A stretch of DNA of 64,000 bases from Salinispira sp. (GTDB lineage Bacteria > Spirochaetota > Spirochaetia > DSM-27196 > Salinispiraceae): positions 256,001 through 320,000 of the forward strand of contig CBDDDG010000010.1 of assembly GCA_965226555.1 (NCBI GenBank), given 5' to 3'. Shown piece after piece: positions 1 to 64,000 of the stretch. Both the position numbers and the translations under genes were made by a program. Below the pieces are notes generated by a model. The model was not told the origin of the DNA and ran no database searches. It saw only the letters and a program-made list of their open reading frames with translations. Numbering within the stretch: the stretch's first letter is position 1; every line of letters begins with the position of its first letter.

Positions 1-937
1 GATTTTCCCATGTCCGCGACTGAGATTCGTGGATTCCCAAACTGGTTCCGCCTGCGAGAAGGTTGCCCCTGATATCCTCTCCCATACCAAGTTCATAAAA
101 GCCGTGCCCTGCCTCATGAACAATACTGAGCAGGGAGGAATTGAAAAAATTCTCCATGTACCGTGTCGTAATGCGCACATCGTCATCGGATATTTCAGTG
201 GTAAAGGGATGCGCAGAGACATCCAGACGCCCGCGATCCATGGGGTATTCAAATTTCTTCAGCACCTGACGGCCGAATTCTTCCTGGAATTGCGCGGGGT
301 AATGCTTTGTAAGAAAGCTATTATCCACCTGAGGAGCATCGGCAATACGCTGTACAAGGGGAACTAATTCCGCCTTGAATTCAGAGAATATCCGATCCAC
401 TTCCGCCGTTTTCATAGCTGGTTCATATTCATCGAGAAGGGGATCATAGGGGTGATCCTCATATCCGAATGTATCCGCAGATTGAAGCTTAAGATCAACG
501 ATTTTCTCAAGCCAGGGCTGAAACAGGGAAAAATTATTATCCTGACGGGCGCGCGCCCATGCCGACTGGGCCTGGCTGCATGTTTCAGACAGGGCCTTTA
601 CGAGGCTCGTTGGAAGTTTTGTTTCGCGGGAATACCTGCGATACACATACCGAATAAACGAACGTTCGGTTCGGGTCATGTCGGCGCAAACGGTGTCGCC
701 GCCGAATGGCTGCGAGTCGCCCGCCTCCAGTTTGGCAAGCAGATTGCCAATTTCAGGAGCGGTAATTTTTTCATGCAGCAGCGCCGCAACCGCAGAACAT
801 TGTCGGCTCCGGCTGAGAATGGCCTTTGGGGGCATGGTGGTTTCCTGATCCCAGTCGAGAAGGGCCGATACTCCTGACCATACTGTTATTTCCCTTCCCA
901 GCTCCATAAGACGGTTCAGTGATTTTCGGGAATTCAT
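1..937 (-). CDS. Carboxypeptidase Taq family (peptidase M32), runs off the window edge
   Basis: Not in the ORF track; translated by hand from ATG 937 (RBS GGAGG): MNSRKSLNRL...LLDWDQETTMPP, then HEAGH (HExxH) and GIHESQSRTWEN, all M32 motifs. Confidence 0.9.
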   Translation of the reverse strand, partial: MNSRKSLNRLMELGREITVWSGVSALLDWDQETTMPPKAILSRSRQCSAVAALLHEKITAPEIGNLLAKLEAGDSQPFGGDTVCADMTRTERSFIRYVYRRYSRETKLPTSLVKALSETCSQAQSAWARARQDNNFSLFQPWLEKIVDLKLQSADTFGYEDHPYDPLLDEYEPAMKTAEVDRIFSEFKAELVPLVQRIADAPQVDNSFLTKHYPAQFQEEFGRQVLKKFEYPMDRGRLDVSAHPFTTEISDDDVRITTRYMENFFNSSLLSIVHEAGHGFYELGMGEDIRGNLLAGGTSLGIHESQSRTWEN

Positions 938-965
938 ACTGTCCTCCTGCCTAATGTTTTCCGGT

Positions 966-1013
966 CGGCTTCACATGAGCACGGCTTCACATGAGCGCGG
1001 CTTCACATGGGCG
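966..1013. repeat. 16-bp tandem repeat x3 covering the thrS stop codon
   Basis: CGGCTTCACATGAGCA / CGGCTTCACATGAGCG / CGGCTTCACATGGGCG. Confidence 0.9.
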
Positions 1014-2751
1014 CTCGTGAGCATATTTTTTCGGCGATCAGGCGCTTGAATTCGCTGATCGGCATGTTGTCTACACGTTCATTACTGCGTGTGCGGATTG
1101 ACACACTGCCTTCGGCAAGTTCCTTTTCGCCAATGATGATCATGTAGGGAATTTTTTGCTGCTGATGTTTGCGGATTTTGGCATTCATGCGCGCATCTGT
1201 GAGATCGGCAAAGGCGCGGAAACCGGAATTTTTCAGATCTTCCGCAACATCGTCAGCTCCTTTGTGGAAGGGGGGCGCAACAGGAATAACCGCGACCTGT
1301 TCGGGCGCAAGCCACAGCGGAAAGGCTCCGGCATAATGCTCAATGAGAATGCCGATAAATCTCTCAAGACTTCCAAGGACAGCCCGGTGAAGAAGAACCG
1401 GAGTATGCTTTTCCCCATCTTCCGCAATATACACGGCATTGAGGCGCTCAGGCGAAGGAAGTTGATAATCGACCTGCATGGTACCGCACTGCCAGTGACG
1501 GCCGAGAGCATCGACAAGAGTAAATTCAAGCTTGGGTCCATAGAAGGCTCCCTCGCCCCTTGCCAGTTCATAATCCAGCCCCGCCTGCTTACATGCGTCC
1601 GCGAGCGCTGCCTCGGCGCGGTCCCATGTCGCATCATCGCCAATGCGCTTCAGGGGACGGGTGGAAAATTTTACGATAACATTCTCACTGTTGAAACCAA
1701 AGTCGCTGTACAATTCTCTGAGAAGGCTGACAAAAAGCTTTACCTCGTCAACTATCTGTTCTTCTGTGCAGAAAATATGCGCATCGTCCTGAACAAAGCC
1801 CCGAACCCGCATGAGACCATGGAGGGCGCCGCTGGGTTCATTACGCGTACATGAACCAAATTCGGAAATTCTCAGGGGGAGATCACGATAGCTCTTTATA
1901 CCCTTTCTGAAAATCTCAATGTGCCCGGGACAGTTCATGGGTTTGAGTGCAAAGTCGCGCTTTTCACTCTCGGTAACAAACATGTTTTCCTGATATTTTT
2001 CCCAATGTCCCGAACGTTCCCAGAGGCTTCTGCTCATGAGCAGCGGCGTATGCACTTCCCGATACCCCTGCCGGGAAACGGCGGCGCGCACATGGTTCTG
2101 AATGTTCACATACAGGCTCCACCCGCGCGGATGCCAGAATATCTGCCCAGGATTATCATCTTCCATATGGAAGAGAGCAAGGCTTTTCCCGAGATTCCGA
2201 TGATCCCGTTTAGCAACTTCCCTGAGCCGCTCAAGATACATACGAAGCTGCTTGGGATTTTCCCAGACAGTGCCGTAGATACGGGTGAGCATTGGTCTGG
2301 TTGAATCGCCCCGCCAATATGCCCCCGCGATGCGAAGGAGCTTGAAACTCCGCCAGTCAATGTCTGCGGTATTTTCAACATGAGGACCGCGGCAGAGATC
2401 GGTAAAGGTATCGACAGTATACATGCTTACTTCCTCAGCCTCGGGGATGAGATCGATTAATTCCAGCTTGTATGCCTGCCCCGCAAAAAACCGCCTCGCT
2501 TCTTCCCGTGTAACAACAGTTTTTTCAAGTGTATGGTTTCCCCTGAGGATATCCCTCATGGAATTTTCCAGCTCTTCGAGATCTTCCAGTTTGAGCTGTT
2601 CAGGAAGGTCAAAATCGTAGTAAAACCCGTTTTCAATGGGCGGACCAATGGCAATTTTTGCATTGGGGAATTTTTTCAGTACGGCTTCGGCCATGACATG
2701 GGCAGTTGTATGCCGTATAACATACAGGCTATCCTGTTCTTTCGGTGTCAC
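1003..2751 (-). CDS. thrS: Threonine--tRNA ligase
   Basis: [46 protein letters not shown] and GSLERF motifs. Confidence 0.98.
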
Positions 2752-4230
2752 TTAGTTCCTCTGCTCTTTCGTGAATGTATTGGTAAGTCGGGTATGAATT
2801 TTTTTGAGCGCATCCGATGAGGTTACATTAAACATTGTAAGCACAACGGGATCAATTGAGCCGTAATCGACTCTGCCCTCATCAACATTGGCAAGGATAT
2901 TTGCAAGATATACGGAAATAGTTACCGGATAACATTCCTTTGGAGCATCGAGCGGATTATGATGGAAACGTATTGCATTAACAAGCATGTCGGGAAAATT
3001 CCATTTTTCAGCAATAGTAGCGCCAATTTCGGCATGACTGAGTCCGATTGCAAAATTCTCAAACTGAGATGTCTCAATCCCCTTCTGCCGAGTAAATTCC
3101 TGAATTTTTTTCAACAGATCGGGATGCACGGTGCCGAAAACAATTTTACCAATGTCGTGTAAAATTCCGCCAATGTACACATCATCCAGAATGTCGTTTC
3201 GTTTTAAGAGCTCGCGGGCCAGCATATAGGCATAGTGCGCGGTGCGATGACTATGTTCCCACAGCATCTGTGTTTCCGGGGTTCCTGAGTCAATGGTTAT
3301 CTGCGCTCCATAAGAATAGAGAAGATTCTTAATTGCCTTTAGTCCAACAAGATTGACTGCCTCGTTGATATTGGTCATTCGTTTGGGAAGCATATAGTCC
3401 ACAGAATTAACCAGTTTCAGCAGATCGGCAGTGAGCGAAGGATCTGTTGATATCTTTCGGGAAACATCGCTGATCTTCGTATTGGGATCATTAAGTGCTT
3501 TCTGAAGGACAACGATGCTCTGCGGAAAATGCGGAATAGTATTAATGTGCTCAATAATTTTTTCAGATACTTCCTGAATTTTCTGGAGCTGCGCAGCCTT
3601 CACGGGAATGGTGATCCGCGCTATTGTTTCACCCCGTTCGGTGTCGACATCGAAGGTATGCTCATCGAGCCCGATCCTCTTGAGCATGAGTATCATAATA
3701 ACAAGTCCCAATCCGGCTCCTTCGCTGTCATCAAGAACACTTTCAAATGCTTCTTCCATATCCGTAAAGGCACGGGCATGAATTATCCGGTCGTAGACTC
3801 TCGATTTTTCCTCACGAGTCATTTCAGTATTGTTTACAACGTAAAGACTGAGAACATTGTTTTTTATGTGAAAAATTATTTTGATATACAGTCCCCGTGC
3901 TTTTTGCAGCTGCAGGTAATGTTGAATGTTCTCCAGAGTTGCCTGCTTGAATGTACTCATGCCCTTTTTGTAATCGTCTTCATTGGTGATATCGAGACCA
4001 AGTTCTTCAAAATATACCCGCTTGGTATTTGCCTTCTTTGCATTTACCGCCAACTCATTGAGGCAGTAAAACAGAGAATCGTGCAGTTCCCGCCTGCCGA
4101 GTTCCTTAAGAAAAATTTCAAGTATTTCATTCAGCTGCGCTTCGGTTGCAGGAGGAAGAATATATGTTTTTATTGCAAGCGGCACAGATCCGCGGGCTGC
4201 CTGCTGAATTTTTTTTCTGTCTATATTCAT
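2752..4230 (-). CDS. HDOD-domain signal transduction protein with N-terminal HATPase-like region
   Basis: DPSLTADLLKLVNS, LWEHS, GILHDIGK, HAEIGA..WNFP; N-terminal NELAVNA and GAGLGL boxes. Confidence 0.85.
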   Translation of the reverse strand: MNIDRKKIQQAARGSVPLAIKTYILPPATEAQLNEILEIFLKELGRRELHDSLFYCLNELAVNAKKANTKRVYFEELGLDITNEDDYKKGMSTFKQATLENIQHYLQLQKARGLYIKIIFHIKNNVLSLYVVNNTEMTREEKSRVYDRIIHARAFTDMEEAFESVLDDSEGAGLGLVIMILMLKRIGLDEHTFDVDTERGETIARITIPVKAAQLQKIQEVSEKIIEHINTIPHFPQSIVVLQKALNDPNTKISDVSRKISTDPSLTADLLKLVNSVDYMLPKRMTNINEAVNLVGLKAIKNLLYSYGAQITIDSGTPETQMLWEHSHRTAHYAYMLARELLKRNDILDDVYIGGILHDIGKIVFGTVHPDLLKKIQEFTRQKGIETSQFENFAIGLSHAEIGATIAEKWNFPDMLVNAIRFHHNPLDAPKECYPVTISVYLANILANVDEGRVDYGSIDPVVLTMFNVTSSDALKKIHTRLTNTFTKEQRN

Positions 4231-5321
4231 TCGATATGCCCTGTGAAAATTTTGCTACTGAAAATTTTGCTCTGCAAAATTCTTTGTGAAAGTTCTGCAA
4301 AAATTTCTCATGCAATAATATAGGATTTTTGTAGGGAATGTAAATAGTTTTTTGTGCAGATGGTGGAATATAAACCTTTGGACAGCCCCCCTCCCGTCCA
4401 CTTATTCCGCATTCCCGAGCCCTCCCTCCCGTAGCCCCGAAAAAAATCACACATTATTCAAAATTCTCTCAAAAAACACAATTAAAAATGACAGTTTACC
4501 CGTCACAGATATAGAGGAGAGAATTCACCATGGGACCATGTCGCCATGGGAACTCCCCTATTCAGAAAGAAACGTTCAGGAGGATTGTATGATCGATTTC
4601 AAAGAAAAACCCGCCCCCGTTCCCTACGACCAAGGATACCGCTCCCTGCTGTTCCAACCCGCAATAATGCTCCAATTTCTTCAACGCTTTGTTGGAGGCG
4701 CGTGGACGAAAAAACTCCGCCGTGAAGATATAACCATCGAAAACGGCACATTTTTCATCGACCATGCGAAAACACGGATGGCCGACATTGTCTGCAAAAT
4801 AACGCAGAAGGATCACACGGGAGATGTTGTCATTTATGTGCTCCTTGAGCATCAGTCCGGCGTGGACAAAGACATGCCCCTTCGCATGTCGGAGTATACG
4901 AATCTGCTCTACCGGAACATTCACCGATCTGGAGCAATTCCCGATGACTGCGAGTTGGTATTTCTGCCCATTGTGTTCTATAATGGTACGAGAAAATGGA
5001 AGGTGCCAGGGAACGTCAGAGAGCAACGGAAGCGGGAATTCCCGCAGTATCTTGCTCCTTTTCCTTATGATCTGATAAGTGAGAGCGATTATTCTGCGGA
5101 GCAGCTACAGAGTCGGGGAAGAATGTTTGCGGCTGTTATGTACCTTGATCTGTACTCGAAAAATCTGCTGAATACGGATTGGGACATTCGGAAGGTGGAG
5201 AAAGCGATAGCAGAAATGCTGAATGAAGAATCGCTGGAGCTGATAGAGGAATTTATCGGCGTGGTAGATTCGATGTTTGGAATAGTTATAGACTTCGATA
5301 CGCTAATGAAACAATTAGAAG

Positions 5322-5447
5322 CAAAGTTTTGCCAGAGGCAAAACTTTCTATAAAATTGGAGAATGCTAAGCACAAAGAAAGCATTCCAAATTTGAAACTT
5401 TTGCTATTGGAAATTGTGCTTGCACAATTTTCCAATGCAAAAGTTTC
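5322..5447. mobile_element. Composite palindromic element (27-bp hairpin + ~45-bp spacer + 54-bp hairpin)
   Basis: Same structure at 28678, 32646, 47305 and 52422; flanked by AGAAG/AGAAA. Confidence 0.85.
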
Positions 5448-5487
5448 AGAAAGAACAAAAGAACCGAGAGGTAAGGAGGTAGCGAAA

Positions 5488-5832
5488 ATGTTCAGAATGA
5501 ATGCGGAAACATTCAGAGCGCGCATTGCGGAGATGGGTCGGCAGGAAGGCCTGCGAACAGGCCGTGAAGAAGGATTGCAAACAGGTCGGCAGGAAGGACT
5601 TCAGACAGGATTGCAAACAGGCCGTGAAGAAGGACTTCAGAAGGGGCTACAGACAGGTCGACAGGAAGGACTTCAAAAGGGGCTACAGGCAGGCCGCGCT
5701 GAGGGGCATATTGAGGAGCGGAGAAAAAACGCCCGTAGTATGTTTTTGGAAGGCTTGTCGACAGAGGCTGTTCAGAGGATTACCGGGCTGAGCGATGAGG
5801 AAATGCGGACATTGCGGAACGGATCGCATTAA
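5488..5832 (+). CDS. Small C-terminal Rpn protein from an internal start (RpnS-like)
   Basis: Strong SD TAAGGAGGT (5472-5480) before ATG 5488; open frame MFRMNAETF...LRNGSH. Confidence 0.7.
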   Translation: MFRMNAETFRARIAEMGRQEGLRTGREEGLQTGRQEGLQTGLQTGREEGLQKGLQTGRQEGLQKGLQAGRAEGHIEERRKNARSMFLEGLSTEAVQRITGLSDEEMRTLRNGSH

Positions 5833-5857
5833 GTTGGAACCGCTCGGCCTGCGCGCT

Positions 5858-6006
5858 AAAACTTTTGCATTGATAAAGTTTCGCCTGAGGCAATCCTCAT
5901 TGGAAAATTGTGCTTGCGCAATTTTCAGTAGCAAAAGTTTCTGGAAAAGTATTGTTGTGAATTGAAAAGACAACTCGGAAAAAAATTTGTATTTTGCAAA
6001 ATTTTC
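5858..6006. repeat. Degenerate palindromic-element copies upstream of topA
   Basis: AAAACTTTTGCATTG...GGAAAATTGTGCTTGCGCAATTTTCAGTAGCAAAAGTTTC plus a short arm at 5978-6006. Confidence 0.7.
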
Positions 6007-6044
6007 TTGACTAAATGATTAATATTTGCATGATACTGGTTTAT

Positions 6045-8633
6045 ATGTCAGAAAAGTATCTTGTCATCGTTGAATCGCCGACAAAGGCGCGCACAATTTC
6101 CCGCTTCCTGCCCAAAAATTTCATTGTGGAGGCAAGCATCGGGCATGTCCGCGATCTTCCCCAAACAGCAGCCGACATTCCGGCATCGAAAAAAGACCTG
6201 CCCTGGGCACGGCTGGGAATTGATGTTGATAATGACTTTGCTCCCCTGTATACAACACCAAAGGGGAAGGGAAAAATTATTAACACCCTCAAAAGACGGA
6301 TAAAAGAGGTGCGGGGTTTGTATCTCGCTACCGACGAAGACAGGGAGGGGGAGAGCATAAGCTGGCATCTGATCCAGATTCTGAAACCGGAAAAGCTGAA
6401 AATTCCGGTAAAACGAATGGTCTTCCATGAAATTACCCGAACCGCTATTACCGCTGCGCTTAATCATACCCGCGATGTTGATATGGATTTGGTGCGCGCT
6501 CAGGAAACCCGCAGAGTTCTGGATCGGCTGTATGGTTTTACCCTTTCTCCCCTTATTTGGAAAAAAATTGCCTTCGGGCTTTCGGCCGGACGCGTTCAGA
6601 GCCCTGGTTTGCGTATGATTGTTGAAAGAGAACGGCTACGCATGAGCTTTGTGCAATCGGTCTTTTGGGACATTCGGGCTGTGCTTAAATGTTTGGCTGC
6701 CGATCCGGAAAAAGATTTTGAGGCGCGTTTAACACACATGAGGGGAAAACGGCTTGTATCGGGAAAGGATTTTAATCCGGAAACCGGCCTCATCAAAAAT
6801 TACCCTGAAAACAACAGTAAAAATCACCCTGAAAACCAGACAAACAACGAAGACATTCTCACTCTTTCGGAGGCCGATACTACTGCTGTTCGGAAAGCAC
6901 TTCGTGAAGAGAAATGGCGGGTTATTAATGTAAAAGAGCGGGAAAGTCAGAGCCATCCTGCCGCTCCCTTTATTACATCGACCCTTCAGCAGGACGGCAA
7001 CCGCAAACTGGGCATGTCTGCCCGGGAAACCATGCGCACGGCTCAGCGTCTCTATGAAGAGGGCTTCATAACCTACATGCGTACCGACAGCCCGACCCTG
7101 AGCGCCGAGGCAATACAGGGGGCGCGGAATGTGGTTACGGAACTCTTCGGAGAAAAATATCTGAGTCAGCGCACGCGGCAATTCAGCAGCAAAAGCAAGA
7201 ACGCGCAGGAAGCCCATGAGGCAATTCGTCCAGCGGGATCACAGTTCACTCATCCCGATAAAACCGGCCTGAGCGGGCGTGAAAAAGCGCTGTATGAGCT
7301 CATATGGAAACGGACACTTGCCACTCAAATGGCATCTGCTGTTAAATCGGGAAGCACCGTAAAAATTCAGGCCGGCGATGCTGTTTTTCAGGCAAACGGA
7401 ACCAAAATACTCTTTCAGGGTTTTCTGAAACTGTACATGGCAGACGGCAGTAATGACGAGGCAATTTTGCCCGATCTGAAAGAGGGGCAGGTCTGCGCAG
7501 TGCAGAGCCTTGAAAATCAGCGCCATGAAACAAAACCACCTGCCCGCTACACCGAGGCGAGTCTTATTCAGAATTTAGAGAAGCTGGGCATCGGTCGGCC
7601 GAGTACCTATTCGAGTATTATTGGCATACTTCTCGACCGCAACTATGTGCGAAAAAACAAGGACGTACTCATACCAAGTTTCATTGGTATGGCGGTAACG
7701 CAGTTCCTTGAGAAAAATTTCGCGCATCTCATTACATACACCTTTACATCCGATATGGAGACCAGTCTTGACCGCATTTCCACCGGCGATGAGAACAATC
7801 TGAATTATCTGCGGAGTTTTTACTGCGGGTCAGAGGGATTGAAAGCTCAGGTCGATAAGCGGGAAGCCGGTATTCAGCCTGAGGAATCGCGAAAAATTGT
7901 TCTGCCTCGGGCGAGCGGCGGCGCGGAAATACGCGTCGGGCGCTTTGGTCCCTACATTGTTGCAGACGGTCCGGACGGCAAGAAGATTCACAGTACTATT
8001 CCCGAAGAAATTGCGCCGGCCGATCTCAGTCCTCAAGATATAAAAACCCTTATTGACGTTCAGATCAAGGGACCTGAGCCGATCGGCCGCGATCCGAAAA
8101 CAGACAAGCCGATTTTCTGTCTCAGCGGCCGTTACGGTTTCTATGTGCAGCTTGGAGAGGTGAGTGAAGAAGAACCAAAACCCCGGCGGGCGAGCGTTCC
8201 GCGGAATCAAAATCCGCGTGAAATTACTCTGGAAGATGCGCTGAAGTATCTGAGTATTCCGCGTATCCTCGGGACACACCCCAAAACGGGTAAGGACATT
8301 GTTGCAGGCATTGGACGTTTTGGTCCCTTTGTAACCCACGATGGAAATTTCAGAAGCCTTAAAAAGGATGATGATGTGTACAGTGTCGGCCGTGACCGGG
8401 CGCTTGAGCTGCTCAACGAAGCCAAATCTTCCCAAAGACGACAGAGCACCCTTATAAAGGAAGTGGGAGATTTCGATAAGAAAAAAATTGCCCTCTATTC
8501 CGGAAAGTACGGACCATACATTAAATTCGGAACAAAAAACATTCCTCTGCCGGGCAAAGAGAATAATGAGGAAGACATAAAGAAATTGAGTCTGAAAGAA
8601 TGTGTTGATATTATCAGGAATTGGAAAAAATAA
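6045..8633 (+). CDS. topA: DNA topoisomerase I (type IA) with C-terminal repeats
   Basis: VIVESPTKA, LATDEDREGE, SAGRVQS, ITYMRTDS, QEAHEAIRP, GIGRPSTY; GRFGPY-type C-terminal repeats. Confidence 0.97.
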   Translation: MSEKYLVIVESPTKARTISRFLPKNFIVEASIGHVRDLPQTAADIPASKKDLPWARLGIDVDNDFAPLYTTPKGKGKIINTLKRRIKEVRGLYLATDEDREGESISWHLIQILKPEKLKIPVKRMVFHEITRTAITAALNHTRDVDMDLVRAQETRRVLDRLYGFTLSPLIWKKIAFGLSAGRVQSPGLRMIVERERLRMSFVQSVFWDIRAVLKCLAADPEKDFEARLTHMRGKRLVSGKDFNPETGLIKNYPENNSKNHPENQTNNEDILTLSEADTTAVRKALREEKWRVINVKERESQSHPAAPFITSTLQQDGNRKLGMSARETMRTAQRLYEEGFITYMRTDSPTLSAEAIQGARNVVTELFGEKYLSQRTRQFSSKSKNAQEAHEAIRPAGSQFTHPDKTGLSGREKALYELIWKRTLATQMASAVKSGSTVKIQAGDAVFQANGTKILFQGFLKLYMADGSNDEAILPDLKEGQVCAVQSLENQRHETKPPARYTEASLIQNLEKLGIGRPSTYSSIIGILLDRNYVRKNKDVLIPSFIGMAVTQFLEKNFAHLITYTFTSDMETSLDRISTGDENNLNYLRSFYCGSEGLKAQVDKREAGIQPEESRKIVLPRASGGAEIRVGRFGPYIVADGPDGKKIHSTIPEEIAPADLSPQDIKTLIDVQIKGPEPIGRDPKTDKPIFCLSGRYGFYVQLGEVSEEEPKPRRASVPRNQNPREITLEDALKYLSIPRILGTHPKTGKDIVAGIGRFGPFVTHDGNFRSLKKDDDVYSVGRDRALELLNEAKSSQRRQSTLIKEVGDFDKKKIALYSGKYGPYIKFGTKNIPLPGKENNEEDIKKLSLKECVDIIRNWKK

Positions 8634-8662
8634 AAGCTGCCTCATACTGTATGAGGCAGCTT
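8634..8662. terminator. Hairpin between convergent genes (probable terminator)
   Basis: AAGCTGCCTCATAC-T-GTATGAGGCAGCTT perfect inverted repeat directly after the topA stop. Confidence 0.7.
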
Positions 8663-8702
8663 CATGGGTGGGCTCAGCTGTTTTTCGTTAGTTGTTTATA
8701 AC

Positions 8703-11700
8703 TTACTCGGGTAGTAAATATTTTTGTCTTATGACTCTTCTTTCACCACCAGAAATTTGCCATTCAACAGTGACATAATCACTTCCCCCGCCTTCCTTGT
8801 GAAGTACTTCAACGTAATACTTGGTACCGGCAACTAAGTTTTGGGTCACTGATTGCCGTTTGTTATCAGAGGCAATTTTTTGTTTGCTATCTGGAGAAGA
8901 ACCAAAATACAATTCAGCCTGATTATCAGCAGCAATCCAGAACGTATAGGTTCCTGTTACCTGTGGTGTAATATACCCATATATTCTTTGGCCGTAATCA
9001 TTTCTCCAATTTTTTGGAGCGACAAAATCATAAACCACACTGCGATAATCGGGATTATGAGGATAATTTGAATTATTCGTTAAATCGGCAATGCTGTTGC
9101 CGGTAATGTCAAGCCAGAGATCTCTTTTCAGTCCGCCGCCAACGGGGAAAGATACCTTACTCGCAGAAGGTAATCTACGGGTAGGATCCCCAACCTCAAG
9201 CATCGCCCTGAGAAGTGACCGAGGATCTTGTAGTGGAAGATCAAAACCCATTTCCCAGATCATGATTCCTCCCAGTTTTTCATTAATTGCCATATTTGTT
9301 TTTCTCTTGATCAGATCAATATTGTTAATTTTATAGCCATCTACAACATTTTGAGAAGAAGGCATATCAGGATAGTTTGTCCGAATAGTACGATATGAAG
9401 ATTCATATCCATCCCAGAAAGTATACCAGGCCTGTGGCGCTGACGCTGGAGCAACCCCATAGAAGCCAGTCCCAATGTTTAGTTGCTCACGCGCAAATCC
9501 TTTGTCAAGGAATGCATTCATCTCATCTACCGCATCACCATATGTATCATTACCCCATTCACCAAAACTATCCTGGCCCGAACTCTCGTATGCCATAATA
9601 TTCACATAATCAACGGCATTGACAACTGAGGCAGGCGCAGAATCTATTAGGGACAAACCACTAACTACAGCAATTGAGAGTTTTTTCCCATCCGCATTCA
9701 ATTCTGCTTTCAACTCGGTTAAATAGGTAACAAATGCAGGCCATTGACCGCTAGATGGCCATTCCCAATCGATATCAAGACCATAAAAACCGTTATTAAC
9801 AATAAACTCTACTATATTCCGGATATTTTTCGCCCGCTTTGTTGGATTACCTATGATATTGCCCAGTCCGCCGCCGCTGGGTGATGACCCCGCGCTGTAC
9901 CATAGCCGCGCGCTCTTTCCGGCGGCAGCTGTTTTAAAATTCTGCAGCCCATCTGGTTGAGAATCGGGTTCGAGTATATCAATATACGTATGAGCAAGAA
10001 GAATGACATCTGTCAGATAATCAAATATATTATCTTCAACGTAATATTGAGTATTATCCGTAGAATCATTATAATCAAAATCACGATACGGGGTATACCC
10101 GACAATTCGCAGCTTGGGATTGCCGACAGGTGTAGTTGCCGAAGCAGCTTCTGACCAATCACTCAGACCCGCAGCGTTCCGTGCGAGAATCCGCACATCA
10201 TACTTGGTGCTCTCATACAGTCCCGTAATGGTGTAGATCTTGTACGCGGCAATTGGAATTACAATAATAGGAGCAGCATTCATCCAGTTACTTTCCGAGA
10301 GCTTATACTGTAGTTGATACCCGGTAATGGGGGTGCCGCCATTGGCCGGCGCCGTCCATGTTGCGGTAATTTTCCCACTCCTCGCGACAAGACTGGGAGC
10401 AGCAGGCGCAGAAGGAGGACTGAATGTACTCTCCGAAACAGTTTGTGACCAATCACCCAGACCCAGACCGTTCAGTGCGCGCATCCGCACATCATACCTC
10501 GTGCTCTCACGCAGTCCCGTAATCTCGTAGGTGGCGGCAGCGCTCCCAATTACAATCGTATTCCCCCAGCTGCTTGTAGAGTTAGGCTTATACTGTAGAT
10601 GATACGAGCTAATGCGGCGGCCGCCATTGTTCGGCTCCGTCCATGTTACGGTAATTTTCCCACCCCCCGCGACAAGCATAGGAACAGGCGCAGAAGGAGG
10701 ACCGACTGGAGTTGCAACAGCAGGTGCTGACCACGAACTATTGCCCCCCTTATTTACGGCAAGCACTACTACACCGTAGGCAATGGTGTTTGTCAATCCG
10801 GTAATGGTGTGGCTTGTGCCGGTAATTCCCTCAATGCTCCCTATCAAGCTACTATCAGACGTATTATTTGAATCATAATATAACAATTCATACCCGGTAA
10901 TGGAGCCGCCGCCGTTCTCTTCCGGCGCCGTCCATGTTGCAATAATCTGCCTATCACCCGCGACAAGCGTGGGAGGAGCAGGCGCAGAAGGAGGTGCTGC
11001 AGGGGTTGCTGTGGCCGATGCGCCCCACGCGCCCACACCCATCGCATTCACAAAGCGCACCTGTACTTCATAGCTGTTGCCGTTTGTCAGTCCGGTAATT
11101 ATATGACTACATACTTCGTCGACCGTATCCTTGCATATGTTCGTGAATCCGGAGGTAATCTCCGTCCAGCTTCCGCTGCTGCCTTCGCGATAACGCAGGT
11201 GAGAGGCAGTGATCGCACTCTCGCCATCATCGCTTGAGATCCTCAACTGGAATATATGAACCACAAGTTCCGTGTTCCGTATTTCAATTGTCGGAGCAGC
11301 AGGCGCAGGAGGAGGTGCTGCGGGGGTTGCTGCGGCACTTTCCGACGGGGTGCTATTGCCCGTGACATTGACAGCGTACACCTGCACCTCGTACGCGGTA
11401 CCGTTTGTTAGGCCCGTAATGGTGTGGCTTGTCGCGGCAATGGAGGAAATGGTCGTTGTCGTATTCGAATCCAGCCAGCTTCCTGCCGGGCTGGTAACTT
11501 CGCGATACTGTAGTTCATAGGTAATAGGGCTGCCGCCGTCATCGGTCGGAGCCGTCCATGCTGCGGTAATCTGCGTATCTCCTGCTGTGAGCACAAGCGC
11601 GGTCGGCCGCATGGGAAGATTGCCAACAGGGGATGCTCCTGTACTCGGTTCCGACCATTCGCCCTTCCCCATCACGTTCACGGCGCGTGCGCGCACCTCG

Positions 11701-12688
11701 TACGCGGTGCTGTTTGTCAGGTCCGTGATGGTGTGGCTTGTCGCAGTACCTTCAACAATAATAGCGGGATCGTCCGCTTCAGGAATCCAGTTTTCTGCCG
11801 GGCTGGCAACTTCGCGATACTGTAGTTCATACCCGGTAATGGGGCTGCCGCCATTGTTCGGAGCAGTCCAGTGAACCGTGAGTTCCCCATTCCCCGGGAC
11901 AAGCCTGGGAGCAGCAGGCGCGACAGGAGGTGTTGCGGGGGTTGCTATGGCACTTTCCGACGGGGTACCACCGCCCGTGACATTGACAGCGTACACCTGC
12001 ACCTCGTACGCGGTACCGTTTGTCAGCCCCGTAATGGTGTGGCTTGTGTTTATGCCGATGCACGTCGGGGGAAATGGTCGTTGTCGTATTCGAATCCAGC
12101 CAGCTTCCTGCCGGGTCGGCAACTTCGCGATACTGTAGTTCATATCCGGTAATGGGGCTGCCTCCGTCATCGGCAGGCGCCGTCCATGCTGCGGTAATGT
12201 TCGTATCTCCTGCTGTGAGCACAAGCGCGGTCGGCTGCATGGGAAGATTGTCAACAGGGACTCCTCCTGTCGCTCGGTTCCGACCATTCGCCCTTCCCCA
12301 TCACGTTCACGGCGCGTGCGCGCACCTCGTACTCGGTGCTGTTTGTCATGCCCGTGATGGTGTGGCTTGTCGCAGTACTTTCAACAATAATAGCGGGATC
12401 GTCCGCTTCAGGAATCCAGTTTCCTGCCGGTCCGGCAACTTCGCGATACTGTAGTTCATATCCGGTAATGGGGCTGCCTCCGTCATCGGCAGGCGCCGTC
12501 CAGTGAACCGTGAGTTCCTCATCCCCCGGGACAAGCCTAGGAGCAGCCATTTCGCCCGGCGGGGTTGAGACCGCCACCGGCTCCGCCGCCGAATCGATAT
12601 CCAGTATTGGACATCCGGCAAGCAATGCAATAAAAATTGCGCTCAGTACAAGAATAATTGGTATAATATGGGATTTTTTGAAACACAT
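8703..12688 (-). pseudogene. Frameshifted copy of FN3-repeat / GH18 / PA14 lipoprotein (copy A)
   Basis: Near-identical to 13897-17898; frameshifts near 12270 and 12060; a 57-bp upstream deletion removes the GGAGG RBS; 14-aa in-frame deletion in the PA14 domain. Confidence 0.85.
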
Positions 12689-12839
12689 ACTGTAGGGTAA
12701 CAGAATGTGCTGGAGAATTGTGGGGTAATTTTTTCTGAAATGTGGTAATTTCTTAACCATTAAACAAAACTGCCGCGCATATTTATGAAGCGGTTCTGTC
12801 ATCCAGATTAATGTTGATTATTTCAGGTAAGTTGCCGTT

Positions 12840-13890
12840 TTACACAGTTTCCACAAACACGTACCATGTAAAACCGCGCGCTGCTATTGATACCGGTATA
12901 TCAATGCAGTAATTTCGGTCGAGAATATATTTCTCATATGTGCGTTCTTTCTCGGATACGTACACATTTTCGGAAAGTCCCGTATAGTAGAGAGGAATTT
13001 TTATACGTTCTTCCAATGTATGTGAAGATGGGTTATAGAATAGTGCTAATCCTCTATTGTATGGTATTTTGTAAGCGGACAAAATGTCCATAACATTGTT
13101 GGAGGTCTGTCCCATGTTCCATCGTATATATTCTGCCGCCCCAGTACTATCTGCCTGTTTCGCGGTAAGCTCCAATTTACCTCTCTGTACCCAACACCTG
13201 TCTGATTTGATCCGGATAGCATATATGAATCGGGAACACGTACATACACACCGCGGGAGCGAAGCCATGTGTAGAAAGCAATTATCGTTTGCCATTGTGT
13301 CCATATGGAATCGCCAAGTCCCTTATGACCAGGATGTTTTGTAGAGGCACATACATCAGCAGGATATGAACCATCATGAACGAATGTTTTTAGATCTAAT
13401 TCTTCAAAAATGGAATAAAGAGAATCAAAATACCTCTGTCCCCATTCTGATCCAAGGCACGGAGAATTTCCAAACCGGGGGGCACCCTTGATATGCAGTA
13501 CTGTCTCGTCTACTTCCTGAATTGCTTCAATGCCCTCTTCGAGAACCGGAGCGCTGATACTGCTGGTCTTACCGGTAAAAGGATTTACGACATCATGTTC
13601 ATCACTTATGCTTCTCGACGCCAGAAGAGAATATCCGCCATATTCTATTTTCTCATTGTCCAGCACATTACCGTATTGTTTCCTGAATTGTTTAAGCATT
13701 TCCATAAATTCTGCATTTGTCTGACTGCCCGTTCCACATCCTGTGCTTTGTTGGAAATGAGATGAAACATTAAAGGATTTTCAGTAACCCATGGGGCAAT
13801 GGTTCTGTACATTTGGGAGCGGGCCAAACCTCTCCGTTGCCTGTCGGTACTGGAATGAATGAGTTGATATTCACGAAATCCGGTAAGTTC
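12840..13890 (-). pseudogene. Decayed glycoside-hydrolase-like gene (alpha-galactosidase-like), fragmented
   Basis: Colinear pieces in different frames: RRGLARSQMYRTIAPWVTENP / GGYSLLASR..HDGSYP..GYREVNWSLPR..GRQNIYDGTW / GLALFYNP..IPLYYTGL; family assignment from recall only. Confidence 0.55.
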
Positions 13891-13896
13891 GGCACA

Positions 13897-16800
13897 TTAT
13901 GGTTCTAAATATTTTTGTCTTATGACCCCTCTTTCACCACCAGAAATTTGCCATGCAACAGCAACATGATCGCCTCCCCCGCCTGCCTTGTGAAGTACTT
14001 CAACATAATACCGAGTACCGGCAACTAAATTTTGGGTCACTGATTGCTGTGAGCTATATTTATCCCATTGATCTACATTAGTCCCTCCCGACTCGGGAAT
14101 GGAGGCAATTTTTTGTGTGCTATTTGGAGAAGAACCAAAATACAGTGCAGCCTGATTATCAGCAGCAATCCAGAACGTATAGGTTCCTGTTACCTGTGGT
14201 GTAATATACCCATATATTCTTTGGCCGTAATTATCTCTCCAATTTTTTGGAGCGACAAAATCATAAACCACACTGTGATAATCGGGATTATGAGGATAAT
14301 TTGAATTATTCGTTAAATTGGCAATGGTGTCGCCGGTAATGTTAAGCCAGATATCTCTTTTCAGTCCGCCGCCAACGGGGAAAGATACCTTACTCGCAGA
14401 AGGTAATGTACGGGTAGGCTCCGCAATCTCAACCATCGCCCTGAGAAGTGACCGAGGATCTTGTAGTGGAATATCAAAACCCATTTCCCAGATCATGAGT
14501 CCTCCCAGATTTTCATTAATTGCCAGATTTGTTTTTCTCTTGATCAGATCAATATTGTTAAAAGCATAGCCATCTGCAACATCTTGAGAAGAAGGCATAT
14601 CAGGATAGAGTGTCCGAATAGTACGATATGATCCTTCATATCCATCCCAGAAATTATACCAGCCGTGTGGCAATGACCCTTCATTGGTATGGCGTCCATA
14701 GAAGGCAACCGCAATGTTTATTTGCTCACGCGTAAATCCTTTGTTAAGGAATGCATTCATCTCATCTACCGCATCACTATAGGTAGCATGACCACCTCCG
14801 CCCCGCCTATCGTATGCCATAACATTCACATAATCAACGGCATTGACAACTGAGGCAGGCGCAGAACCTATATTCCCACTATATGAAGCAATTGAGAGTT
14901 TTTTCCCCTCCGCATGCAATGCTGCTTTCAACTCGGTCAAATAGGTATTAAATGCAGGCCATTGACCGCCAGAGGGGTATTCCCAATCGATATCAAGACC
15001 ATAAAAACCGTTATTAACAATAAACCCTACTACATTCCGGATGTTTTCCGCCCGCTTTGTTGGATTACCTATGATATTGCCCAGTCCGCCGCCGCTGGGT
15101 GATGACCCCGAGCAGTACCATAACCGCGCTCTCTTTCCGGCGGCAGCTGTTTTAAAATTCTGCAGCCCATCTGGTTGAGAATCGGGTGTGAGTATATCAA
15201 TATACGTATGAGCAAGAAGAATGGCATCTGTCAGATAATCAAATACATTATCTTCAATTAAATATTGAGTAATATCCGTAGAATCAGTATACGCAAAATC
15301 ACGATACGGGGTATACCCGACAATTCGCAGCTTGGGATTGCCATTGCCGAGGGGTGTAGTTGCCGAAGCAGCTTCTGACCAATCACTCAGACCCGCAGCG
15401 TTCCTTGCGAGAATCCGCACATCATACTTGGTGTCCCCATACAGTCCCGTAATGGTGTAGATGGGAAACCTGTGCGCGGGAATTTCAATAATAGGAGCAG
15501 CATTCATCCAGTTACTTTCCGAGAGCTTATACTGTAGATGATACAAGAAAATGGGGGTGCCGCCATTGGCCGGCGCCGTCCATGTTGCGGTAATTTCCCC
15601 ATTCCCCGCAACAAGACTGGGAGCAGCAGGCGCAGAAGGAGGACCGAATGTACTCTCCGAAACAGTTTGTGACCAATCACCCAGACCCAGACCGTTCCGT
15701 GCGCGCATCCGCACATCATACCTCGTGCTCTCACGCAGTCCCGTAATGTCGTAGGTGGCGGAGGCGCTCCCAATTACAATCGTATCTCCCCAGCTGCTTG
15801 TAGAGTTAGGCTTATACTGTAGATGATACGAGCTAATGCGGCGGCCGCCATTGTTCGGCTCCGTCCATGTTACGGTAATTTTCCCACCCCCCGCGACAAG
15901 CATAGGAACAGGCGCAGAAGGAGGACCGACTGGAGTTGCAACAGCAGGTGCTGACCACGGACTATTGCCCCCCTTATTTACGGCAAGCACTACTACACCG
16001 TAGGCAATGGTGTTTGTCAATCCGGTAATGGTGTGGCTTGTGCCGGTAATTCCCTCAATGCTCCCTATCAAGCTACTATCAGACGGATTATTTGAATCAT
16101 AATATAACAATTCATACCCGGTAATGGAGCCGCCGCCGTCCTCGGTCGGCGCCGTCCATGTTGCAATAATCTGCCTATCACCCGCGACAAGCGTGGGAGG
16201 AGCAGGCGCAGAAGGAGGTGCTGCAGGGGTTGCTGTGGCCGATGCGCCCCACGCGCCCACACCCATCGCATTCACAAAGCGCACCTGTACTTCATAGCTG
16301 TTGCCGTTTGTCAGTCCGGTAATTATATGACTACATACGTCGACCGTATCCTTGCATATGTTCGTGAAGCCGGAGGTAATCTCCGTCCAGCTTCCGCTGC
16401 TGCCCTCGCGATAACGCAGGTGAGAGGCAGTGATCGCACTCTCGCCATCATCGCTTGATATCCTCAACTGGAATATATGAACCACAAGTTCCGTGTCCCT
16501 TATTTCAATTGTCGGAGCAGCAGGCGCAGGAGGAGGTGCTGCGGGGGTTGCTGCGGCACTTTCCGACGGGGTGCTATTGCCCGTGACATTGACAGCGTAC
16601 ACCTGCACCTCGTACGCGGTACCGTTTGTTAGGCCCGTAATGGTGTGGCTTGTCGCGGCAATGGAGGAAATGGTCGTTGTCGTATTCGAATCCAGCCAGC
16701 TTCCTGCCGGGCTGGTAACTTCGCGATACTGTAGTTCATAGGTAATAGGGCTGCCGCCGTCATCGGTCGGAGCCGTCCATGCTGCGGTAATCTGCGTATC

Positions 16801-17898
16801 TCCTGCTGTGAGCACAAGCGCGGTCGGCCGCATGGGAAGATTGCCAACAGGGGATGCTCCTGTACTCGGTTCCGACCATTCGCCCTTCCCCATCACGTTC
16901 ACGGCGCGTGCGCGCACCTCGTACGCGGTGCTGTTTTTCAGGTCCGTGATGGTGTGGCTTGTCGCAGTACCTTCAACAATAATAGCGGGATCGTCCGCTT
17001 CAGGAATCCAGTTTCCTGCCGGTCCGGCAACTTCGCGATACTGTAGTTCATACCCGGTAATGGGGCTGCCGCCATTGTTCGGAGAAGTCCAGTGAACCGT
17101 GAGTTCCCCATTCCCCGGGACAAGCGTGGGAGCAGCAGGCGCTACAGGAGGTGTTGCGGGGGTTGCTATGGCACTTTCCGACGGGGTACCACCGCCCGTG
17201 ACATTGACAGCGTACACCTGCACCTCGTACGCGGTACCGTTTGTTAGGCCCGTAATGGTGTGGCTTGTCGCGGCAATGGAGGAAATGGTCGTTGTCGTAT
17301 TCGAATCCAGCCAGCTTCCTGCCGGGTCGGCAACTTCGCGATACTGTAGTTCATATCCGGTAATGGCGGGTCTGCCGTTCTCTTCCGGCGCCGTCCATGT
17401 TGCGATAATCTGCGTATCTCCTGCTGTGAGCACAAGCGCGGTCGGCCGCATGGGAAGATTGCCAACAGGGGCTCCTCCTTCGCTCGGTTCCGACCAGTCG
17501 CCCTTCCCCATCACGTTCACGGCGCGTGCGCGCACCTCGTACTCGGTGCTGTTTGTCATGCCCGTGATGGTGTGGCTTGTCGCAGTACTTTCAACAATAA
17601 TAGCGGGATCGTCCGCTTCAGGAATCCAGTTTTCTGCCGGTCCGGCAACTTCGCGATACTGTAGTTCATATCCGGTAATGGGGCTGCCTCCGTCATCGGC
17701 AGGCGCCGTCCAGTGAACCGTGAGTTCCTCATCCCCCGGGACAAGCCTAGGAGCAGCCATTTCGCCCGGCGGGGTTGAGACCGCCACCGGCTCCGCCGCC
17801 GAATCGATATCCAGTATTGGACATCCGGCAAGCAATGCAATAAAAATTGCACTCAGTACAAGAATAATTGGTATAATATGGGATTTTTTGAAACACAT
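13897..17898 (-). CDS. Surface lipoprotein: about 8 FN3 domains + GH18 chitinase-like domain + PA14 domain (copy B, intact)
   Basis: Lipobox LLAGC; repeated W..P..GGSPITGYELQYR...YEVRARAVN; GLDIDWE, VNVMAYD, GGLMIWE; PA14 YTFWIAADNQA; RBS GGAGG. Confidence 0.9.
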   Translation of the reverse strand: MCFKKSHIIPIILVLSAIFIALLAGCPILDIDSAAEPVAVSTPPGEMAAPRLVPGDEELTVHWTAPADDGGSPITGYELQYREVAGPAENWIPEADDPAIIVESTATSHTITGMTNSTEYEVRARAVNVMGKGDWSEPSEGGAPVGNLPMRPTALVLTAGDTQIIATWTAPEENGRPAITGYELQYREVADPAGSWLDSNTTTTISSIAATSHTITGLTNGTAYEVQVYAVNVTGGGTPSESAIATPATPPVAPAAPTLVPGNGELTVHWTSPNNGGSPITGYELQYREVAGPAGNWIPEADDPAIIVEGTATSHTITDLKNSTAYEVRARAVNVMGKGEWSEPSTGASPVGNLPMRPTALVLTAGDTQITAAWTAPTDDGGSPITYELQYREVTSPAGSWLDSNTTTTISSIAATSHTITGLTNGTAYEVQVYAVNVTGNSTPSESAAATPAAPPPAPAAPTIEIRDTELVVHIFQLRISSDDGESAITASHLRYREGSSGSWTEITSGFTNICKDTVDVCSHIITGLTNGNSYEVQVRFVNAMGVGAWGASATATPAAPPSAPAPPTLVAGDRQIIATWTAPTEDGGGSITGYELLYYDSNNPSDSSLIGSIEGITGTSHTITGLTNTIAYGVVVLAVNKGGNSPWSAPAVATPVGPPSAPVPMLVAGGGKITVTWTEPNNGGRRISSYHLQYKPNSTSSWGDTIVIGSASATYDITGLRESTRYDVRMRARNGLGLGDWSQTVSESTFGPPSAPAAPSLVAGNGEITATWTAPANGGTPIFLYHLQYKLSESNWMNAAPIIEIPAHRFPIYTITGLYGDTKYDVRILARNAAGLSDWSEAASATTPLGNGNPKLRIVGYTPYRDFAYTDSTDITQYLIEDNVFDYLTDAILLAHTYIDILTPDSQPDGLQNFKTAAAGKRARLWYCSGSSPSGGGLGNIIGNPTKRAENIRNVVGFIVNNGFYGLDIDWEYPSGGQWPAFNTYLTELKAALHAEGKKLSIASYSGNIGSAPASVVNAVDYVNVMAYDRRGGGGHATYSDAVDEMNAFLNKGFTREQINIAVAFYGRHTNEGSLPHGWYNFWDGYEGSYRTIRTLYPDMPSSQDVADGYAFNNIDLIKRKTNLAINENLGGLMIWEMGFDIPLQDPRSLLRAMVEIAEPTRTLPSASKVSFPVGGGLKRDIWLNITGDTIANLTNNSNYPHNPDYHSVVYDFVAPKNWRDNYGQRIYGYITPQVTGTYTFWIAADNQAALYFGSSPNSTQKIASIPESGGTNVDQWDKYSSQQSVTQNLVAGTRYYVEVLHKAGGGGDHVAVAWQISGGERGVIRQKYLEP

Positions 17899-18130
17899 AA
17901 TGTAGCCTCCAGCATAAAATTGTTTGGATTATAGGTACATTTCCTATAATATATTCTGTAGGGTAACAGAATGTGCTGGAGAATTGTGGGGTAATTTTTT
18001 CTGAAATGTGGTAATTATTTTAAATAACCGGCTGTCTGAAGACAATCAGACAACCATGAAGTGTATCAGCCTCTCTCCCATCCACAAACCTGTCCTGCCA
18101 ATATGCTCAGAAAGGGCATGTCGATAGATT

Positions 18131-20143
18131 TTATTCCCTGAAGTATTTTTTGCGCAGCGCATGCTGCCGAAGGGCTCGCAGGAGGCGGGCGGACGATTCA
18201 GGGCGGAAACCCCGTTCGATGTTCAGACTGCTTATTGCGCTCACCATACGCCAGTGCCGCAGCAGATGAACCCACGCAGTGAAAAGGTCAAGTTCGTATA
18301 TGTGGGCAGGCTCACTGTTTACCCCGTTAATTTCAATAATGCGAAATTCGCCCCGCTCCAGCGCGCGGATGTTTCGGGTTTTTACATCGAAACGTCCAAG
18401 ATAAAACTCGGGGATGCAGTCTGCGAGCGGAGCAAAGACCTTGAGCAGAGCCGGACTGATAAGGTGATTCCCGTTTCTGAAAGTTACCCCGCGGGCATGA
18501 TTCCCTATGTCCATGAGTACGCGTTCCTCTCCGGCGCTGAGAATTTCATGCAGATTGAATCTGTGCAGCTTTTCAAGCCGCCGCCGATGATAGCGAGCGC
18601 GGGCGCCCCGGCGGATGAGCTGCGCGAGGGTGCTCACGCCATCTCCCTGGACACTCAGGGGCTCCTTGATAACCAGAGAAGTTATGCGCGGCTCGCCCGA
18701 AACCGGATTCTTCACGACCATGACTCCGTACTCCTCTCCGCCGCTGATATTTTCCTGCAGGATAATTGCAGGCCCCATAGAAAATTGCAGAGGAGATTGC
18801 AGAGAAGATTTCATGCCGGCTGCCTCATGGTATGCGCGCAGATAGCGCAGAACTTCGCTTCGCCCATGCACGCGCTCTACTCCCATACCGCGTTCGCCCA
18901 TGTCCGGCTTGAGAAACACAGGATATGCCAGCCCGAGTTTTTTCATAATACCTTCGATTTCATCTGCGCCGCTTCCCGATCCCGAGTTTCCCGAGCCCGA
19001 ACCGGGAAGTTCCTTAAAATAGTGGGTCTTCGGGAGGTAGCGGGCTGGAATTCCCTCAAACATTGCCGACTTGGAATATTCTAGGAGCCCTCCGAAACGA
19101 AGCCCGGGATTCGCGCTGAGAAAATGAAGAAGCGATCCTTTTCTGAGTCCCTGCGCAATAAGCCAGACGGCAACGGGCAGGTACATAATCCAGGAAGGCC
19201 AGAATTCCCATTTCAGTATTTTCGGGAGAATCATAGGGGCGCCGCTGGTCGGGTGCTGTCGCGGCGGTGGCGCCGCTGTCGGGTGCTGTCGCTGACGGGC
19301 GCCGCTGGCGGGAGTGCTCGCCTGTTTGAGGGCGTAAACTCTGCGGCGTATTTCCGCGTTGATGTCTGCGTTGATTGACGCGCTATTCCGAATAGTGTTT
19401 CCGGCATTATCGCTGGCGCATAGTTCGGCAGCGGGGATCGGTGTACCAATTCGAATTTCCAGCGTCTGCCCCTGTTTACGGAACATTTCATCGACCAGAA
19501 AGAGCATCTCGACATTGAATGGAATTCTGAACCAGCGGCGCAGGTTGGCGATGGTATAAAAACGCCGGCTGTTTTCTCCGAAGAAACGGCACGGGACGAT
19601 GGGCCGGCTGTTTTCCCGACAAAGGCGCACATAGGACTTGTTCCAGGGGAGATCTTGCACACGTCCGCCTATCCGGCGGCTGCATTTTCCAGCCGGAAAG
19701 TGGAGTATGGCAGCGTTGCCGCTGAACAGTTCCCGGTATCGTTCCCCATGCCGATAATTGCTCATTCCGCCGTCCATCTCCTTACTCACGGGGAGAAAGA
19801 GCTCCTCCATCTGATGTATATTCATAAGAAGATCATTGACCATGAGCCTGACTTCACTGAAATAGGTGAAAAGCAGAAAGATGAGCGCAAGACCATCCAG
19901 CCCCCCAAGGGGATGATTGGAGATTAAAACCGGGCGCTCAAGCCCCGCCAGATGCTCCGTTCCATGCGCGCGCAGCCTCACATCAAAATAATTCAGGGCA
20001 GCGCGCACAAAGTCCGCGCCCCGCAACTGCCCAAACTCCCGGAGGGCAGCATTAATTTCACGCTGATGAATAAGTGACGCAAGATATCGCAGGATAAAAT
20101 TGGGCAGCCGTAGCTCTGCCGTAATTTCCCTGACATCAATCAT
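18131..20143 (-). CDS. Fusion of PlsC-like acyltransferase and ATP-grasp domain
   Basis: NHPLGGLDG and FPAG motifs; second part from 19234 MILPKILKWEFWP..VFLKPDMGERGMGV..GRFDVK..IEINGVNSEPAHIY; GC-rich linker with no stop. Confidence 0.75.
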   Translation of the reverse strand: MIDVREITAELRLPNFILRYLASLIHQREINAALREFGQLRGADFVRAALNYFDVRLRAHGTEHLAGLERPVLISNHPLGGLDGLALIFLLFTYFSEVRLMVNDLLMNIHQMEELFLPVSKEMDGGMSNYRHGERYRELFSGNAAILHFPAGKCSRRIGGRVQDLPWNKSYVRLCRENSRPIVPCRFFGENSRRFYTIANLRRWFRIPFNVEMLFLVDEMFRKQGQTLEIRIGTPIPAAELCASDNAGNTIRNSASINADINAEIRRRVYALKQASTPASGARQRQHPTAAPPPRQHPTSGAPMILPKILKWEFWPSWIMYLPVAVWLIAQGLRKGSLLHFLSANPGLRFGGLLEYSKSAMFEGIPARYLPKTHYFKELPGSGSGNSGSGSGADEIEGIMKKLGLAYPVFLKPDMGERGMGVERVHGRSEVLRYLRAYHEAAGMKSSLQSPLQFSMGPAIILQENISGGEEYGVMVVKNPVSGEPRITSLVIKEPLSVQGDGVSTLAQLIRRGARARYHRRRLEKLHRFNLHEILSAGEERVLMDIGNHARGVTFRNGNHLISPALLKVFAPLADCIPEFYLGRFDVKTRNIRALERGEFRIIEINGVNSEPAHIYELDLFTAWVHLLRHWRMVSAISSLNIERGFRPESSARLLRALRQHALRKKYFRE

Positions 20144-20990
20144 TCGGGAAATACTGTTCCGCCAACTCCACGAGAGCTGATTCATCGGCACTGCGGGTGA
20201 GCACATGATCTGCGATTGCCTTGAGTTCATCGCGGGCATTTGCCACGGCAACACCGAGACCGGCAGTTGTAAGCATTTCAATATCGTTATTGCTGTCGCC
20301 GAAGGCAATGCAGTTTTCAATAGGAATGTTGATATGCCGGGCGAGCATTGTAAGGGCTGTTCCCTTATTCACTCCCGAGGCGACAACTTCAAGGTACATT
20401 GGTTTGGAAAAGAACATATCGAACTTTCCCTGAGCAATGGGCGCCAGCGCCTTCTGTAATGTACAGAGCTTTTCATGCTCTCCGATAATAAGAAGCTTAA
20501 TACTCCCGTTCGGAAGAGCAGATGGTATGTCATCAACATAGGCCCAATTCATATCGGTGCTGCTCACATAATAATCAATCCATTTCTGCTGGGTACTATC
20601 GCGCCGTTCCACAATGAAGCCCTCGCTCCGGTATGCCTGAACATGAAGGTTCGCGGCACGGGTCTGCGTGAGAATTTCAGCAATAAGCTCCTGACTGAGT
20701 ACCTGCTCAAAAATAATGGTATTGCTGCCGGCGGTGCTTACTCTGCCTCCATTGTAGGAAATAAGATATTCATTGTCGCTGCCATTATTATTGGGGGGGA
20801 TGATGCGGGAAGCGACAGCGCGCAGACTTGATGTTGCCCTGCCGCTGCTGAAAACAATCGTGATACCCCTGTCGTATAGTTCCTGCAAAGTTTTTTGCGT
20901 TGCCGCCGGAAGTGTTCCGTCCAGCGCCAGCAAGGTGTCATCGACATCTGTTGCAAGAAGCCTGTACATATCAGAATTGTCCTCCGCCAA
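20136..20990 (-). CDS. Cof-type HAD-IIB hydrolase
   Basis: DVDDTLL, SSGR, GVNKG, AFGDSNNDIEML. Confidence 0.92.
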   Translation of the reverse strand: MAEDNSDMYRLLATDVDDTLLALDGTLPAATQKTLQELYDRGITIVFSSGRATSSLRAVASRIIPPNNNGSDNEYLISYNGGRVSTAGSNTIIFEQVLSQELIAEILTQTRAANLHVQAYRSEGFIVERRDSTQQKWIDYYVSSTDMNWAYVDDIPSALPNGSIKLLIIGEHEKLCTLQKALAPIAQGKFDMFFSKPMYLEVVASGVNKGTALTMLARHINIPIENCIAFGDSNNDIEMLTTAGLGVAVANARDELKAIADHVLTRSADESALVELAEQYFPND

Positions 20991-22539
20991 TGTTTATTGT
21001 CGTGCTAAAAGCAAGTTTTCCAAACAGGTTCTTTCTGTTAAGAATACCGTTGGCAGGTCCGTACTCACTCTGGGTATCGCCGTAGGCATTGATCATGGCA
21101 ATGCTGAGTGAAAATCCGTCAAAAAAACGGTAGCTTATACTTGTATTAAATATACCGCTGATATCTGACCAGTTGGCCTGCCATACAGTCGAAATAGTCA
21201 AGCCTTCGAGGAATAATTCCCGAAGACTGATTGAAAGCGCTGTATAGTGCATGCCGAAATTCTCCACTGCCGATGGGTGCAGACTGCCGGCGCCGCTTGA
21301 AATTTCACGCAGGGCAGGAGCGAGAAAATCAGAATTTTCATAACCCTCACCCTGAAAATAGTACTGGGCAATAATTGCCAGATCAATAGTGGTATCAAAA
21401 ATATTTGTTGGGAGAAAACTCAAGCCAGCCGTCGCGCTCAGGTATGGGGTTTCATCATCTTCCTCAATCTCCAGTGTCGGCTCTCCCTCCGCTGTCTCCA
21501 TTACCGAGAGGATTTTTCCTCCCTGACGGCCGAAACTCAGGCGCCCCTCCAGAAAAAAGTTGACATTCCGCAGCGGTAGTCTGATGGCGCTCATAATGCG
21601 GAATGGTCTGTCTTTTTGAAAACCAAAACCGAGCTGGGTTTCAAAGCCCAGATCTCCAAGATCAATATAAAAATTTCCCCGAGCTGCGTAGCCCAGGTCT
21701 GTCAGCGCCTTTACCGAAGCATCGGCGATAACATAGGCGCTCAGTTCATGAATTCCAATTGGTACGGAGGCCTTTAAGGCCACCGGTCCTTCCCGCTCAG
21801 CCTCGGGGTCATCGGGGTCTATGGGAACAAGGCTGATGAAGTCTCCCGGGCTCCAGAAGTAGCCGACGCCCCAGTTCACGGTCTGCTTGCCAAAGCGCAG
21901 GAATAATTGTTGATTAAAATTTACATCGGAGTAGAGCTCAAATATCGTTGCATTGAGGGTGCCGATTGTCTCGGAGTAGATCTCAAATATCGTTGCATCG
22001 AGGGTGTCGATTATCGCCGTCTTTTCAATCTGCGGAGTCATGGGATCGTCGGGAACAAGAACATCATTGGGAAGAGTAAAGGGATAGGTGGTCTTCACTT
22101 TTGCGAATACTCTGAAGTCGGAACTGGGGCGCGCATTCAGATACACATCGGCGCCCAAATCCACAAGCAGGCCCTCGGTGACCTCATCGCCGAGGACATC
22201 GGGATCATCCGGCAGGCTCTGCCAACTCCAGAATGCGGAAGTTGACGATCTGAGGCTCCCGCCAATTTGAACCTCATCGCTTGAAAGAAATTCAAGGTAG
22301 GCCTCCCCGCCTTCGGTTTCTTCCTCGGTAATTTCTTCAATCATGCTGTCGCCGAAAAGATCATCTTCCGAACTGCCGAAAATATCATCCTCGGAGCTGC
22401 CGAAAAGATCATCTTCCAGACTGCCCGAAGATTCATCGTCATCAATTTCCTGACCCGGCGCCTGAACAGCGATCATACAGATTAGGGTAAGTATGAGTAT
22501 GGCTCCTCTATTATATTGCAGCGATTTCAGCGATTTCAT
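20971..22539 (-). CDS. Exported protein, probable outer-membrane beta-barrel associated with the ABC system
   Basis: Signal peptide, acidic EDDLFG repeats, LRFGKQTVNWGVG motif, amphipathic strands; in the ABC operon. Confidence 0.6.
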   Translation of the reverse strand: MKSLKSLQYNRGAILILTLICMIAVQAPGQEIDDDESSGSLEDDLFGSSEDDIFGSSEDDLFGDSMIEEITEEETEGGEAYLEFLSSDEVQIGGSLRSSTSAFWSWQSLPDDPDVLGDEVTEGLLVDLGADVYLNARPSSDFRVFAKVKTTYPFTLPNDVLVPDDPMTPQIEKTAIIDTLDATIFEIYSETIGTLNATIFELYSDVNFNQQLFLRFGKQTVNWGVGYFWSPGDFISLVPIDPDDPEAEREGPVALKASVPIGIHELSAYVIADASVKALTDLGYAARGNFYIDLGDLGFETQLGFGFQKDRPFRIMSAIRLPLRNVNFFLEGRLSFGRQGGKILSVMETAEGEPTLEIEEDDETPYLSATAGLSFLPTNIFDTTIDLAIIAQYYFQGEGYENSDFLAPALREISSGAGSLHPSAVENFGMHYTALSISLRELFLEGLTISTVWQANWSDISGIFNTSISYRFFDGFSLSIAMINAYGDTQSEYGPANGILNRKNLFGKLAFSTTINIGGGQF

Positions 22540-23288
22540 TATCGGTTCACCTGTTCAAGATAGGACTGCGTGAAAACCGTATCGGGAATGTTATTAAAGC
22601 TGACGCCGCGGACTGTTATCTCGCTTTGCTCGCCGGGGGAAAGGTTGTCGACCTGAAGAATTTTCGTTGGAATGAAATAATCGCCATAGCGTCCATAGGT
22701 CGGATAGTACACGGTACGCACAAGACGGTCTGACAGGCTATAGTTCTCTTCCTTCAGTGGAAGATAATTATCTCTCCGCACCCAGTAACGGATTCTCGGA
22801 AATGTAACGGTATCGGTAACCGCTTTGAGATCGAGCACATACACCGGATATTTTCCGAGCATTGCTTCCTCATATGAGTCGGCTTCATAATCGTCAACCA
22901 GAGAGGTTTCGGCAAAATCGCTGTTACGGCTTTCGGTATCTTCAAAATTATCGCTGAGATTGAAAATTGAAAATTCCCTACTCTCGGGATCATATGACCA
23001 TGCAGTGTCATCGACACTGAGATACCCCTGCCCCCTCCTCAAAAGCGGATCGACAATGAGAATGAGAAATTTATCCTCTCGGTCTCTCCTGAAAAAACGA
23101 ACCTTTGTGACGCTCCGTTCTTCCTCGGGTTTATCGCTCACAATGGTATATTCGGCGGTAAAATCCTCATTCCCGAACGAATCGAGTGCATCTATTTGCC
23201 GGATTACTTCATCTGTGTCCAGTCCCTGAGCATATAAAACACTACACAGAGTAAAACACACAAGTAAAAAACCTTCTTGAATTCGCAT
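22539..23288 (-). CDS. Outer-membrane lipoprotein-sorting (LolA-like) protein
   Basis: Signal peptide; RGQGYL..DD..W.Y.P, then YPVYVLDLKA...RIRYWV; typical operon context. Confidence 0.75.
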   Translation of the reverse strand: MRIQEGFLLVCFTLCSVLYAQGLDTDEVIRQIDALDSFGNEDFTAEYTIVSDKPEEERSVTKVRFFRRDREDKFLILIVDPLLRRGQGYLSVDDTAWSYDPESREFSIFNLSDNFEDTESRNSDFAETSLVDDYEADSYEEAMLGKYPVYVLDLKAVTDTVTFPRIRYWVRRDNYLPLKEENYSLSDRLVRTVYYPTYGRYGDYFIPTKILQVDNLSPGEQSEITVRGVSFNNIPDTVFTQSYLEQVNR

Positions 23289-23321
23289 TATTATTCTCCT
23301 AAAAATTTGAATGATCTATTA

Positions 23322-23356
23322 GAAACTTTTGTATTAGAAACTTTTGCATAACTTTC
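23322..23356. repeat. Short palindromic-element remnants
   Basis: TATTA-GAAACTTTTG-TATTA-GAAACTTTTGCATAACTTTC-TCTTA. Confidence 0.55.
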
Positions 23357-23358
23357 TC

Positions 23359-24693
23359 TTATGATCGCAGAGCATCTGCCGGAGATAATTTTGCAGCTCT
23401 ATTGGCAGGCGAGTTTGCTGCGAGAACGGTAAAAATTACGACCAGAAAATAATTAAATATGAGGCTCGTCAGATTAAAAGGAAAGGTAAATTTCCCATTC
23501 AAGGTGAAAAGACTCAGGGGATTGTCGGTTGGTATGGTAATGAGCTTCAGAAAAAGGCTCAGAACAGGCGCGAGTATGACACCGATAATATACCCCACGG
23601 TTCCGAGACCGAAGGCTTCCCACAGGAAAATACGGCGAATGCCGCCGCGCTGCACACCAACGGCGCGCATGGTACCAATTTCCTTTACCCGCTCAAGCAT
23701 GACCATTCGGAAGGTGTTGGCAACACCAACGGTGATAATGACAATAAGAATGAGCAAAAACACCAAACTTGCGGCATTGACCGTATTAATAAGCTGATCA
23801 ATCTGGGTAGTAAATTCAATAACATCGGTAACTTCATACAGCCCCGATTCCCATATGGAAAGATCCGCCTCATCTTCAGTGAAATCGTCAAACACTCTCT
23901 GACCGCCGCTGAAGGCAAAACTGGCGCTCAGCGTTTCCTCAACCTCGGGAAGCAGCCGCTGTTCATCGCTGAGTTTCTCTTGGATGATATTACTTACTCC
24001 TTCAGTCATATTCAGCGAAGGAAGTCTGAGATGTAAATCCTGATAACTATCTTCACCGATGTTGATCATTGTGTTTACCCGCTGTATATGAGCATAGCTG
24101 GAAAAGGAGCTCAGGAATCCTGAACCGGTCATAATACCCTGCACAATAAAGCTCCCGACATTTTCCTGACCAGTAACCGTTGAAGCCTGAAGGGTAACTT
24201 CTTCACCAATGTTCACGCCGAGCCTTTCAGCAGCTTCGCCGCTGAGAACAATGGCGTAGGGATCGGAAATAATTGATTCGAGCGAACCTTCAGCCAGACC
24301 AATGCGCTCCTGAAGGCGGGTCTCACTATCCCAGTTCACACCAGCTACTAACTGACCAGACTTGCGTCCATTAAAGATGACGGTTGCAAACATGCTTGAA
24401 CGTTTTACTAAATCATCTCTCGCATAGCCTAAGTCGGAGAGAATGTTGAGAATAGTATCTTCATCTCTAAATTCAGGGATTATTTCACCATCGTCCCGCC
24501 TTCTCTGTTCGGAGATAAACACGTTTCCGCCCAGAAACTCTACGATGCCTTCTTTTATGTTTGTTGTCATACCGGCGAGGAAGGCATTGACAAGCGTTAT
24601 AATGAGAATGCCGAAGGCAATGGCTCCGCAGAGAAGCAGACTTCGTTTTTTCTGCCGATTCAAATTTCGCACGGCGATATTAATATATTTCAT
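23359..24693 (-). CDS. ABC transporter permease (FtsX/LolE-like)
   Basis: IAVRNLNRQKKRS, ERVKEIGTMRAVG, PANRAAKLSPADALR. Confidence 0.9.
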   Translation of the reverse strand: MKYINIAVRNLNRQKKRSLLLCGAIAFGILIITLVNAFLAGMTTNIKEGIVEFLGGNVFISEQRRRDDGEIIPEFRDEDTILNILSDLGYARDDLVKRSSMFATVIFNGRKSGQLVAGVNWDSETRLQERIGLAEGSLESIISDPYAIVLSGEAAERLGVNIGEEVTLQASTVTGQENVGSFIVQGIMTGSGFLSSFSSYAHIQRVNTMINIGEDSYQDLHLRLPSLNMTEGVSNIIQEKLSDEQRLLPEVEETLSASFAFSGGQRVFDDFTEDEADLSIWESGLYEVTDVIEFTTQIDQLINTVNAASLVFLLILIVIITVGVANTFRMVMLERVKEIGTMRAVGVQRGGIRRIFLWEAFGLGTVGYIIGVILAPVLSLFLKLITIPTDNPLSLFTLNGKFTFPFNLTSLIFNYFLVVIFTVLAANSPANRAAKLSPADALRS

Positions 24694-24702
24694 ACCCGTC
24701 TC

Positions 24703-26277
24703 CTACACAGACTGCATTGCTTCCAGAGGTTGTATTTTGAGCGCCACACGAACCGGATACAGGCTTGAAATGAAACCAATACCGAGCATGACCGCATAAC
24801 CAATAAAGACTGTTGTGATACTGAATACCGGCCGGAGCACCTCTCCTCCAAACAGAGATTGAATAAAAAGGTTCGGCGCCGGAATTCCCACTGCATTAAG
24901 AAGCGCAACAATGAGAAAACCCAGTATGAGACCGACGCTGCCGAAGATAAGCGATATGCTCACACTTTCGGCAATGAACATATACCGAATGAGTTTTTTA
25001 TAGGCGCCGAGGCTCCTCATGGTACCTATTTCTTTTCTCCGCTCAATAATCGATATAACGAGGGTATTCATAATAATGATGACGGCAACCACCGCAAGAA
25101 TAATAACAAGTATGTAAAAGAATATTCGGGTGGCATTGCTGAACTGAGCCGCCCCCCCCGAAGCAACAACCCAATCTACTGCCTCGAGAGGCCAGCCCTG
25201 TTCATCAAAATAGGTATTGAGCTGCGCTATTGTCGCATTCGTCTGAGAATCTGCATTGAGCCTGATGAGCAGGTATGACCAAGCGCCGGCATCCGGCACA
25301 CTTGCCTGGTTTCGTTCGGAAAGATCGCCAAGAATGTTAAACACATCGGTATCGCCGGCAGCGCCGGTGCCCGCATCGCCGGCAGCGCCGGTGCCCGCAT
25401 TGCTGTTAGCGCCGCCCGCAGCGTCAATGGCAGCATCGGAGAAGAATGAATCATCGCCAAAGAGGGCGTCATCGCCAAAGAGGGCATCATCGCCAAAGAG
25501 GGCGTCATCGCCGGCATCGGCAGAGAACATAGTACTGTCGAGGAGGCTTGTATCTGCTTCATCAATGTTAACAATGTCAACAGTTCCGACCACCATCCCG
25601 ACAAGCGATCTCATATTTGAGGCATCGATGAAGGCATTGATGTTTCCGCTGGCATTGGAATATTCGTACACTCCGCGAAGAACCAGACGCCGAATTCGTA
25701 ATCCTGCATTACCGCCCCCTTGGAGCTTTATTTCATCGCCAATTTGAAGATCAATGCCGAGATCATTTCGTATGCTGTCTATTGTTTCCTTATTAACAAC
25801 AATGCCCGATTCACCGGGTTCGAGAAAACGTCCTTCGAGAACATTCACATTTTCGGGAAACATTTCCCGGTAGCTATCTGGTTCAATGCCGTATACCGCG
25901 AGTGATACGCCGCGGTCACGGTCTTTTTCGCTGAAGTCGATGTTTGCGAAGGCGGTGATCTGGGGGTTGGCAACCGCCGCCTGAGGCAGGGAGGTAATGT
26001 ACTCGTAGAGATCGGCATAACCGCCTATGCTCTGGCTGGCGACATCGGGATTGAAGGAACCGTTGATAGTAACAGCATCTTCCGATTGGGTTCTTACAAG
26101 TATGTTACCGGTGAAACTATCCACATATGAACGCTCAACTCCCTGCCGCGCAGTATCCAGAATGGAATTGCCGAGGGTAAGAATGAGTATTCCTAAGGTA
26201 ATGAGCACGCCGATAATGAGGCTCTTGGATTTGTGCTCTCTGAGGTTTCTGAGGGCTATTCGGAAAAGTACCGCCAT
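24703..26277 (-). CDS. ABC transporter permease (FtsX/LolE-like)
   Basis: IALRNLREHKSKS, ERRKEIGTMRSLG, PVRVALKIQPLEAM; internal GDDALF x3 and AGTGAAGD x2 repeats. Confidence 0.9.
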   Translation of the reverse strand: MAVLFRIALRNLREHKSKSLIIGVLITLGILILTLGNSILDTARQGVERSYVDSFTGNILVRTQSEDAVTINGSFNPDVASQSIGGYADLYEYITSLPQAAVANPQITAFANIDFSEKDRDRGVSLAVYGIEPDSYREMFPENVNVLEGRFLEPGESGIVVNKETIDSIRNDLGIDLQIGDEIKLQGGGNAGLRIRRLVLRGVYEYSNASGNINAFIDASNMRSLVGMVVGTVDIVNIDEADTSLLDSTMFSADAGDDALFGDDALFGDDALFGDDSFFSDAAIDAAGGANSNAGTGAAGDAGTGAAGDTDVFNILGDLSERNQASVPDAGAWSYLLIRLNADSQTNATIAQLNTYFDEQGWPLEAVDWVVASGGAAQFSNATRIFFYILVIILAVVAVIIIMNTLVISIIERRKEIGTMRSLGAYKKLIRYMFIAESVSISLIFGSVGLILGFLIVALLNAVGIPAPNLFIQSLFGGEVLRPVFSITTVFIGYAVMLGIGFISSLYPVRVALKIQPLEAMQSV

Positions 26278-26278
26278 A

Positions 26279-26974
26279 TTATTCTTCCCGACGTTCTTCG
26301 TGAATGATTTTGCCATCTTGCAGCTTGATAATGTGGTCGGCTATGTCGACAATGGTTGCGTCGTGGGTGGAAAAAATGAAGGTGGTCTCTTGGTCGCGGT
26401 TTACTTTTTTCATGAGTTCAATAATTTGTTCACCGGTTTTGGAGTCGAGGTTGGCGGTGGGTTCATCGGCGAGTACTACCTGCGGCTTACAGACGAGCGC
26501 CCGCGCAATGGCTACCCGCTGACGCTGTCCGCCCGAGAGCTCATTCGGCCGGTGATTACGCCAATTACTGAGCCCGACCTCTTCAATAAGATAGTCAATC
26601 CATTCCGTCTTCTCGTTCTTTTCCATTTTTGTTTTTCCAAGCAGAAGAGGAAATTCAATGTTTTCAAATACATTCAGCACGGGAATGAGATTAAAGCTCT
26701 GAAAAATAAAACCAATGAAACGATGACGAAGCTGGGTAATCTCTTTGTCTTTTAATGTCTTTGTATCGATCTCATCGATAATAACTGAACCTTCGGTCGG
26801 AATGTCGATGCAGCCGAGAAGGTTTAAAATGGTCGACTTGCCCGAACCTGAGGGTCCGGCAATGGAAATAAAGTCTCCCTTCTGAATTTGAGAACTCACA
26901 CCCCGAACTGCGTGAATTTCAGTTTTGCCAAGCGGATATACTTTATGTATATCTTTCATTTCTACAATAGCCAC
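26279..26974 (-). CDS. ABC transporter ATP-binding protein (LolD/MacB-like)
   Basis: GPSGSGKST, LSGGQRQRVAIARAL, LADEPTANLD. Confidence 0.95.
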   Translation of the reverse strand: MAIVEMKDIHKVYPLGKTEIHAVRGVSSQIQKGDFISIAGPSGSGKSTILNLLGCIDIPTEGSVIIDEIDTKTLKDKEITQLRHRFIGFIFQSFNLIPVLNVFENIEFPLLLGKTKMEKNEKTEWIDYLIEEVGLSNWRNHRPNELSGGQRQRVAIARALVCKPQVVLADEPTANLDSKTGEQIIELMKKVNRDQETTFIFSTHDATIVDIADHIIKLQDGKIIHEERREE

Positions 26975-27091
26975 AGATATCTCCCCATTACGTACTTCAA
27001 GAACATTTTACATTGATAAAGTTTTGCATTGATAAAGTTACAAAAATACATGGGGTTTGTAAAGTGAAATTTTTGCTTTATTCAAACATTT

Positions 27092-28657
27092 CTATTCTTC
27101 AATTTCTTCAAACAGGGTGTAGGCATAGAGTTTAGCGCCCCCAGCAGTAATAGGAGGAGTAGTAGAAGTACCAGCACCATTCACATCACTTGCTATCCAC
27201 ATCGTTCTTCCATCTGACCAGATACCGGTATTATCTGTGTTTTCGATATCATTGAGTGTGAACGTTTTTGTTGGATCGGAGGTTCCGTCACTCATCTTGT
27301 AGGCGGCAATCCGAGTTCTCATAACATCGGTACCCATATCATCAATGGTAACATCAGCCAGTATCCACAGTGTGGTTCCATCTGACCATATACCTTCGAG
27401 CCTACCCAGATTATCGCTTAGGTTGATATCTTTTGCAGAATCAGCTTCTCCGGTACTCAGCTTGTAGGCATAGATTTTTTTATTACTACCATTAGTATCT
27501 GCCACCCACATTGTCGTTCCGTTCGACCAGATGCCTGCGGGAATTGTGCCTGAGTACACTCCGCTTACGGGATATGGAGCGCCACTGACAGTGAAACTTT
27601 TGTTTGTGTCTGGCATTGGATCAAAGTTTCCGTTACTCATTTTATTATGGGCGTGGATGTTAGCATGAGAACCATATTCTCCCTCTGTCACCCACATCGT
27701 TTCTCCATCTGACCAGATATACAAGGGTTGATAGGAGAGATTGATATCACTTCCTGACATACGGGTTTTGTCACTCACTTTGTAGGCATAGATTTTTCTA
27801 TTATCACTAGTATCTGCCACCCACATTGTCGTCTCATCCGACCAAATGCCGTAGGGGTAACTGATTACGGCACCCGCCATATCCAGACTATCGAAATTCT
27901 TACTTTCGTCATAGGCGCCGACAAATTTCAGCCCTCCGGATTGAGATGGAGACCACGCGCCATTGCCCTGCGCATTGGCGGCGCGGACACGCACATCGTA
28001 GCTCATGCCGTTTTCGAGGTTCATAATGGTGTGGGTTGTAGCTGGCGCGGCGACAGTAATAGCAGCGATGCTCGTTGTGTTATCTGGCGGCCAGTCATCG
28101 GCGCTGAGTTTGCGCTGCACATGGTACTCGGTAATGGCGCTGCCGCCATTATCTTTCGGAGCAGTCCATGTAGCAGTGATTTCCCCATTCCCCGCTTCGA
28201 GGGTTGGAGCATCCGGCGCGGCAGGAACGGCAACAGGGGTTGCGACGGCAGATTTCGACCATGCGCTGGGTCCCTGCGCGTTAACGGCGCGCACCTGTAC
28301 TTCGTAGGTGTTGCCGTTTGTCAGTCCGGTAATGATCCGGCTTGCGCTGGTAATGCCGGAAATATCCGTCCATGCTCCGCCGCCTGTGCGATATTGCAGC
28401 TCATACCCGGTAATGGCGCTGCCGCCATCGTCCGGCGCAGTCCATGTTGCGGTAAGTATCGCATTCCCCGATTCAAGGGTTGGCGCAGCCATTGTGCCCG
28501 GCACAGTTGGATCGGGTGGATCGGGTTCCGGTGTTGGGCATCCGCTGAGTACCAGCGCCGCAACAATGAAGGTAAGTATCGCTCTGAAAAAACGGAACTT
28601 GTGTTGTGTTGTGTTGTGTTGTGTTGTGTTGTGTTGTGTTGTGTTGTCTGAAATCAT
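27092..28657 (-). CDS. Surface lipoprotein: 2 FN3 domains + beta-propeller-like repeats
   Basis: RBS AAGGAG; lipobox VLSGC; FN3 motifs; repeated GIWSDGTTMWVAD...KIYAY. Confidence 0.85.
   Translation of the reverse strand: MISDNTTQHNTTQHNTTQHKFRFFRAILTFIVAALVLSGCPTPEPDPPDPTVPGTMAAPTLESGNAILTATWTAPDDGGSAITGYELQYRTGGGAWTDISGITSASRIITGLTNGNTYEVQVRAVNAQGPSAWSKSAVATPVAVPAAPDAPTLEAGNGEITATWTAPKDNGGSAITEYHVQRKLSADDWPPDNTTSIAAITVAAPATTHTIMNLENGMSYDVRVRAANAQGNGAWSPSQSGGLKFVGAYDESKNFDSLDMAGAVISYPYGIWSDETTMWVADTSDNRKIYAYKVSDKTRMSGSDINLSYQPLYIWSDGETMWVTEGEYGSHANIHAHNKMSNGNFDPMPDTNKSFTVSGAPYPVSGVYSGTIPAGIWSNGTTMWVADTNGSNKKIYAYKLSTGEADSAKDINLSDNLGRLEGIWSDGTTLWILADVTIDDMGTDVMRTRIAAYKMSDGTSDPTKTFTLNDIENTDNTGIWSDGRTMWIASDVNGAGTSTTPPITAGGAKLYAYTLFEEIEE
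28601..28645. repeat. Pentanucleotide SSR (GTGTT)x9 in the 5' coding region
   Basis: Nine perfect GTGTT units encoding NTTQH repeats just after the start codon. Confidence 0.95.
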
Positions 28658-28677
28658 ATAATCTCCTTTGAATATCA

Positions 28678-28883
28678 GAAACTTTTGCTGCTGAAAATTG
28701 TGCAGAGCTCAATTTTCAGCAGCAAAAGTTTCCGATCTGGAATGCTTTCTTTGTGCTTAGCATTCTCCTATTTTATAGAAAGTTTTGCATTTTGCAAAAC
28801 TTTGTATCAGAAACTTTTGCATTGATAAAGTTTTGCCTCAACGGAAAATTGTGCAGAGCTCAATTTTCAGCAGCAAAACTTTC
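28678..28883. mobile_element. Composite palindromic element (28678-28804, TSD TATCA) plus adjacent copy (28810-28883)
   Basis: TATCA at 28673-28677 and 28805-28809; conserved hairpins and spacer. Confidence 0.85.
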
Positions 28884-28983
28884 CATATCTTGAGAAAATC
28901 AAGAATATCACAAAATTTTCTATAAGTATACTACGAAAACCATATAATTGCAATTTTTCAATAGCCAATGCGATTCTGTGAAA

Positions 28984-30609
28984 TTAATACCATGATGGCA
29001 GCAGATCACCTATTACGCCGGAGTCAATGAACATGTCGACTTTGAGTCCGGTATATGTGCCGTTTCTATTGATGCCGACAGTATTGGGGTCAGCATCATT
29101 ATCGGGCATCCAATAATCCTTCCATTCCTCAAGATTTTGATTGAATGCAGATGCACTCCGGAACATATGGCTCATATTTGTTACCGAGCCGACATCCCAG
29201 TCCGAGATATCGCCATTGAAGGAGCTTGCGCTCTGGAACATCCCGGACATATTCCTTACCGAACTGACAGTCCATTCCGAGATATCGCCATTGAAGGCGC
29301 TTGCCCCAAAGAACATTCCAAGCATATTCCTTACCGCGCTGACATCCCAGTCCGAGATATCGCCATTGAATGCGCTTCTCTCGAACATCTGCTGCATATT
29401 CGTTACTGAGCTGACATTCCAGCCGGAGATATTGCCATTGAAGGCGTTTGCGCCATCGAACATATATCCCATATCCGTTATTGCTGTGGTAATAATGTAG
29501 TTGAGATCGGCAGTATTGCCCCAGGTTGATATTCCCGCAGCTACCGCTGTTTTCAGTGCCGCGTTATCAGCAGGACTCACGGTAACATAAAACTTTTCGG
29601 TAACCCGTGTATTCTTATCGGTTCCGTCTATGACAGATACATTGTATGTTCCAGCCGTTGTACTCGCGCTAACGGTAATAACTCCGGTACTTGAGTCAAC
29701 TGTCGGCGGGGCAACCGATCTCATGGAAGTAACCCCAGCCACAGTAACGCTTGGCTTCTCCGCATTGGCAACTGCCTCATCAATGGCAGCCGACAGAATG
29801 ACGGACATTGCCGCACCACCTGGAGGAACCTTCGGAACCTGCCTCGCAAGCGGCCGCAGTGTTCTTGTTGCGGATGCAGACCATTCGCCATCGCCCTGCG
29901 CGTTGACAGCGCGCACCCGCACATCGTAGGAGGTGGTACCGTCGTTCGTCAGTCCGGTAATGGTGTGGCTCGCAACAGTACCGGCGATAGGGTCGGTGAC
30001 CGGCGTCCAGTTAGAACCGCTGTCTGAACTATACTGCACATGGTACTTGGTAATGTCGTTGCCGCCGTCATCTGGCGCAGCCCATGAGGCGGTGAGCTGG
30101 GTGTCTCCAACTGTGAGCGTGGGAGCATTCGGCGCGCTGGGAACGGTATCGTAGATTATGGTTACTATCAGGTAGCTGTTGCCGGAAGGATGAACAAGCG
30201 GCGCCTCGACGGCAGCCTTGTATGCGTGAATGCTGAGTCGGTCGCCTAAAAGTGTGAAGGGGTTTTCTTTATTTTGCGTTGCGCTGGTAATGCCGTTGTA
30301 TGCGGGAATTTCTGCAAATGAGTCGCCAAATGCATAGTGTATGACTGCGCCGGGAGTATCTGACTGTGCGATAATTTCCACATTATTATATTTGACAGTT
30401 ATTTCGCCTGCCTTGGGCTCCCAAAGATCAGTGCCTTTTTTGCGGACATACCATTGCGGCTTCTGCGCGCGCTCAACATTGTTGTTAACGGCGCTGGGGG
30501 GAATGCGGTCGTCTTTATTGGGAATGTAGACAAAGGCTGAGGGGCAGGCCGCAAGTATGAGCATGAAAACACAAAGAACGGTAATATATAGTTTTTTCCG
30601 AACATTCAT
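28984..30609 (-). CDS. Surface lipoprotein: FN3 + DUF285 (BspA-like) repeats
   Basis: RBS GGAGAG before ATG 30609; lipobox ILAAC; FNGDISDWDVS.V.NM..MF repeats. Confidence 0.88.
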   Translation of the reverse strand: MNVRKKLYITVLCVFMLILAACPSAFVYIPNKDDRIPPSAVNNNVERAQKPQWYVRKKGTDLWEPKAGEITVKYNNVEIIAQSDTPGAVIHYAFGDSFAEIPAYNGITSATQNKENPFTLLGDRLSIHAYKAAVEAPLVHPSGNSYLIVTIIYDTVPSAPNAPTLTVGDTQLTASWAAPDDGGNDITKYHVQYSSDSGSNWTPVTDPIAGTVASHTITGLTNDGTTSYDVRVRAVNAQGDGEWSASATRTLRPLARQVPKVPPGGAAMSVILSAAIDEAVANAEKPSVTVAGVTSMRSVAPPTVDSSTGVITVSASTTAGTYNVSVIDGTDKNTRVTEKFYVTVSPADNAALKTAVAAGISTWGNTADLNYIITTAITDMGYMFDGANAFNGNISGWNVSSVTNMQQMFERSAFNGDISDWDVSAVRNMLGMFFGASAFNGDISEWTVSSVRNMSGMFQSASSFNGDISDWDVGSVTNMSHMFRSASAFNQNLEEWKDYWMPDNDADPNTVGINRNGTYTGLKVDMFIDSGVIGDLLPSWY

Positions 30610-30772
30610 TGGTAATACTCTCCAATTTCGTAATGGCTGAAACGGCTGAAAAAAACTGACTATTAAGAAAGTTTTGCAAAATGCAAACATACACATTATA
30701 TATCCTGTAGCGGGAAAAATCAATACTAATCCCAAAATCGCCAAAAATCAGCAAAATACATGCAAAAATTTC

Positions 30773-32491
30773 CTAAAAATAGACAATTGAAGGCTCATTC
30801 ATGTTATCGATCACGTCCTTTTTTATTGTTCCAAGGTTTTCAAATGTGTCGATGTCGGGCTTGAAACACAGCGTGTAATGCTCCATGAGCCCATTCATAA
30901 TTGAAACATCGGGATTGATGTATTCGGCCATCGGTAAGAAACTCACCCGATAATTATTCTGCTTAATTTTTTCAACCAGCACCGCAGATGGAAGATGAAG
31001 TTTCAATTTCCTTCCGTGCACAAGATCAATGCCGATTCGCGATTGTCCGCATCCGAGTATCCAGGCAGACCCGGGCAGAAAAATACAGCTGCGTCTGCCT
31101 GTTTTTGAAAGATCGACACGAAGGTTTCTTTCTGTGCCGTCATGATTCCTGCTGCGCAGTGTCAAGGTTCTGCGCATGGACACCTCATCCCACAAAACAA
31201 GCATTTGGGGAATGTAGCGGAGGACAGTATGATCCTCAACAATCCAAGGATGCTGAATGTAGGTATCCAGATAGAGTTCTCGGTTATTGTTTACAAGGAG
31301 AAAATCGTTGGAAATGCGGCCGCTGATCTTGGTGCCGGGAACTTCAAGGCTGAGAATCTGCCGTAATCCGCGTATGCCCCCATCTTCAACCGCAACGGCA
31401 TTCTCTATTTTGAAGGCATGTTTCCGTCCAATTTTTCCTCTTCTGAGGAGGAAAAGAGATGATATGCCGCCCGGAAAAACAAAGGTTCCGCCGTTGTACA
31501 CCATTCTGTCGATGTTACCCTGAGTAAAAAACACCGTAAAATCCTGTTCCCGCAGTTCCACATCGCCGAGAAGGCTCAGGGTAATTGTCCGCCAGAAACG
31601 CGGCTCTTCCGTATGATCCGGATGAGGAAGGGGAAATATACTGCTGAACGATGCTTTTCGGGAAGGTTTTTTCCCGGGCTTCGAAAGAAACTGGGAGATA
31701 AATTCCGGACCGAAGTACGGAGGATCAAATTCCGGCCAGTCCACCGAGAGCTCTTCTTCCGAATTACCCGCGGCATGAAGCGGCCGAATTTCTCCTCTTC
31801 CACAGATAAGTTCATGCTTTTTCTTCGACAGCGCCAGAAATGCCTCCAATATTCTTTTATGCTCCTTGTCTCCATTAACCATAATAATGGTGTCCCAGTT
31901 ATCTTCTTTTTGAAAGATTTCCCGGTTCATGAGCTGCAGTACTTCATGCCTGCTTTTTTCAATCTTCATTCTCAGTCCCGATGCAAAATGCCGGGCGCTG
32001 CTATTATCGGGAAAAATAACAGGGATAATTTGATCGCCGGCATCTTTGGTCATAATTCTATAGTAGCTTCCCTTCCAGACAGCGCGCAGAGGAATTATGA
32101 CCGCGGGCAAAATACTTCTATACATGTTCCGCGCTTCTTCCCGTTGATAGTCGTGCCAGCGCGGAATAAAGACCGGAGAAAGTTCAGGATAATGCGCGGT
32201 AAAGGCCGTGAGTCCTTTTTTCAGATATTCCCGCAGGTTCCGGACATTCATAAGCCCTTGAAAAGCTGCATCGGAACTATCGGGAAAGATGTTTATTCGT
32301 CCTGAACTAATAAATGGGGCGATTTGCTGTTTCAGGGAGTCATCTAGCGATTCAAGAAGCGCAATGGGCGCCCGGATGCCCAGACGGATGGCAGAGCCCT
32401 GTTCCTGAATGTGCTCAATAAGGGTGAGAATATGGTTCCCTGCTGTATTGATATCGTAAAATGTAAACATCGGAAGTAAACGCATGTACAT
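30773..32491 (-). CDS. Hypothetical protein
   Basis: 572-aa ORF; no recognised motif. Confidence 0.6.
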   Translation of the reverse strand: MYMRLLPMFTFYDINTAGNHILTLIEHIQEQGSAIRLGIRAPIALLESLDDSLKQQIAPFISSGRINIFPDSSDAAFQGLMNVRNLREYLKKGLTAFTAHYPELSPVFIPRWHDYQREEARNMYRSILPAVIIPLRAVWKGSYYRIMTKDAGDQIIPVIFPDNSSARHFASGLRMKIEKSRHEVLQLMNREIFQKEDNWDTIIMVNGDKEHKRILEAFLALSKKKHELICGRGEIRPLHAAGNSEEELSVDWPEFDPPYFGPEFISQFLSKPGKKPSRKASFSSIFPLPHPDHTEEPRFWRTITLSLLGDVELREQDFTVFFTQGNIDRMVYNGGTFVFPGGISSLFLLRRGKIGRKHAFKIENAVAVEDGGIRGLRQILSLEVPGTKISGRISNDFLLVNNNRELYLDTYIQHPWIVEDHTVLRYIPQMLVLWDEVSMRRTLTLRSRNHDGTERNLRVDLSKTGRRSCIFLPGSAWILGCGQSRIGIDLVHGRKLKLHLPSAVLVEKIKQNNYRVSFLPMAEYINPDVSIMNGLMEHYTLCFKPDIDTFENLGTIKKDVIDNMNEPSIVYF

Positions 32492-32509
32492 CTTTGTATC
32501 ATATTTCAG

Positions 32510-34637
<2,128 letters not shown>

Positions 34638-34724
34638 CCCGATTCTTTGCGGGTGCTCGCTGGGGCGCAAGGGGCGCTTAGTTGCCGCCCTCCGCATCAT
34701 CTGAAAATGAGACCAACGAGAACT

Positions 34725-34754
34725 AAAAGGCTGCCGTAAACTGGCAGCCTTTTT
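34725..34754. terminator. Rho-independent terminator (bidirectional)
   Basis: AAAAGGCTGCC-GTAAACT-GGCAGCCTTTTT between convergent genes. Confidence 0.85.
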
Positions 34755-34760
34755 ATATGT

Positions 34761-35969
34761 TCAATCGCCGCCGCCGACTACATCGCTGCCGCCGACCACA
34801 TCGCCGCCGCCGACCACATCGCCGCCGCCGACCATGTGAAGATCAAGCTGCGGATAGGGAATAACAATACCTTCCTGCCTGAAGCAATTCCATATTGCCC
34901 GCCGAAGCCAGGCCTTTGCCTTGAGCCGATTGCGGGCATCGTGTATTCGGACAAAAACACCAAGCTCAATCCCCGAAGCTGCGAAGTCGCGGATAATCAC
35001 AGTCGGCTCTGTCTCTTTGTTTATATACGGACAGTCGCTCACAAAGACGGGCAGGAGCTTTTCCACATGCGCTATATCGGTTTCATAATGGACTTGAACA
35101 GTAACGACAACAGCAATTTCACTACTGCCGTAGCTCAAATTATGAACCGGCTTATTAATTATTTCCGAATTCGGAATAATTATTGTTTCATTGAGCACGG
35201 TATCAATAACCGAGTGGAGCAGCGTAATTTTAACAACATTACCCTCCATACTTTCCCTGCCGCTGTTTGCCAGAATAAAATCCCCTTCTTTTATGGGGCG
35301 CGATATAATAATGATAAGACCCGCGAAAAAATTTGCCACCGTATTTTGAAGACCAAAACCGATACCAATACCAAGCACACCAAAAACAAGCACAAGACTC
35401 GAAAGGTTAATGCCAATGAAACTGAGACCAAGGATGGTTATCAAAAGCATGACAGAATAACCGGTGATATTCGTCAGACTGAAGCGCAGCGAATCATCCA
35501 TCGGCAGACGATTCAGCACCTTATGCTCCACCACATGGCGGGAGGCCCTCCCCATCCATGAAGCCAGAAGGAATACCGGTATGGCGGCAATAATGGTTAC
35601 CACCGATATATTGAGATCGCCGCTTTTAAAGAATGGTTCGGTAAGAATGGCGCCTATTGCGGAAAATACCTGAAAGAATTCGGCGCCAAGGAGAAGGATA
35701 AGCAGAATAACGAATGCGGAAAAAATGAGAATTCTGAAAATAAAGCGGATTCCCCGGGTAATGGAGGTTTTATGTTCATCGGTAAACCGCGATTTGCCAA
35801 TGAGCGTATGGAACATTTTCTGCAGGATATTGAGAAAGATATACGCGAGCAGAAGGGGGAGAAGAAATTGGAGCACAAGGTCATGTAACGCAAACGGTAA
35901 AACAAGCGACCCGATGGCGATGGGAGTAGTTACAAATTCCCAGAAGTTGGCAGAGAAATTCTTAATCAT
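34761..35969 (-). CDS. MscS-family mechanosensitive channel
   Basis: GIGIGFGLQNTVANFFAGL, RPIKEGD, IIPNS, IPYPQLDLH; GGGDVV tandem tail. Confidence 0.92.
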   Translation of the reverse strand: MIKNFSANFWEFVTTPIAIGSLVLPFALHDLVLQFLLPLLLAYIFLNILQKMFHTLIGKSRFTDEHKTSITRGIRFIFRILIFSAFVILLILLLGAEFFQVFSAIGAILTEPFFKSGDLNISVVTIIAAIPVFLLASWMGRASRHVVEHKVLNRLPMDDSLRFSLTNITGYSVMLLITILGLSFIGINLSSLVLVFGVLGIGIGFGLQNTVANFFAGLIIIISRPIKEGDFILANSGRESMEGNVVKITLLHSVIDTVLNETIIIPNSEIINKPVHNLSYGSSEIAVVVTVQVHYETDIAHVEKLLPVFVSDCPYINKETEPTVIIRDFAASGIELGVFVRIHDARNRLKAKAWLRRAIWNCFRQEGIVIPYPQLDLHMVGGGDVVGGGDVVGGSDVVGGGD

Positions 35970-36109
35970 ATACTGATAATATCACAAAAATATCGGGGGT
36001 GTATATTTTATACTGCTCGCAGGGGATGGAGATGGACGGATCTGCGCTCAGAAAAAACCACTTGCATAGAATAAAAATATTTTGTATATTTATTGATGAG
36101 GTGATAAAC

Positions 36110-37927
36110 ATGAAACGCATTATTATTTTTGTCGTATTTGTCAATTTGCTTGCATTCTTCCAACTCAGCACAGGATGCGGCGGGGAAGCCCGGCCCGCAG
36201 AGGGCGCTGAGGAAATGTCTGAGGCAGTCGCTCCGGGTCTGAGGGTTATTGATCGTGATGTCGGCTGGGAAAGAGGACGAAGAGGCGGGGAATTTATTCT
36301 TTCGGATCTTGGTTCCGGTCCGAAGACATTTAATACTGTTCTCGCTGAAGAAACCAGTTCCACAACCATTACCGACTACATGCTCTCCGATGCTCTGGTT
36401 GAACGAAACCAGCACACACTTGAATGGGAAGCGAATCTCGCTAAGAGCTGGACAATTTCCGATGATCAGAAATCAATTACCTTCAAAATCCGTAACAATC
36501 TGAAATGGTCTGACGGCGAAGCGATTACCGCCCATGACTGGGCCGATGCGGTGAATTCTGTTATTTACAACGATGACATTCAAAGTTCCGCCATAGATGC
36601 CTACACTGTCGGCGGAGAACGCGCGCAATGGGAAGCGCTGGATGATCTCACTCTGCGCATTACTGTTGCGGAGGTATATGCCGGTTTACTCTCCATCGCC
36701 AGCACCCTGCCCCTGCCTATGCACATTATCGGGCCAATTCTCGATGCCGAAGGAGCAGAGGGTTTTAATAATCTTTGGGGTATCGATTCAGATCCTACTC
36801 AAATTCCAAGCTCAGGACCCTATGTTGTAGATGAGTACATTCCAAACCAGCGCATCGTATTCACCGCAAATCCGAATTATCATAAGCGGATAGGCAATAC
36901 CCGCCTGCCCTATCTTGAAAGAGTTACCTTTCTTTTCACCCCCGATCAGGACACTCAGCTTCAGCAGTTTCTGACCGGCGCAATTGATTTCTACTCTCTC
37001 CGCGGAGAAGATTATGCGGTTCTCATTGATGAGAAGGAACGTTTAAACTTTGAGATCTATGAAGTAGGCCCTTCCACCAGCACCAACTTTATTACCTTTA
37101 ACCAGAACCCGGATGAAGACGGCCCCGACAATGACGGAGACGCCGGCATCTCCGCCCCCAAGCTGGAATGGCTGAGCAATCTCGACTTCCGGAAGGCCAT
37201 GGCGCATCTCATTGACCGCCAGACCTACATCAACAACATTGCCTTCGGCTTCGGATACCCCCAGTACAGCTTCGTCTCCCGCTTCAGCCCCTATTACTGG
37301 GAAGATGTCGACACTGCGGCCATTACCTACGATCCTATTGAGGCAGCCACAATTCTCGACCGTATCAATTACATTGACAGAGATGGAGACGGCTGGAGAG
37401 AAGATGAAAACGGCGTCAAGATTTCCCTAATCCTTTCAACCAACGCCGGTAACCGGGTGAGAGAGGACATTGGTTCCGCCTTTGCGCAGGAAGCCGCAAA
37501 CATCGGCGTAGAAATTACCTTCCGCCCCTTGGATTTCAATGAACTTGTTACCCAGCTTGTCGCAACATACGACTGGGACATGATCCTCATCGGCTTCACC
37601 GGCTCTGTTGACCCGATCTCCGGCGCAAATGTATATCCCTCCTACGGCAATCTGCACATGATTGAACCGAATCAGGAAAGTCCGCGCAGAGACTGGGAAG
37701 TTGCGGTCGATGCCGCCTGGGTTGAAGCCAACGAAACAACCGATGAAGCGCAGCGGAAATCCGGCTTTGAGAAAATTCAGCGTGAATGGGTTGAAAACAT
37801 TCCATGGGCATACACCTATAACCCGCTCATTATGCACGCGGTTGACGGCAGCATTGGGAACGTATACACCCAGCCTGTTACCGGTTACGGCATTATCGGT
37901 ACCATTGAATATCTGTATAGGAAGTAA
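36110..37927 (+). CDS. Peptide ABC transporter substrate-binding lipoprotein (family 5)
   Basis: PKTFN, LAKSWTIS.D..ITFKIR..LKWSDG, SGPY, FRKAMAHLIDR; start MKRII after GAGG. Confidence 0.92.
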   Translation: MKRIIIFVVFVNLLAFFQLSTGCGGEARPAEGAEEMSEAVAPGLRVIDRDVGWERGRRGGEFILSDLGSGPKTFNTVLAEETSSTTITDYMLSDALVERNQHTLEWEANLAKSWTISDDQKSITFKIRNNLKWSDGEAITAHDWADAVNSVIYNDDIQSSAIDAYTVGGERAQWEALDDLTLRITVAEVYAGLLSIASTLPLPMHIIGPILDAEGAEGFNNLWGIDSDPTQIPSSGPYVVDEYIPNQRIVFTANPNYHKRIGNTRLPYLERVTFLFTPDQDTQLQQFLTGAIDFYSLRGEDYAVLIDEKERLNFEIYEVGPSTSTNFITFNQNPDEDGPDNDGDAGISAPKLEWLSNLDFRKAMAHLIDRQTYINNIAFGFGYPQYSFVSRFSPYYWEDVDTAAITYDPIEAATILDRINYIDRDGDGWREDENGVKISLILSTNAGNRVREDIGSAFAQEAANIGVEITFRPLDFNELVTQLVATYDWDMILIGFTGSVDPISGANVYPSYGNLHMIEPNQESPRRDWEVAVDAAWVEANETTDEAQRKSGFEKIQREWVENIPWAYTYNPLIMHAVDGSIGNVYTQPVTGYGIIGTIEYLYRK

Positions 37928-37990
37928 TAAAAATGTGAATACTTTAGCTTTATTATGTGGTTTCTCCGCCTCTCGTTTATCAATACTGAA

Positions 37991-38959
37991 ATGTTTCGCT
38001 ACATTCTCCGCCGCATAATTCACATTGTTCCTATACTTCTTACCGTTATTGCCATTGGGTTCCTGCTGCTTCAGCTGGCGCCCGGCGATTTTTTTACCAA
38101 ACTCTATCTTGAACAGGATTTGAGCGCGGAGACTATTGACCGCTACCGGGAGGACTTTGCTCTTGACCGCCCTTGGTATGAGCAGTTTTTTCGGTATATC
38201 TGGAATGTTCTTCAGGGAAATTTCGGATTTTCGGCTGAATACCGAGCGCCGGTTTTTGAGATAATTAAGCAGCGGGTGGGGCCGACTCTTCTTCTCAGCC
38301 TCAGCGCTCTTGCTGTCAGTTGGGGATTAAGCATTCCCATGGGTATTCTCGCCGCGCGGAAACAATACCAATGGCCCGATCAAGTCATTTCAGTACTGGC
38401 ATTTATCGGCCTTGCCATACCGAATTTCTTCCTGGCCTTTCTTATCCTCTATTTTGTTACATCAGCAAACCTCCCGCTTCCGATAGGAGGTATGACGAGT
38501 ATAAATTTCTCACAGATGGGTCCCATACAGCAGTTCTTTGATGTTCTGTGGCATCTGCTCATTCCCCTCTTTGTGCTCAGCACTTCTGCCATGGCAGGTC
38601 TTACCCGGGTTATGCGGGCAAATATGCTTGAAATTCTCAACCAGCAATACATTGTTACGGCGCGGGCGAAGGGGCAGCGCGAGAGCCTCGTCGTCTCCCG
38701 GCATGCCCTGCGCAATGCCATAAACCCCATGATAAGCCTCCTCGGTTTTCAAATTTCCAGCATTCTCGCTGGCGCCGTGCTTACCGAGGTTGTGCTGAGC
38801 TGGCCGGGGCTCGGGCAGCTGACGCTGCAGGCAATTTTAAGCCAAGATATGTTTTTGGTTATCGGGACACTTATATACAGCTCAATTCTTCTGGTTCTCG
38901 GTAATCTTATAGCAGATATTTTACTTGCGCTGAGCGATCCGCGTGTGAGGGTAGGATAA
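37991..38959 (+). CDS. Peptide ABC transporter permease (OppB/DppB-like)
   Basis: YILRR, LAPGD, YIVTARAKG, HALRNA, DPRVR. Confidence 0.92.
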   Translation: MFRYILRRIIHIVPILLTVIAIGFLLLQLAPGDFFTKLYLEQDLSAETIDRYREDFALDRPWYEQFFRYIWNVLQGNFGFSAEYRAPVFEIIKQRVGPTLLLSLSALAVSWGLSIPMGILAARKQYQWPDQVISVLAFIGLAIPNFFLAFLILYFVTSANLPLPIGGMTSINFSQMGPIQQFFDVLWHLLIPLFVLSTSAMAGLTRVMRANMLEILNQQYIVTARAKGQRESLVVSRHALRNAINPMISLLGFQISSILAGAVLTEVVLSWPGLGQLTLQAILSQDMFLVIGTLIYSSILLVLGNLIADILLALSDPRVRVG

Positions 38960-40323
38960 TGCCTGAAGTCTCTGAATCTGTCTGGGGCAGATATGTCCGG
39001 CGCTTTCGAAAACACAGCCTCGGAAAAATCGGGCTGGGAATCCTCGCATTCCTGTACCTTACAGCCCTTTTCGCTGAATGTATCTCCCCCTACACCATGG
39101 TCTGGGGCGATAAAACAAAACCACTTGCTCCCCCCAGCGCGCCGCAGCTCATTGCGGAATCGGCAGATGGTACCGGCAGGGTTCTCCGTCCCTTTGTATA
39201 CGAACACATTATTACGAATCAGGCGCTTCGCAGCTATGAGGCAATACCTCCCCACAGCATCAGGGCCATTGGTATGGAAACGCGCGTGCGGGTGAATGAA
39301 ATGCGTGTGTACGCCATGGCAGATTCTGCGGAACGGCGTGAACGCGAACTTGCAAATGCCATTATACGCCACTACCGTATTACCCCCAACAACCCTCTCG
39401 TTGGCGAAATACGCAAGGCAATACGGGATGTCGAAAACTCAGATAACCCGAATGCCCGGCAGGAAGTTGATCTGGGCACAACCACTATCAATTCTGTAGA
39501 AACCCGTGTTCATTTTATACTTGCTCGGGGCAACAAGAATTTCCTCCGGTTCTTCGTTCGGGGAGTTCCCTACAAATTCCTGGGTCTCATAAAAATGAAT
39601 GTTCACCTTTTCGGTTCGCCTACGGGCGGCTATTTTCCCATTGGAACTGATAAAACAGGACGCGATATTCTCAGCCGCCTCCTGTACGGATCGCGGGTAT
39701 CGCTCACTGTCGGCATTTTCGGCTCGCTTATTTCCATTGTTCTTGGTTTGCTTATCGGAGGCGCCGCCGGTTATCTGGGTGGTAAGGTCGATTATGTGCT
39801 TATGCGGATTACTGAAGTAGTCATTGCAATTCCCAGTATTTATCTTCTTTTTACCCTTCGGGCATCACTTCCCATAGGACTGACAAGTGTGCAGGTCTAC
39901 ATGATCATTGTTATCATTCTCTCCCTCATCGGCTGGTCAACAACAGCCCGGGTTGTCCGCGGTCAGATTCTCGCCATAAAAACCGAAGATTTTGTGCTCA
40001 GCGCCCGAGCCATGGGACTGAGCAAATTCAAGATACTGATCAAACATGTACTGCCGAATACGATGAGCTATGTAATTGTAAGCGTTACCCTCTCTATTCC
40101 CGGATACATTCTCGGTGAAAGCGCTCTCAGCCTGCTTGGTCTCGGTATTACTGAACCTCAGTCAAGCTGGGGGCTCATGCTTTCGGTCGGAAGAAATTTC
40201 AGAATTGTACGGGATTTTCCCTGGGTACTCATCCCCGGTTTTATGATTTTCTTATCGATATTGGCATGGAATTTCTTTGGTGATGGTGTGCGTGATGCTC
40301 TTGATCCCAAGAGTAAGCATTAG
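38959..40323 (+). CDS. Peptide ABC transporter permease (OppC/DppC-like)
   Basis: GTDKTGRDILSRLLYGSRVSL, FVLSARAMG, GDGVRDALDP. Confidence 0.92.
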   Translation: MPEVSESVWGRYVRRFRKHSLGKIGLGILAFLYLTALFAECISPYTMVWGDKTKPLAPPSAPQLIAESADGTGRVLRPFVYEHIITNQALRSYEAIPPHSIRAIGMETRVRVNEMRVYAMADSAERRERELANAIIRHYRITPNNPLVGEIRKAIRDVENSDNPNARQEVDLGTTTINSVETRVHFILARGNKNFLRFFVRGVPYKFLGLIKMNVHLFGSPTGGYFPIGTDKTGRDILSRLLYGSRVSLTVGIFGSLISIVLGLLIGGAAGYLGGKVDYVLMRITEVVIAIPSIYLLFTLRASLPIGLTSVQVYMIIVIILSLIGWSTTARVVRGQILAIKTEDFVLSARAMGLSKFKILIKHVLPNTMSYVIVSVTLSIPGYILGESALSLLGLGITEPQSSWGLMLSVGRNFRIVRDFPWVLIPGFMIFLSILAWNFFGDGVRDALDPKSKH

Positions 40324-40342
40324 AAGATAGTGAGGTTAAGCC

Positions 40343-41449
40343 ATGAAAAAATTGCTGGAGATACAGGAATTACGCACCTATTTTTTTATGCCCGGATATG
40401 TTTTGCGGGCGGTTGATGGGGTGAGTTTTTCGGTTTCGGAAGGCGAAACACTGGGGATTGTCGGTGAATCCGGATGCGGTAAGAGCCAGACAGCACTTTC
40501 CATCATGGGCCTCATTCCCTCTCCTCCCGGAAAAATTGTCGGCGGGGAAATTACCTTTGAGGACACAAAACTTGTGCATTCCCTCCCCGAAGAAGAGTAC
40601 CGAAAAATTCGGGGAAATGACATTTCAATGATCTTCCAAGAACCCATGACAAGCCTTAATCCCATTTTCACAATCGGCTATCAGATCGCTGAAGCCCTTA
40701 TACTTCACCGCGACATGGAAAAGAAGGAAGCACTTGAGGAAGCAGGACGATTGTTAAAAGAAGTCGGTATATCTGACCCTGAAAACCGTATAAAAGAATA
40801 TCCCTTTCAGCTCAGCGGCGGACTGAGGCAGCGGGTCATGATCGCCATGACAATGGCCTGTCACCCGAAACTGCTCATTGCCGATGAACCGACAACAGCG
40901 CTCGATGTTACCATTCAGGCGCAAATTCTCCGCCTCATAAGAGACCTTACCGAAAAAAATAATATGGCAACCATGTTCATTACCCATGATCTTGCGGTCA
41001 TAGCCAGTTTTACAAAGCGGGTTATTGTTATGTATGCGGGAGTAATTGTCGAAGATGCCCCTGTTCTGAACATATTCAAGGAACCACTTCATCCCTATAC
41101 TCAGGGTCTCCTCAATTCCATTCCCGTTCTCTCCCGGAAATCAACAGGCAGCAGACCGAAAAATCTATCGAAAAATCTGCAGCCCATTCCCGGAAATCTG
41201 CCTGATCCAAAGATCCGCATGAAAGGCTGCAAGTTTGCTTCCCGCTGCCCGAAGGTAATGAAAAAATGCCGTGAATCGGAACCCGCCCTCGTTGAAACCG
41301 AAGCAGGCCGCAGGGTACGTTGTTTTCTCTACAGTAACACTGTCCGAAAGAACCCCTCCATTACTGACCTTGAATACCTGAGCGCACTGGGGGGTAAGCA
41401 TTGGCGGAAAGAATTCGATCGTTGGAACAAAACAGTGGAGACAGTATGA
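40343..41449 (+). CDS. Peptide ABC transporter ATP-binding protein (OppD-like)
   Basis: GESGCGKS, LSGGLRQR, ADEPTTALDV, HPYTQGLL. Confidence 0.93.
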   Translation: MKKLLEIQELRTYFFMPGYVLRAVDGVSFSVSEGETLGIVGESGCGKSQTALSIMGLIPSPPGKIVGGEITFEDTKLVHSLPEEEYRKIRGNDISMIFQEPMTSLNPIFTIGYQIAEALILHRDMEKKEALEEAGRLLKEVGISDPENRIKEYPFQLSGGLRQRVMIAMTMACHPKLLIADEPTTALDVTIQAQILRLIRDLTEKNNMATMFITHDLAVIASFTKRVIVMYAGVIVEDAPVLNIFKEPLHPYTQGLLNSIPVLSRKSTGSRPKNLSKNLQPIPGNLPDPKIRMKGCKFASRCPKVMKKCRESEPALVETEAGRRVRCFLYSNTVRKNPSITDLEYLSALGGKHWRKEFDRWNKTVETV

Positions 41450-42609
41450 GCGACGGGAAAGTAATTCTCAGTATTCGGAATCTGAAAAAATATTTCTCCG
41501 TGAAGGCTTCATTTTTTTCATCGCAGAATCTCATTCTCAAAGCCGTTAATCATATTGATCTCGATGTATACCGCGGTGAAACTCTCGGCATTGTTGGGGA
41601 ATCGGGCTGCGGGAAGACCACAGTCGGACGCTGCATAACCCGTCTCTATGAACCCGATGAAGGACGGATATGGCTCAATCCGAATGAACAGGTGGTAAAG
41701 GACGTTTCGGCGCTCGATGATGAAATTCGGGAACTGGGAGATGAGGCAGATAAAAACAATAGAGCGCGCGCTGCGCGTGTGAGGAAGATACAAGCACTGA
41801 AAAAGCAGGCCGATGAACTCGCCCGGGAAAATGATATCCTCTGCATGAACAGGAAGCGCCTCAAGGCTTCCCGGCGTCAGATACAGCTCATCTTCCAAGA
41901 CCCCTGGGCCAGCCTCAATCCTCATATGATGGTCAAGGATATCATTGGTGAAGGGCCGAAGGAATTCGATGTATATCGGGGAGAAAGCCTCAAGGCATGG
42001 GTTCATGAACTTCTGGAGCGCGTTGGGCTTCCCAGCGCTGCCGCCAACCGCTATCCTCATGAGTTCAGCGGCGGACAACGGCAGCGAATCTGTATTGCCC
42101 GCGCGCTGGCTCTGACACCTTCCATTGTCATTTGCGATGAACCGGTATCTGCCCTTGATGTTTCAATACAGGCTCAGGTGCTGAATCTACTCGCATCTCT
42201 TCAGGAAGAATTCGAACTTACCTATATCTTCATTGCCCATGATCTGAGTGTAGTCGAATATGTTTCTGACCGGATTGCTGTTATGTATCTGGGAAAAATT
42301 GTTGAAATGGCTGAAGCGCAACAGCTGTATCAAAATCCGCGGCATCCCTATACACAAAGCCTTCTTTCATCTGTGCCGATAGCCGATCCTACCGTTAAAA
42401 ATGAGCAGATCATTCTGGAAGGAGACGTCCCCAGTCCGATAAACCCACCATCAGGATGCAGTTTTCATCCGCGCTGCCCTTATCGGAGCGAAAAATGCAC
42501 AGAAATTATACCTCTTCTGGAAAAAGATCGGGGAGGACACCGCATTGCCTGCCATAATCCTCCAAACGATCCCCCCGCCCGCCATTCGGCACATGATCTG
42601 TCATGCTGA
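41446..42609 (+). CDS. Peptide ABC transporter ATP-binding protein (OppF-like)
   Basis: GESGCGKT, FSGGQRQR, CDEPVSALDV, PSPINPPSGC. Confidence 0.93.
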   Translation: MSDGKVILSIRNLKKYFSVKASFFSSQNLILKAVNHIDLDVYRGETLGIVGESGCGKTTVGRCITRLYEPDEGRIWLNPNEQVVKDVSALDDEIRELGDEADKNNRARAARVRKIQALKKQADELARENDILCMNRKRLKASRRQIQLIFQDPWASLNPHMMVKDIIGEGPKEFDVYRGESLKAWVHELLERVGLPSAAANRYPHEFSGGQRQRICIARALALTPSIVICDEPVSALDVSIQAQVLNLLASLQEEFELTYIFIAHDLSVVEYVSDRIAVMYLGKIVEMAEAQQLYQNPRHPYTQSLLSSVPIADPTVKNEQIILEGDVPSPINPPSGCSFHPRCPYRSEKCTEIIPLLEKDRGGHRIACHNPPNDPPARHSAHDLSC

Positions 42610-43115
42610 AGATACGAAGCCGTATTTCCCTGCGCCGCAGAGAATCCAATGCTCTTCTCATTGAATGGAACATAATCGGCAGGCTGCTGAATTTTTCTGC
42701 CTTCATCCTTCTTCTTACGGTAGTTATCTATGCGCTCGCCATTGCCGGTGAACGCTTTTCTCTCTTTGGCGGATTCCTCACCCTGTTTTTTGGGCTGATA
42801 TTCTTCTGCAAGGCCGCCATGAACACCCAATACCTGTTCTCAATACAGCGGGGAACACTCACAATTACCCGAAGCCTCGCCGGCATTCCGCTGACGCGTC
42901 AGCGCATTCGGCTTGAAACAATTACGGCTGTTTCCCTGAGCGCCATTGAATATGACGTACAGAAACGTGAAACTTCCGGCCTGTATTATTTGAAACTCTC
43001 ACTGAGCGGATTAGAAACAGCGCATATCAGCATCGATGAATCAACCGACTCCCACGAACTTCGCGCGTACGGCGTCACATTGAGCAGCTACCTTGGTATC
43101 CATTTCGATGAATGA
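42603..43115 (+). CDS. Hypothetical membrane protein
   Basis: 170-aa ORF with two hydrophobic segments, coupled to the operon. Confidence 0.6.
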   Translation: MLKIRSRISLRRRESNALLIEWNIIGRLLNFSAFILLLTVVIYALAIAGERFSLFGGFLTLFFGLIFFCKAAMNTQYLFSIQRGTLTITRSLAGIPLTRQRIRLETITAVSLSAIEYDVQKRETSGLYYLKLSLSGLETAHISIDESTDSHELRAYGVTLSSYLGIHFDE

Positions 43116-43141
43116 TATATTGAAACAATGAGGGGCTGCAT

Positions 43142-44362
43142 ATGAACAGGTTAACCGATGATGAAATTATTCTTCTCCTGAAGGGCGGCGAGTCAGACAG
43201 AATCGAATATAAAGAATCATTTAAGGGAGATGTTCCGACAAAGGCGCGGAGGGCAGTATGTGCCTTTGCCAATGATCTGCCTAATCATAAAAAACCCGGA
43301 ATACTCATCATTGGCTTGCGGGACAACGGAGAACCTTCCAATTATTCAATTACCGACAGCCTCCTCCGATCATTAACTGATATGGCACGTGACGGAAATA
43401 TAGTGCCGTTACCCGTTCTCTCCGTCGAAAAACGGACCCTGAAAAATACAGAAATGGCAGTTGTAACCGTCATGCCCTCCGACATGCCGCCGATACGATA
43501 TGATGGGCAGATATGGATTCGCATCGGCCCCCGCCAAGCTATTGCCAACAGACAGGAAGAGCGCATTCTCAATGAAAAAAGGCGGTACAAAGATATTCCC
43601 TTCGATATTTGCCCGGTACCCTCGGGGAAAATTTCCGACCTGTCCAAGTCCATTTTTGAAAACGACTATCTTCCTGCAGCCTTTTCACCGGATGTTCTGA
43701 AGGAAAACAACCGCAGCTATGAGGAACAGCTTTCATCGTGCAAAATGATTGTTTCACCGGATGATACGACCCCGACAATTCTCGGTCTGCTCGCTATCGG
43801 AAAATCTTCGCAGGATTTTATTCCCGGGGCATCAATTCAATTTCTGAGAATTAATGGAACTGAATTAACAGATGATATAATTGATGAAGAGAAAATCGGC
43901 GGAAACATTGCCGAAGTCCTGCGCCGCATAATTGAGAAACTCACCTCACACAGCCGTACTGCCATCGATGTAACATCTGCCCCAACTCATAATATGAAAC
44001 CGACATATCCCATGACAGCCATACATCAGATTGTGTACAATGCCGTCATGCACAGAACCTACGAGGGAACAAACGCGCCAACACGGATATATTGGTATAA
44101 TGACCGTATTGAAATTACCAGCCCCGGAGGACCGTACGGGAATGTTACCCCGGAAAATTTCGGTGAACCGGGAATAACCGATTACCGGAATCCTAACATT
44201 GCAGATGTTATGAAAACCTATGGCTTTGTACAGGCCTTCGGAAGGGGCATTGATATAGCGCGCGCAGCGCTCGAAGAAAACGGAAATCCGAAACCGGAGT
44301 TTGAAGTAGATAAAAGTATTATCATGTGTATTATCAGAAATAAGAAAAAAGGCGAGACATGA
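43142..44362 (+). CDS. Schlafen/AlbA_2 domain + HATPase_c_4 (RecG-C-like) protein
   Basis: GESDRIEYKE, VCAFAN..G.LIIG..DNG; NAVMHRTY, DRIEITSPGG, YRNPNIA, GRGI. Confidence 0.85.
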   Translation: MNRLTDDEIILLLKGGESDRIEYKESFKGDVPTKARRAVCAFANDLPNHKKPGILIIGLRDNGEPSNYSITDSLLRSLTDMARDGNIVPLPVLSVEKRTLKNTEMAVVTVMPSDMPPIRYDGQIWIRIGPRQAIANRQEERILNEKRRYKDIPFDICPVPSGKISDLSKSIFENDYLPAAFSPDVLKENNRSYEEQLSSCKMIVSPDDTTPTILGLLAIGKSSQDFIPGASIQFLRINGTELTDDIIDEEKIGGNIAEVLRRIIEKLTSHSRTAIDVTSAPTHNMKPTYPMTAIHQIVYNAVMHRTYEGTNAPTRIYWYNDRIEITSPGGPYGNVTPENFGEPGITDYRNPNIADVMKTYGFVQAFGRGIDIARAALEENGNPKPEFEVDKSIIMCIIRNKKKGET

Positions 44363-45381
44363 GACCTCCGGTATTGACCTTTTTTAACAATAAAGGCGGC
44401 GTTGGCAAAACCTCACTTGTATATCATCTTGCATGGATGTATGCAAAACTGGGTAAGCGGGTAGTCGTTGCCGATTTTGACCCTCAGGCAAATCTCACGG
44501 CAGCGTTTCTGGACGAAAATACAATAGAAAACCTCTGGACTGACGGACACGCGGGCTCAACAATCTACCAATCGATAAAACCATTGACCGGGGTTGGAGA
44601 CATTGCCGAACCTCAATTGGAAAAAATTGATACAAACCTCTTCCTCATACCCGGCGATGTTGAGCTATCAAATTATGAAGATATTCTCTCCACCGAATGG
44701 CCGCAGAGTATGAATGACAGAAATCTGTACCGTCCGCTGCGTATTCTCAGCGCTTTCTGGCAAGTCATCCAGATGGCAGAGAATAAACTGGCGGGAACTG
44801 AAATGGCGGTTGATATTGTTCTTATTGATATTGGGCCGAATCTTGGCGCCATAAACCGCTCTGCATTATTGGCAACCGATTATGTTGTTATACCCCTCGG
44901 GGCTGATCTTTTCTCCCTGCAGGGGCTCAAAAACCTCGGACCGACCCTGCGGGAATGGAGGATAAACTGGAAAAAACGCCTCAATAACTGGAGTAATAGT
45001 AGTGAGAAACCGGATCATCCTCGTTTTATGCTTCCCTCAGGCAGCATGAGGCCTATTGGATACCTCTGCCAGCAATATGGAATCCATCTGAATCGTCCGG
45101 TGAAGGCATATGACAAATGGGTCCGCCGCTTTCCTCGAATGTATCGGAAATCTGTGCTCAATAAAGATGAGAAAAAAGATATCGCACTGGAAAATGACCC
45201 GTACTGTCTGGCAACAATGAAACATTACCGCAGTCTGGTACCAATGGCGCAGGAACACCGCAAGCCCCTGTTCATGCTCACATCGGCAGACGGCGCCATC
45301 GGCGGTCATGCCAATGCCGTTACAAGTGCATACAACGATTTTCAGCAGCTGGCCAAAACAATATCCCATAAAATGACCTGA
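44359..45381 (+). CDS. ParA/Soj-like ATPase
   Basis: FNNKGGVGKTS, DFDPQANLT, IDIGPNLGAINR; ATGA overlap with upstream gene. Confidence 0.9.
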   Translation: MRPPVLTFFNNKGGVGKTSLVYHLAWMYAKLGKRVVVADFDPQANLTAAFLDENTIENLWTDGHAGSTIYQSIKPLTGVGDIAEPQLEKIDTNLFLIPGDVELSNYEDILSTEWPQSMNDRNLYRPLRILSAFWQVIQMAENKLAGTEMAVDIVLIDIGPNLGAINRSALLATDYVVIPLGADLFSLQGLKNLGPTLREWRINWKKRLNNWSNSSEKPDHPRFMLPSGSMRPIGYLCQQYGIHLNRPVKAYDKWVRRFPRMYRKSVLNKDEKKDIALENDPYCLATMKHYRSLVPMAQEHRKPLFMLTSADGAIGGHANAVTSAYNDFQQLAKTISHKMT

Positions 45382-45382
45382 C

Positions 45383-45940
45383 ATGGGGAAAATGGAACAC
45401 GCCATGGGGCAATTTCTTATGTATACGGATGAAGACGGCACACTGAAGCTGGATGTCCGTTTTGAAAATGAATCCGTATGGCTGACTCAGCAGTTAATGG
45501 TGGAGCTGTTCCAAACAACTAAACAGAACATAAGTCTCCATATTCAAAACATTTACGAAGAAGGTGAGCTTTTACCGGAAGCAACTGTCAAGGAATACTT
45601 GACAGTTCAAACTGAGGGGAAGCGCGCAGTAAAGCGTATGCTGGATTACTACAATTTGGACATGATTATTTCGGTTGGTTACCGAATAAAGAGCCATGTA
45701 GCAACCCGTTTTCGTATGTGGGCAACACAGAAAATAACCGACATCTACACCACAAGCATCGACTACGATCCAAAGCTGGACATGAGCATTGAATTCTTCA
45801 GAACCGTGCAGAACAAAATGCACTGGGCCATTACCGGACAAACGGCCGCAGAAATTATTCATTCCCGCGCTGATGCGGATAAACAGAATATGGGATTAAC
45901 CAATTATCGTGGAGCAAAGGTTCGTAAGCAGGATAATTGA
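45383..45940 (+). pseudogene. RhuM-family protein, internally deleted and truncated
   Basis: VWLTQ..M.ELFQ, YNLDMIISVGYR, FRMWATQ joined directly to KITDIY, VQNKMHWA; ends at a duplication junction. Confidence 0.8.
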
Positions 45941-46600
45941 GAAACTCACCTCACACAGCCGTACTGCCATCGATGTAACATCTGCCCCAACTCATAATAT
46001 GAAACCGACATATCCCATGACAGCCATACATCAAATTGTGTACAATGCCGTCATGCACAGAACCTACGAGGAAACAAACGCGCCAACACGGGTATATTGG
46101 TATAATGACCGTATTGAAATTACCAGCCCCGGAGGACCGTACGGGAATGTTACCCCGGAAAATTTCGGTAAACCGGGAATAACCGATTATGTTGTTATAC
46201 CCCTCGGGGCTGATCTTTTCTCCCTGCAGGGGCTCAAAAACCTCGGACCGACCCTGCGGGAATGGAGGGTAAACTGGAAAATGACCCGTACTGTCTGGCA
46301 ACAATGAAACATTACCGCAGTCTGGTACCAATGGCGCAGGAACACCGCAAGCCCCTGTTCATGCTCACCGCGGCAGACGGCGCCATCGGCGGTCATGCCA
46401 ATGCCGTTACAAGTGCACACAACGATTTTCAGCGGCTGGCCAAAAAAATATCCCATAATATGACCTGACATGGGGAAAAATACGTGAAACTTCAAACTGA
46501 GGGGAAGCGCGCAGCTTGCGGCAGACGAATATGAAAAATTTTATGCAAGCCGTCTGAAAATCATGAAAATTACATTCGATCCAAATTTGCGTTAATCGGA
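45933..46600 (+). pseudogene. Collapsed duplicate of the AlbA-ParA-RhuM cluster
   Basis: 45933-46189 = 43928-44184; 46181-46281 = 44874-44974; 46273-46479 = 45186-45392; 46479-46514 resembles 45594-45629. Confidence 0.9.
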
Positions 46601-46750
46601 ATGGCGATCTGGATGCGCAGCCCCCGACGCATGGGCGCTCAATATGCTGGCATACAACATCAAAAAGCTTTCTTGGCACCCAGTAACTGAATTTCAGTGA
46701 ATGCCGTCTCGTATTTCAGATGATTTCACATCAAACACCATAAAATAATT

Positions 46751-46775
46751 CAAAGTTTTCCAATGCAAAAGTTTG
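46751..46775. repeat. 25-bp short palindromic element
   Basis: CAAAGTTTTCCAATGCAAAAGTTTG, essentially the reverse complement of 32510-32534. Confidence 0.75.
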
Positions 46776-46818
46776 TCTTAAAAGCAATATCATGGATATT
46801 GTATCCGGCATTACTCAT
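46776..46818 (-). pseudogene. N-terminal stub of a type-2 Rpn gene
   Basis: Rpn leader + AGGAG, then MSNAGYNIHDIAFK (compare TGHIHDIAFK at 53350+); ends at the 25-bp element. Confidence 0.7.
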
Positions 46819-46946
46819 GTATATCTCCTGCTATATCTATAACGGGAGAAATGTTATTTTTAACTGTGTTTTTTGAAAGAATTTTGCAAAATTTGTGAAT
46901 TTTTTTCGGGAGTCGGGAATGGGGCTGGTATGCTCTGAATGTTGAT

Positions 46947-46980
46947 ATTATCCGCTCTGCGCGCAGGCAGAGCGGATAAT
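46947..46980. terminator. Hairpin directly after the Rpn stop
   Basis: ATTATCCGCTCTGC-N6-GCAGAGCGGATAAT perfect 14-bp inverted repeat. Confidence 0.6.
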
Positions 46981-48004
46981 TAGTGCGATCCGTTCCGCAA
47001 TGCCCGCATTTCCTCATCGCTCAGCCCGGTAACATCCTGAATGTCATGGGCTGAAAATCCTTTGGAAAACATACTGCGGGCCGTTTCTCGAATGCCTTCT
47101 TCACGACCTGTCTGCAATCCTGTCTGAAGTCCTTCTTCACGACCTGTCTGCAATCCTTCCTGCCGACCTGTCTGAAGTCCTTCCTGCCGACCTGTTCGCA
47201 GTCCTTCCTGCCGACCCATTTCCGCAATGCGCGCTCTGAATGTTTCCGCATTCATTCTGAACATTTTCGCTACCTCCTTACCTCTCGGTTCTTTTGTTCT
47301 TTCTGAAACTTTTGCATTGGAAAATTGTGCAAGCACAATTTCCAGTAGCAAAAGTTTCAAATTTGGAATGCTTTCTTTGTGCTTAGCATTCTCCAATTTT
47401 ATAGAAAGTTTTGCCTCTGGCAAAACTTTGCTTCTAACTGGTTCATTAGCGTGTCAAAGTCTATAACAATTCCGAACATCGAATCTACCACGCCGATAAA
47501 TTCCTTTATCAGCTCCAGCGATTCCTCATTCAGCATTTCTGCTATCGCTTTCTCCACCTTCTGAATGTCCCAATCCGTATTCAGCAGATTTTTCGAGTAC
47601 AGATCAAGGTACATAACAGCCGCAAACATTCTTCCCCGCTGCTGCAGCTGCTCCGCAGAATAATCGCTCTCACTTATCAGCTCGTAAGGAAAAGGGGGCA
47701 AGATACTGCGGGAATTTCCGCTTCCGTTGCTTTCTGACATTCCCGGGCACCTTCCATTTTCTCGTACCATTATAAAACACAATGGGCAGAAATATCAACT
47801 CGCAGTCATCGGGAATTGCGCCGGAGCGGTGAATGTTCCGGTAGAGAAGGTTTGTGTACTCCGACATGCGGAGGGGCATGTCTTTGTCCATGCGCCTCCG
47901 ACAAAGCGTTGCAGAAATTGGAGCATTATTGCGGGTTGGAACAGCAGAGAGCGGTATCCTTGGTCGTAGGGAACGGGGGCGGGTTTTTCTTTGAAATCGA
48001 TCAT
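46980..48004 (-). pseudogene. Second type-1 Rpn copy, disrupted; small C-terminal ORF 47264-46980 intact
   Basis: Close copy of 4589-5832 with a 160-bp deletion between GCGTGGAC repeats (removes ADIVCKI..LEHQS), a +1 near 47695 and the same insertion at 47305-47430. Confidence 0.88.
47305..47430. mobile_element. Composite palindromic element (126 bp)
   Basis: Reverse complement of 5322-5447 at the homologous site. Confidence 0.85.
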
Positions 48005-48020
48005 ATAATTCCTCCTGAAC

Positions 48021-48074
48021 GAAAGTTTTGCTACTGGAAATTGTGCTTGCACAATTTTCCAATGCAAAAATTTC
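48021..48074. mobile_element. 54-bp palindromic element with TSD TGAAC
   Basis: TGAAC at 48016-48020 and 48075-48079; absent from the paralogous site at about 4570-4585. Confidence 0.92.
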
Positions 48075-48209
48075 TGAACGTTTCTTTCTGAATAGGGGAG
48101 CTCCCATGGCGACATGGTCCCATGGTGAATTCTCTCCTCTATATCTGTGACGGGTAAAAAGTCATTTTTGACTATGTTTTTTGAGAAAATTTGAAAAAAG
48201 TTTGCCTTT

Positions 48210-49320
48210 GCTGGATTCAACATTTGAAGTGCACCACTTCGGGCCCACTGTGAGATAGTTTAAGCATTCTATCAAAAGCTTCCTGCGGTGTCAAATAGTT
48301 CAGAATTTTTCGCGGTCGATTGTTGAGCGACCGCTGAAACTCCAGTATTTTCCCTGCGTCAATCATATTGAAATCGCAGGACTTGGGAAATTGTCGGCGT
48401 ATGAGACCGTTGGTGTTCTCTACCGTTCCCTTTTCCCAACTGTGATACGGCTGGCAAAAATATACCTGCATACCAGTCAGCCGCTCAATGTTCTTATGAC
48501 GAGCGTTCTCGCTTCCGTTGTCGAGAGTGAGTGTCCTCCGCAGGTCGGGGGGCAATGACCCGAGCAGCGAAATGGCATGATGAGCAAAGGTAAATGATGT
48601 TCTATCCGCAAGCGGAGCAATGAAGGTCATCCGGGTTGCCCGTTCAACAAATACCGCCACAGCGCTGCGCTGACCCTTTCCAATTATACAATCGCCTTCC
48701 CAATGTCCTTCCTCGACACGGGCGTCAACCTCTTTTGGGCGCTCGCTAATTCCTTTCTTGCCAACGACATCGGGGTTCTTCTTACAATAAGCTCTCCGGT
48801 CGCAGCGTCTCTTCCGTTTCTTTCTCCGGGTCGGCAGCAGAACGCACCACTGACGATTTTTCGGTCGGTAACAATACTGGTAAATGGCTTCATGGCTTAT
48901 CGATTGACCGGTAATATCAATACCAATGCGCCCTGAGATTTGCTCGGGAGACCAGCTGCATTCCAGCTTTTCATGAACATAGTTCAGGACAATATCATTT
49001 TTCAGATGCGTATACTGACCTTTGTTTTTCCGACGCTCCCGCGCCTTCCGCTGAGCCTGATGAGCTACATACCGCCCGTGATCATTCCGGTTACGGTTCA
49101 ATTCGCGGTAAATGGTCGTATGGCAACACCCAATGGCCCGGGCTATCTCCCTGACGGGATATCCTTTTCGTCGATAATAGGCAATATCCTCATCACTTAT
49201 CCGTATCCAACTGATTATACTGTCTGTGCGCCACCTTTTTGTCCTCCTCGTAGTGGTTTTTTCTTATACTCACTATATCTCAGAGGGCGGGGAGGTGGTG
49301 CACTTATGGTTGAATTCACC
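48210..49320 (-). mobile_element. IS30-family insertion sequence
   Basis: Imperfect terminal IRs GCTGGATTCAAC..AAGTGCACCAC / GGTGAATTCAAC..AAGTGCACCAC; exact ends uncertain by 1-2 bp. Confidence 0.85.
48217..49234 (-). pseudogene. IS30 transposase, probably frameshifted near codon 14
   Basis: WSPEQI, GHWEGD, TLDNGSE, SWEKGTVENTNGLIR, LNNRPRK. GTG 49234 after GAGGAGG reaches TGA at 49195-49193; the HTH continues in another frame. Confidence 0.75.
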
Positions 49321-49402
49321 GTTTGCAAAATATTACTATTGCATGGATTCTTTGGGTATGATATTATCCAACAATCTCAATTGTATCGTGAGGAGTTATA
49401 TC

Positions 49403-51031
49403 ATGAACATCAAATTATACACGGGAATCCGCTTTCTATTCTGCGCGATGTGCATAGCATTAATTGCTGCATGTCCGATGCCGGAACCCGAGCCAATGCC
49501 GGAACCCGAGCCAACTGTGCCGGGTACAATAGGTGCCCCAGACCTTAAAGCGGGGAATGGGCAACTAACGGTTAACTGGACTGTGCCGAACAACGGCGGC
49601 AGCCCCATTATCGGGTATGCGCTGCAATATCGCACAGGCGAGGGAGAATGGACCGGAATTAGCTCCGGTTTCACCGGCACAAGCTACACCATTATGAACC
49701 TGACAAACGCCGCTGAGTACCACGTACAGGCTCGCGCCGTCAATGCAGTCGGCGCTGGGTCATGGTCGGAATCTGCCGTTGCAACTCTCCCTACCGCTGC
49801 AACTCCCCCTGCCACCATTCCTGACGCGCCGGCTGCTCCAACCCTATATGCGGGCACTGGGCGGCTTGTTGCGAGATGGTCTGAACCGGACGATAACGGC
49901 AGCGCCATTACCGGGTATGAGCTGATATATCGCGAAGTCGGCGTAACTACATGGACGGCTGCTTCCGGCATCACCGGAACAGACCACACCATTACCGGCC
50001 TGACAAACGGTGCTCTCTACCAAGTGCAGATGCGCGCCATCAACGCGGTTGGTACTGGACCCTGGTCTGCACCCGTAACGGAATCGCCGCTATTTTCTCC
50101 GACAGAGATTCCTTCAGGGGAGGAAGGGTCTATAAGCCTTTTGGCTGCCGATAATGCCATTGTTACTGCCAGTATTGCCAATGAGAACCTGAACATCAAC
50201 TTTTCTTTGACCACGGTAGAACCAGACCCTCTTTCGGTTACTGGAGGAGACCTTATGGTAACCCCCAATGGGGCGCCCACAGGAGTCACCATTCCGACAG
50301 TTAATGCGAGTACCGGAATTGTTACGGTTACCGCGAGTACAACAGCAGGAACATATCTGTTATATGGTGAAACAGAAAATGGCGACATACTCTTTGCCGA
50401 ATATTTCTATGTTACCGTGAGTCCACAAGATGGCGATGGTACTGGTGTTACTGCTAATGATGGTGATGGCGGTAACGATGAACTGAAAGCAGCGGTAGAT
50501 GCGGGAATAACTGCTTGGGGACAAACTGCCGATTTCAACTACATTATTACCACGGCAGTAACGGATATGTCTGAAATTTTCAATTCCAAAACCACATTTA
50601 ATGGCGATATCTCACTCTGGGATACTGCGGCGGTAACGAATATGAGCGGTATGTTTATTAGCGTAACAGTATTCAATGGCGATATCTCACTCTGGGACGT
50701 CAGTAAGGTAACGGATATGTCCTATATGTTCAATAATGCAAGCGTATTCAATGGCGATATCTCCGGCTGGGATGTCAGCTTGGTAACGAATATGTCCCAG
50801 GCTTTCCGGCAAGCAAGAGCATTTAATCGTGATATCTCAGCTTGGGAGCCTGCTGCGGTAACGAATATGAGCCGTATGTTTACTGACGCAGATGCATTCG
50901 ATCAGGATCTTGAGGAGTGGAAGGATCATTTGCCGCTCATTAATGCTAATGGCAAATACACCGGAACCAAAACAGATGTGTTTAAGAATTCCGGCGTGAC
51001 AGGTACTCTGGTGCCGTCATGGTATGAGTAG
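49403..51031 (+). CDS. Surface lipoprotein: 2 FN3 + DUF285 (BspA-like) repeats
   Basis: RBS GAGGAG; lipobox LIAAC; FN3 motifs; FNGDISLWD..VTNM..MF repeats. Confidence 0.9.
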   Translation: MNIKLYTGIRFLFCAMCIALIAACPMPEPEPMPEPEPTVPGTIGAPDLKAGNGQLTVNWTVPNNGGSPIIGYALQYRTGEGEWTGISSGFTGTSYTIMNLTNAAEYHVQARAVNAVGAGSWSESAVATLPTAATPPATIPDAPAAPTLYAGTGRLVARWSEPDDNGSAITGYELIYREVGVTTWTAASGITGTDHTITGLTNGALYQVQMRAINAVGTGPWSAPVTESPLFSPTEIPSGEEGSISLLAADNAIVTASIANENLNINFSLTTVEPDPLSVTGGDLMVTPNGAPTGVTIPTVNASTGIVTVTASTTAGTYLLYGETENGDILFAEYFYVTVSPQDGDGTGVTANDGDGGNDELKAAVDAGITAWGQTADFNYIITTAVTDMSEIFNSKTTFNGDISLWDTAAVTNMSGMFISVTVFNGDISLWDVSKVTDMSYMFNNASVFNGDISGWDVSLVTNMSQAFRQARAFNRDISAWEPAAVTNMSRMFTDADAFDQDLEEWKDHLPLINANGKYTGTKTDVFKNSGVTGTLVPSWYE

Positions 51032-51055
51032 TTTCATAGCCCGCAGCGGCCAGCC

Positions 51056-51220
51056 CTGCGCTCCACCTCCGGCAGGCGCGGGGGGCTGGTCGGAGGCGTG
51101 CGCCTCCGGGGCTGCTCGCCATGCGTCCGGCTCGCCCATGCGGCTGTTGCTGAGACTGGGCTGGTCGGCGTTGCACGCCTGCTCGCCATGCGGCTGTTGC
51201 TGAGACGGGGGCTGGTCGGA
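51056..51220. repeat. GC-rich dispersed/tandem repeat
   Basis: CTGCGCTCCACCTCCGGCAGGCGCGGGGG(G)CTGGTCGG also at 54606-54644 and partly at 53230-53248; internal duplication of CCATGCGGCTGTTGCTGAGAC. Confidence 0.75.
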
Positions 51221-51303
51221 GGCTCCGGCAGGGTTTTCGGCAGAATGTCTGCCAGTTGATTTCAGTACCGGAAAAGGCTATTATACATGAGAGGAGACAG
51301 ACA

Positions 51304-51930
51304 ATGCCAGAACTAACCGTACAAGAAATTAAAGACATGATGGCAGAAACGGCAAAGGCCCAAAAGGAGGCTCGAATTGAGGCTGAGCGTCGAGGGAGGG
51401 AAATTGACCTTCGAATGGAAAAGGACAGACAAGAGGCTAAGCGTCGAGGGAAGGAACTGGACCGCCGAATGAAGGAAACCGACCGCAGGCTAAAAAAGCT
51501 CGATGAACTCTTTACCTCCCAGTGGGGCAAGCTCATAGAGAGCCTCGTGGAGGGCGACTTGGTAAAGTTGCTCAAGATGAGAGGAATTACCGTAGACAAA
51601 ACTTTGGTTAGAAGAGAATATATAGAAGTTCCGGGAAAACCGCTTGCCGAGTTTGATCTTATTGCCTGCAACGGCAATGAAACGGTGGTAATTGAAGTTA
51701 AAACCACTCTCAGGGTAGAAGATGTGGATCATTTTCTCAAGAGCATGAAACTATTTCGAACAGCCATGCCCCGCTTTCAAAACGATATTATTTACGGGGG
51801 TGTTGCCTACATAAATGTTGTTGGATCGGCCGATAAATACGCTCAAAAAAAGAAGATCTTTGCCATTAAAGCCACGGGTTCCAGCGCCTCCATTATCAAC
51901 GCCGAAGACTTTGAACCGCAGACATTTTAA
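51304..51930 (+). CDS. Coiled-coil + PD-(D/E)XK restriction-endonuclease-like protein (DUF3782-like)
   Basis: RBS GAGGAG; KETDRR coil, WGKLIESLV, EFDLIA.NG..VVIEVKTTL. Confidence 0.75.
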   Translation: MPELTVQEIKDMMAETAKAQKEARIEAERRGREIDLRMEKDRQEAKRRGKELDRRMKETDRRLKKLDELFTSQWGKLIESLVEGDLVKLLKMRGITVDKTLVRREYIEVPGKPLAEFDLIACNGNETVVIEVKTTLRVEDVDHFLKSMKLFRTAMPRFQNDIIYGGVAYINVVGSADKYAQKKKIFAIKATGSSASIINAEDFEPQTF

Positions 51931-51936
51931 TTCATA

Positions 51937-51990
51937 GAAAGTTTTGCCTTGGAAAATTGTGCAAGCACAATTTCCAGTAGCAAAACTTTC
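51937..51990. mobile_element. 54-bp palindromic element, flanks not duplicated
   Basis: GAAAGTTTTGCCTTGGAAAATTGTGCAAGCACAATTTCCAGTAGCAAAACTTTC. Confidence 0.85.
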
Positions 51991-51992
51991 GT

Positions 51993-52757
51993 ATTGAGCA
52001 CAAAAGCGCGTATGATCCAAAGGTCAGCGAACAGTTCGATAAATACCAGAAAGCCCTCATAAACAGCAGGACATTTCAGGCGCAGACCGATCTTCTTGTT
52101 CTGGTGCTATGGTACCATGGCGAACTGATATGGGAAGGAGATCTCAGTTTCCACAGTTCAGGGGATGTGCATACACACATACCGGAAAAATTGTACACAA
52201 TGATGGAAAAATACCTTGCGAGGCCAAAGGTTCTCAATAGGCCTGTGATGCTCGATGTGAATAGGATGTGAGCGAGGAGGAGTTTACCCGGGGGTCAGAC
52301 GGGGTTATGTTGACAGGGGGAGCTCTGTGCTATATTATGCGGAAAGTCAGTAAGACAGGCGATGAAGACTTGAAACTGGATACACGCTTTGAAAAAATCA
52401 ACAGGGAAATAAATCCCGAAACAAAATTTTGCCTGAGGCAAAATTTTCTACAAAATGCGAGAATGCTAAGCACATAGAGTCATCCAAATGTGAAACTTTT
52501 GCTACTGGAAATTGTGCTCTGCACAATTTTCCAATGCAAAAGTTTCTGGAGGAGAAAGACGTATGATGAAAAAAGTTCAGATGAGCGATTGGTTTGTCAA
52601 CCAAGGCATGGAGAAAGGTCGCGCGGAGGGGCATATTGAGGAGCGGAGAAAAAACGCCCGCAGTATGTTTTCGGAAGGCTTGTCGACAGAGGCTGTTCAG
52701 AGGATTACCGGGCTGAGCGATGAGGAAATGCGGACAGTGCGGAACGGATCGCATTAA
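51993..52757 (+). pseudogene. Type-2 Rpn remnant lacking the N-terminus; small C-terminal ORF 52563-52757 intact
   Basis: Hand translation IEHKSAY..YQKAL..LWYHGE..W, 2-bp frameshift at about 52269, ALCYIMR..FEKINRE; colinear with 53350-54411. Confidence 0.8.
52422..52546. mobile_element. Composite palindromic element (125 bp)
   Basis: Same three-part structure as 5322-5447; removing it plus 5 bp restores the Rpn frame. Confidence 0.8.
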
Positions 52758-52776
52758 TTGGAGCCGCTCGGCCTAG

Positions 52777-53178
52777 GATGTCAGTACGGTAACGAATATG
52801 TCTGCTGGGAGCCTCTGGAAACTCGAAATTTTCATGATTCATTGCGTAAAACAACGTTGTTTTAAGCTCAATCATGCGGACACTGGTTAATTTTTCTGCC
52901 AGATATTAGGTTTCCAGAGGTTCCCTGCTATGTTTCAAAACGCAATCAAATTCAATAGCGATATCTCGGGCTGGGATGTCAGTTCGGTAACGACTATGAT
53001 CGCTATCTTCGCTTTCGCAAGCGCATTCAATCAGGATCTTGAGGAGTGGAAGGAACATTGGACGGCCGAAACCGGCAATAAGCTTACTACCGCTGATCCA
53101 TCCAAATATACCGGAACCACAACAAATATGTTTCAGGGTTCCGGCGTAACAACAACGCCGTCATGGTATGAGTATTAG
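52777..53178 (+). pseudogene. C-terminal fragment of a DUF285 lipoprotein, interrupted by a MITE
   Basis: After removing the insert: DVSTVTNMSAMFQNAIKFNSDISGWDVSSV...FNQDLEEWK...PSWYEY. Confidence 0.85.
52807..52925. mobile_element. 119-bp MITE, 16-bp TIRs, 4-bp TSD TGCT
   Basis: GGGAGCCTCTGGAAAC ... GTTTCCAGAGGTTCCC (15/16); TGCT at 52803-52806 and 52926-52929. Confidence 0.9.
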
Positions 53179-53349
53179 TTTCATAGCCCATAGCCCGCAG
53201 CGGCTAATGAAACGTTGCAATTCAACTCAGGCAGGCGCGGGGCTGGTCAAACAGTAATATCTCAAAATAATAGAAACTTTTTACAAAAATTTCTCATTTT
53301 GTCATTCATATCTCGTTTTTCTCCCGTCATAGATATAGCAGGAAAATGT

Positions 53350-54411
53350 ATGAAAAAATCATCCCAGAGCACAGGCCATATCCACGACATAGCCTTCAAG
53401 ATCGCCTACTACAGAACCCCCCGTATGATTCCCGACCTGCTACGGCTGTTCTGTGAGGATACGACTCTTGCCAAGCTGGACTTGGGCAAAATTCGTATTG
53501 AAAACCCCAGCTACATTGCAGGAAAAAAGAACCTTCACTGCGATCTCATTGTCAGCGCCCCCTTCTTGTCAGACCCCGACCGGAAGGCCCTATTCATTAT
53601 TGAACACAAAAGCTACCAGCATAAACATGCTCTCACACAGATCGATAATTATCAGTATGCCCTCAGAAACAGCAATGTGTACAATGAAAATGATGCTATC
53701 TATATACTGCTGCTCTACCATGGAAAAAATGAATGGAACCTCCCACTCACATTTTACAGTTCGCATGGAACTCCAGCTTCCGAATCCCTTACCGAAGGCA
53801 CGGTGGATGTCAGGGCGAGAGTGTCGTACATTGTGCGCGATCTGAGGCGAATGGACAAAAGGCAGTTGGCATTGCGTTTCGATGGAAAACGATATACATC
53901 GACTGCGTTGTGGTATATAATGCGAGATAATGAGATGGATGCTGAGGGGCTGAAAGAAATTGCGCAGCTCCTGAACGGTCTGTCATCACAAGACTTTACT
54001 GATCTGGCAGAGAGTGTGCTAGGGTACCTGAAAGATCTGGGACTGTATGGACAGTTTGAGAAAATTGACAGGGAACTATATTCTGAAGGAGAAAACAGTA
54101 TGCGGACATATAATATTACCAACGCCTTCGTCAGAGAAGGCATTGCGAAGGGCCGGATTGAGGGTCTTGAACAGGGAATGGAGAAAGGCATTCTGAAAGG
54201 CCGGGTTGAGGGTCTTGAGCAGGGTATCACAAAGGGCAGGGCTGAGGGCATTGAGAAAGGACTGCGAACAGGTCGCGCTGAGGGGCATATTGAGGAGCGG
54301 AGAAAAAACGCCCGCAGTATGTTTTTGGAAGGGTTGTCGACCGAGGCTGTTCAGAGGATTACCGGGCTGAGCGATGAGGAAATGCGGACATTGCGGAACG
54401 GATCGCATTAA
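53350..54411 (+). CDS. Rpn-family nuclease, type 2, apparently intact; probable internal start at 54100
   Basis: HDIAFK, CDLIVS, IIEHKS, LLLYHG..W, EG/KG repeats; internal AAGGAG 54086-54091 before an in-frame ATG. Confidence 0.88.
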   Translation: MKKSSQSTGHIHDIAFKIAYYRTPRMIPDLLRLFCEDTTLAKLDLGKIRIENPSYIAGKKNLHCDLIVSAPFLSDPDRKALFIIEHKSYQHKHALTQIDNYQYALRNSNVYNENDAIYILLLYHGKNEWNLPLTFYSSHGTPASESLTEGTVDVRARVSYIVRDLRRMDKRQLALRFDGKRYTSTALWYIMRDNEMDAEGLKEIAQLLNGLSSQDFTDLAESVLGYLKDLGLYGQFEKIDRELYSEGENSMRTYNITNAFVREGIAKGRIEGLEQGMEKGILKGRVEGLEQGITKGRAEGIEKGLRTGRAEGHIEERRKNARSMFLEGLSTEAVQRITGLSDEEMRTLRNGSH

Positions 54412-54569
54412 TTGAGCAGGGGCAAGCTCAGCTCCGGAGTGAGTATGTACTCAATATGCTTAAGGATGGTCTGTCTATGGACCTTATTCATAAGATTACC
54501 AAGCTCAGCGGGGATGAAATTCGAGCATTTACGAAAAACGAAAATGGCAGGGAAAACGGTAGAGCGTAG
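54411..54569 (+). pseudogene. Orphan alternative Rpn C-terminal tail (52 codons, no start of its own)
   Basis: IEQGQAQLRSEYVLNMLKDGLSMDLIHKITKLSGDEIRAFTKNENGRENGRA*; parallels SMFLEGLSTEAVQRITGLSDEEMR. Confidence 0.75.
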
Positions 54570-54728
54570 CACAGAGCTTTGCGCGCCTGAGCGTAGCGCA
54601 GAGCTCTGCGCTCCACCTCCGGCAGGCGCGGGGGGGCTGGTCGGCGCTCCGCGCCTGCTCGCCCAAGCATCCGGGCTGGTCGGCGCTCCGCGCCTTCACG
54701 CATCATAAAATTACTCAGGGGGAAAAAC

Positions 54729-55325
54729 ATGCAGATAGTCTGTCTTGATCTGGAAGGAGTTCTCATGCCGGAAATATGGCGTGCTCTGGCTCATGATACC
54801 GGCATTGAAGAACTCACACGCACAACCCGCGATGAACCCGATTACAACATTCTCATGCGGCAGCGGCTGAAAATTCTGCGGGAGCATCATGTATCAATAC
54901 AGGACATTCACCGAACCATTGCCGCAATGGAGCCGCTGGACGGGGCGGCGCTTTTCCTTGAAAGCCTGCGGCGGGAACGGCAAATCATCATTCTCTCCGA
55001 TACCTTTTACTCCTTCATAAATCCCTTCATGAAAAAGCTCGCCTCCCCCACTATTTTCTGTAATGATCTTATTATTGATTCCCAAGGAGTAATACAGGAC
55101 TATGAGCTCAGGAAGGAAAACGCTAAGGCAGACGCGGTTGCAGCGCTGCAATCCATGAACTTCACGGTCTTTGCCGCCGGCGACTCATACAATGACATTA
55201 CCATGATTCAGCAGGCAGACATGGCATGTTTCTTTCGTGCTCCCGAAAGTATACTGACGGAATATTCGACAATTCCTGCCTTTACCGACTATGAGAATCT
55301 ATTGAATTACATCTGCGGGGACTGA
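54729..55325 (+). CDS. thrH: Phosphoserine phosphatase / homoserine phosphotransferase
   Basis: CLDLEGVLMPEIW, TTRDEPDY, ILSDTFY, AAGDSYND. Confidence 0.92.
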   Translation: MQIVCLDLEGVLMPEIWRALAHDTGIEELTRTTRDEPDYNILMRQRLKILREHHVSIQDIHRTIAAMEPLDGAALFLESLRRERQIIILSDTFYSFINPFMKKLASPTIFCNDLIIDSQGVIQDYELRKENAKADAVAALQSMNFTVFAAGDSYNDITMIQQADMACFFRAPESILTEYSTIPAFTDYENLLNYICGD

Positions 55326-56437
55326 GCGGGACTTATGGCTGCTTTTTTCTGTACCTTCGGCTTTCCCGAAAAACAGGGGCAGAGCGATTTGAAAAGCGGG
55401 CCATGGTGGACAATCATTACCTGATACAGGATTCGAGGTAAAATGCGGGCGAGTTCGGCATAGCTCATACCAACTGTGTATTGAAACAAATTTACTTCCT
55501 TTGCTGCCCCGCCAACTGAAGCATCAACTGAAGCTCCATACGGCACAGACGGCTCGCCAACTAAATTGCCATAAGCAGCAGCCCTTGCCGCTTGCCCGCC
55601 ATCTACAAAAGGCAGCGCAACGGTGGGATTCATCAATATTCCGCAGATAAATGCCGCATCAACACCCTGATCCATAAGATACCGGGCGCAGGTAAAATCG
55701 TTAAGGCCGATCCTTCGCCTATCCTGTGTGTGCAGGTAGGCAATGCCATCCAGAATTTGCTCCAGCGGACCCTTTGAATAATGAAATGCGCGGGACATAT
55801 CATACCGGGAGCGCACAATTCCCACCTTGATCAGGGCATCGTGCATTGAACGAAACAACTGTTCAAGATTGGTGTTATTGAGAGCTGTGCGGAAGGCCAT
55901 AACAGCGATATCGGTTCCCTGGTTGTTTTTATGAATAATGGCCGGAATGTCATAATTTATTACATACATACCGCGGATATGTTTGACCGATTGTCCATTA
56001 ATGGTACATACGCTATTTTTCGAAACCCAGAGACTAAAAAGCTCTTCTGCGCTTATATCGAATATCTTCAGGGCCTGAAAGGCTCCAATGATCTCAGAAT
56101 CCTCAAAACTCCGGTGAAAATAGTTTTCAAATGAGGTGATCATCGCGGGGGTGAAGGCTTCCCTCCCCATGACGGCAAAATGAAGTTTCAGCGCATAGTA
56201 TTGTTCGATAATGTTATTTTTTACAATAAATTCACCGGGGAAGTTCGCCATATAGATTAATTCCATGGCGGAGCAATATTTTTCGGTGGATTTCAGCACC
56301 TTGAGCATGGTGCTTTCAACAAGTACCCCGTTCGTTTCGGGGCGGAGGGCAACAAAAATATCCTGATAATTCGGATCGGTTGCGGGGCCGGGATATGGGA
56401 CGATAATGGTCGGTAATCCGTTCATTTTCACAGCCAA
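55307..56437 (-). CDS. Hypothetical protein downstream of pheT
   Basis: 376-aa ORF abutting the pheT stop. Confidence 0.65.
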   Translation of the reverse strand: MAVKMNGLPTIIVPYPGPATDPNYQDIFVALRPETNGVLVESTMLKVLKSTEKYCSAMELIYMANFPGEFIVKNNIIEQYYALKLHFAVMGREAFTPAMITSFENYFHRSFEDSEIIGAFQALKIFDISAEELFSLWVSKNSVCTINGQSVKHIRGMYVINYDIPAIIHKNNQGTDIAVMAFRTALNNTNLEQLFRSMHDALIKVGIVRSRYDMSRAFHYSKGPLEQILDGIAYLHTQDRRRIGLNDFTCARYLMDQGVDAAFICGILMNPTVALPFVDGGQAARAAAYGNLVGEPSVPYGASVDASVGGAAKEVNLFQYTVGMSYAELARILPRILYQVMIVHHGPLFKSLCPCFSGKPKVQKKAAISPAQSPQM

Positions 56438-58201
56438 TTATCCACCCAGGAGCATATCCAGATCAATTTCACAGGCGCTCGCCGGCATACTAATACTCCA
56501 ATTCACCAGAATTCCAGGATGCAGTTCTCCAAACACCCCTACCTGCCTGCCATGTACCATAAGAGCGGCAACACGCCCGTTGATGAAACGAAGGTCATTC
56601 GATTCTTCAATAGTATATGTTTTTCCAATATAATAAAACAATGTTGCTACCTGACTCGAAATATGATTAAAGCCCGCATTCTGATCCGCTACGACAAAAC
56701 CGAGCGCATTTTTACTCCGTGAACCATAGGCATTTTCGGCATCGGGCGAGACTGTCTTACCCACTTCAAAAATAGCATGGGGATATGCCGCATTGCCCGA
56801 TACCGATTCAGCATTCAGTAAGGCAGGGAGAATTGAATTGCGAAGGAATTCATGATTTTCACTCATGGGGTTAAGAATTTGCACAATGTCCGCCGGTAAT
56901 AATATATCGCACAATGAGTCATGGGACGATGTTTTGTCATCGGATTCGGATGCTATGAGAGAAAAATTTGGATGCATTCGATAAATATAATCGCGGGCAG
57001 AACCAAGATAGTTGAATATCATCTCCTGAAAACCAAGTCCGACCATAACATTCCGCACGCTGCGCATAAATTCTTCTATCGGTGTAAGCCGGCCAATGGT
57101 AAAATCGTTCGGAAGTTCGGGGCTGAAACTGTCCATGCCCCTGCCTATCATAACATCTTCCGCAACATCGACACTATGGAGAAAGTCGTTCCGGTATTCG
57201 GGGGGAACGAGCAGTAATGAATTGCGGGACTTCACTATCTTGTTTCCCATGCGCTCAAGCGATTGCCGAATTTCCGTGCTATTTAGCCGGAGGCCCAGCA
57301 GGCTGTTAATTGAATGTGATTCGACCTTCTGCGCTTCCTGAAAATAATAGGGGATGGTAATTTCTCTGCCAAACTCGGTAGTAAAAGGATATTCTGCTTT
57401 TACGGGCAGTATCGTGAAGCCTTCGTCCGCCAGATCACAGGCAACAATTGAGGCTGTGAGTATGAGATTTTGAAGATTTGTACCCGTCAGCTCTACAAAA
57501 ATCTCATTATGACCAACCTCTACAGCGCCGATATCCGCGGAATTAATAACCGGCGGATAACTGAGGACAGCACCTTTATCATCGCAGAGAAGGGGAAAAA
57601 GCGGATGTTCGGCAACAATGTGCCCATATTCCTGCCCCTTGGGATGATCTTCATTTATTTTCCGGAGGCTCATGGGATGATCGAAGCCCAGAGGGACAAA
57701 GGTTGTTGTATCGGGGTCGGCGCCGCGGTAGTGCACAGGATATTGAATGCGGTCGTTTCGATATATGCCCATGGCAATGGCCCTGCGTTTCTGCCCGAAA
57801 TTCCAGCAGAGTTTTTCCTGTGTCTGGATAATTTCATTCAGTATGTCTTCTGTTATTGTCCGGCCGCCTGCGGCAAATCCGACAATGTAGGGGCGGATAT
57901 TTTGAATGCTTTTGTCTACCTGTATGCGGCGGTTAGCGGAATTTTTCGTGTCGTTTATGCGTGAAAAGAAGGGGTATTCGGGAATGTCGGCGCCTTCATA
58001 GATGCGCAGAAGGCGGGTAAGACCGGCAAGCGACCAGAGATCGGGGCGGTTCGTATCGTTTAGTTCGATTTTAATGGTATTGTCCAGCATTTCATCGAGT
58101 TCGGCCTTGGCAACGGTAAGTAATTTTTCGAGTTCATTGTTGGTACAGGTTTTTCCGAGGCGGGCAAAAAATGCGCCTCGGGATAGTTCAATTTTAGGCA
58201 T
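56438..58201 (-). CDS. pheT: Phenylalanine--tRNA ligase beta subunit (short, archaeal/eukaryal-type)
   Basis: MPKIEL, ELNDTNRPDLWS, LSYPPVINS, PEYRNDFLH..DVAED, GVFGELHP; no OB-fold insert or FDX tail. Confidence 0.93.
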   Translation of the reverse strand: MPKIELSRGAFFARLGKTCTNNELEKLLTVAKAELDEMLDNTIKIELNDTNRPDLWSLAGLTRLLRIYEGADIPEYPFFSRINDTKNSANRRIQVDKSIQNIRPYIVGFAAGGRTITEDILNEIIQTQEKLCWNFGQKRRAIAMGIYRNDRIQYPVHYRGADPDTTTFVPLGFDHPMSLRKINEDHPKGQEYGHIVAEHPLFPLLCDDKGAVLSYPPVINSADIGAVEVGHNEIFVELTGTNLQNLILTASIVACDLADEGFTILPVKAEYPFTTEFGREITIPYYFQEAQKVESHSINSLLGLRLNSTEIRQSLERMGNKIVKSRNSLLLVPPEYRNDFLHSVDVAEDVMIGRGMDSFSPELPNDFTIGRLTPIEEFMRSVRNVMVGLGFQEMIFNYLGSARDYIYRMHPNFSLIASESDDKTSSHDSLCDILLPADIVQILNPMSENHEFLRNSILPALLNAESVSGNAAYPHAIFEVGKTVSPDAENAYGSRSKNALGFVVADQNAGFNHISSQVATLFYYIGKTYTIEESNDLRFINGRVAALMVHGRQVGVFGELHPGILVNWSISMPASACEIDLDMLLGG

Positions 58202-59819
58202 GGCGCATGCTCTCTGCGCTCGGCGGGGCTGCGCTCTGCTGGGCTGTTGCGCTCGGCGGGCGGGACTGACATCTGAGTCTGACTTTTTCAATGTCCATAC
58301 TGAAGAGTTCCCTGAGATCATTCAAGCCGAGACGCATAAGCGCCATACGGTCAATTCCAAGACCCCAGGCCAGAACAGGAACCTCAATACCCATTGGCCG
58401 AGTAACCTCTGGGCGAAAAATTCCTGCTCCCCCAAGCTCAAACCAGCCAAGTGTCGGATGCTCTATGTGAACCTCAACTGAGGGCTCCGTGAAGGGAAAA
58501 TATCCCGGAACATATTTAACAGCCGAGGCTCCCGCAATTTCAGTTGCGAACATCTTGAGGAGGCCAAGCAGAGTTCTCAACGATACGCTTTCCCCCAGAA
58601 CAATGCCTTCGGTCTGATAAAAATCGGAAAGATGGGTTGCATCTACCTGATCGTAACGGAAACAGCGGAGAATACCAAAGTACTTTCCGGGAACCCGCGC
58701 TTCGTGGAGTGTTTTTGCGCTCATCACGGTACCCTGACTTCGGAGAATGAGACGGCGTGTAAAATCTCTATTAAATTGATATCCCCATCCCCTGCTTCCC
58801 GTATCGGCTCCATTTTCATGAACAGCGGCAACATTATCCAGCCAGGGCTGTTCTATTTCTTTTGCATACAGGGGGTCTTTTACATAATAGACATCGTGAA
58901 TGTCGCGGGCTGCGTGAAATTGGGGCATAAACAGGGCATCGGAATTCCAGAATTCCGATTCCACCAGAGGACCGTCAAACTCTTCAAAGCCCAGCGCAAC
59001 CAATTTATCCCGAACCCAGTCGAGGTATTCTGAATATGGATTTTTTCTTCCCGCATACAGGCGGCTGGGAGGAAGCTGAATGGCATAGGGCCTGAAATGC
59101 GCCCCCTTCCAGCTGCCCTCTTTCAGCATTTTCGCGGTAAGTGCCGTAATTTCTTCCCCGCTTATGCCCTCATCACGGAGGGCATCATGTGTTTTTACCG
59201 CATCGTCGGTAAATGTATAGAGGACTTCTTCCCGTTCAATAATACGAAAAACGGCAGTAGAAGCTCCCCGTTTTTTCCCTATTCGGGCAAGTATGCCGCG
59301 TTCATCGGGGCTGAGATCATCCATATTATAGTGCGTTGCAGATTTTGTTCTGTTCAGAATGGCGCGGGTTTTTATAAGATCGATGGCGCATGATTCATCG
59401 CGCAGCACGACCTGTTTGTGATCATCCATGGAAAGCGCGCCCTGCTTTGAAAGCTGTCCGAAAGCTGAACCGACATCGCGGTTTTCCAGACCTAGGAGCT
59501 CAGCAATGCGCGGAAGCGCAGCGGCTCCGCGCTCTTTGAGAAGTGTGATAATTCGCTCGGCGGGAGTGCCGTTGCGCTTATATGTTTCCCCAAGCGCAGT
59601 AAGCTCATAATAGGTGAGTGTTTTCCGTTGATTTTCACTAATGAGCGATCGGGCTGCAAGCCAACTGAGAGCCTGATTTGCCTGCCCGGTATTAAAATGC
59701 AATTCACTGCACAGAAGATCCGCGCTGAGAATTTGGGGCGGGCGGGCAGGCGCCGAAGCTGATGACATAAAATGAAGGAGCACCTTAATTTCCAGCGGAT
59801 GTAGATTTCGTAGATCCAT
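58194..59819 (-). CDS. pheS: Phenylalanine--tRNA ligase alpha subunit (long, archaeal/eukaryal-type)
   Basis: FWNSDALFMPQFHAARD, FRYDQVDATH, YFPFTEPS, GIFRPE, AWGLGIDR. Confidence 0.95.
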   Translation of the reverse strand: MDLRNLHPLEIKVLLHFMSSASAPARPPQILSADLLCSELHFNTGQANQALSWLAARSLISENQRKTLTYYELTALGETYKRNGTPAERIITLLKERGAAALPRIAELLGLENRDVGSAFGQLSKQGALSMDDHKQVVLRDESCAIDLIKTRAILNRTKSATHYNMDDLSPDERGILARIGKKRGASTAVFRIIEREEVLYTFTDDAVKTHDALRDEGISGEEITALTAKMLKEGSWKGAHFRPYAIQLPPSRLYAGRKNPYSEYLDWVRDKLVALGFEEFDGPLVESEFWNSDALFMPQFHAARDIHDVYYVKDPLYAKEIEQPWLDNVAAVHENGADTGSRGWGYQFNRDFTRRLILRSQGTVMSAKTLHEARVPGKYFGILRCFRYDQVDATHLSDFYQTEGIVLGESVSLRTLLGLLKMFATEIAGASAVKYVPGYFPFTEPSVEVHIEHPTLGWFELGGAGIFRPEVTRPMGIEVPVLAWGLGIDRMALMRLGLNDLRELFSMDIEKVRLRCQSRPPSATAQQSAAPPSAESMRHA

Positions 59820-59862
59820 GTACTCTCCCGTGAGTTATGAGAACACCAGCAGTATACTGACT

Positions 59863-59916
59863 GAAAGTTTTGCATTGGAAAATTGTGCGCGCACAATTTT
59901 CCAATGCAAAACTTTG
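59863..59916. mobile_element. 54-bp palindromic element with TSD TGACT
   Basis: 52-bp perfect palindrome AAAGTTTTGCATTGGAAAATTGTGCGCGCACAATTTTCCAATGCAAAACTTT; TGACT at 59858-59862 and 59917-59921. Confidence 0.92.
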
Positions 59917-59999
59917 TGACTGTTTCTTATAGAAACCACACTATACGAAAATTTTATAAAATGCAAAAGTTTCAGGAGATTTATATGAGGAACATCTCA

Positions 60000-61586
60000 T
60001 TACTCTCTCTGCGTCATGCGTGACGGCCGCGCAAAAATTTCACCGCTTAATTTTCGTTCTCTGAAAAATCCGCGCTCAGGATTGTTAAAAGAGTCGTATG
60101 TTGCAAGCCGAAAGTAATACATTTTGTCGTTCTCAAGACCCTCAAGAAGCACCTCATCTACATTGCCCACATTTACCGGACTCACTCCGAGGGTACTATC
60201 TCTCCCGAAATAATTTCCGGGCGCATCTCCATAATACAAAAGATACCCTTCAGCGCCAATTACCTCACGCCAGAAAAGCCGTATTGTTTCATCGCCCGGC
60301 TGCGCGGTAATAGTAAGCGGCGCCGGCGGTATGGGATTATGTTCGTAATGAAAAACAAGATTCTGGACAATGGGAATGTTTTTCGCGCTCCCGTCCGGCA
60401 GAAAATCGATACGCACAAAAAGATAGCGCCCGAAACCGGAGCCCGCAGAAATATCTGAAGAAATAGTATGTTCATACATGCTCCTCGGGCTGAGGGGCGC
60501 CCAGATCAAAGAATCCGTAAAATGATCATATGACGTGAATGTTTCTCTCTGAAGCATGGAAAAGCGCAGCCCGCTGTTTCCCGGAGTCCGATAAAGCGCA
60601 TCGAATTCGGTAATGCGGGCGCCGTCGTGCCCGAGGTCTATTGGACCAATTACCGCATAGCCCGGTTCCTTCGATGCCGCTCCCAGCTCCGGCTTATCAA
60701 CCCAGGTACGCTGAATGCGCAGATCGTCCATGAAGCCCTGATAATTTGCCCCTATGGAAAGTGTGGTACCGGATTCTTCTCCAATGTGGAACAGAAAGGG
60801 ATCGCCCGATTCAGTGCCGGTGCCTGTTGCATAGGCAAGGTCATCGCTTATGCCATTAATGAGATATTCAACAAGACCCCACTGACTATTGTAGCGGAGT
60901 AAATGATGGCTCCAGCTTCGGGGAACAATTTTTCTGCGGCTTGTGAGAGAAATCGATTCATATTGTACGTGTGTCTGCCCCTGCTCATCGGCAAAGAGTC
61001 TCATGAATACATTGTCCATGCGCCATGTGAAATGTCCATTTTCTATGAAAGCACTGAGTTCCTGAATGGCGGGGTCTTCATCCAGCCAGGATCGTCCCTT
61101 CCAGTACAAAATTTCTTCGGAATCTCTGAACTCAGCAGGATATATCCAGAATTCTATTGTGAATGCATCGGGAGTATTACCCGGAGCAAAGAGGCTTTGC
61201 TGACCGGCACTGAGTTCGAGGCTTTCTCCCGGAAAAAATACGGCAGCGCCCTCTCCCCGGTACCAATGTGAATGCTGAACATTCGTCCAATTGCTCATAA
61301 CTTCATAGGGAAAAGAATTGTGAAGAATGTACTCAGCCGGATCAGTGTTAAATGGTAACAATACATCGGTGTATTCATCTCTATAATTTTCCGCATCGGC
61401 AAGACCGAGCGCGCTGTCATTCCATAGACCTGAGCGAACCTGCGCGCCGCTGAGAAGGTAGGTATGATCAACAGGGTTTATCTCCAGCTCATACTCAAGA
61501 GCATTCATGGAAACAGAACATGGCAGAATGATAATACTGAACACGCAGATTTTACAGATCACGGTATTCCGGCATTTTTTTAACAT
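60000..61586 (-). CDS. Exported LamG-like (concanavalin) + FN3 domain protein
   Basis: FTIEFWIYP, WSHH, YQGFMDDLRI; C-terminal GYLLYYG..PGNY..GLENDKMYYF; ORF-track N-terminus is repeat-derived. Confidence 0.75.
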   Translation of the reverse strand: MLKKCRNTVICKICVFSIIILPCSVSMNALEYELEINPVDHTYLLSGAQVRSGLWNDSALGLADAENYRDEYTDVLLPFNTDPAEYILHNSFPYEVMSNWTNVQHSHWYRGEGAAVFFPGESLELSAGQQSLFAPGNTPDAFTIEFWIYPAEFRDSEEILYWKGRSWLDEDPAIQELSAFIENGHFTWRMDNVFMRLFADEQGQTHVQYESISLTSRRKIVPRSWSHHLLRYNSQWGLVEYLINGISDDLAYATGTGTESGDPFLFHIGEESGTTLSIGANYQGFMDDLRIQRTWVDKPELGAASKEPGYAVIGPIDLGHDGARITEFDALYRTPGNSGLRFSMLQRETFTSYDHFTDSLIWAPLSPRSMYEHTISSDISAGSGFGRYLFVRIDFLPDGSAKNIPIVQNLVFHYEHNPIPPAPLTITAQPGDETIRLFWREVIGAEGYLLYYGDAPGNYFGRDSTLGVSPVNVGNVDEVLLEGLENDKMYYFRLATYDSFNNPERGFFRERKLSGEIFARPSRMTQRE

Positions 61587-61596
61587 GATATTCCTA

Positions 61597-61748
61597 CAAA
61601 GTTTTGCATTGCAAAATTGTGCGCGCACAATTTCCAGCAGCAAAAGTTTCTATATTACTGTATCGGCATGTGTTACTATATAGTAACACTCTGAGAAACT
61701 TTTGCATTGCAAAATTGCGCGTGCGCAATTTCCAGCAGCAAAGGTGTC
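61597..61748. mobile_element. Two 54-bp palindromic elements between divergent genes
   Basis: 61597-61650 and 61695-61748 match the family consensus. Confidence 0.8.
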
Positions 61749-61768
61749 GGATCTGGTAATGGCGCGTT

Positions 61769-63565
61769 GTGAATAGAGATGAATTAAAAAACAGTGTGAA
61801 TGATTTTCCTCTTAGTCCGGGAATCTACCTCATGAAAGATAGATACGGACGAATTATTTATGTGGGCAAGGCAAAAAAACTCCGTAACCGCATTCGTTCA
61901 TATTTTTCTCCCGTTAAGGATAAGAAAACATCTCTGCTTATTGGGAAGATTGATACCATTGATGTTGTTGTTACCGACAACGAATATGAAGCGCTTATTC
62001 TCGAAAATAACCTTATAAAGGAACATTCGCCCCGCTATAATATCAACCTGAAAGACGGCAAAACCTACCCTGTTATCCGAATTACTGCCGATGAGTACCC
62101 CCGGGTTTTCCGCACCCGAAACATCATTAAAGACGGCTCCGATTATTTCGGCCCCTTTGTGAACCTCAAAGCAACCGATATGTACCTTGGTATTATTGAT
62201 ACGCTTTTTCCTCTGCGGAAATGCAGGGGACGGCTGAAAAAACGGGAACACCCCTGCCTTTACTACCACATCGGAAAATGCCCCGGGCCCTGCGCCGGGC
62301 TCATTACGCGCAAAAAATACCAGCGGCAGGTTACGCGCATCCGAAATTTCCTCAGTTCCTCACCTGAGAACATAAAGCAGAATATACGGAAGAGTATGGA
62401 GAAGTCCGCGAAAAAGCTCAATTTTGAACGGGCTTCGGAATTCCGCGACAGCCTGCTCGCCATTGAAGCCATGGAAAAAGATCAGCATGTAAATGACTTC
62501 GACAATGAGAAACGGGATTATACGGCATTTCATGAGCATGGAGGAATTATCAGCTTTGTGGTGTTTCAGATGCGGCAGGGAAAGTTGATCGGAACCGATA
62601 TTTTTCGCAGCCGGAATTTTGCGGATGATGGAGACGGTAGTCTTGAACAGTTCATTATGCGCTACTATGAAGATATACGAAAACCGCCCTCCGTTTTGTA
62701 TGTTCTCGCCGACACCGTAGACTTCGGGCTTCTTGAGCGGTTTTTCAGAAAACACCAAGGGGCTGCGGTGCGGGTGCGCGCTGCGGAATCGGACAGGGAT
62801 CGCCGCCTCCTGCGCATGGCAAAGGAGAATGCGCGGCACGATAGCGTTAAACGCGCCAGAGAAATAGGTGATGAAGAGGGTATTACCGAGCTGAAGAAGT
62901 TATTCAAGCTTCCCGGTCTTCCGCGGCGCATTGAGGGTTTTGACATTGCTCATATGCAGGGAAAGTACACGGTGGCAGCCCTCGTGAGCTTTTGGAATGG
63001 AATTCCCGATAAGAAAAATTATCGCTATTTTAATATGCGCAATACACAGAACAAAATTGACGACTATGAATCTATGCGGGAAGTCATAGCCAGAAGATAT
63101 ACCAAACTTTTGAATGAAAAAAAGACTCTGCCGGATCTCATTCTTCTTGATGGTGGAAAGGGTCAGCTTAGTGCCGCCTGCCGGATTCTTGAGGGCATAG
63201 GATTGAAGGGACTTCCCATTCTCAGTCTGGCAAAGCAGGAGGAAGAGATATTTCTCCCCGGACATGCGCAAGGGTTCATTCTGCCAGCAGGGAGTCCCGG
63301 ACTCCGTGTTCTTCAGGCGGTACGGGATGAAGCGCACCGCTTTGCGACCAGTCGGAGGGCAGCATCACAAAGCGGGGAAATTAGACTGCAGCAACTGGAA
63401 GCAATACAGGGAATAGGACCCAAACGTGCAAAAAGGCTCATGGAATTCAGCGGATCATTGGACACGCTTGCTGCCAGCGCAGTCTCCGAAATTGCGGAAG
63501 CATGCGGCATCAGCAAAGAACTTGCCCGGGCTGCCAGAGACAGTATCAGGAAAAATTTTCAGTAG
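61769..63565 (+). CDS. uvrC: Excinuclease ABC subunit C
   Basis: PGIYLM..IIYVGKAKKL, PRYNINLKD, RIEGFDIAH, DLILLDGGKGQ, RDEAHRFA, GIGPKR. Confidence 0.97.
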   Translation: MNRDELKNSVNDFPLSPGIYLMKDRYGRIIYVGKAKKLRNRIRSYFSPVKDKKTSLLIGKIDTIDVVVTDNEYEALILENNLIKEHSPRYNINLKDGKTYPVIRITADEYPRVFRTRNIIKDGSDYFGPFVNLKATDMYLGIIDTLFPLRKCRGRLKKREHPCLYYHIGKCPGPCAGLITRKKYQRQVTRIRNFLSSSPENIKQNIRKSMEKSAKKLNFERASEFRDSLLAIEAMEKDQHVNDFDNEKRDYTAFHEHGGIISFVVFQMRQGKLIGTDIFRSRNFADDGDGSLEQFIMRYYEDIRKPPSVLYVLADTVDFGLLERFFRKHQGAAVRVRAAESDRDRRLLRMAKENARHDSVKRAREIGDEEGITELKKLFKLPGLPRRIEGFDIAHMQGKYTVAALVSFWNGIPDKKNYRYFNMRNTQNKIDDYESMREVIARRYTKLLNEKKTLPDLILLDGGKGQLSAACRILEGIGLKGLPILSLAKQEEEIFLPGHAQGFILPAGSPGLRVLQAVRDEAHRFATSRRAASQSGEIRLQQLEAIQGIGPKRAKRLMEFSGSLDTLAASAVSEIAEACGISKELARAARDSIRKNFQ

Positions 63566-63629
63566 CAAAATTTTCTATAAAATGTTATATCCTGTAGAAA
63601 ACTCACTGATATGAAGGCATGGAGGTCTC

Positions 63630-64000
63630 ATGAATGTTACCAACACACTCAGATACGGGGGAACATGCAATTTTTCTGTTAAGCCGGGCGCTGCCGCGCT
63701 TGACATTAGCGGACTCAGCTTTGCGTATCCCCGAGATACGGAATGTGTGTTGCAGGACCTCAATATACGTGTGGAACCGGGCGAGCGTGTAGCTCTTGCA
63801 GGCCCGAACGGAGCAGGAAAATCGACCCTGCTTAAAATTATTATGGGAGAACTCTCATTCCGAAACGGAAGTATACTCATCTACGGACATCCCGTGCAGC
63901 GCTGCCACCACAGGGTTGCCGTTATACCGCAACGATCGAAGATCGACTGGAATTTTCCCCTGAATGTACGGCAAATTGTGAACATGGGGCGTTATCCTCA
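63630..64000 (+). CDS. Metal (Mn/Zn) ABC transporter ATP-binding protein, partial
   Basis: RBS GGAGG; GPNGAGKSTL, PQRSKIDWNFPLNV..IV.MGRYP; runs off the window. Confidence 0.88.
   Translation, partial: MNVTNTLRYGGTCNFSVKPGAAALDISGLSFAYPRDTECVLQDLNIRVEPGERVALAGPNGAGKSTLLKIIMGELSFRNGSILIYGHPVQRCHHRVAVIPQRSKIDWNFPLNVRQIVNMGRYP

Follow-up and report, generated by a model that had tools for sequence, protein, structure and literature searches.

A gene-less MITE, likely mobilised by a resident IS5-family transposase, interrupts rpn genes upstream of their predicted antitoxin in a Salinispira genome

Introduction

The rpn genes are a gene-in-gene family, in which the long frame (RpnL, the nuclease) contains a small, internally initiated frame (RpnS, the predicted antitoxin). 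In Escherichia coli, the cited parts of 10.1101/2023.05.02.539157 describe an internal transcription start in rpn genes, stand-alone rpnS genes, inhibition that is specific for the repeat number and RpnS lengths varying in 4-residue steps. Deletion of the tail of E. coli RpnD was reported to reduce toxicity without abolishing it (PMC5350276). Prokaryotic MITEs that carry promoters and reside upstream of genes are known (PMC10969869), and the E. coli IS5 element favours destabilised promoter DNA (PMC5493358). A literature search, with subscription journals outside its coverage, listed no paper that deals with MITEs inside rpn genes or with the MITE family described below.

Results

The window, i.e. 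the whole stretch of 64,000 nucleotides analysed here, belongs to Salinispira sp. (assembly GCA_965226555.1, contig CBDDDG010000010.1, positions 256,001 to 320,000). A sequence-only reading of the window had claimed that the same cassette of about 126 bp lies in sense orientation in three Rpn loci, where it stops the long frame and leaves RpnS open, and this was confirmed. The copies at 5322-5447 (+), 47305-47430 (-) and 52422-52546 (+) measure 126, 126 and 125 bp, respectively, all three are sense to the rpn gene, and the three-hairpin fold of the element has a z score of -6.0. The hosts, as also claimed, belong to two distinct Rpn types, with PF04754 above cut-off and 18% identity between types A and C. 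The features of these loci are as follows.

4589..5353, + strand: truncated long frame of a type-A rpn, encoding 244 aa of Rpn followed by 10 residues from the element, with a complete nuclease domain (PF04754 65 bits, cut-off 21)
5317..5321, + strand: left target copy, AGAAG
5322..5447, + strand: MITE, 126 bp, consisting of a 27-bp hairpin, a middle hairpin and a 54-bp palindrome, with 11-bp terminal inverted repeats
5329..5356, + strand: sigma70-like TTGCCA-16-TAAAAT inside the MITE, facing RpnS (a consensus match only)
5448-5452, + strand: right target copy, AGAAA
5474..5479, + strand: internal Shine-Dalgarno sequence AGGAGG
5488..5832, + strand: RpnS-like small ORF, 114 aa, with 4-residue repeats
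46980..47264, - strand: RpnS-like ORF of the second type-A locus
47305..47430, - strand: MITE, identical insertion allele to that at 5322
47431..48004, - strand: type-A rpn long frame with a 152-nt deletion and indels
48021..48074, - strand: 54-bp MITE in the 5' leader of the preceding rpn, adjoining its main RBS upstream, with GTTCA on both flanks
51937..51990, + strand: 54-bp MITE unit at a junction, right before the catalytic I-E-H codons of a type-C remnant
51991..52421, + strand: type-C rpn remnant, of which the 5' 240 nt and an internal 83 nt are gone
52422..52546, + strand: MITE variant, 125 bp, 90% identical to the type-A copies, flanked by CGAAA/TGGAG without a true duplication
52563..52757, + strand: type-C RpnS-like ORF, 64 aa, with the Shine-Dalgarno sequence GGAGG at 52548
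53350..54411, + strand: intact type-B rpn with no insert at the homologue of the 52422 site

At the first locus the long frame (P0001) is ended by the MITE at 254 aa, and the RpnS frame stays open. Aside from the MITE, this gene is colinear with an intact paralogue, and it is the sole one of the three that is otherwise intact; compared to the reference, the 47305 locus is devoid of nt 123-274 and the 52422 locus of nt 1-240 and 619-701. The proposal that removal of the element plus 5 nt restores the frame in both types agrees with the length difference to intact paralogues, and the frame arithmetic works out in both lineages; however, the genes at 47305 and 52422 are broken elsewhere, so that cassette removal would not restore them. 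The distance of about 25 bp given for the internal RBS/ATG needs adjustment, the element ending 40 nt ahead of the ATG in both type-A loci (26 nt ahead of the AGGAGG at 5474) and 16 nt ahead of the ATG at 52563. The flanking repeats are near-direct in type A (AGAAG/AGAAA, where empty type-A alleles read AGAAA/ACAAA at the target) but not at 52422 (CGAAA/TGGAG).

Several other features of the window were recorded. An IS30-like transposase gene (48217-49101) lies directly upstream of the broken rpn, and similar ends truncate other type-A copies. A coiled-coil and PD-(D/E)XK-like protein (51304-51930) has 9 genome copies and no Pfam family above cut-off, and at several loci the 3' end of this type of gene runs straight into rpn sequence. 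Another palindromic repeat, GC-rich and 42 bp long (51083-51129 in the window), is common after rpn genes and occurs in frame in an IS5-family transposase gene (for example at C14:99091). The large repeat-rich genes at 8703-17898, 27092-30609 and 49478-51031 (fibronectin-III and DUF285 at 49478, similar repeats in the others) were not seen split by a MITE. Across the genome, CTAG and GGCC are strongly depleted (ratios of 0.33 and 0.50, respectively).

The genome harbours about 147 rpn copies, counted by Rpn tail matches (a few of which are orphan tails), and PF04754 matches in relatives number 0-6. The long frame is open for at least 320 aa in 78/147 loci, which form seven clusters. The best plasmid matches to the hosts carry Rpn-family annotation, and TIGR01784 scores below its cut-off. 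In members of the family, a tail built from 4-residue repeats follows an internal RBS and ATG that are in frame with the long ORF. RpnS varies in length by increments of four residues, and no two of the 53 type-A RpnS are alike. In a count anchored on the RpnS start (164 matches), RpnS was kept in 72/83 loci with a broken long frame and in 77/81 with an open one. Stand-alone type-E rpnS ORFs with their own RBS occur right after type-A rpn genes, i.e. after another lineage, at C10:75600, C18:61543 and C18:65070, an arrangement like that of E. coli ypaA.

The element itself is not Rpn-specific: a BLAST search of the genome yielded 855 matches including 83 full-length copies, and exact ends were found 542 (left) and 526 (right) times. 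Merging resulted in 636 blocks, 574 with the repeat core and 365 with both ends, grouped into 244 flank clusters, as befits a dispersed repeat of high copy number; the 62 blocks without the core include a second, GC-rich repeat. Modular forms of 25, 27, 54, 98 and 126 bp exist, none of them with a transposase gene inside. Flank duplications peak at 5 bp in the 27-, 54- and 126-bp classes (26/312, 32/243 and 22/103, respectively, against at most 6 at 4 bp and at most 1 at 6 bp), they are perfect in 88/365 two-ended blocks, and the target consensus is TWNWA. The target-site duplication of the intergenic class was borne out by comparison with empty-site pairs, and two copies of this ordinary class lie in the window.

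28678..28804, - strand: intergenic MITE, 127 bp, perfect 5-bp duplication TATCA
32646..32772, + strand: intergenic MITE, 127 bp, perfect 5-bp duplication TTAAT, upstream of a chaperonin gene

A resident 1340-bp IS has ends identical to the MITE end in 10/11 positions, encodes an IS5-family transposase (228 bits, cut-off 140) and is flanked by perfect 5-bp duplications at 7/8 copies, whereas the ends found for other resident IS families differ from those of the MITE. Judging from these shared ends and duplications, the MITE is likely mobilised in trans by the resident IS5-family transposase. Searches with PF01548, PF01797, PF00078 and PF13358 gave no match that would indicate a second mobiliser (IS110, Y1, RT or IS630) in the assembly, which is 93.5% complete. 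REP/RAYT or IS200/605-derived palindromes were rejected as the identity of the element, given this lack of a PF01797 match at 93.5% completeness and the commonness of 5-bp duplications. An Rfam search with the element returned nothing at gathering score, only sub-threshold hairpin matches. Also resident are three tyrosine recombinases, a second GIY-YIG protein not linked to the MITE, a 286-aa protein with a GIY-YIG match and an apparent internal duplication (C21:221293-222154), and a multicopy IS (C10:324386; 11 copies) with clear inverted repeats and a 391-aa protein showing faint DDE matches and no NCBIfam match.

The MITE was found in 0/30 related genomes, had no match among metagenome contigs and had 1 match among genome contigs beyond the window's genome. 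The latter contig, from another record, carries a MITE with a perfect GAATA duplication where the window's genome is empty, and its adjacent flank is 96% identical to contig C16. This pair of a filled and an empty site indicates recent mobility in the lineage. The contig is probably mis-binned and derived from a sister strain.

Gene starts from our own calls (2553 genes) were used to place the single-site copies. Only 4/211 of these fall inside a called gene, and 97/211 lie 10-45 nt before a predicted start, compared to 656 (22%) of 3000 matched intergenic TWNWA sites (OR 3.0, p 1e-13). Among the 67 copies near starts, a promoter-like -10 box ends within 3 nt of the target in 21 versus 6.5 expected, in a window chosen post hoc. 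The enrichment looks like a promoter-proximal signal, and it may be a survival bias; orientation near starts (25:14, p 0.11) is not significantly skewed. The suggestion that the element targets translation-initiation regions is thus borne out as a genome-wide enrichment before starts, in which targeting and survival bias are not separable.

Mapping of all block flanks revealed 18 rpn-internal sites in five lineages, namely A and D (2 each), B (5), C (3) and E (6). This count excludes two matches that lie beyond the tail of degenerate E-type rpnS remnants, a MITE fragment that belongs to a rearrangement within a type-B RpnS, and several one-flank matches. None of the inserts tested keeps the long frame intact, each causing a stop or a shift, and 24/46 broken rpn loci that carry a MITE carry two or more. 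Since RpnS is commonly retained and the sites are many, the 5322 site is one among others, and any insertion in the first three quarters of rpn would spare RpnS. In-frame peptide insertion, the mode of the Rickettsia palindromic elements, is ruled out by the stopped or shifted frames. Ribosomal bypass or RNA splicing was likewise rejected, as matched take-off and landing codons were seen by eye at few sites and two sites are antisense. The view of rpn genes as MITE-flanked composite transposons fails on the varying 3' boundaries of type-A copies.

Element variants are 97-98% identical within an rpn site and 89-90% identical between A, B and C, which makes a single origin of each site probable; two sites are exactly homologous in B and C and may go back to shared insertion events. 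The haplotypes of 46 type-A copies (2/48 were dropped for poor match), 10 filled and 36 empty, tell a different story about the neighbouring sequence. The 10 filled copies sit on 10 different upstream haplotypes, filled-filled identity (95.1%) is close to filled-empty identity (95.3%), the four-gamete test pairing each SNP with the filled state fails for 25/27, and monophyly of the filled copies is rejected (p-AU 0.0012). This mosaic suggests that the cassette likely moved into rpn copies by paralogue conversion and was probably also removed in this way, with 36 empty copies as donors. Conversion among paralogues suffices, excision between repeats is not needed, and in B and C it is unavailable. 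The sequence-only reading's idea that excision between flanking repeats re-arms the toxin is therefore not upheld, for such repeats exist in type A only, and the mosaic of haplotypes indicates that intact paralogues acted as conversion donors; a dedicated switch that works by excision is unlikely. A search for excised alleles found empty type-A junctions in contigs of four runs, where they are not assignable to a locus, and none of the 15 joints listed, out of 109, skips a unique-site MITE.

Discussion

Our preferred reading, to which we assign a probability of about 0.6, is that a gene-less MITE, likely mobilised by an IS5-family transposase, entered rpn genes, where a few alleles were likely tolerated, the predicted antitoxin being spared, and spread or were lost via recombination between paralogues. 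The transposase would prefer AT-rich, easily melted promoter or leader DNA, a preference that would account for some of the accumulation ahead of the internal start of RpnS. Each rpn site would likely have a single origin, and frequent conversion among paralogues of about 95% identity would copy the cassette in and probably out again. An insertion upstream of RpnS would generate a stand-alone small ORF, probably transcribed from the promoter-like sequence of the element, and an insertion inside RpnS would leave an uninhibited nuclease and likely be purged. Several observations count against this reading: the duplication-less rpn junctions, the G at +2 of these junctions, the sense bias, the recurrent bond before the catalytic Glu, and the density of sites in rpn (18 in 172 kb of coding DNA) compared to IS coding DNA (2 in 97 kb), the IS copies being younger.

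The sequence-only reading had also offered that the insertions are selected because they disarm the toxin and keep the antitoxin. In its fuller form, which we consider unlikely, positive selection would favour Rpn knock-outs that keep a promoter-fed RpnS, the orphan RpnS buffering armed paralogues. The distribution of sites partly speaks for it: 0/18 lie inside RpnS (p 0.006-0.05 by null), 16/18 are in sense orientation (p 0.001), and RpnS-proximal alleles make up 35/128 rpn-internal copies. The retention of RpnS at most broken loci (72/83), its breakage in just 4/81 loci with an open long frame, the promoter-like site in the element and the stand-alone rpnS genes of E. coli (10.1101/2023.05.02.539157) are likewise in line with selection. 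The enrichment beside RpnS, however, is only mild, with 4/18 sites no more than 45 nt before the RpnS start (p 0.02-0.18 across null models and with or without merging of B and C), and 14/18 sites lie far upstream of it, largely the scatter along other Rpn copies that the sequence-only reading had named as evidence against itself. In addition, 78/147 loci remain open. All type-A RpnS being distinct, an orphan RpnS is identical to that of an armed copy in 0/20 cases in type A and 1/37 in type B, while inhibition needs a matching repeat number; that no orphan type-A RpnS equals an armed copy weakens the buffering role.

Selection for disarming is also opposed by what remains of the toxin, as the truncated type-A product retains the whole PF04754 domain and loses the tail. 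By analogy with the tail deletion of E. coli RpnD, the truncation probably disarms the predicted nuclease in part. The tail lost from the type-A product is the part that RpnS binds, and its loss may leave the nuclease armed. The promoter-like site inside the MITE is not above chance for its region, which holds 5 sigma70-like sites versus 2.3 +/- 1.5 in shuffles; at empty sites, a search by eye for an internal RpnS promoter revealed weak matches only.

The junctions are the feature that IS5-mediated mobilisation leaves unexplained. Compared to the nearest empty allele, 14/15 testable rpn-internal sites need 2-5 mismatches to fit a 5-bp duplication, and the lone fit is the type-A site at 5322. 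The 4-5 additional bases at these junctions have the form A(A/C) to the left and NG(T) to the right of the element; a G stands at +2 past the end in 13/15 rpn-internal copies, compared to 6/54 of the remaining asymmetric ones (p 6e-8). The bond before the catalytic Glu is an insertion site in lineages B, C and E alike, where B and E (15% protein identity) hold different elements in opposite orientation, and the same junction type was found in one IS5 transposase gene. These duplication-less junctions likely stem from an older or second insertion route. A full IS5 copy lies in a type-A rpn (C18:62204-63543) with a perfect TAATA duplication, 10 nt from an older MITE.

In its strict form, a second, duplication-less integration route specific for nuclease genes (rpn and the one IS5 transposase gene) appears quite improbable to us. 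It would operate by capture at breaks, or by an enzyme moving a form 4-5 nt longer with the ends A(C/A)...NGT. The junction pattern and its recurrence at homologous bonds are what such a route predicts, the 54 non-rpn asymmetric clusters listed include no unique-locus copy of this class (only the transposase gene and an rpn leader), and the IS5-related Spy transposons insert without duplication (PMC4122938). Set against this, the blunt parse has five free bases, so that its good fit is partly built in; the searches for IS110, Y1, RT and IS630 gave no candidate enzyme in the 93.5%-complete assembly; the full IS5 and the type-A site have normal 5-bp duplications inside rpn; and old copies could persist in multicopy genes only. 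A broader picture, speculative and with the odds clearly against it, would regard the rpn array as a recombining library of about 150 toxin-antitoxin variants with the hairpin cassettes as portable off-switches. A second duplication-less chemistry would load them at recurring homologous bonds, which in three lineages lie just ahead of the catalytic Glu and in several just ahead of RpnS. Each cassette would supply a promoter that yields a stand-alone antitoxin, and paralogue conversion would arm and disarm loci. A programmed reversible switch, in which the toxin is re-armed when the cassette is cut out exactly between its 5-bp flanks, is very improbable: the type-A flanks are identical in 4/5 or 5/5 positions around a strong palindrome and empty junctions occur in contigs of four runs, but direct repeats are missing from types B and C, other lesions disrupt two of the three loci in the window, and the empty junctions are explained by the 36 empty paralogues, which serve as conversion donors.

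In this genome, a gene-in-gene toxin-antitoxin family has in effect undergone natural mutagenesis. The accumulation of insertions before, and not inside, the predicted antitoxin lends indirect support to the RpnL/RpnS model far from E. coli, and insertion upstream of RpnS shows one route to stand-alone rpnS genes. With about 150 recombining paralogues and nearly all RpnS distinct, the diversification of Rpn specificity becomes testable here. Should the junctions without duplication turn out to reflect a second integration route of one and the same MITE, they would be of interest to specialists in transposition.

Among known systems, the Rpn RpnL/RpnS systems in the cited parts of 10.1101/2023.05.02.539157 share with the present loci PF04754, the internal RBS and ATG, the tail with its 4-residue step, stand-alone rpnS genes and, as described there, genes with no fixed element ends around them. 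The repertoire is unusually large, about 147 copies compared with the 26 given there as an example. Unlike the described systems, paralogues recombine heavily here and orphan RpnS are made by MITE insertion; the RpnL/RpnS function is predicted by analogy. The resident 1340-bp element of the IS5 family (NF033581) shares its ends, the 5-bp duplication and AT-rich targets with the MITE, whose copies cluster near promoter-like sites in a manner resembling the preference of E. coli IS5 (PMC5493358); the rpn-internal junctions do not fit the IS5 pattern. Spy transposons, DDE elements related to IS5, have inverted repeats too and insert without generating a duplication, as at the rpn junctions; according to the cited part of PMC4122938 they are eukaryotic and have a fixed AAA^TTT target, whereas the targets here are variable and no enzyme was found. 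A further likeness is to the Correia elements of Neisseria which, as far as the cited part of PMC10969869 describes them, are also short and gene-less, with terminal inverted repeats, target duplication, high copy number, a position mostly upstream of genes and an internal promoter-like sequence. Unlike these, the Salinispira element has its modular forms of 25/27/54/98/126 bp and a second junction class without duplication, and it is a new sequence family of a known kind, the second junction class being its unusual trait.

Follow-up and report, generated by a model that had tools for sequence, protein, structure and literature searches.

Gene-less hairpin transposons with IS5-type ends in Salinispira sp. 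and the likely origin of their 25–54-bp forms

REP/BIME palindromes are described as hundreds of hairpins of 20–50 bp that form modular intergenic arrays (PMC3733652). In Table 2 of PMC4596501, ISPg1 and ISNme1 (IS1106), whose ends resemble those reported below, appear as parents of miniature transposons (MITEs), namely BrickBuilt and MITEPgRS of Porphyromonas gingivalis and ATR of Neisseria meningitidis. In this work we analyzed short hairpins in the genome of Salinispira sp., starting from a window of 64,000 bp (contig CBDDDG010000010.1, positions 256,001–320,000), to which all coordinates without a contig label refer. The hairpins are a family of gene-less MITEs present at about 500 genomic places; the family is most likely new, but of an already known type.

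Census and structure of the hairpin family

In total, 695 hairpin units in 511 clusters were found genome-wide, which occupy 34 kb, or 1.15% of 2.98 Mb. The 511 loci are multi-copy, mostly 25–170 bp long, contain no transposase gene and have terminal inverted repeats of 11–12 bp. A relaxed scan of the window with the end motif (≤1 mismatch) revealed 62 motifs in 25 clusters, against 7.5 motifs in base-shuffled windows. The initial annotation had counted about 24 loci, a fair figure given these 25 clusters, about 18–20 of which are clear members. It should be mentioned that a handful of the clusters are lone weak motifs, possibly due to chance. The size classes proposed earlier proved to be true genome-wide length peaks (25–28, 53–56 and 124–129 bp), and additional peaks were found at 40–43 and 97–98 bp. 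The outermost base of the end motif, given as G or C, indeed varies in this way at the short-hairpin end, but is G at the long-hairpin end. The 25-bp copy at 32510, earlier included among the palindromic elements, forms no stable hairpin (z = +0.48).

The composite layout is seen in the copy at 5322–5447 (plus strand), where a 27-bp hairpin, a 45-bp spacer and a 54-bp hairpin add up to 126 bp. The spacer contains AGGAG followed by ATG, and its frame has at most 31 codons in 34 of 50 cases. This copy lies where an Rpn-family frame breaks, at a site common to 10 paralogues; its flanks read AGAAG and AGAAA, and those of empty paralogues AGAAA. The 126-bp composite at 47305–47430 (minus strand) occupies the same insertion site in an Rpn paralogue.

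Two young 127-bp composites are located at 28678–28804 (minus strand) and 32646–32772 (plus strand, the type copy) between exact duplications of TATCA and TTAAT, respectively. As single-stranded DNA, the type copy forms three hairpins (z = −8.3). A 74-bp derivative (28810–28883) stands 5 bp (TATCA) behind the first of them. Exact duplications also flank a 25-bp putative stump at 32510–32534 (TTCAG), composed of the left long-hairpin end and the right short-hairpin end, of which the right one is damaged, and the 54-bp forms at 48021–48074 (TGAAC) and 59863–59916 (TGACT), the latter at a single-copy site upstream of the PheRS genes; all five repeats are exactly as named in the initial annotation. 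No exact duplication was found at the previously noticed 155-bp form (32809–32963, plus strand), which consists of two long hairpins and a spacer and lies upstream of a chaperonin gene, at a further 25-bp putative stump (46751–46775) or at the 54-bp hairpin at 51937–51990. The older 125-bp composite at 52422–52546 (plus strand) has eroded flanks, CGAAA and TGGAG, as against CGAAG in the empty site.

Two 54-bp hairpins 44 bp apart, with an unrelated spacer, lie between divergent genes (61597–61748), an 84-bp rearranged derivative upstream of the topoisomerase I gene (5858–5941) and the right end motif of another copy behind uvrC (63557–63582). The degenerate members comprise a hairpin cluster upstream of an Rpn gene (4245–4307), tandem end motifs (23322–23355), a derivative (27017–27045), a short hairpin (30667–30693) and two 27-bp hairpins (32554–32580 and 59947–59973). 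Around the derivative at 27017–27045, the related strains of runs X4 and X5 are 16 bases shorter within 26608–27093. Contigs of run X1, possibly the source sample, cover 30557–32675 and two 25/27-bp elements on contig C14 with zero differing letters; since they span the tiny forms letter for letter, these are not assembly artefacts.

Target duplications and the 1340-bp IS5-family element

An exact 5-bp direct repeat flanks 92 of the 511 clusters, whereas shuffled right flanks gave 3.7 on average and 12 at most (2000 shuffles). Flank matches, on which the initial annotation had made the mobility of the family depend, are thus far more frequent than expected by chance. None of the other repeat lengths was clearly enriched (observed/expected: 2 bp, 65/56.8; 3 bp, 18/15.1; 4 bp, 5/6.4; 6 bp, 4/0.4; 7–10 bp, 0 observed). 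When paralogues were merged, the exact duplication was kept at 81 of 388 distinct sites. It was found at 16 of 22 sites of a young subfamily, in 23 of 47 family-A composites and at 0 of 16 sites of the older spacer-B subfamily, several of which have incomplete ends in the clustering used.

Empty paralogues were available for 34 distinct sites, where the net gain equals the element plus 5 bp in 19 and plus 4 bp in 7. In one copy of a third IS, CAAGA stands on either side of a 27-bp element, and the sister copy of this IS has a single CAAGA. Because empty and filled paralogues were compared, it follows that 5 bp of target are duplicated on insertion. The duplications and empty sites bear out the earlier classification of the hairpins as a MITE-like family that inserts by a staggered cut, and not as REPs of RAYT type. 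Their description as recently active holds for the young subfamily with its many exact duplications; many others are old copies that have eroded. Insertion targets lie in A+T-rich DNA and have the consensus C-TWNWA-G. Next to the element, the adjoining two bases of the duplication are replaced in older copies about 10 times more often than the flanking DNA.

The initial annotation had left the mobilizer unknown and proposed to look for a long element with these ends around an ORF. A genome-wide search revealed such a candidate parent outside the window, an IS5-family element of 1340 bp with the same 5-bp duplication and six full copies of about 99% identity with an open transposase frame. Its ends, GAAACCTTTGCA and GAAAC(C/T)TTTGAA, each agree in 11 of 12 positions with the closest variant of the MITE end GAAACTTTTGCA. 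The protein (encoded at C18:62320–63333 in one copy) contains DUF772 and DDE_Tnp_1 domains and scores 228 bits with the IS5 model NF033581 (cut-off 140); in its translation we found IDAS, YADAAY and R-x3-E-x6-K, which we take to be the DDE motifs of the IS5 type. Seven of 10 end pairs have an exact 5-bp duplication, and these seven targets have a mean of 5.4 in the MITE target matrix (MITE targets in-sample, 3.8; random genome, −4.0). A stray right end of this IS (C10:557052) matches a short-hairpin variant over 15 bases.

Since both ends and target match, the MITE is likely mobilized in trans by the transposase of the resident 1340-bp element. The BLAST matches included no homology between the interiors of the two, so the MITE is not a simple deletion product of this IS. 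An IS982-like element, a long DDE element, an rve element, the IS30 and a third IS5-like element were rejected as mobilizers, since their ends are unrelated; for the IS30 this had been noted before.

Short forms and alternative explanations

Single insertion sites carry elements of different length in different paralogues. At the site of 48021–48074, 13 paralogues contain the element (54 bp in nine, 126 bp in three and 153 bp in one) and others are empty; a second site combines lengths of 125–126, 54–55 and 25 bp (7 copies), and further sites 126 and 54, 27 and 54, or 27 and 39 bp (3 copies each). Because long and short forms occur at the same insertion site, deletion in place is likely. The length changes among paralogues could instead reflect gene conversion between element copies.

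The fifth end base distinguishes the parts of the composite: it is G/G in the short unit (27/37), C/C in the long unit (27/37) and C/G at the outer ends (30/37). Solo 27-mers with duplication have C/G in 14 of 24 cases and G/G in 3, solo 54-mers C/G in 12 of 21 cases and C/C in 1 (Fisher p 4e-8 and 3e-9, respectively, for unambiguous ends). Solo hairpins mostly join the two outer ends of the composite. Exact prefix-plus-suffix products of an extant composite make up 12 of 27 solos of 25–28 bp and 4 of 22 solos of 53–56 bp; nine of these 16 are at the same time identical to one of the subunits found in composites, and most 54-mers match neither. This comparison was only partly positive and discriminates poorly. 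Contigs of two further studies, covering 22000–36000 and C14:1500–6000, contain the family in related strains, and no clean empty or longer allele was found at a tiny element in these two regions. At C14:2579, a contig of the run X5 strain (about 95% identical) crosses the 27-mer without a large gap, and no longer ancestor is seen there.

The composite of about 126 bp is likely the main mobile unit, and the 25–27- and 54-bp forms are likely stumps left by deletions that followed insertion. The transposase would bind the composite at both outer ends (12 bp each) and insert it by a 5-bp staggered cut. Since four end copies are present in the composite, as two pairs of direct repeats, its middle could be lost by slippage or by recombination between ends of like orientation, so that the outer left and the outer right end would remain between the original duplication. 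The same repeat-driven exchanges may produce the expansions of 153–155, 168–169 and 225 bp and the flipped loops. We regard this explanation as a whole, with IS5-type ends, mobilization in trans by the 1340-bp IS, a composite main unit and short stumps, as quite probable. The smallest members, presented in the initial annotation as mobile elements, are thus probably not mobile in their own right, as the same-site length series and the outer-end combination favour collapse after insertion.

One alternative, which we consider unlikely, is that the IS5 transposase acts on the 27-bp (and 54-bp) hairpins directly, with the 27-bp unit perhaps in extruded form, and that the composite was assembled from them by nested and adjacent insertion. 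The unit would consist of ends only, two 12-bp ends three bases apart, and the replaced flank bases would be carried donor bases. Exact duplications at 27 distinct solo sites of 25–28 bp and 22 of 53–56 bp, about equal to those of family-A composites (23/47), agree with such mobility, as does one identical 27-mer found at five unrelated sites with a different duplication at each. The long hairpin can also be read as a short end-like palindrome nested in another, with flanks CATTG and CAGTA, and six unit pairs are exactly 5 bp apart. However, solos carry mostly the outer-end combination of the composite rather than subunit ends, long and short forms share one site across paralogues, and the 25-bp forms keep a perfect duplication despite one damaged end. 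In addition, 0 of 61 palindromes of 19–24 bp have a duplication by a strict pattern (a looser one yields one 20-mer with duplication), and by eye the inner replaced flank bases show no clear agreement with the target consensus, contrary to what donor carry-over predicts. A DDE synaptic complex needs two ends looped together, which is hardly possible with a 27-bp duplex. If the short hairpins did move, a mobile unit of 27 bp would be far below the 50–70 bp given as lower MITE size in the literature consulted, and the replaced bases would preserve a trace of the way in which this IS5 group excises its ends.

A second IS5-family element of this genome, with the ends GAGATCATTGCA and GAGACCATTGCA, is rather improbable as the principal or a contributing mobilizer, e.g., of the older subfamily. 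This element has a 5-bp duplication in 5 of 5 copies, shares the TTGCA core with the MITE, and one of its copies on C14 directly adjoins a MITE with the duplicated 5-mer in common. Its ends, however, match those of the MITE in about 8 of 12 positions, compared with 11 of 12 for the 1340-bp element, its targets fit the MITE matrix worse (mean 1.6 versus 5.4, with small numbers), and the MITE has inserted into three of its copies.

It is very unlikely that the hairpins are repeats of REP/BIME or PATE type, for which an HUH (Y1) enzyme would be the mobilizer and no target would be duplicated. The modular hairpin–spacer–hairpin build resembles BIMEs and older copies have no clean duplication, but the strong 5-bp signal and the empty sites argue against such movement, and Y1_Tnp, TnpB and IS110 gave zero matches in the 93.5% complete genome. 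For RAYT, PF01797 had 0 matches in the same assembly (the control was positive in 6 of 14 genomes), and neither a GTAG nor a CGTC tag was found at the hairpin foot, where GAAA or CAAA stands instead. The only GTAG is internal to one arm of the long hairpin. PATEs, derived from IS200/IS605, were likewise rejected, given the ends and duplications present here and the lack of Y1_Tnp and TnpB matches. For the young subfamily the REP/PATE-like reading is largely refuted. Rfam models gave only weak matches to eukaryotic miRNA hairpins, far below gathering scores, in the region 28500–33100.

Mobilization by Rpn (YhgA-like) nucleases, a candidate of the initial annotation, is hardly credible. These genes are strongly expanded (141 loci, 145 kb), whereas none of 30 relatives exceeds 6 Pfam matches, and of the 511 MITE clusters 64 are located within Rpn loci and another 63 no more than 300 bp away. 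However, the Rpn-linked copies are a few insertions multiplied along with the paralogues, an insert is present in 37 of the 141 loci, and the suggested co-occurrence is not seen in the 30 relatives (Rpn matches in 15, MITE in 0). In the literature RpnA figures as a non-specific endonuclease (PMC5350276), and with a resident IS5-family element that has matching ends Rpn is not needed. Since the Rpn-linked copies trace to few insertions and most loci are empty, the Rpn genes are targets.

Distribution, genomic context and comparison with described elements

The 127-bp element had no match in 30 related genomes, none of them of the same genus, or in plasmid DNA, and a metagenome pattern scan gave 0 matches. 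Distant matches of the parent transposase (23–32%) were found in only 2 of the 30 relatives. A scan of a genome collection yielded 54 loci of 27–50% identity; the ends recovered among them belong to another IS5 type with 4-bp duplications, and no ends were found for the closest match (L023). The literature searched contained nothing relevant on ISAba23 targets or the IS1106 mechanism and nothing directly relevant on minimal transposon size; similar tiny elements may be listed in supplements.

By crude gene calls, 124 of 380 sites lie between divergent genes and 29 of 380 between convergent ones, which make up 10.8% by length; sites are enriched in the former and under-represented in the latter. 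A domesticated promoter role was considered: the composite contains a TTTGCA-17-TAAAAT match. Since the region has 2 such matches against 2.2 in shuffles, and the spacer start codon has the orientation of the neighbouring genes in 18 cases and the opposite one in 14, this role is unsupported. Shine-Dalgarno-like words within 25 bp were found at 154 of 388 sites, compared with 26–29% of random intergenic positions, a modest excess for which the divergent, A+T-rich position of the sites may be the sole cause. The elements look like genomic parasites, and local expression effects are possible in divergent, promoter-side gaps.

Here a single genome provides the probable parent IS, whose transposase frames are open, the same sites in both empty and filled state, and a series of lengths from 225 to 25 bp. 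It shows how an IS5 MITE can give rise to short REP-like palindromes between genes with no need for a RAYT, and cautions that target duplications around a tiny element do not imply movement at its present size. With these natural substrates, the minimum movable unit of an IS5 transposase is directly testable.

Like REP/BIME repeats as described in PMC3733652, the hairpins are short, modular, number in the hundreds and lie between genes, but unlike REP/RAYT systems described there they have no tag, no RAYT was found, 5 bp are duplicated and divergent genes are preferred. Terminal-only PATEs of Haloquadratum are similar in that repeat-mediated core deletion leaves an end-only stub, of about 52 bp there; PATEs differ in being derived from IS605-type elements and, in the description given, in lacking terminal inverted repeats and target duplication (PMC3119063).

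The ends of the parent IS are of the ISPg1/ISNme1/ISAba23 type. ISAba23, an IS5-family element of Acinetobacter plasmids, provides the best plasmid matches of the parent transposase (46% identity over 94%). In locus L022 it has the ends GAAACCTTTGCAC and GAGACCTTTGCAC and a TAATA duplication; an end search did not find its ends in the second copy examined (L021). According to the initial annotation, a known IS with the same terminal inverted repeats would make the family an ordinary MITE, and this applies here: ISAba23, a full IS, shares its left 13 bases with the parent and has a 5-bp duplication. The right end of ISPg1, TTCAAAGGTCTC, is one base off that of the parent IS here, TTCAAAGGTTTC (PMC4596501). 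Like BrickBuilt, MITEPgRS and ATR, the Salinispira family is non-coding and intergenic, with 12-bp ends within 1–2 bases of a resident IS5-family element and an interior unrelated to the transposase (PMC4596501). It differs from them, as far as they are described in that source, in copy number (about 500 loci against 10–20), in an interior of hairpin-forming extra end copies instead of a minisatellite and in a constant duplication of 5 bp, which is variable in BrickBuilt; a further difference is its likely collapse to stumps of 25–27 bp which keep the duplication (PMC4596501).

Family census and element anatomy

The five elements of the initial annotation, with their 5-bp direct repeats, are present in the window exactly as it described them, and a relaxed motif scan of the window detected 62 end motifs in 25 clusters, compared with 7.5 motifs in shuffled windows. 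In the whole assembly (2.98 Mb, 93.5% complete; its 26 contigs are designated C1, C6, etc., and the window corresponds to C10:256001–320000) the spacing of paired ends peaks at 27, 54, 126, 25, 40–43 and 97–98 bp. The catalogue of this gene-less hairpin mini-transposon (MITE) contains 695 hairpin units in 511 clusters occupying 34 kb, or 388 distinct sites once paralogous copies are merged. Exact 5-bp direct repeats flank 92 of the 511 clusters (3.7 with shuffled flanks, maximum 12 in 2000 shuffles); this count is conservative because tandem neighbours were merged and degenerate units missed. For the same clusters, repeats of 2–4 and 7–10 bp showed no excess over shuffled flanks, while four 6-bp direct repeats were found versus 0.4 expected. 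The consensus of 85 unique targets is C-TWNWA-G, within A+T-rich DNA. Contigs from sequencing run X1 span 25- and 27-bp copies with zero differing letters, and therefore the tiny copies are not assembly errors, although X1 may be the source sample of the assembly and its agreement is no independent support.

The young type copy of the approximately 126-bp composite (window 32646–32772) combines hairpins of 27 and 55 bp with an intervening 45-bp spacer that forms a small stem of its own, and therefore carries four copies of the 11–12-bp end, two per orientation. The long hairpin encloses one more end-like palindrome. The element matched no Rfam family. The commonest spacer accounts for 18 occurrences among 73 spacer variants. 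Two-hairpin composites with a spacer at most two edits from it have an exact duplication at 16 of 22 sites, and those at least six edits away at 6 of 21. Spacers of a second type (B) characterise an older subfamily, with exact duplications at 0 of 16 sites, several of which have incomplete ends in the clustering used. At multi-copy sites, hairpin loops and inner stems are inverted between otherwise identical paralogues, which indicates frequent flipping between the hairpin arms. At C11:75363–75431, an element of 69 bp that bears a 5-bp duplication includes a short stretch equal to the IS30 end at window 48210.

Empty sites, eroded junctions and adjoining elements

The 5-bp duplication arises on insertion. 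For 34 distinct sites an empty paralogue exists elsewhere in the genome. Relative to it, the filled site is longer by the element plus 5 bp in 19 cases, by the element plus 4 bp in 7 and by other amounts in 8. In the C6 copy of a third IS-like element, IS5-like with unrelated ends, two CAAGA enclose a 27-bp unit, whereas the C21 copy has one CAAGA.

Erosion was counted at the 19 sites with a 5-bp net gain, using the member with the fewest mismatches or flank differences as the single representative; one further site with divergent flanks was left out. From the element outward, the duplicated bases mismatch the empty-site target in 13, 14, 3, 3 and 1 of 38 cases, compared with 34 of 950 in the flanks. 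The inner two bases are replaced about ten times more often than the flanks, with a sharp edge; six sites keep two exact copies of the target, and 11 keep at least one. The replaced bases may be donor bases that were retained, or junction bases may have escaped gene conversion. Alternatively, an outer end may have been lost by microhomology: several such flanks read AG or AGTA, as the interior of the long hairpin does.

Element ends often lie exactly one 5-bp target from the end of another element (C14:99955–99961, C21:352435–352440, C10:181898–181971, window 28804–28810). The pairs include a second resident IS5-family element with the MITE, the 1340-bp IS described below with this second element, and the 1340-bp IS near the MITE. 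Such spacing suggests a preference for insertion beside existing ends, consistent with the C/G that borders the target. At C10:480604, C10:540013 and C26:9488, copies of the second IS5 element have their transposase gene interrupted by the same MITE insertion, and therefore the interrupted IS was copied afterwards; in all three each MITE end is one base short and the duplication is eroded. A mobile-element nest at C6:2470–5834 comprises an IS982-like element inside the 1340-bp IS, itself inside the third IS5-like element with the 27-bp stump.

Probable mobiliser and origin of the tiny forms

A search for long segments with MITE ends and a 5-bp duplication recovered a 1340-bp element. Its ends are GAAACCTTTGCA and GAAAC(C/T)TTTGAA, the MITE end being GAAACTTTTGCA. 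The frame of about 337 residues contains DUF772 and DDE_Tnp_1 domains and scores 228 bits on the NF033581 IS5-family model (cut-off 140). The frame is open in six full copies (~99% identity), and an exact 5-bp duplication flanks 7 of 10 end pairs. On the MITE target matrix these seven targets score a mean of 5.4, compared with 3.8 for the MITE in-sample and −4.0 (sd 3.6) for random genomic positions drawn without matching for intergenic composition. Among the best plasmid matches to its transposase is ISAba23 (46% identity), whose copy in one plasmid record starts with GAAACCTTTGCAC, ends with the complement of GAGACCTTTGCAC and has duplicated TAATA. Judging by ends and target, the transposase of this IS probably moves the MITE. 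The second IS5 element, which also duplicates 5 bp (5/5 copies) and whose ends match the MITE end at about 8 of 12 positions, may act as a helper. Other IS families examined in the genome have ends unrelated to the MITE, and no Y1, TnpB or IS110 enzyme turned up in the assembly, which is incomplete.

The initial annotation had proposed Rpn (YhgA-like, PF04754) nucleases as a speculative mobiliser. The genome contains 141 Rpn-like loci (145 kb; window 4352–5832, 46980–48223 and 50982–54411), compared with at most 6 PF04754 matches in any of 30 related genomes. The data do not support this proposal: the 64 MITE clusters inside Rpn-like loci are a few insertions that were copied along with the paralogues, one site reaching 15 copies, 104 of the 141 loci lack an insert, and 15 of the 30 relatives have Rpn matches while none has the MITE. 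RpnA is also reported to be a non-specific endonuclease (PMC5350276). The Rpn genes here are targets, and a vehicle role is not likely. Several Rpn loci are split by a MITE whose spacer supplies an AGGAG-ATG restart; internal antitoxins have been reported for Rpn proteins (PMC10400941).

If deletion joined the two left-type or the two right-type ends of a composite, a 54- or 27-bp unit would remain, still enclosed by the original duplication. At the site including window 48021, paralogues measure 54 bp in nine cases, 126 in three and 153 in one; another multi-copy site has forms of 125–126, 54–55 and 25 bp, and further same-site pairs are 126/54, 27/54 and 27/39. The origin of an end can be read from its fifth base: within composites, G/G characterises the short unit (27/37), C/C the long unit (27/37) and C/G the outer ends (30/37). 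Among duplication-flanked solos, C/G occurs in 14 of 24 27-mers and 12 of 21 54-mers (p = 4e-8 and 3e-9, ends with A or T there omitted). Both the same-site length differences and the fifth-base origins fit collapse by deletion. Against it, a solo is exactly a prefix plus a suffix of an extant composite in only 12 of 27 short cases and 4 of 22 long ones; nine of these 16 also equal some composite subunit, and most 54-mers have private changes. Gene conversion among element copies could also produce the length changes, and transposition could in principle amplify a chimeric stump. That the 27-mer is mobile in its own right seems improbable. The 25-mer at window 32510 has a damaged right end, no fold and a perfect duplication. 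A related strain (run X5, ~95% identical) appears to hold the same 27-mer at C14:2579, which is neutral as to collapse.

Genomic setting and known relatives

Crude gene calling (2165 genes) places 124 of 380 sites between divergent gene pairs, where 23% would be expected by length, and 29 between convergent pairs, where 11% would be expected. REPs, by contrast, are reported mainly downstream of genes (PMC3733652). Neither promoter-like matches nor the orientation of the spacer gave a sign of a selected role. Frames of 132–248 codons run from the spacer ATG into neighbouring sequence at C21:98072, C10:25916, C1:195473, C10:401941 and C10:480058; they may be due to chance or be fusions to downstream genes. 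The window also contains expanded fibronectin type III repeat proteins (8703–17898, 27092–30744, 49226–51031), two with GH18 and PA14 (a near-tandem duplication ~5.2 kb apart) and two with DUF285. A Schlafen/AlbA_2-HATPase gene, a ParA-like ATPase, a RhuM-family gene and a 262-bp duplication at 43142–46307 possibly form a small defence island.

Searches of the 30 relatives (none of the same genus), of plasmids and of metagenomes returned no member of the family, and no published description turned up in a search that subscription papers and supplements lay outside. The kind is already known as IS5-family MITEs: ISPg1 and ISNme1 have like ends, and their MITEs BrickBuilt, MITEPgRS and ATR are reported at 10–20 copies per genome (PMC4596501). 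Core deletion to end-only stubs is likewise reported for Haloquadratum PATEs (PMC3119063). Within this kind, the present family stands out by an unusually high number of copies and by a well-documented series of probable collapse forms.
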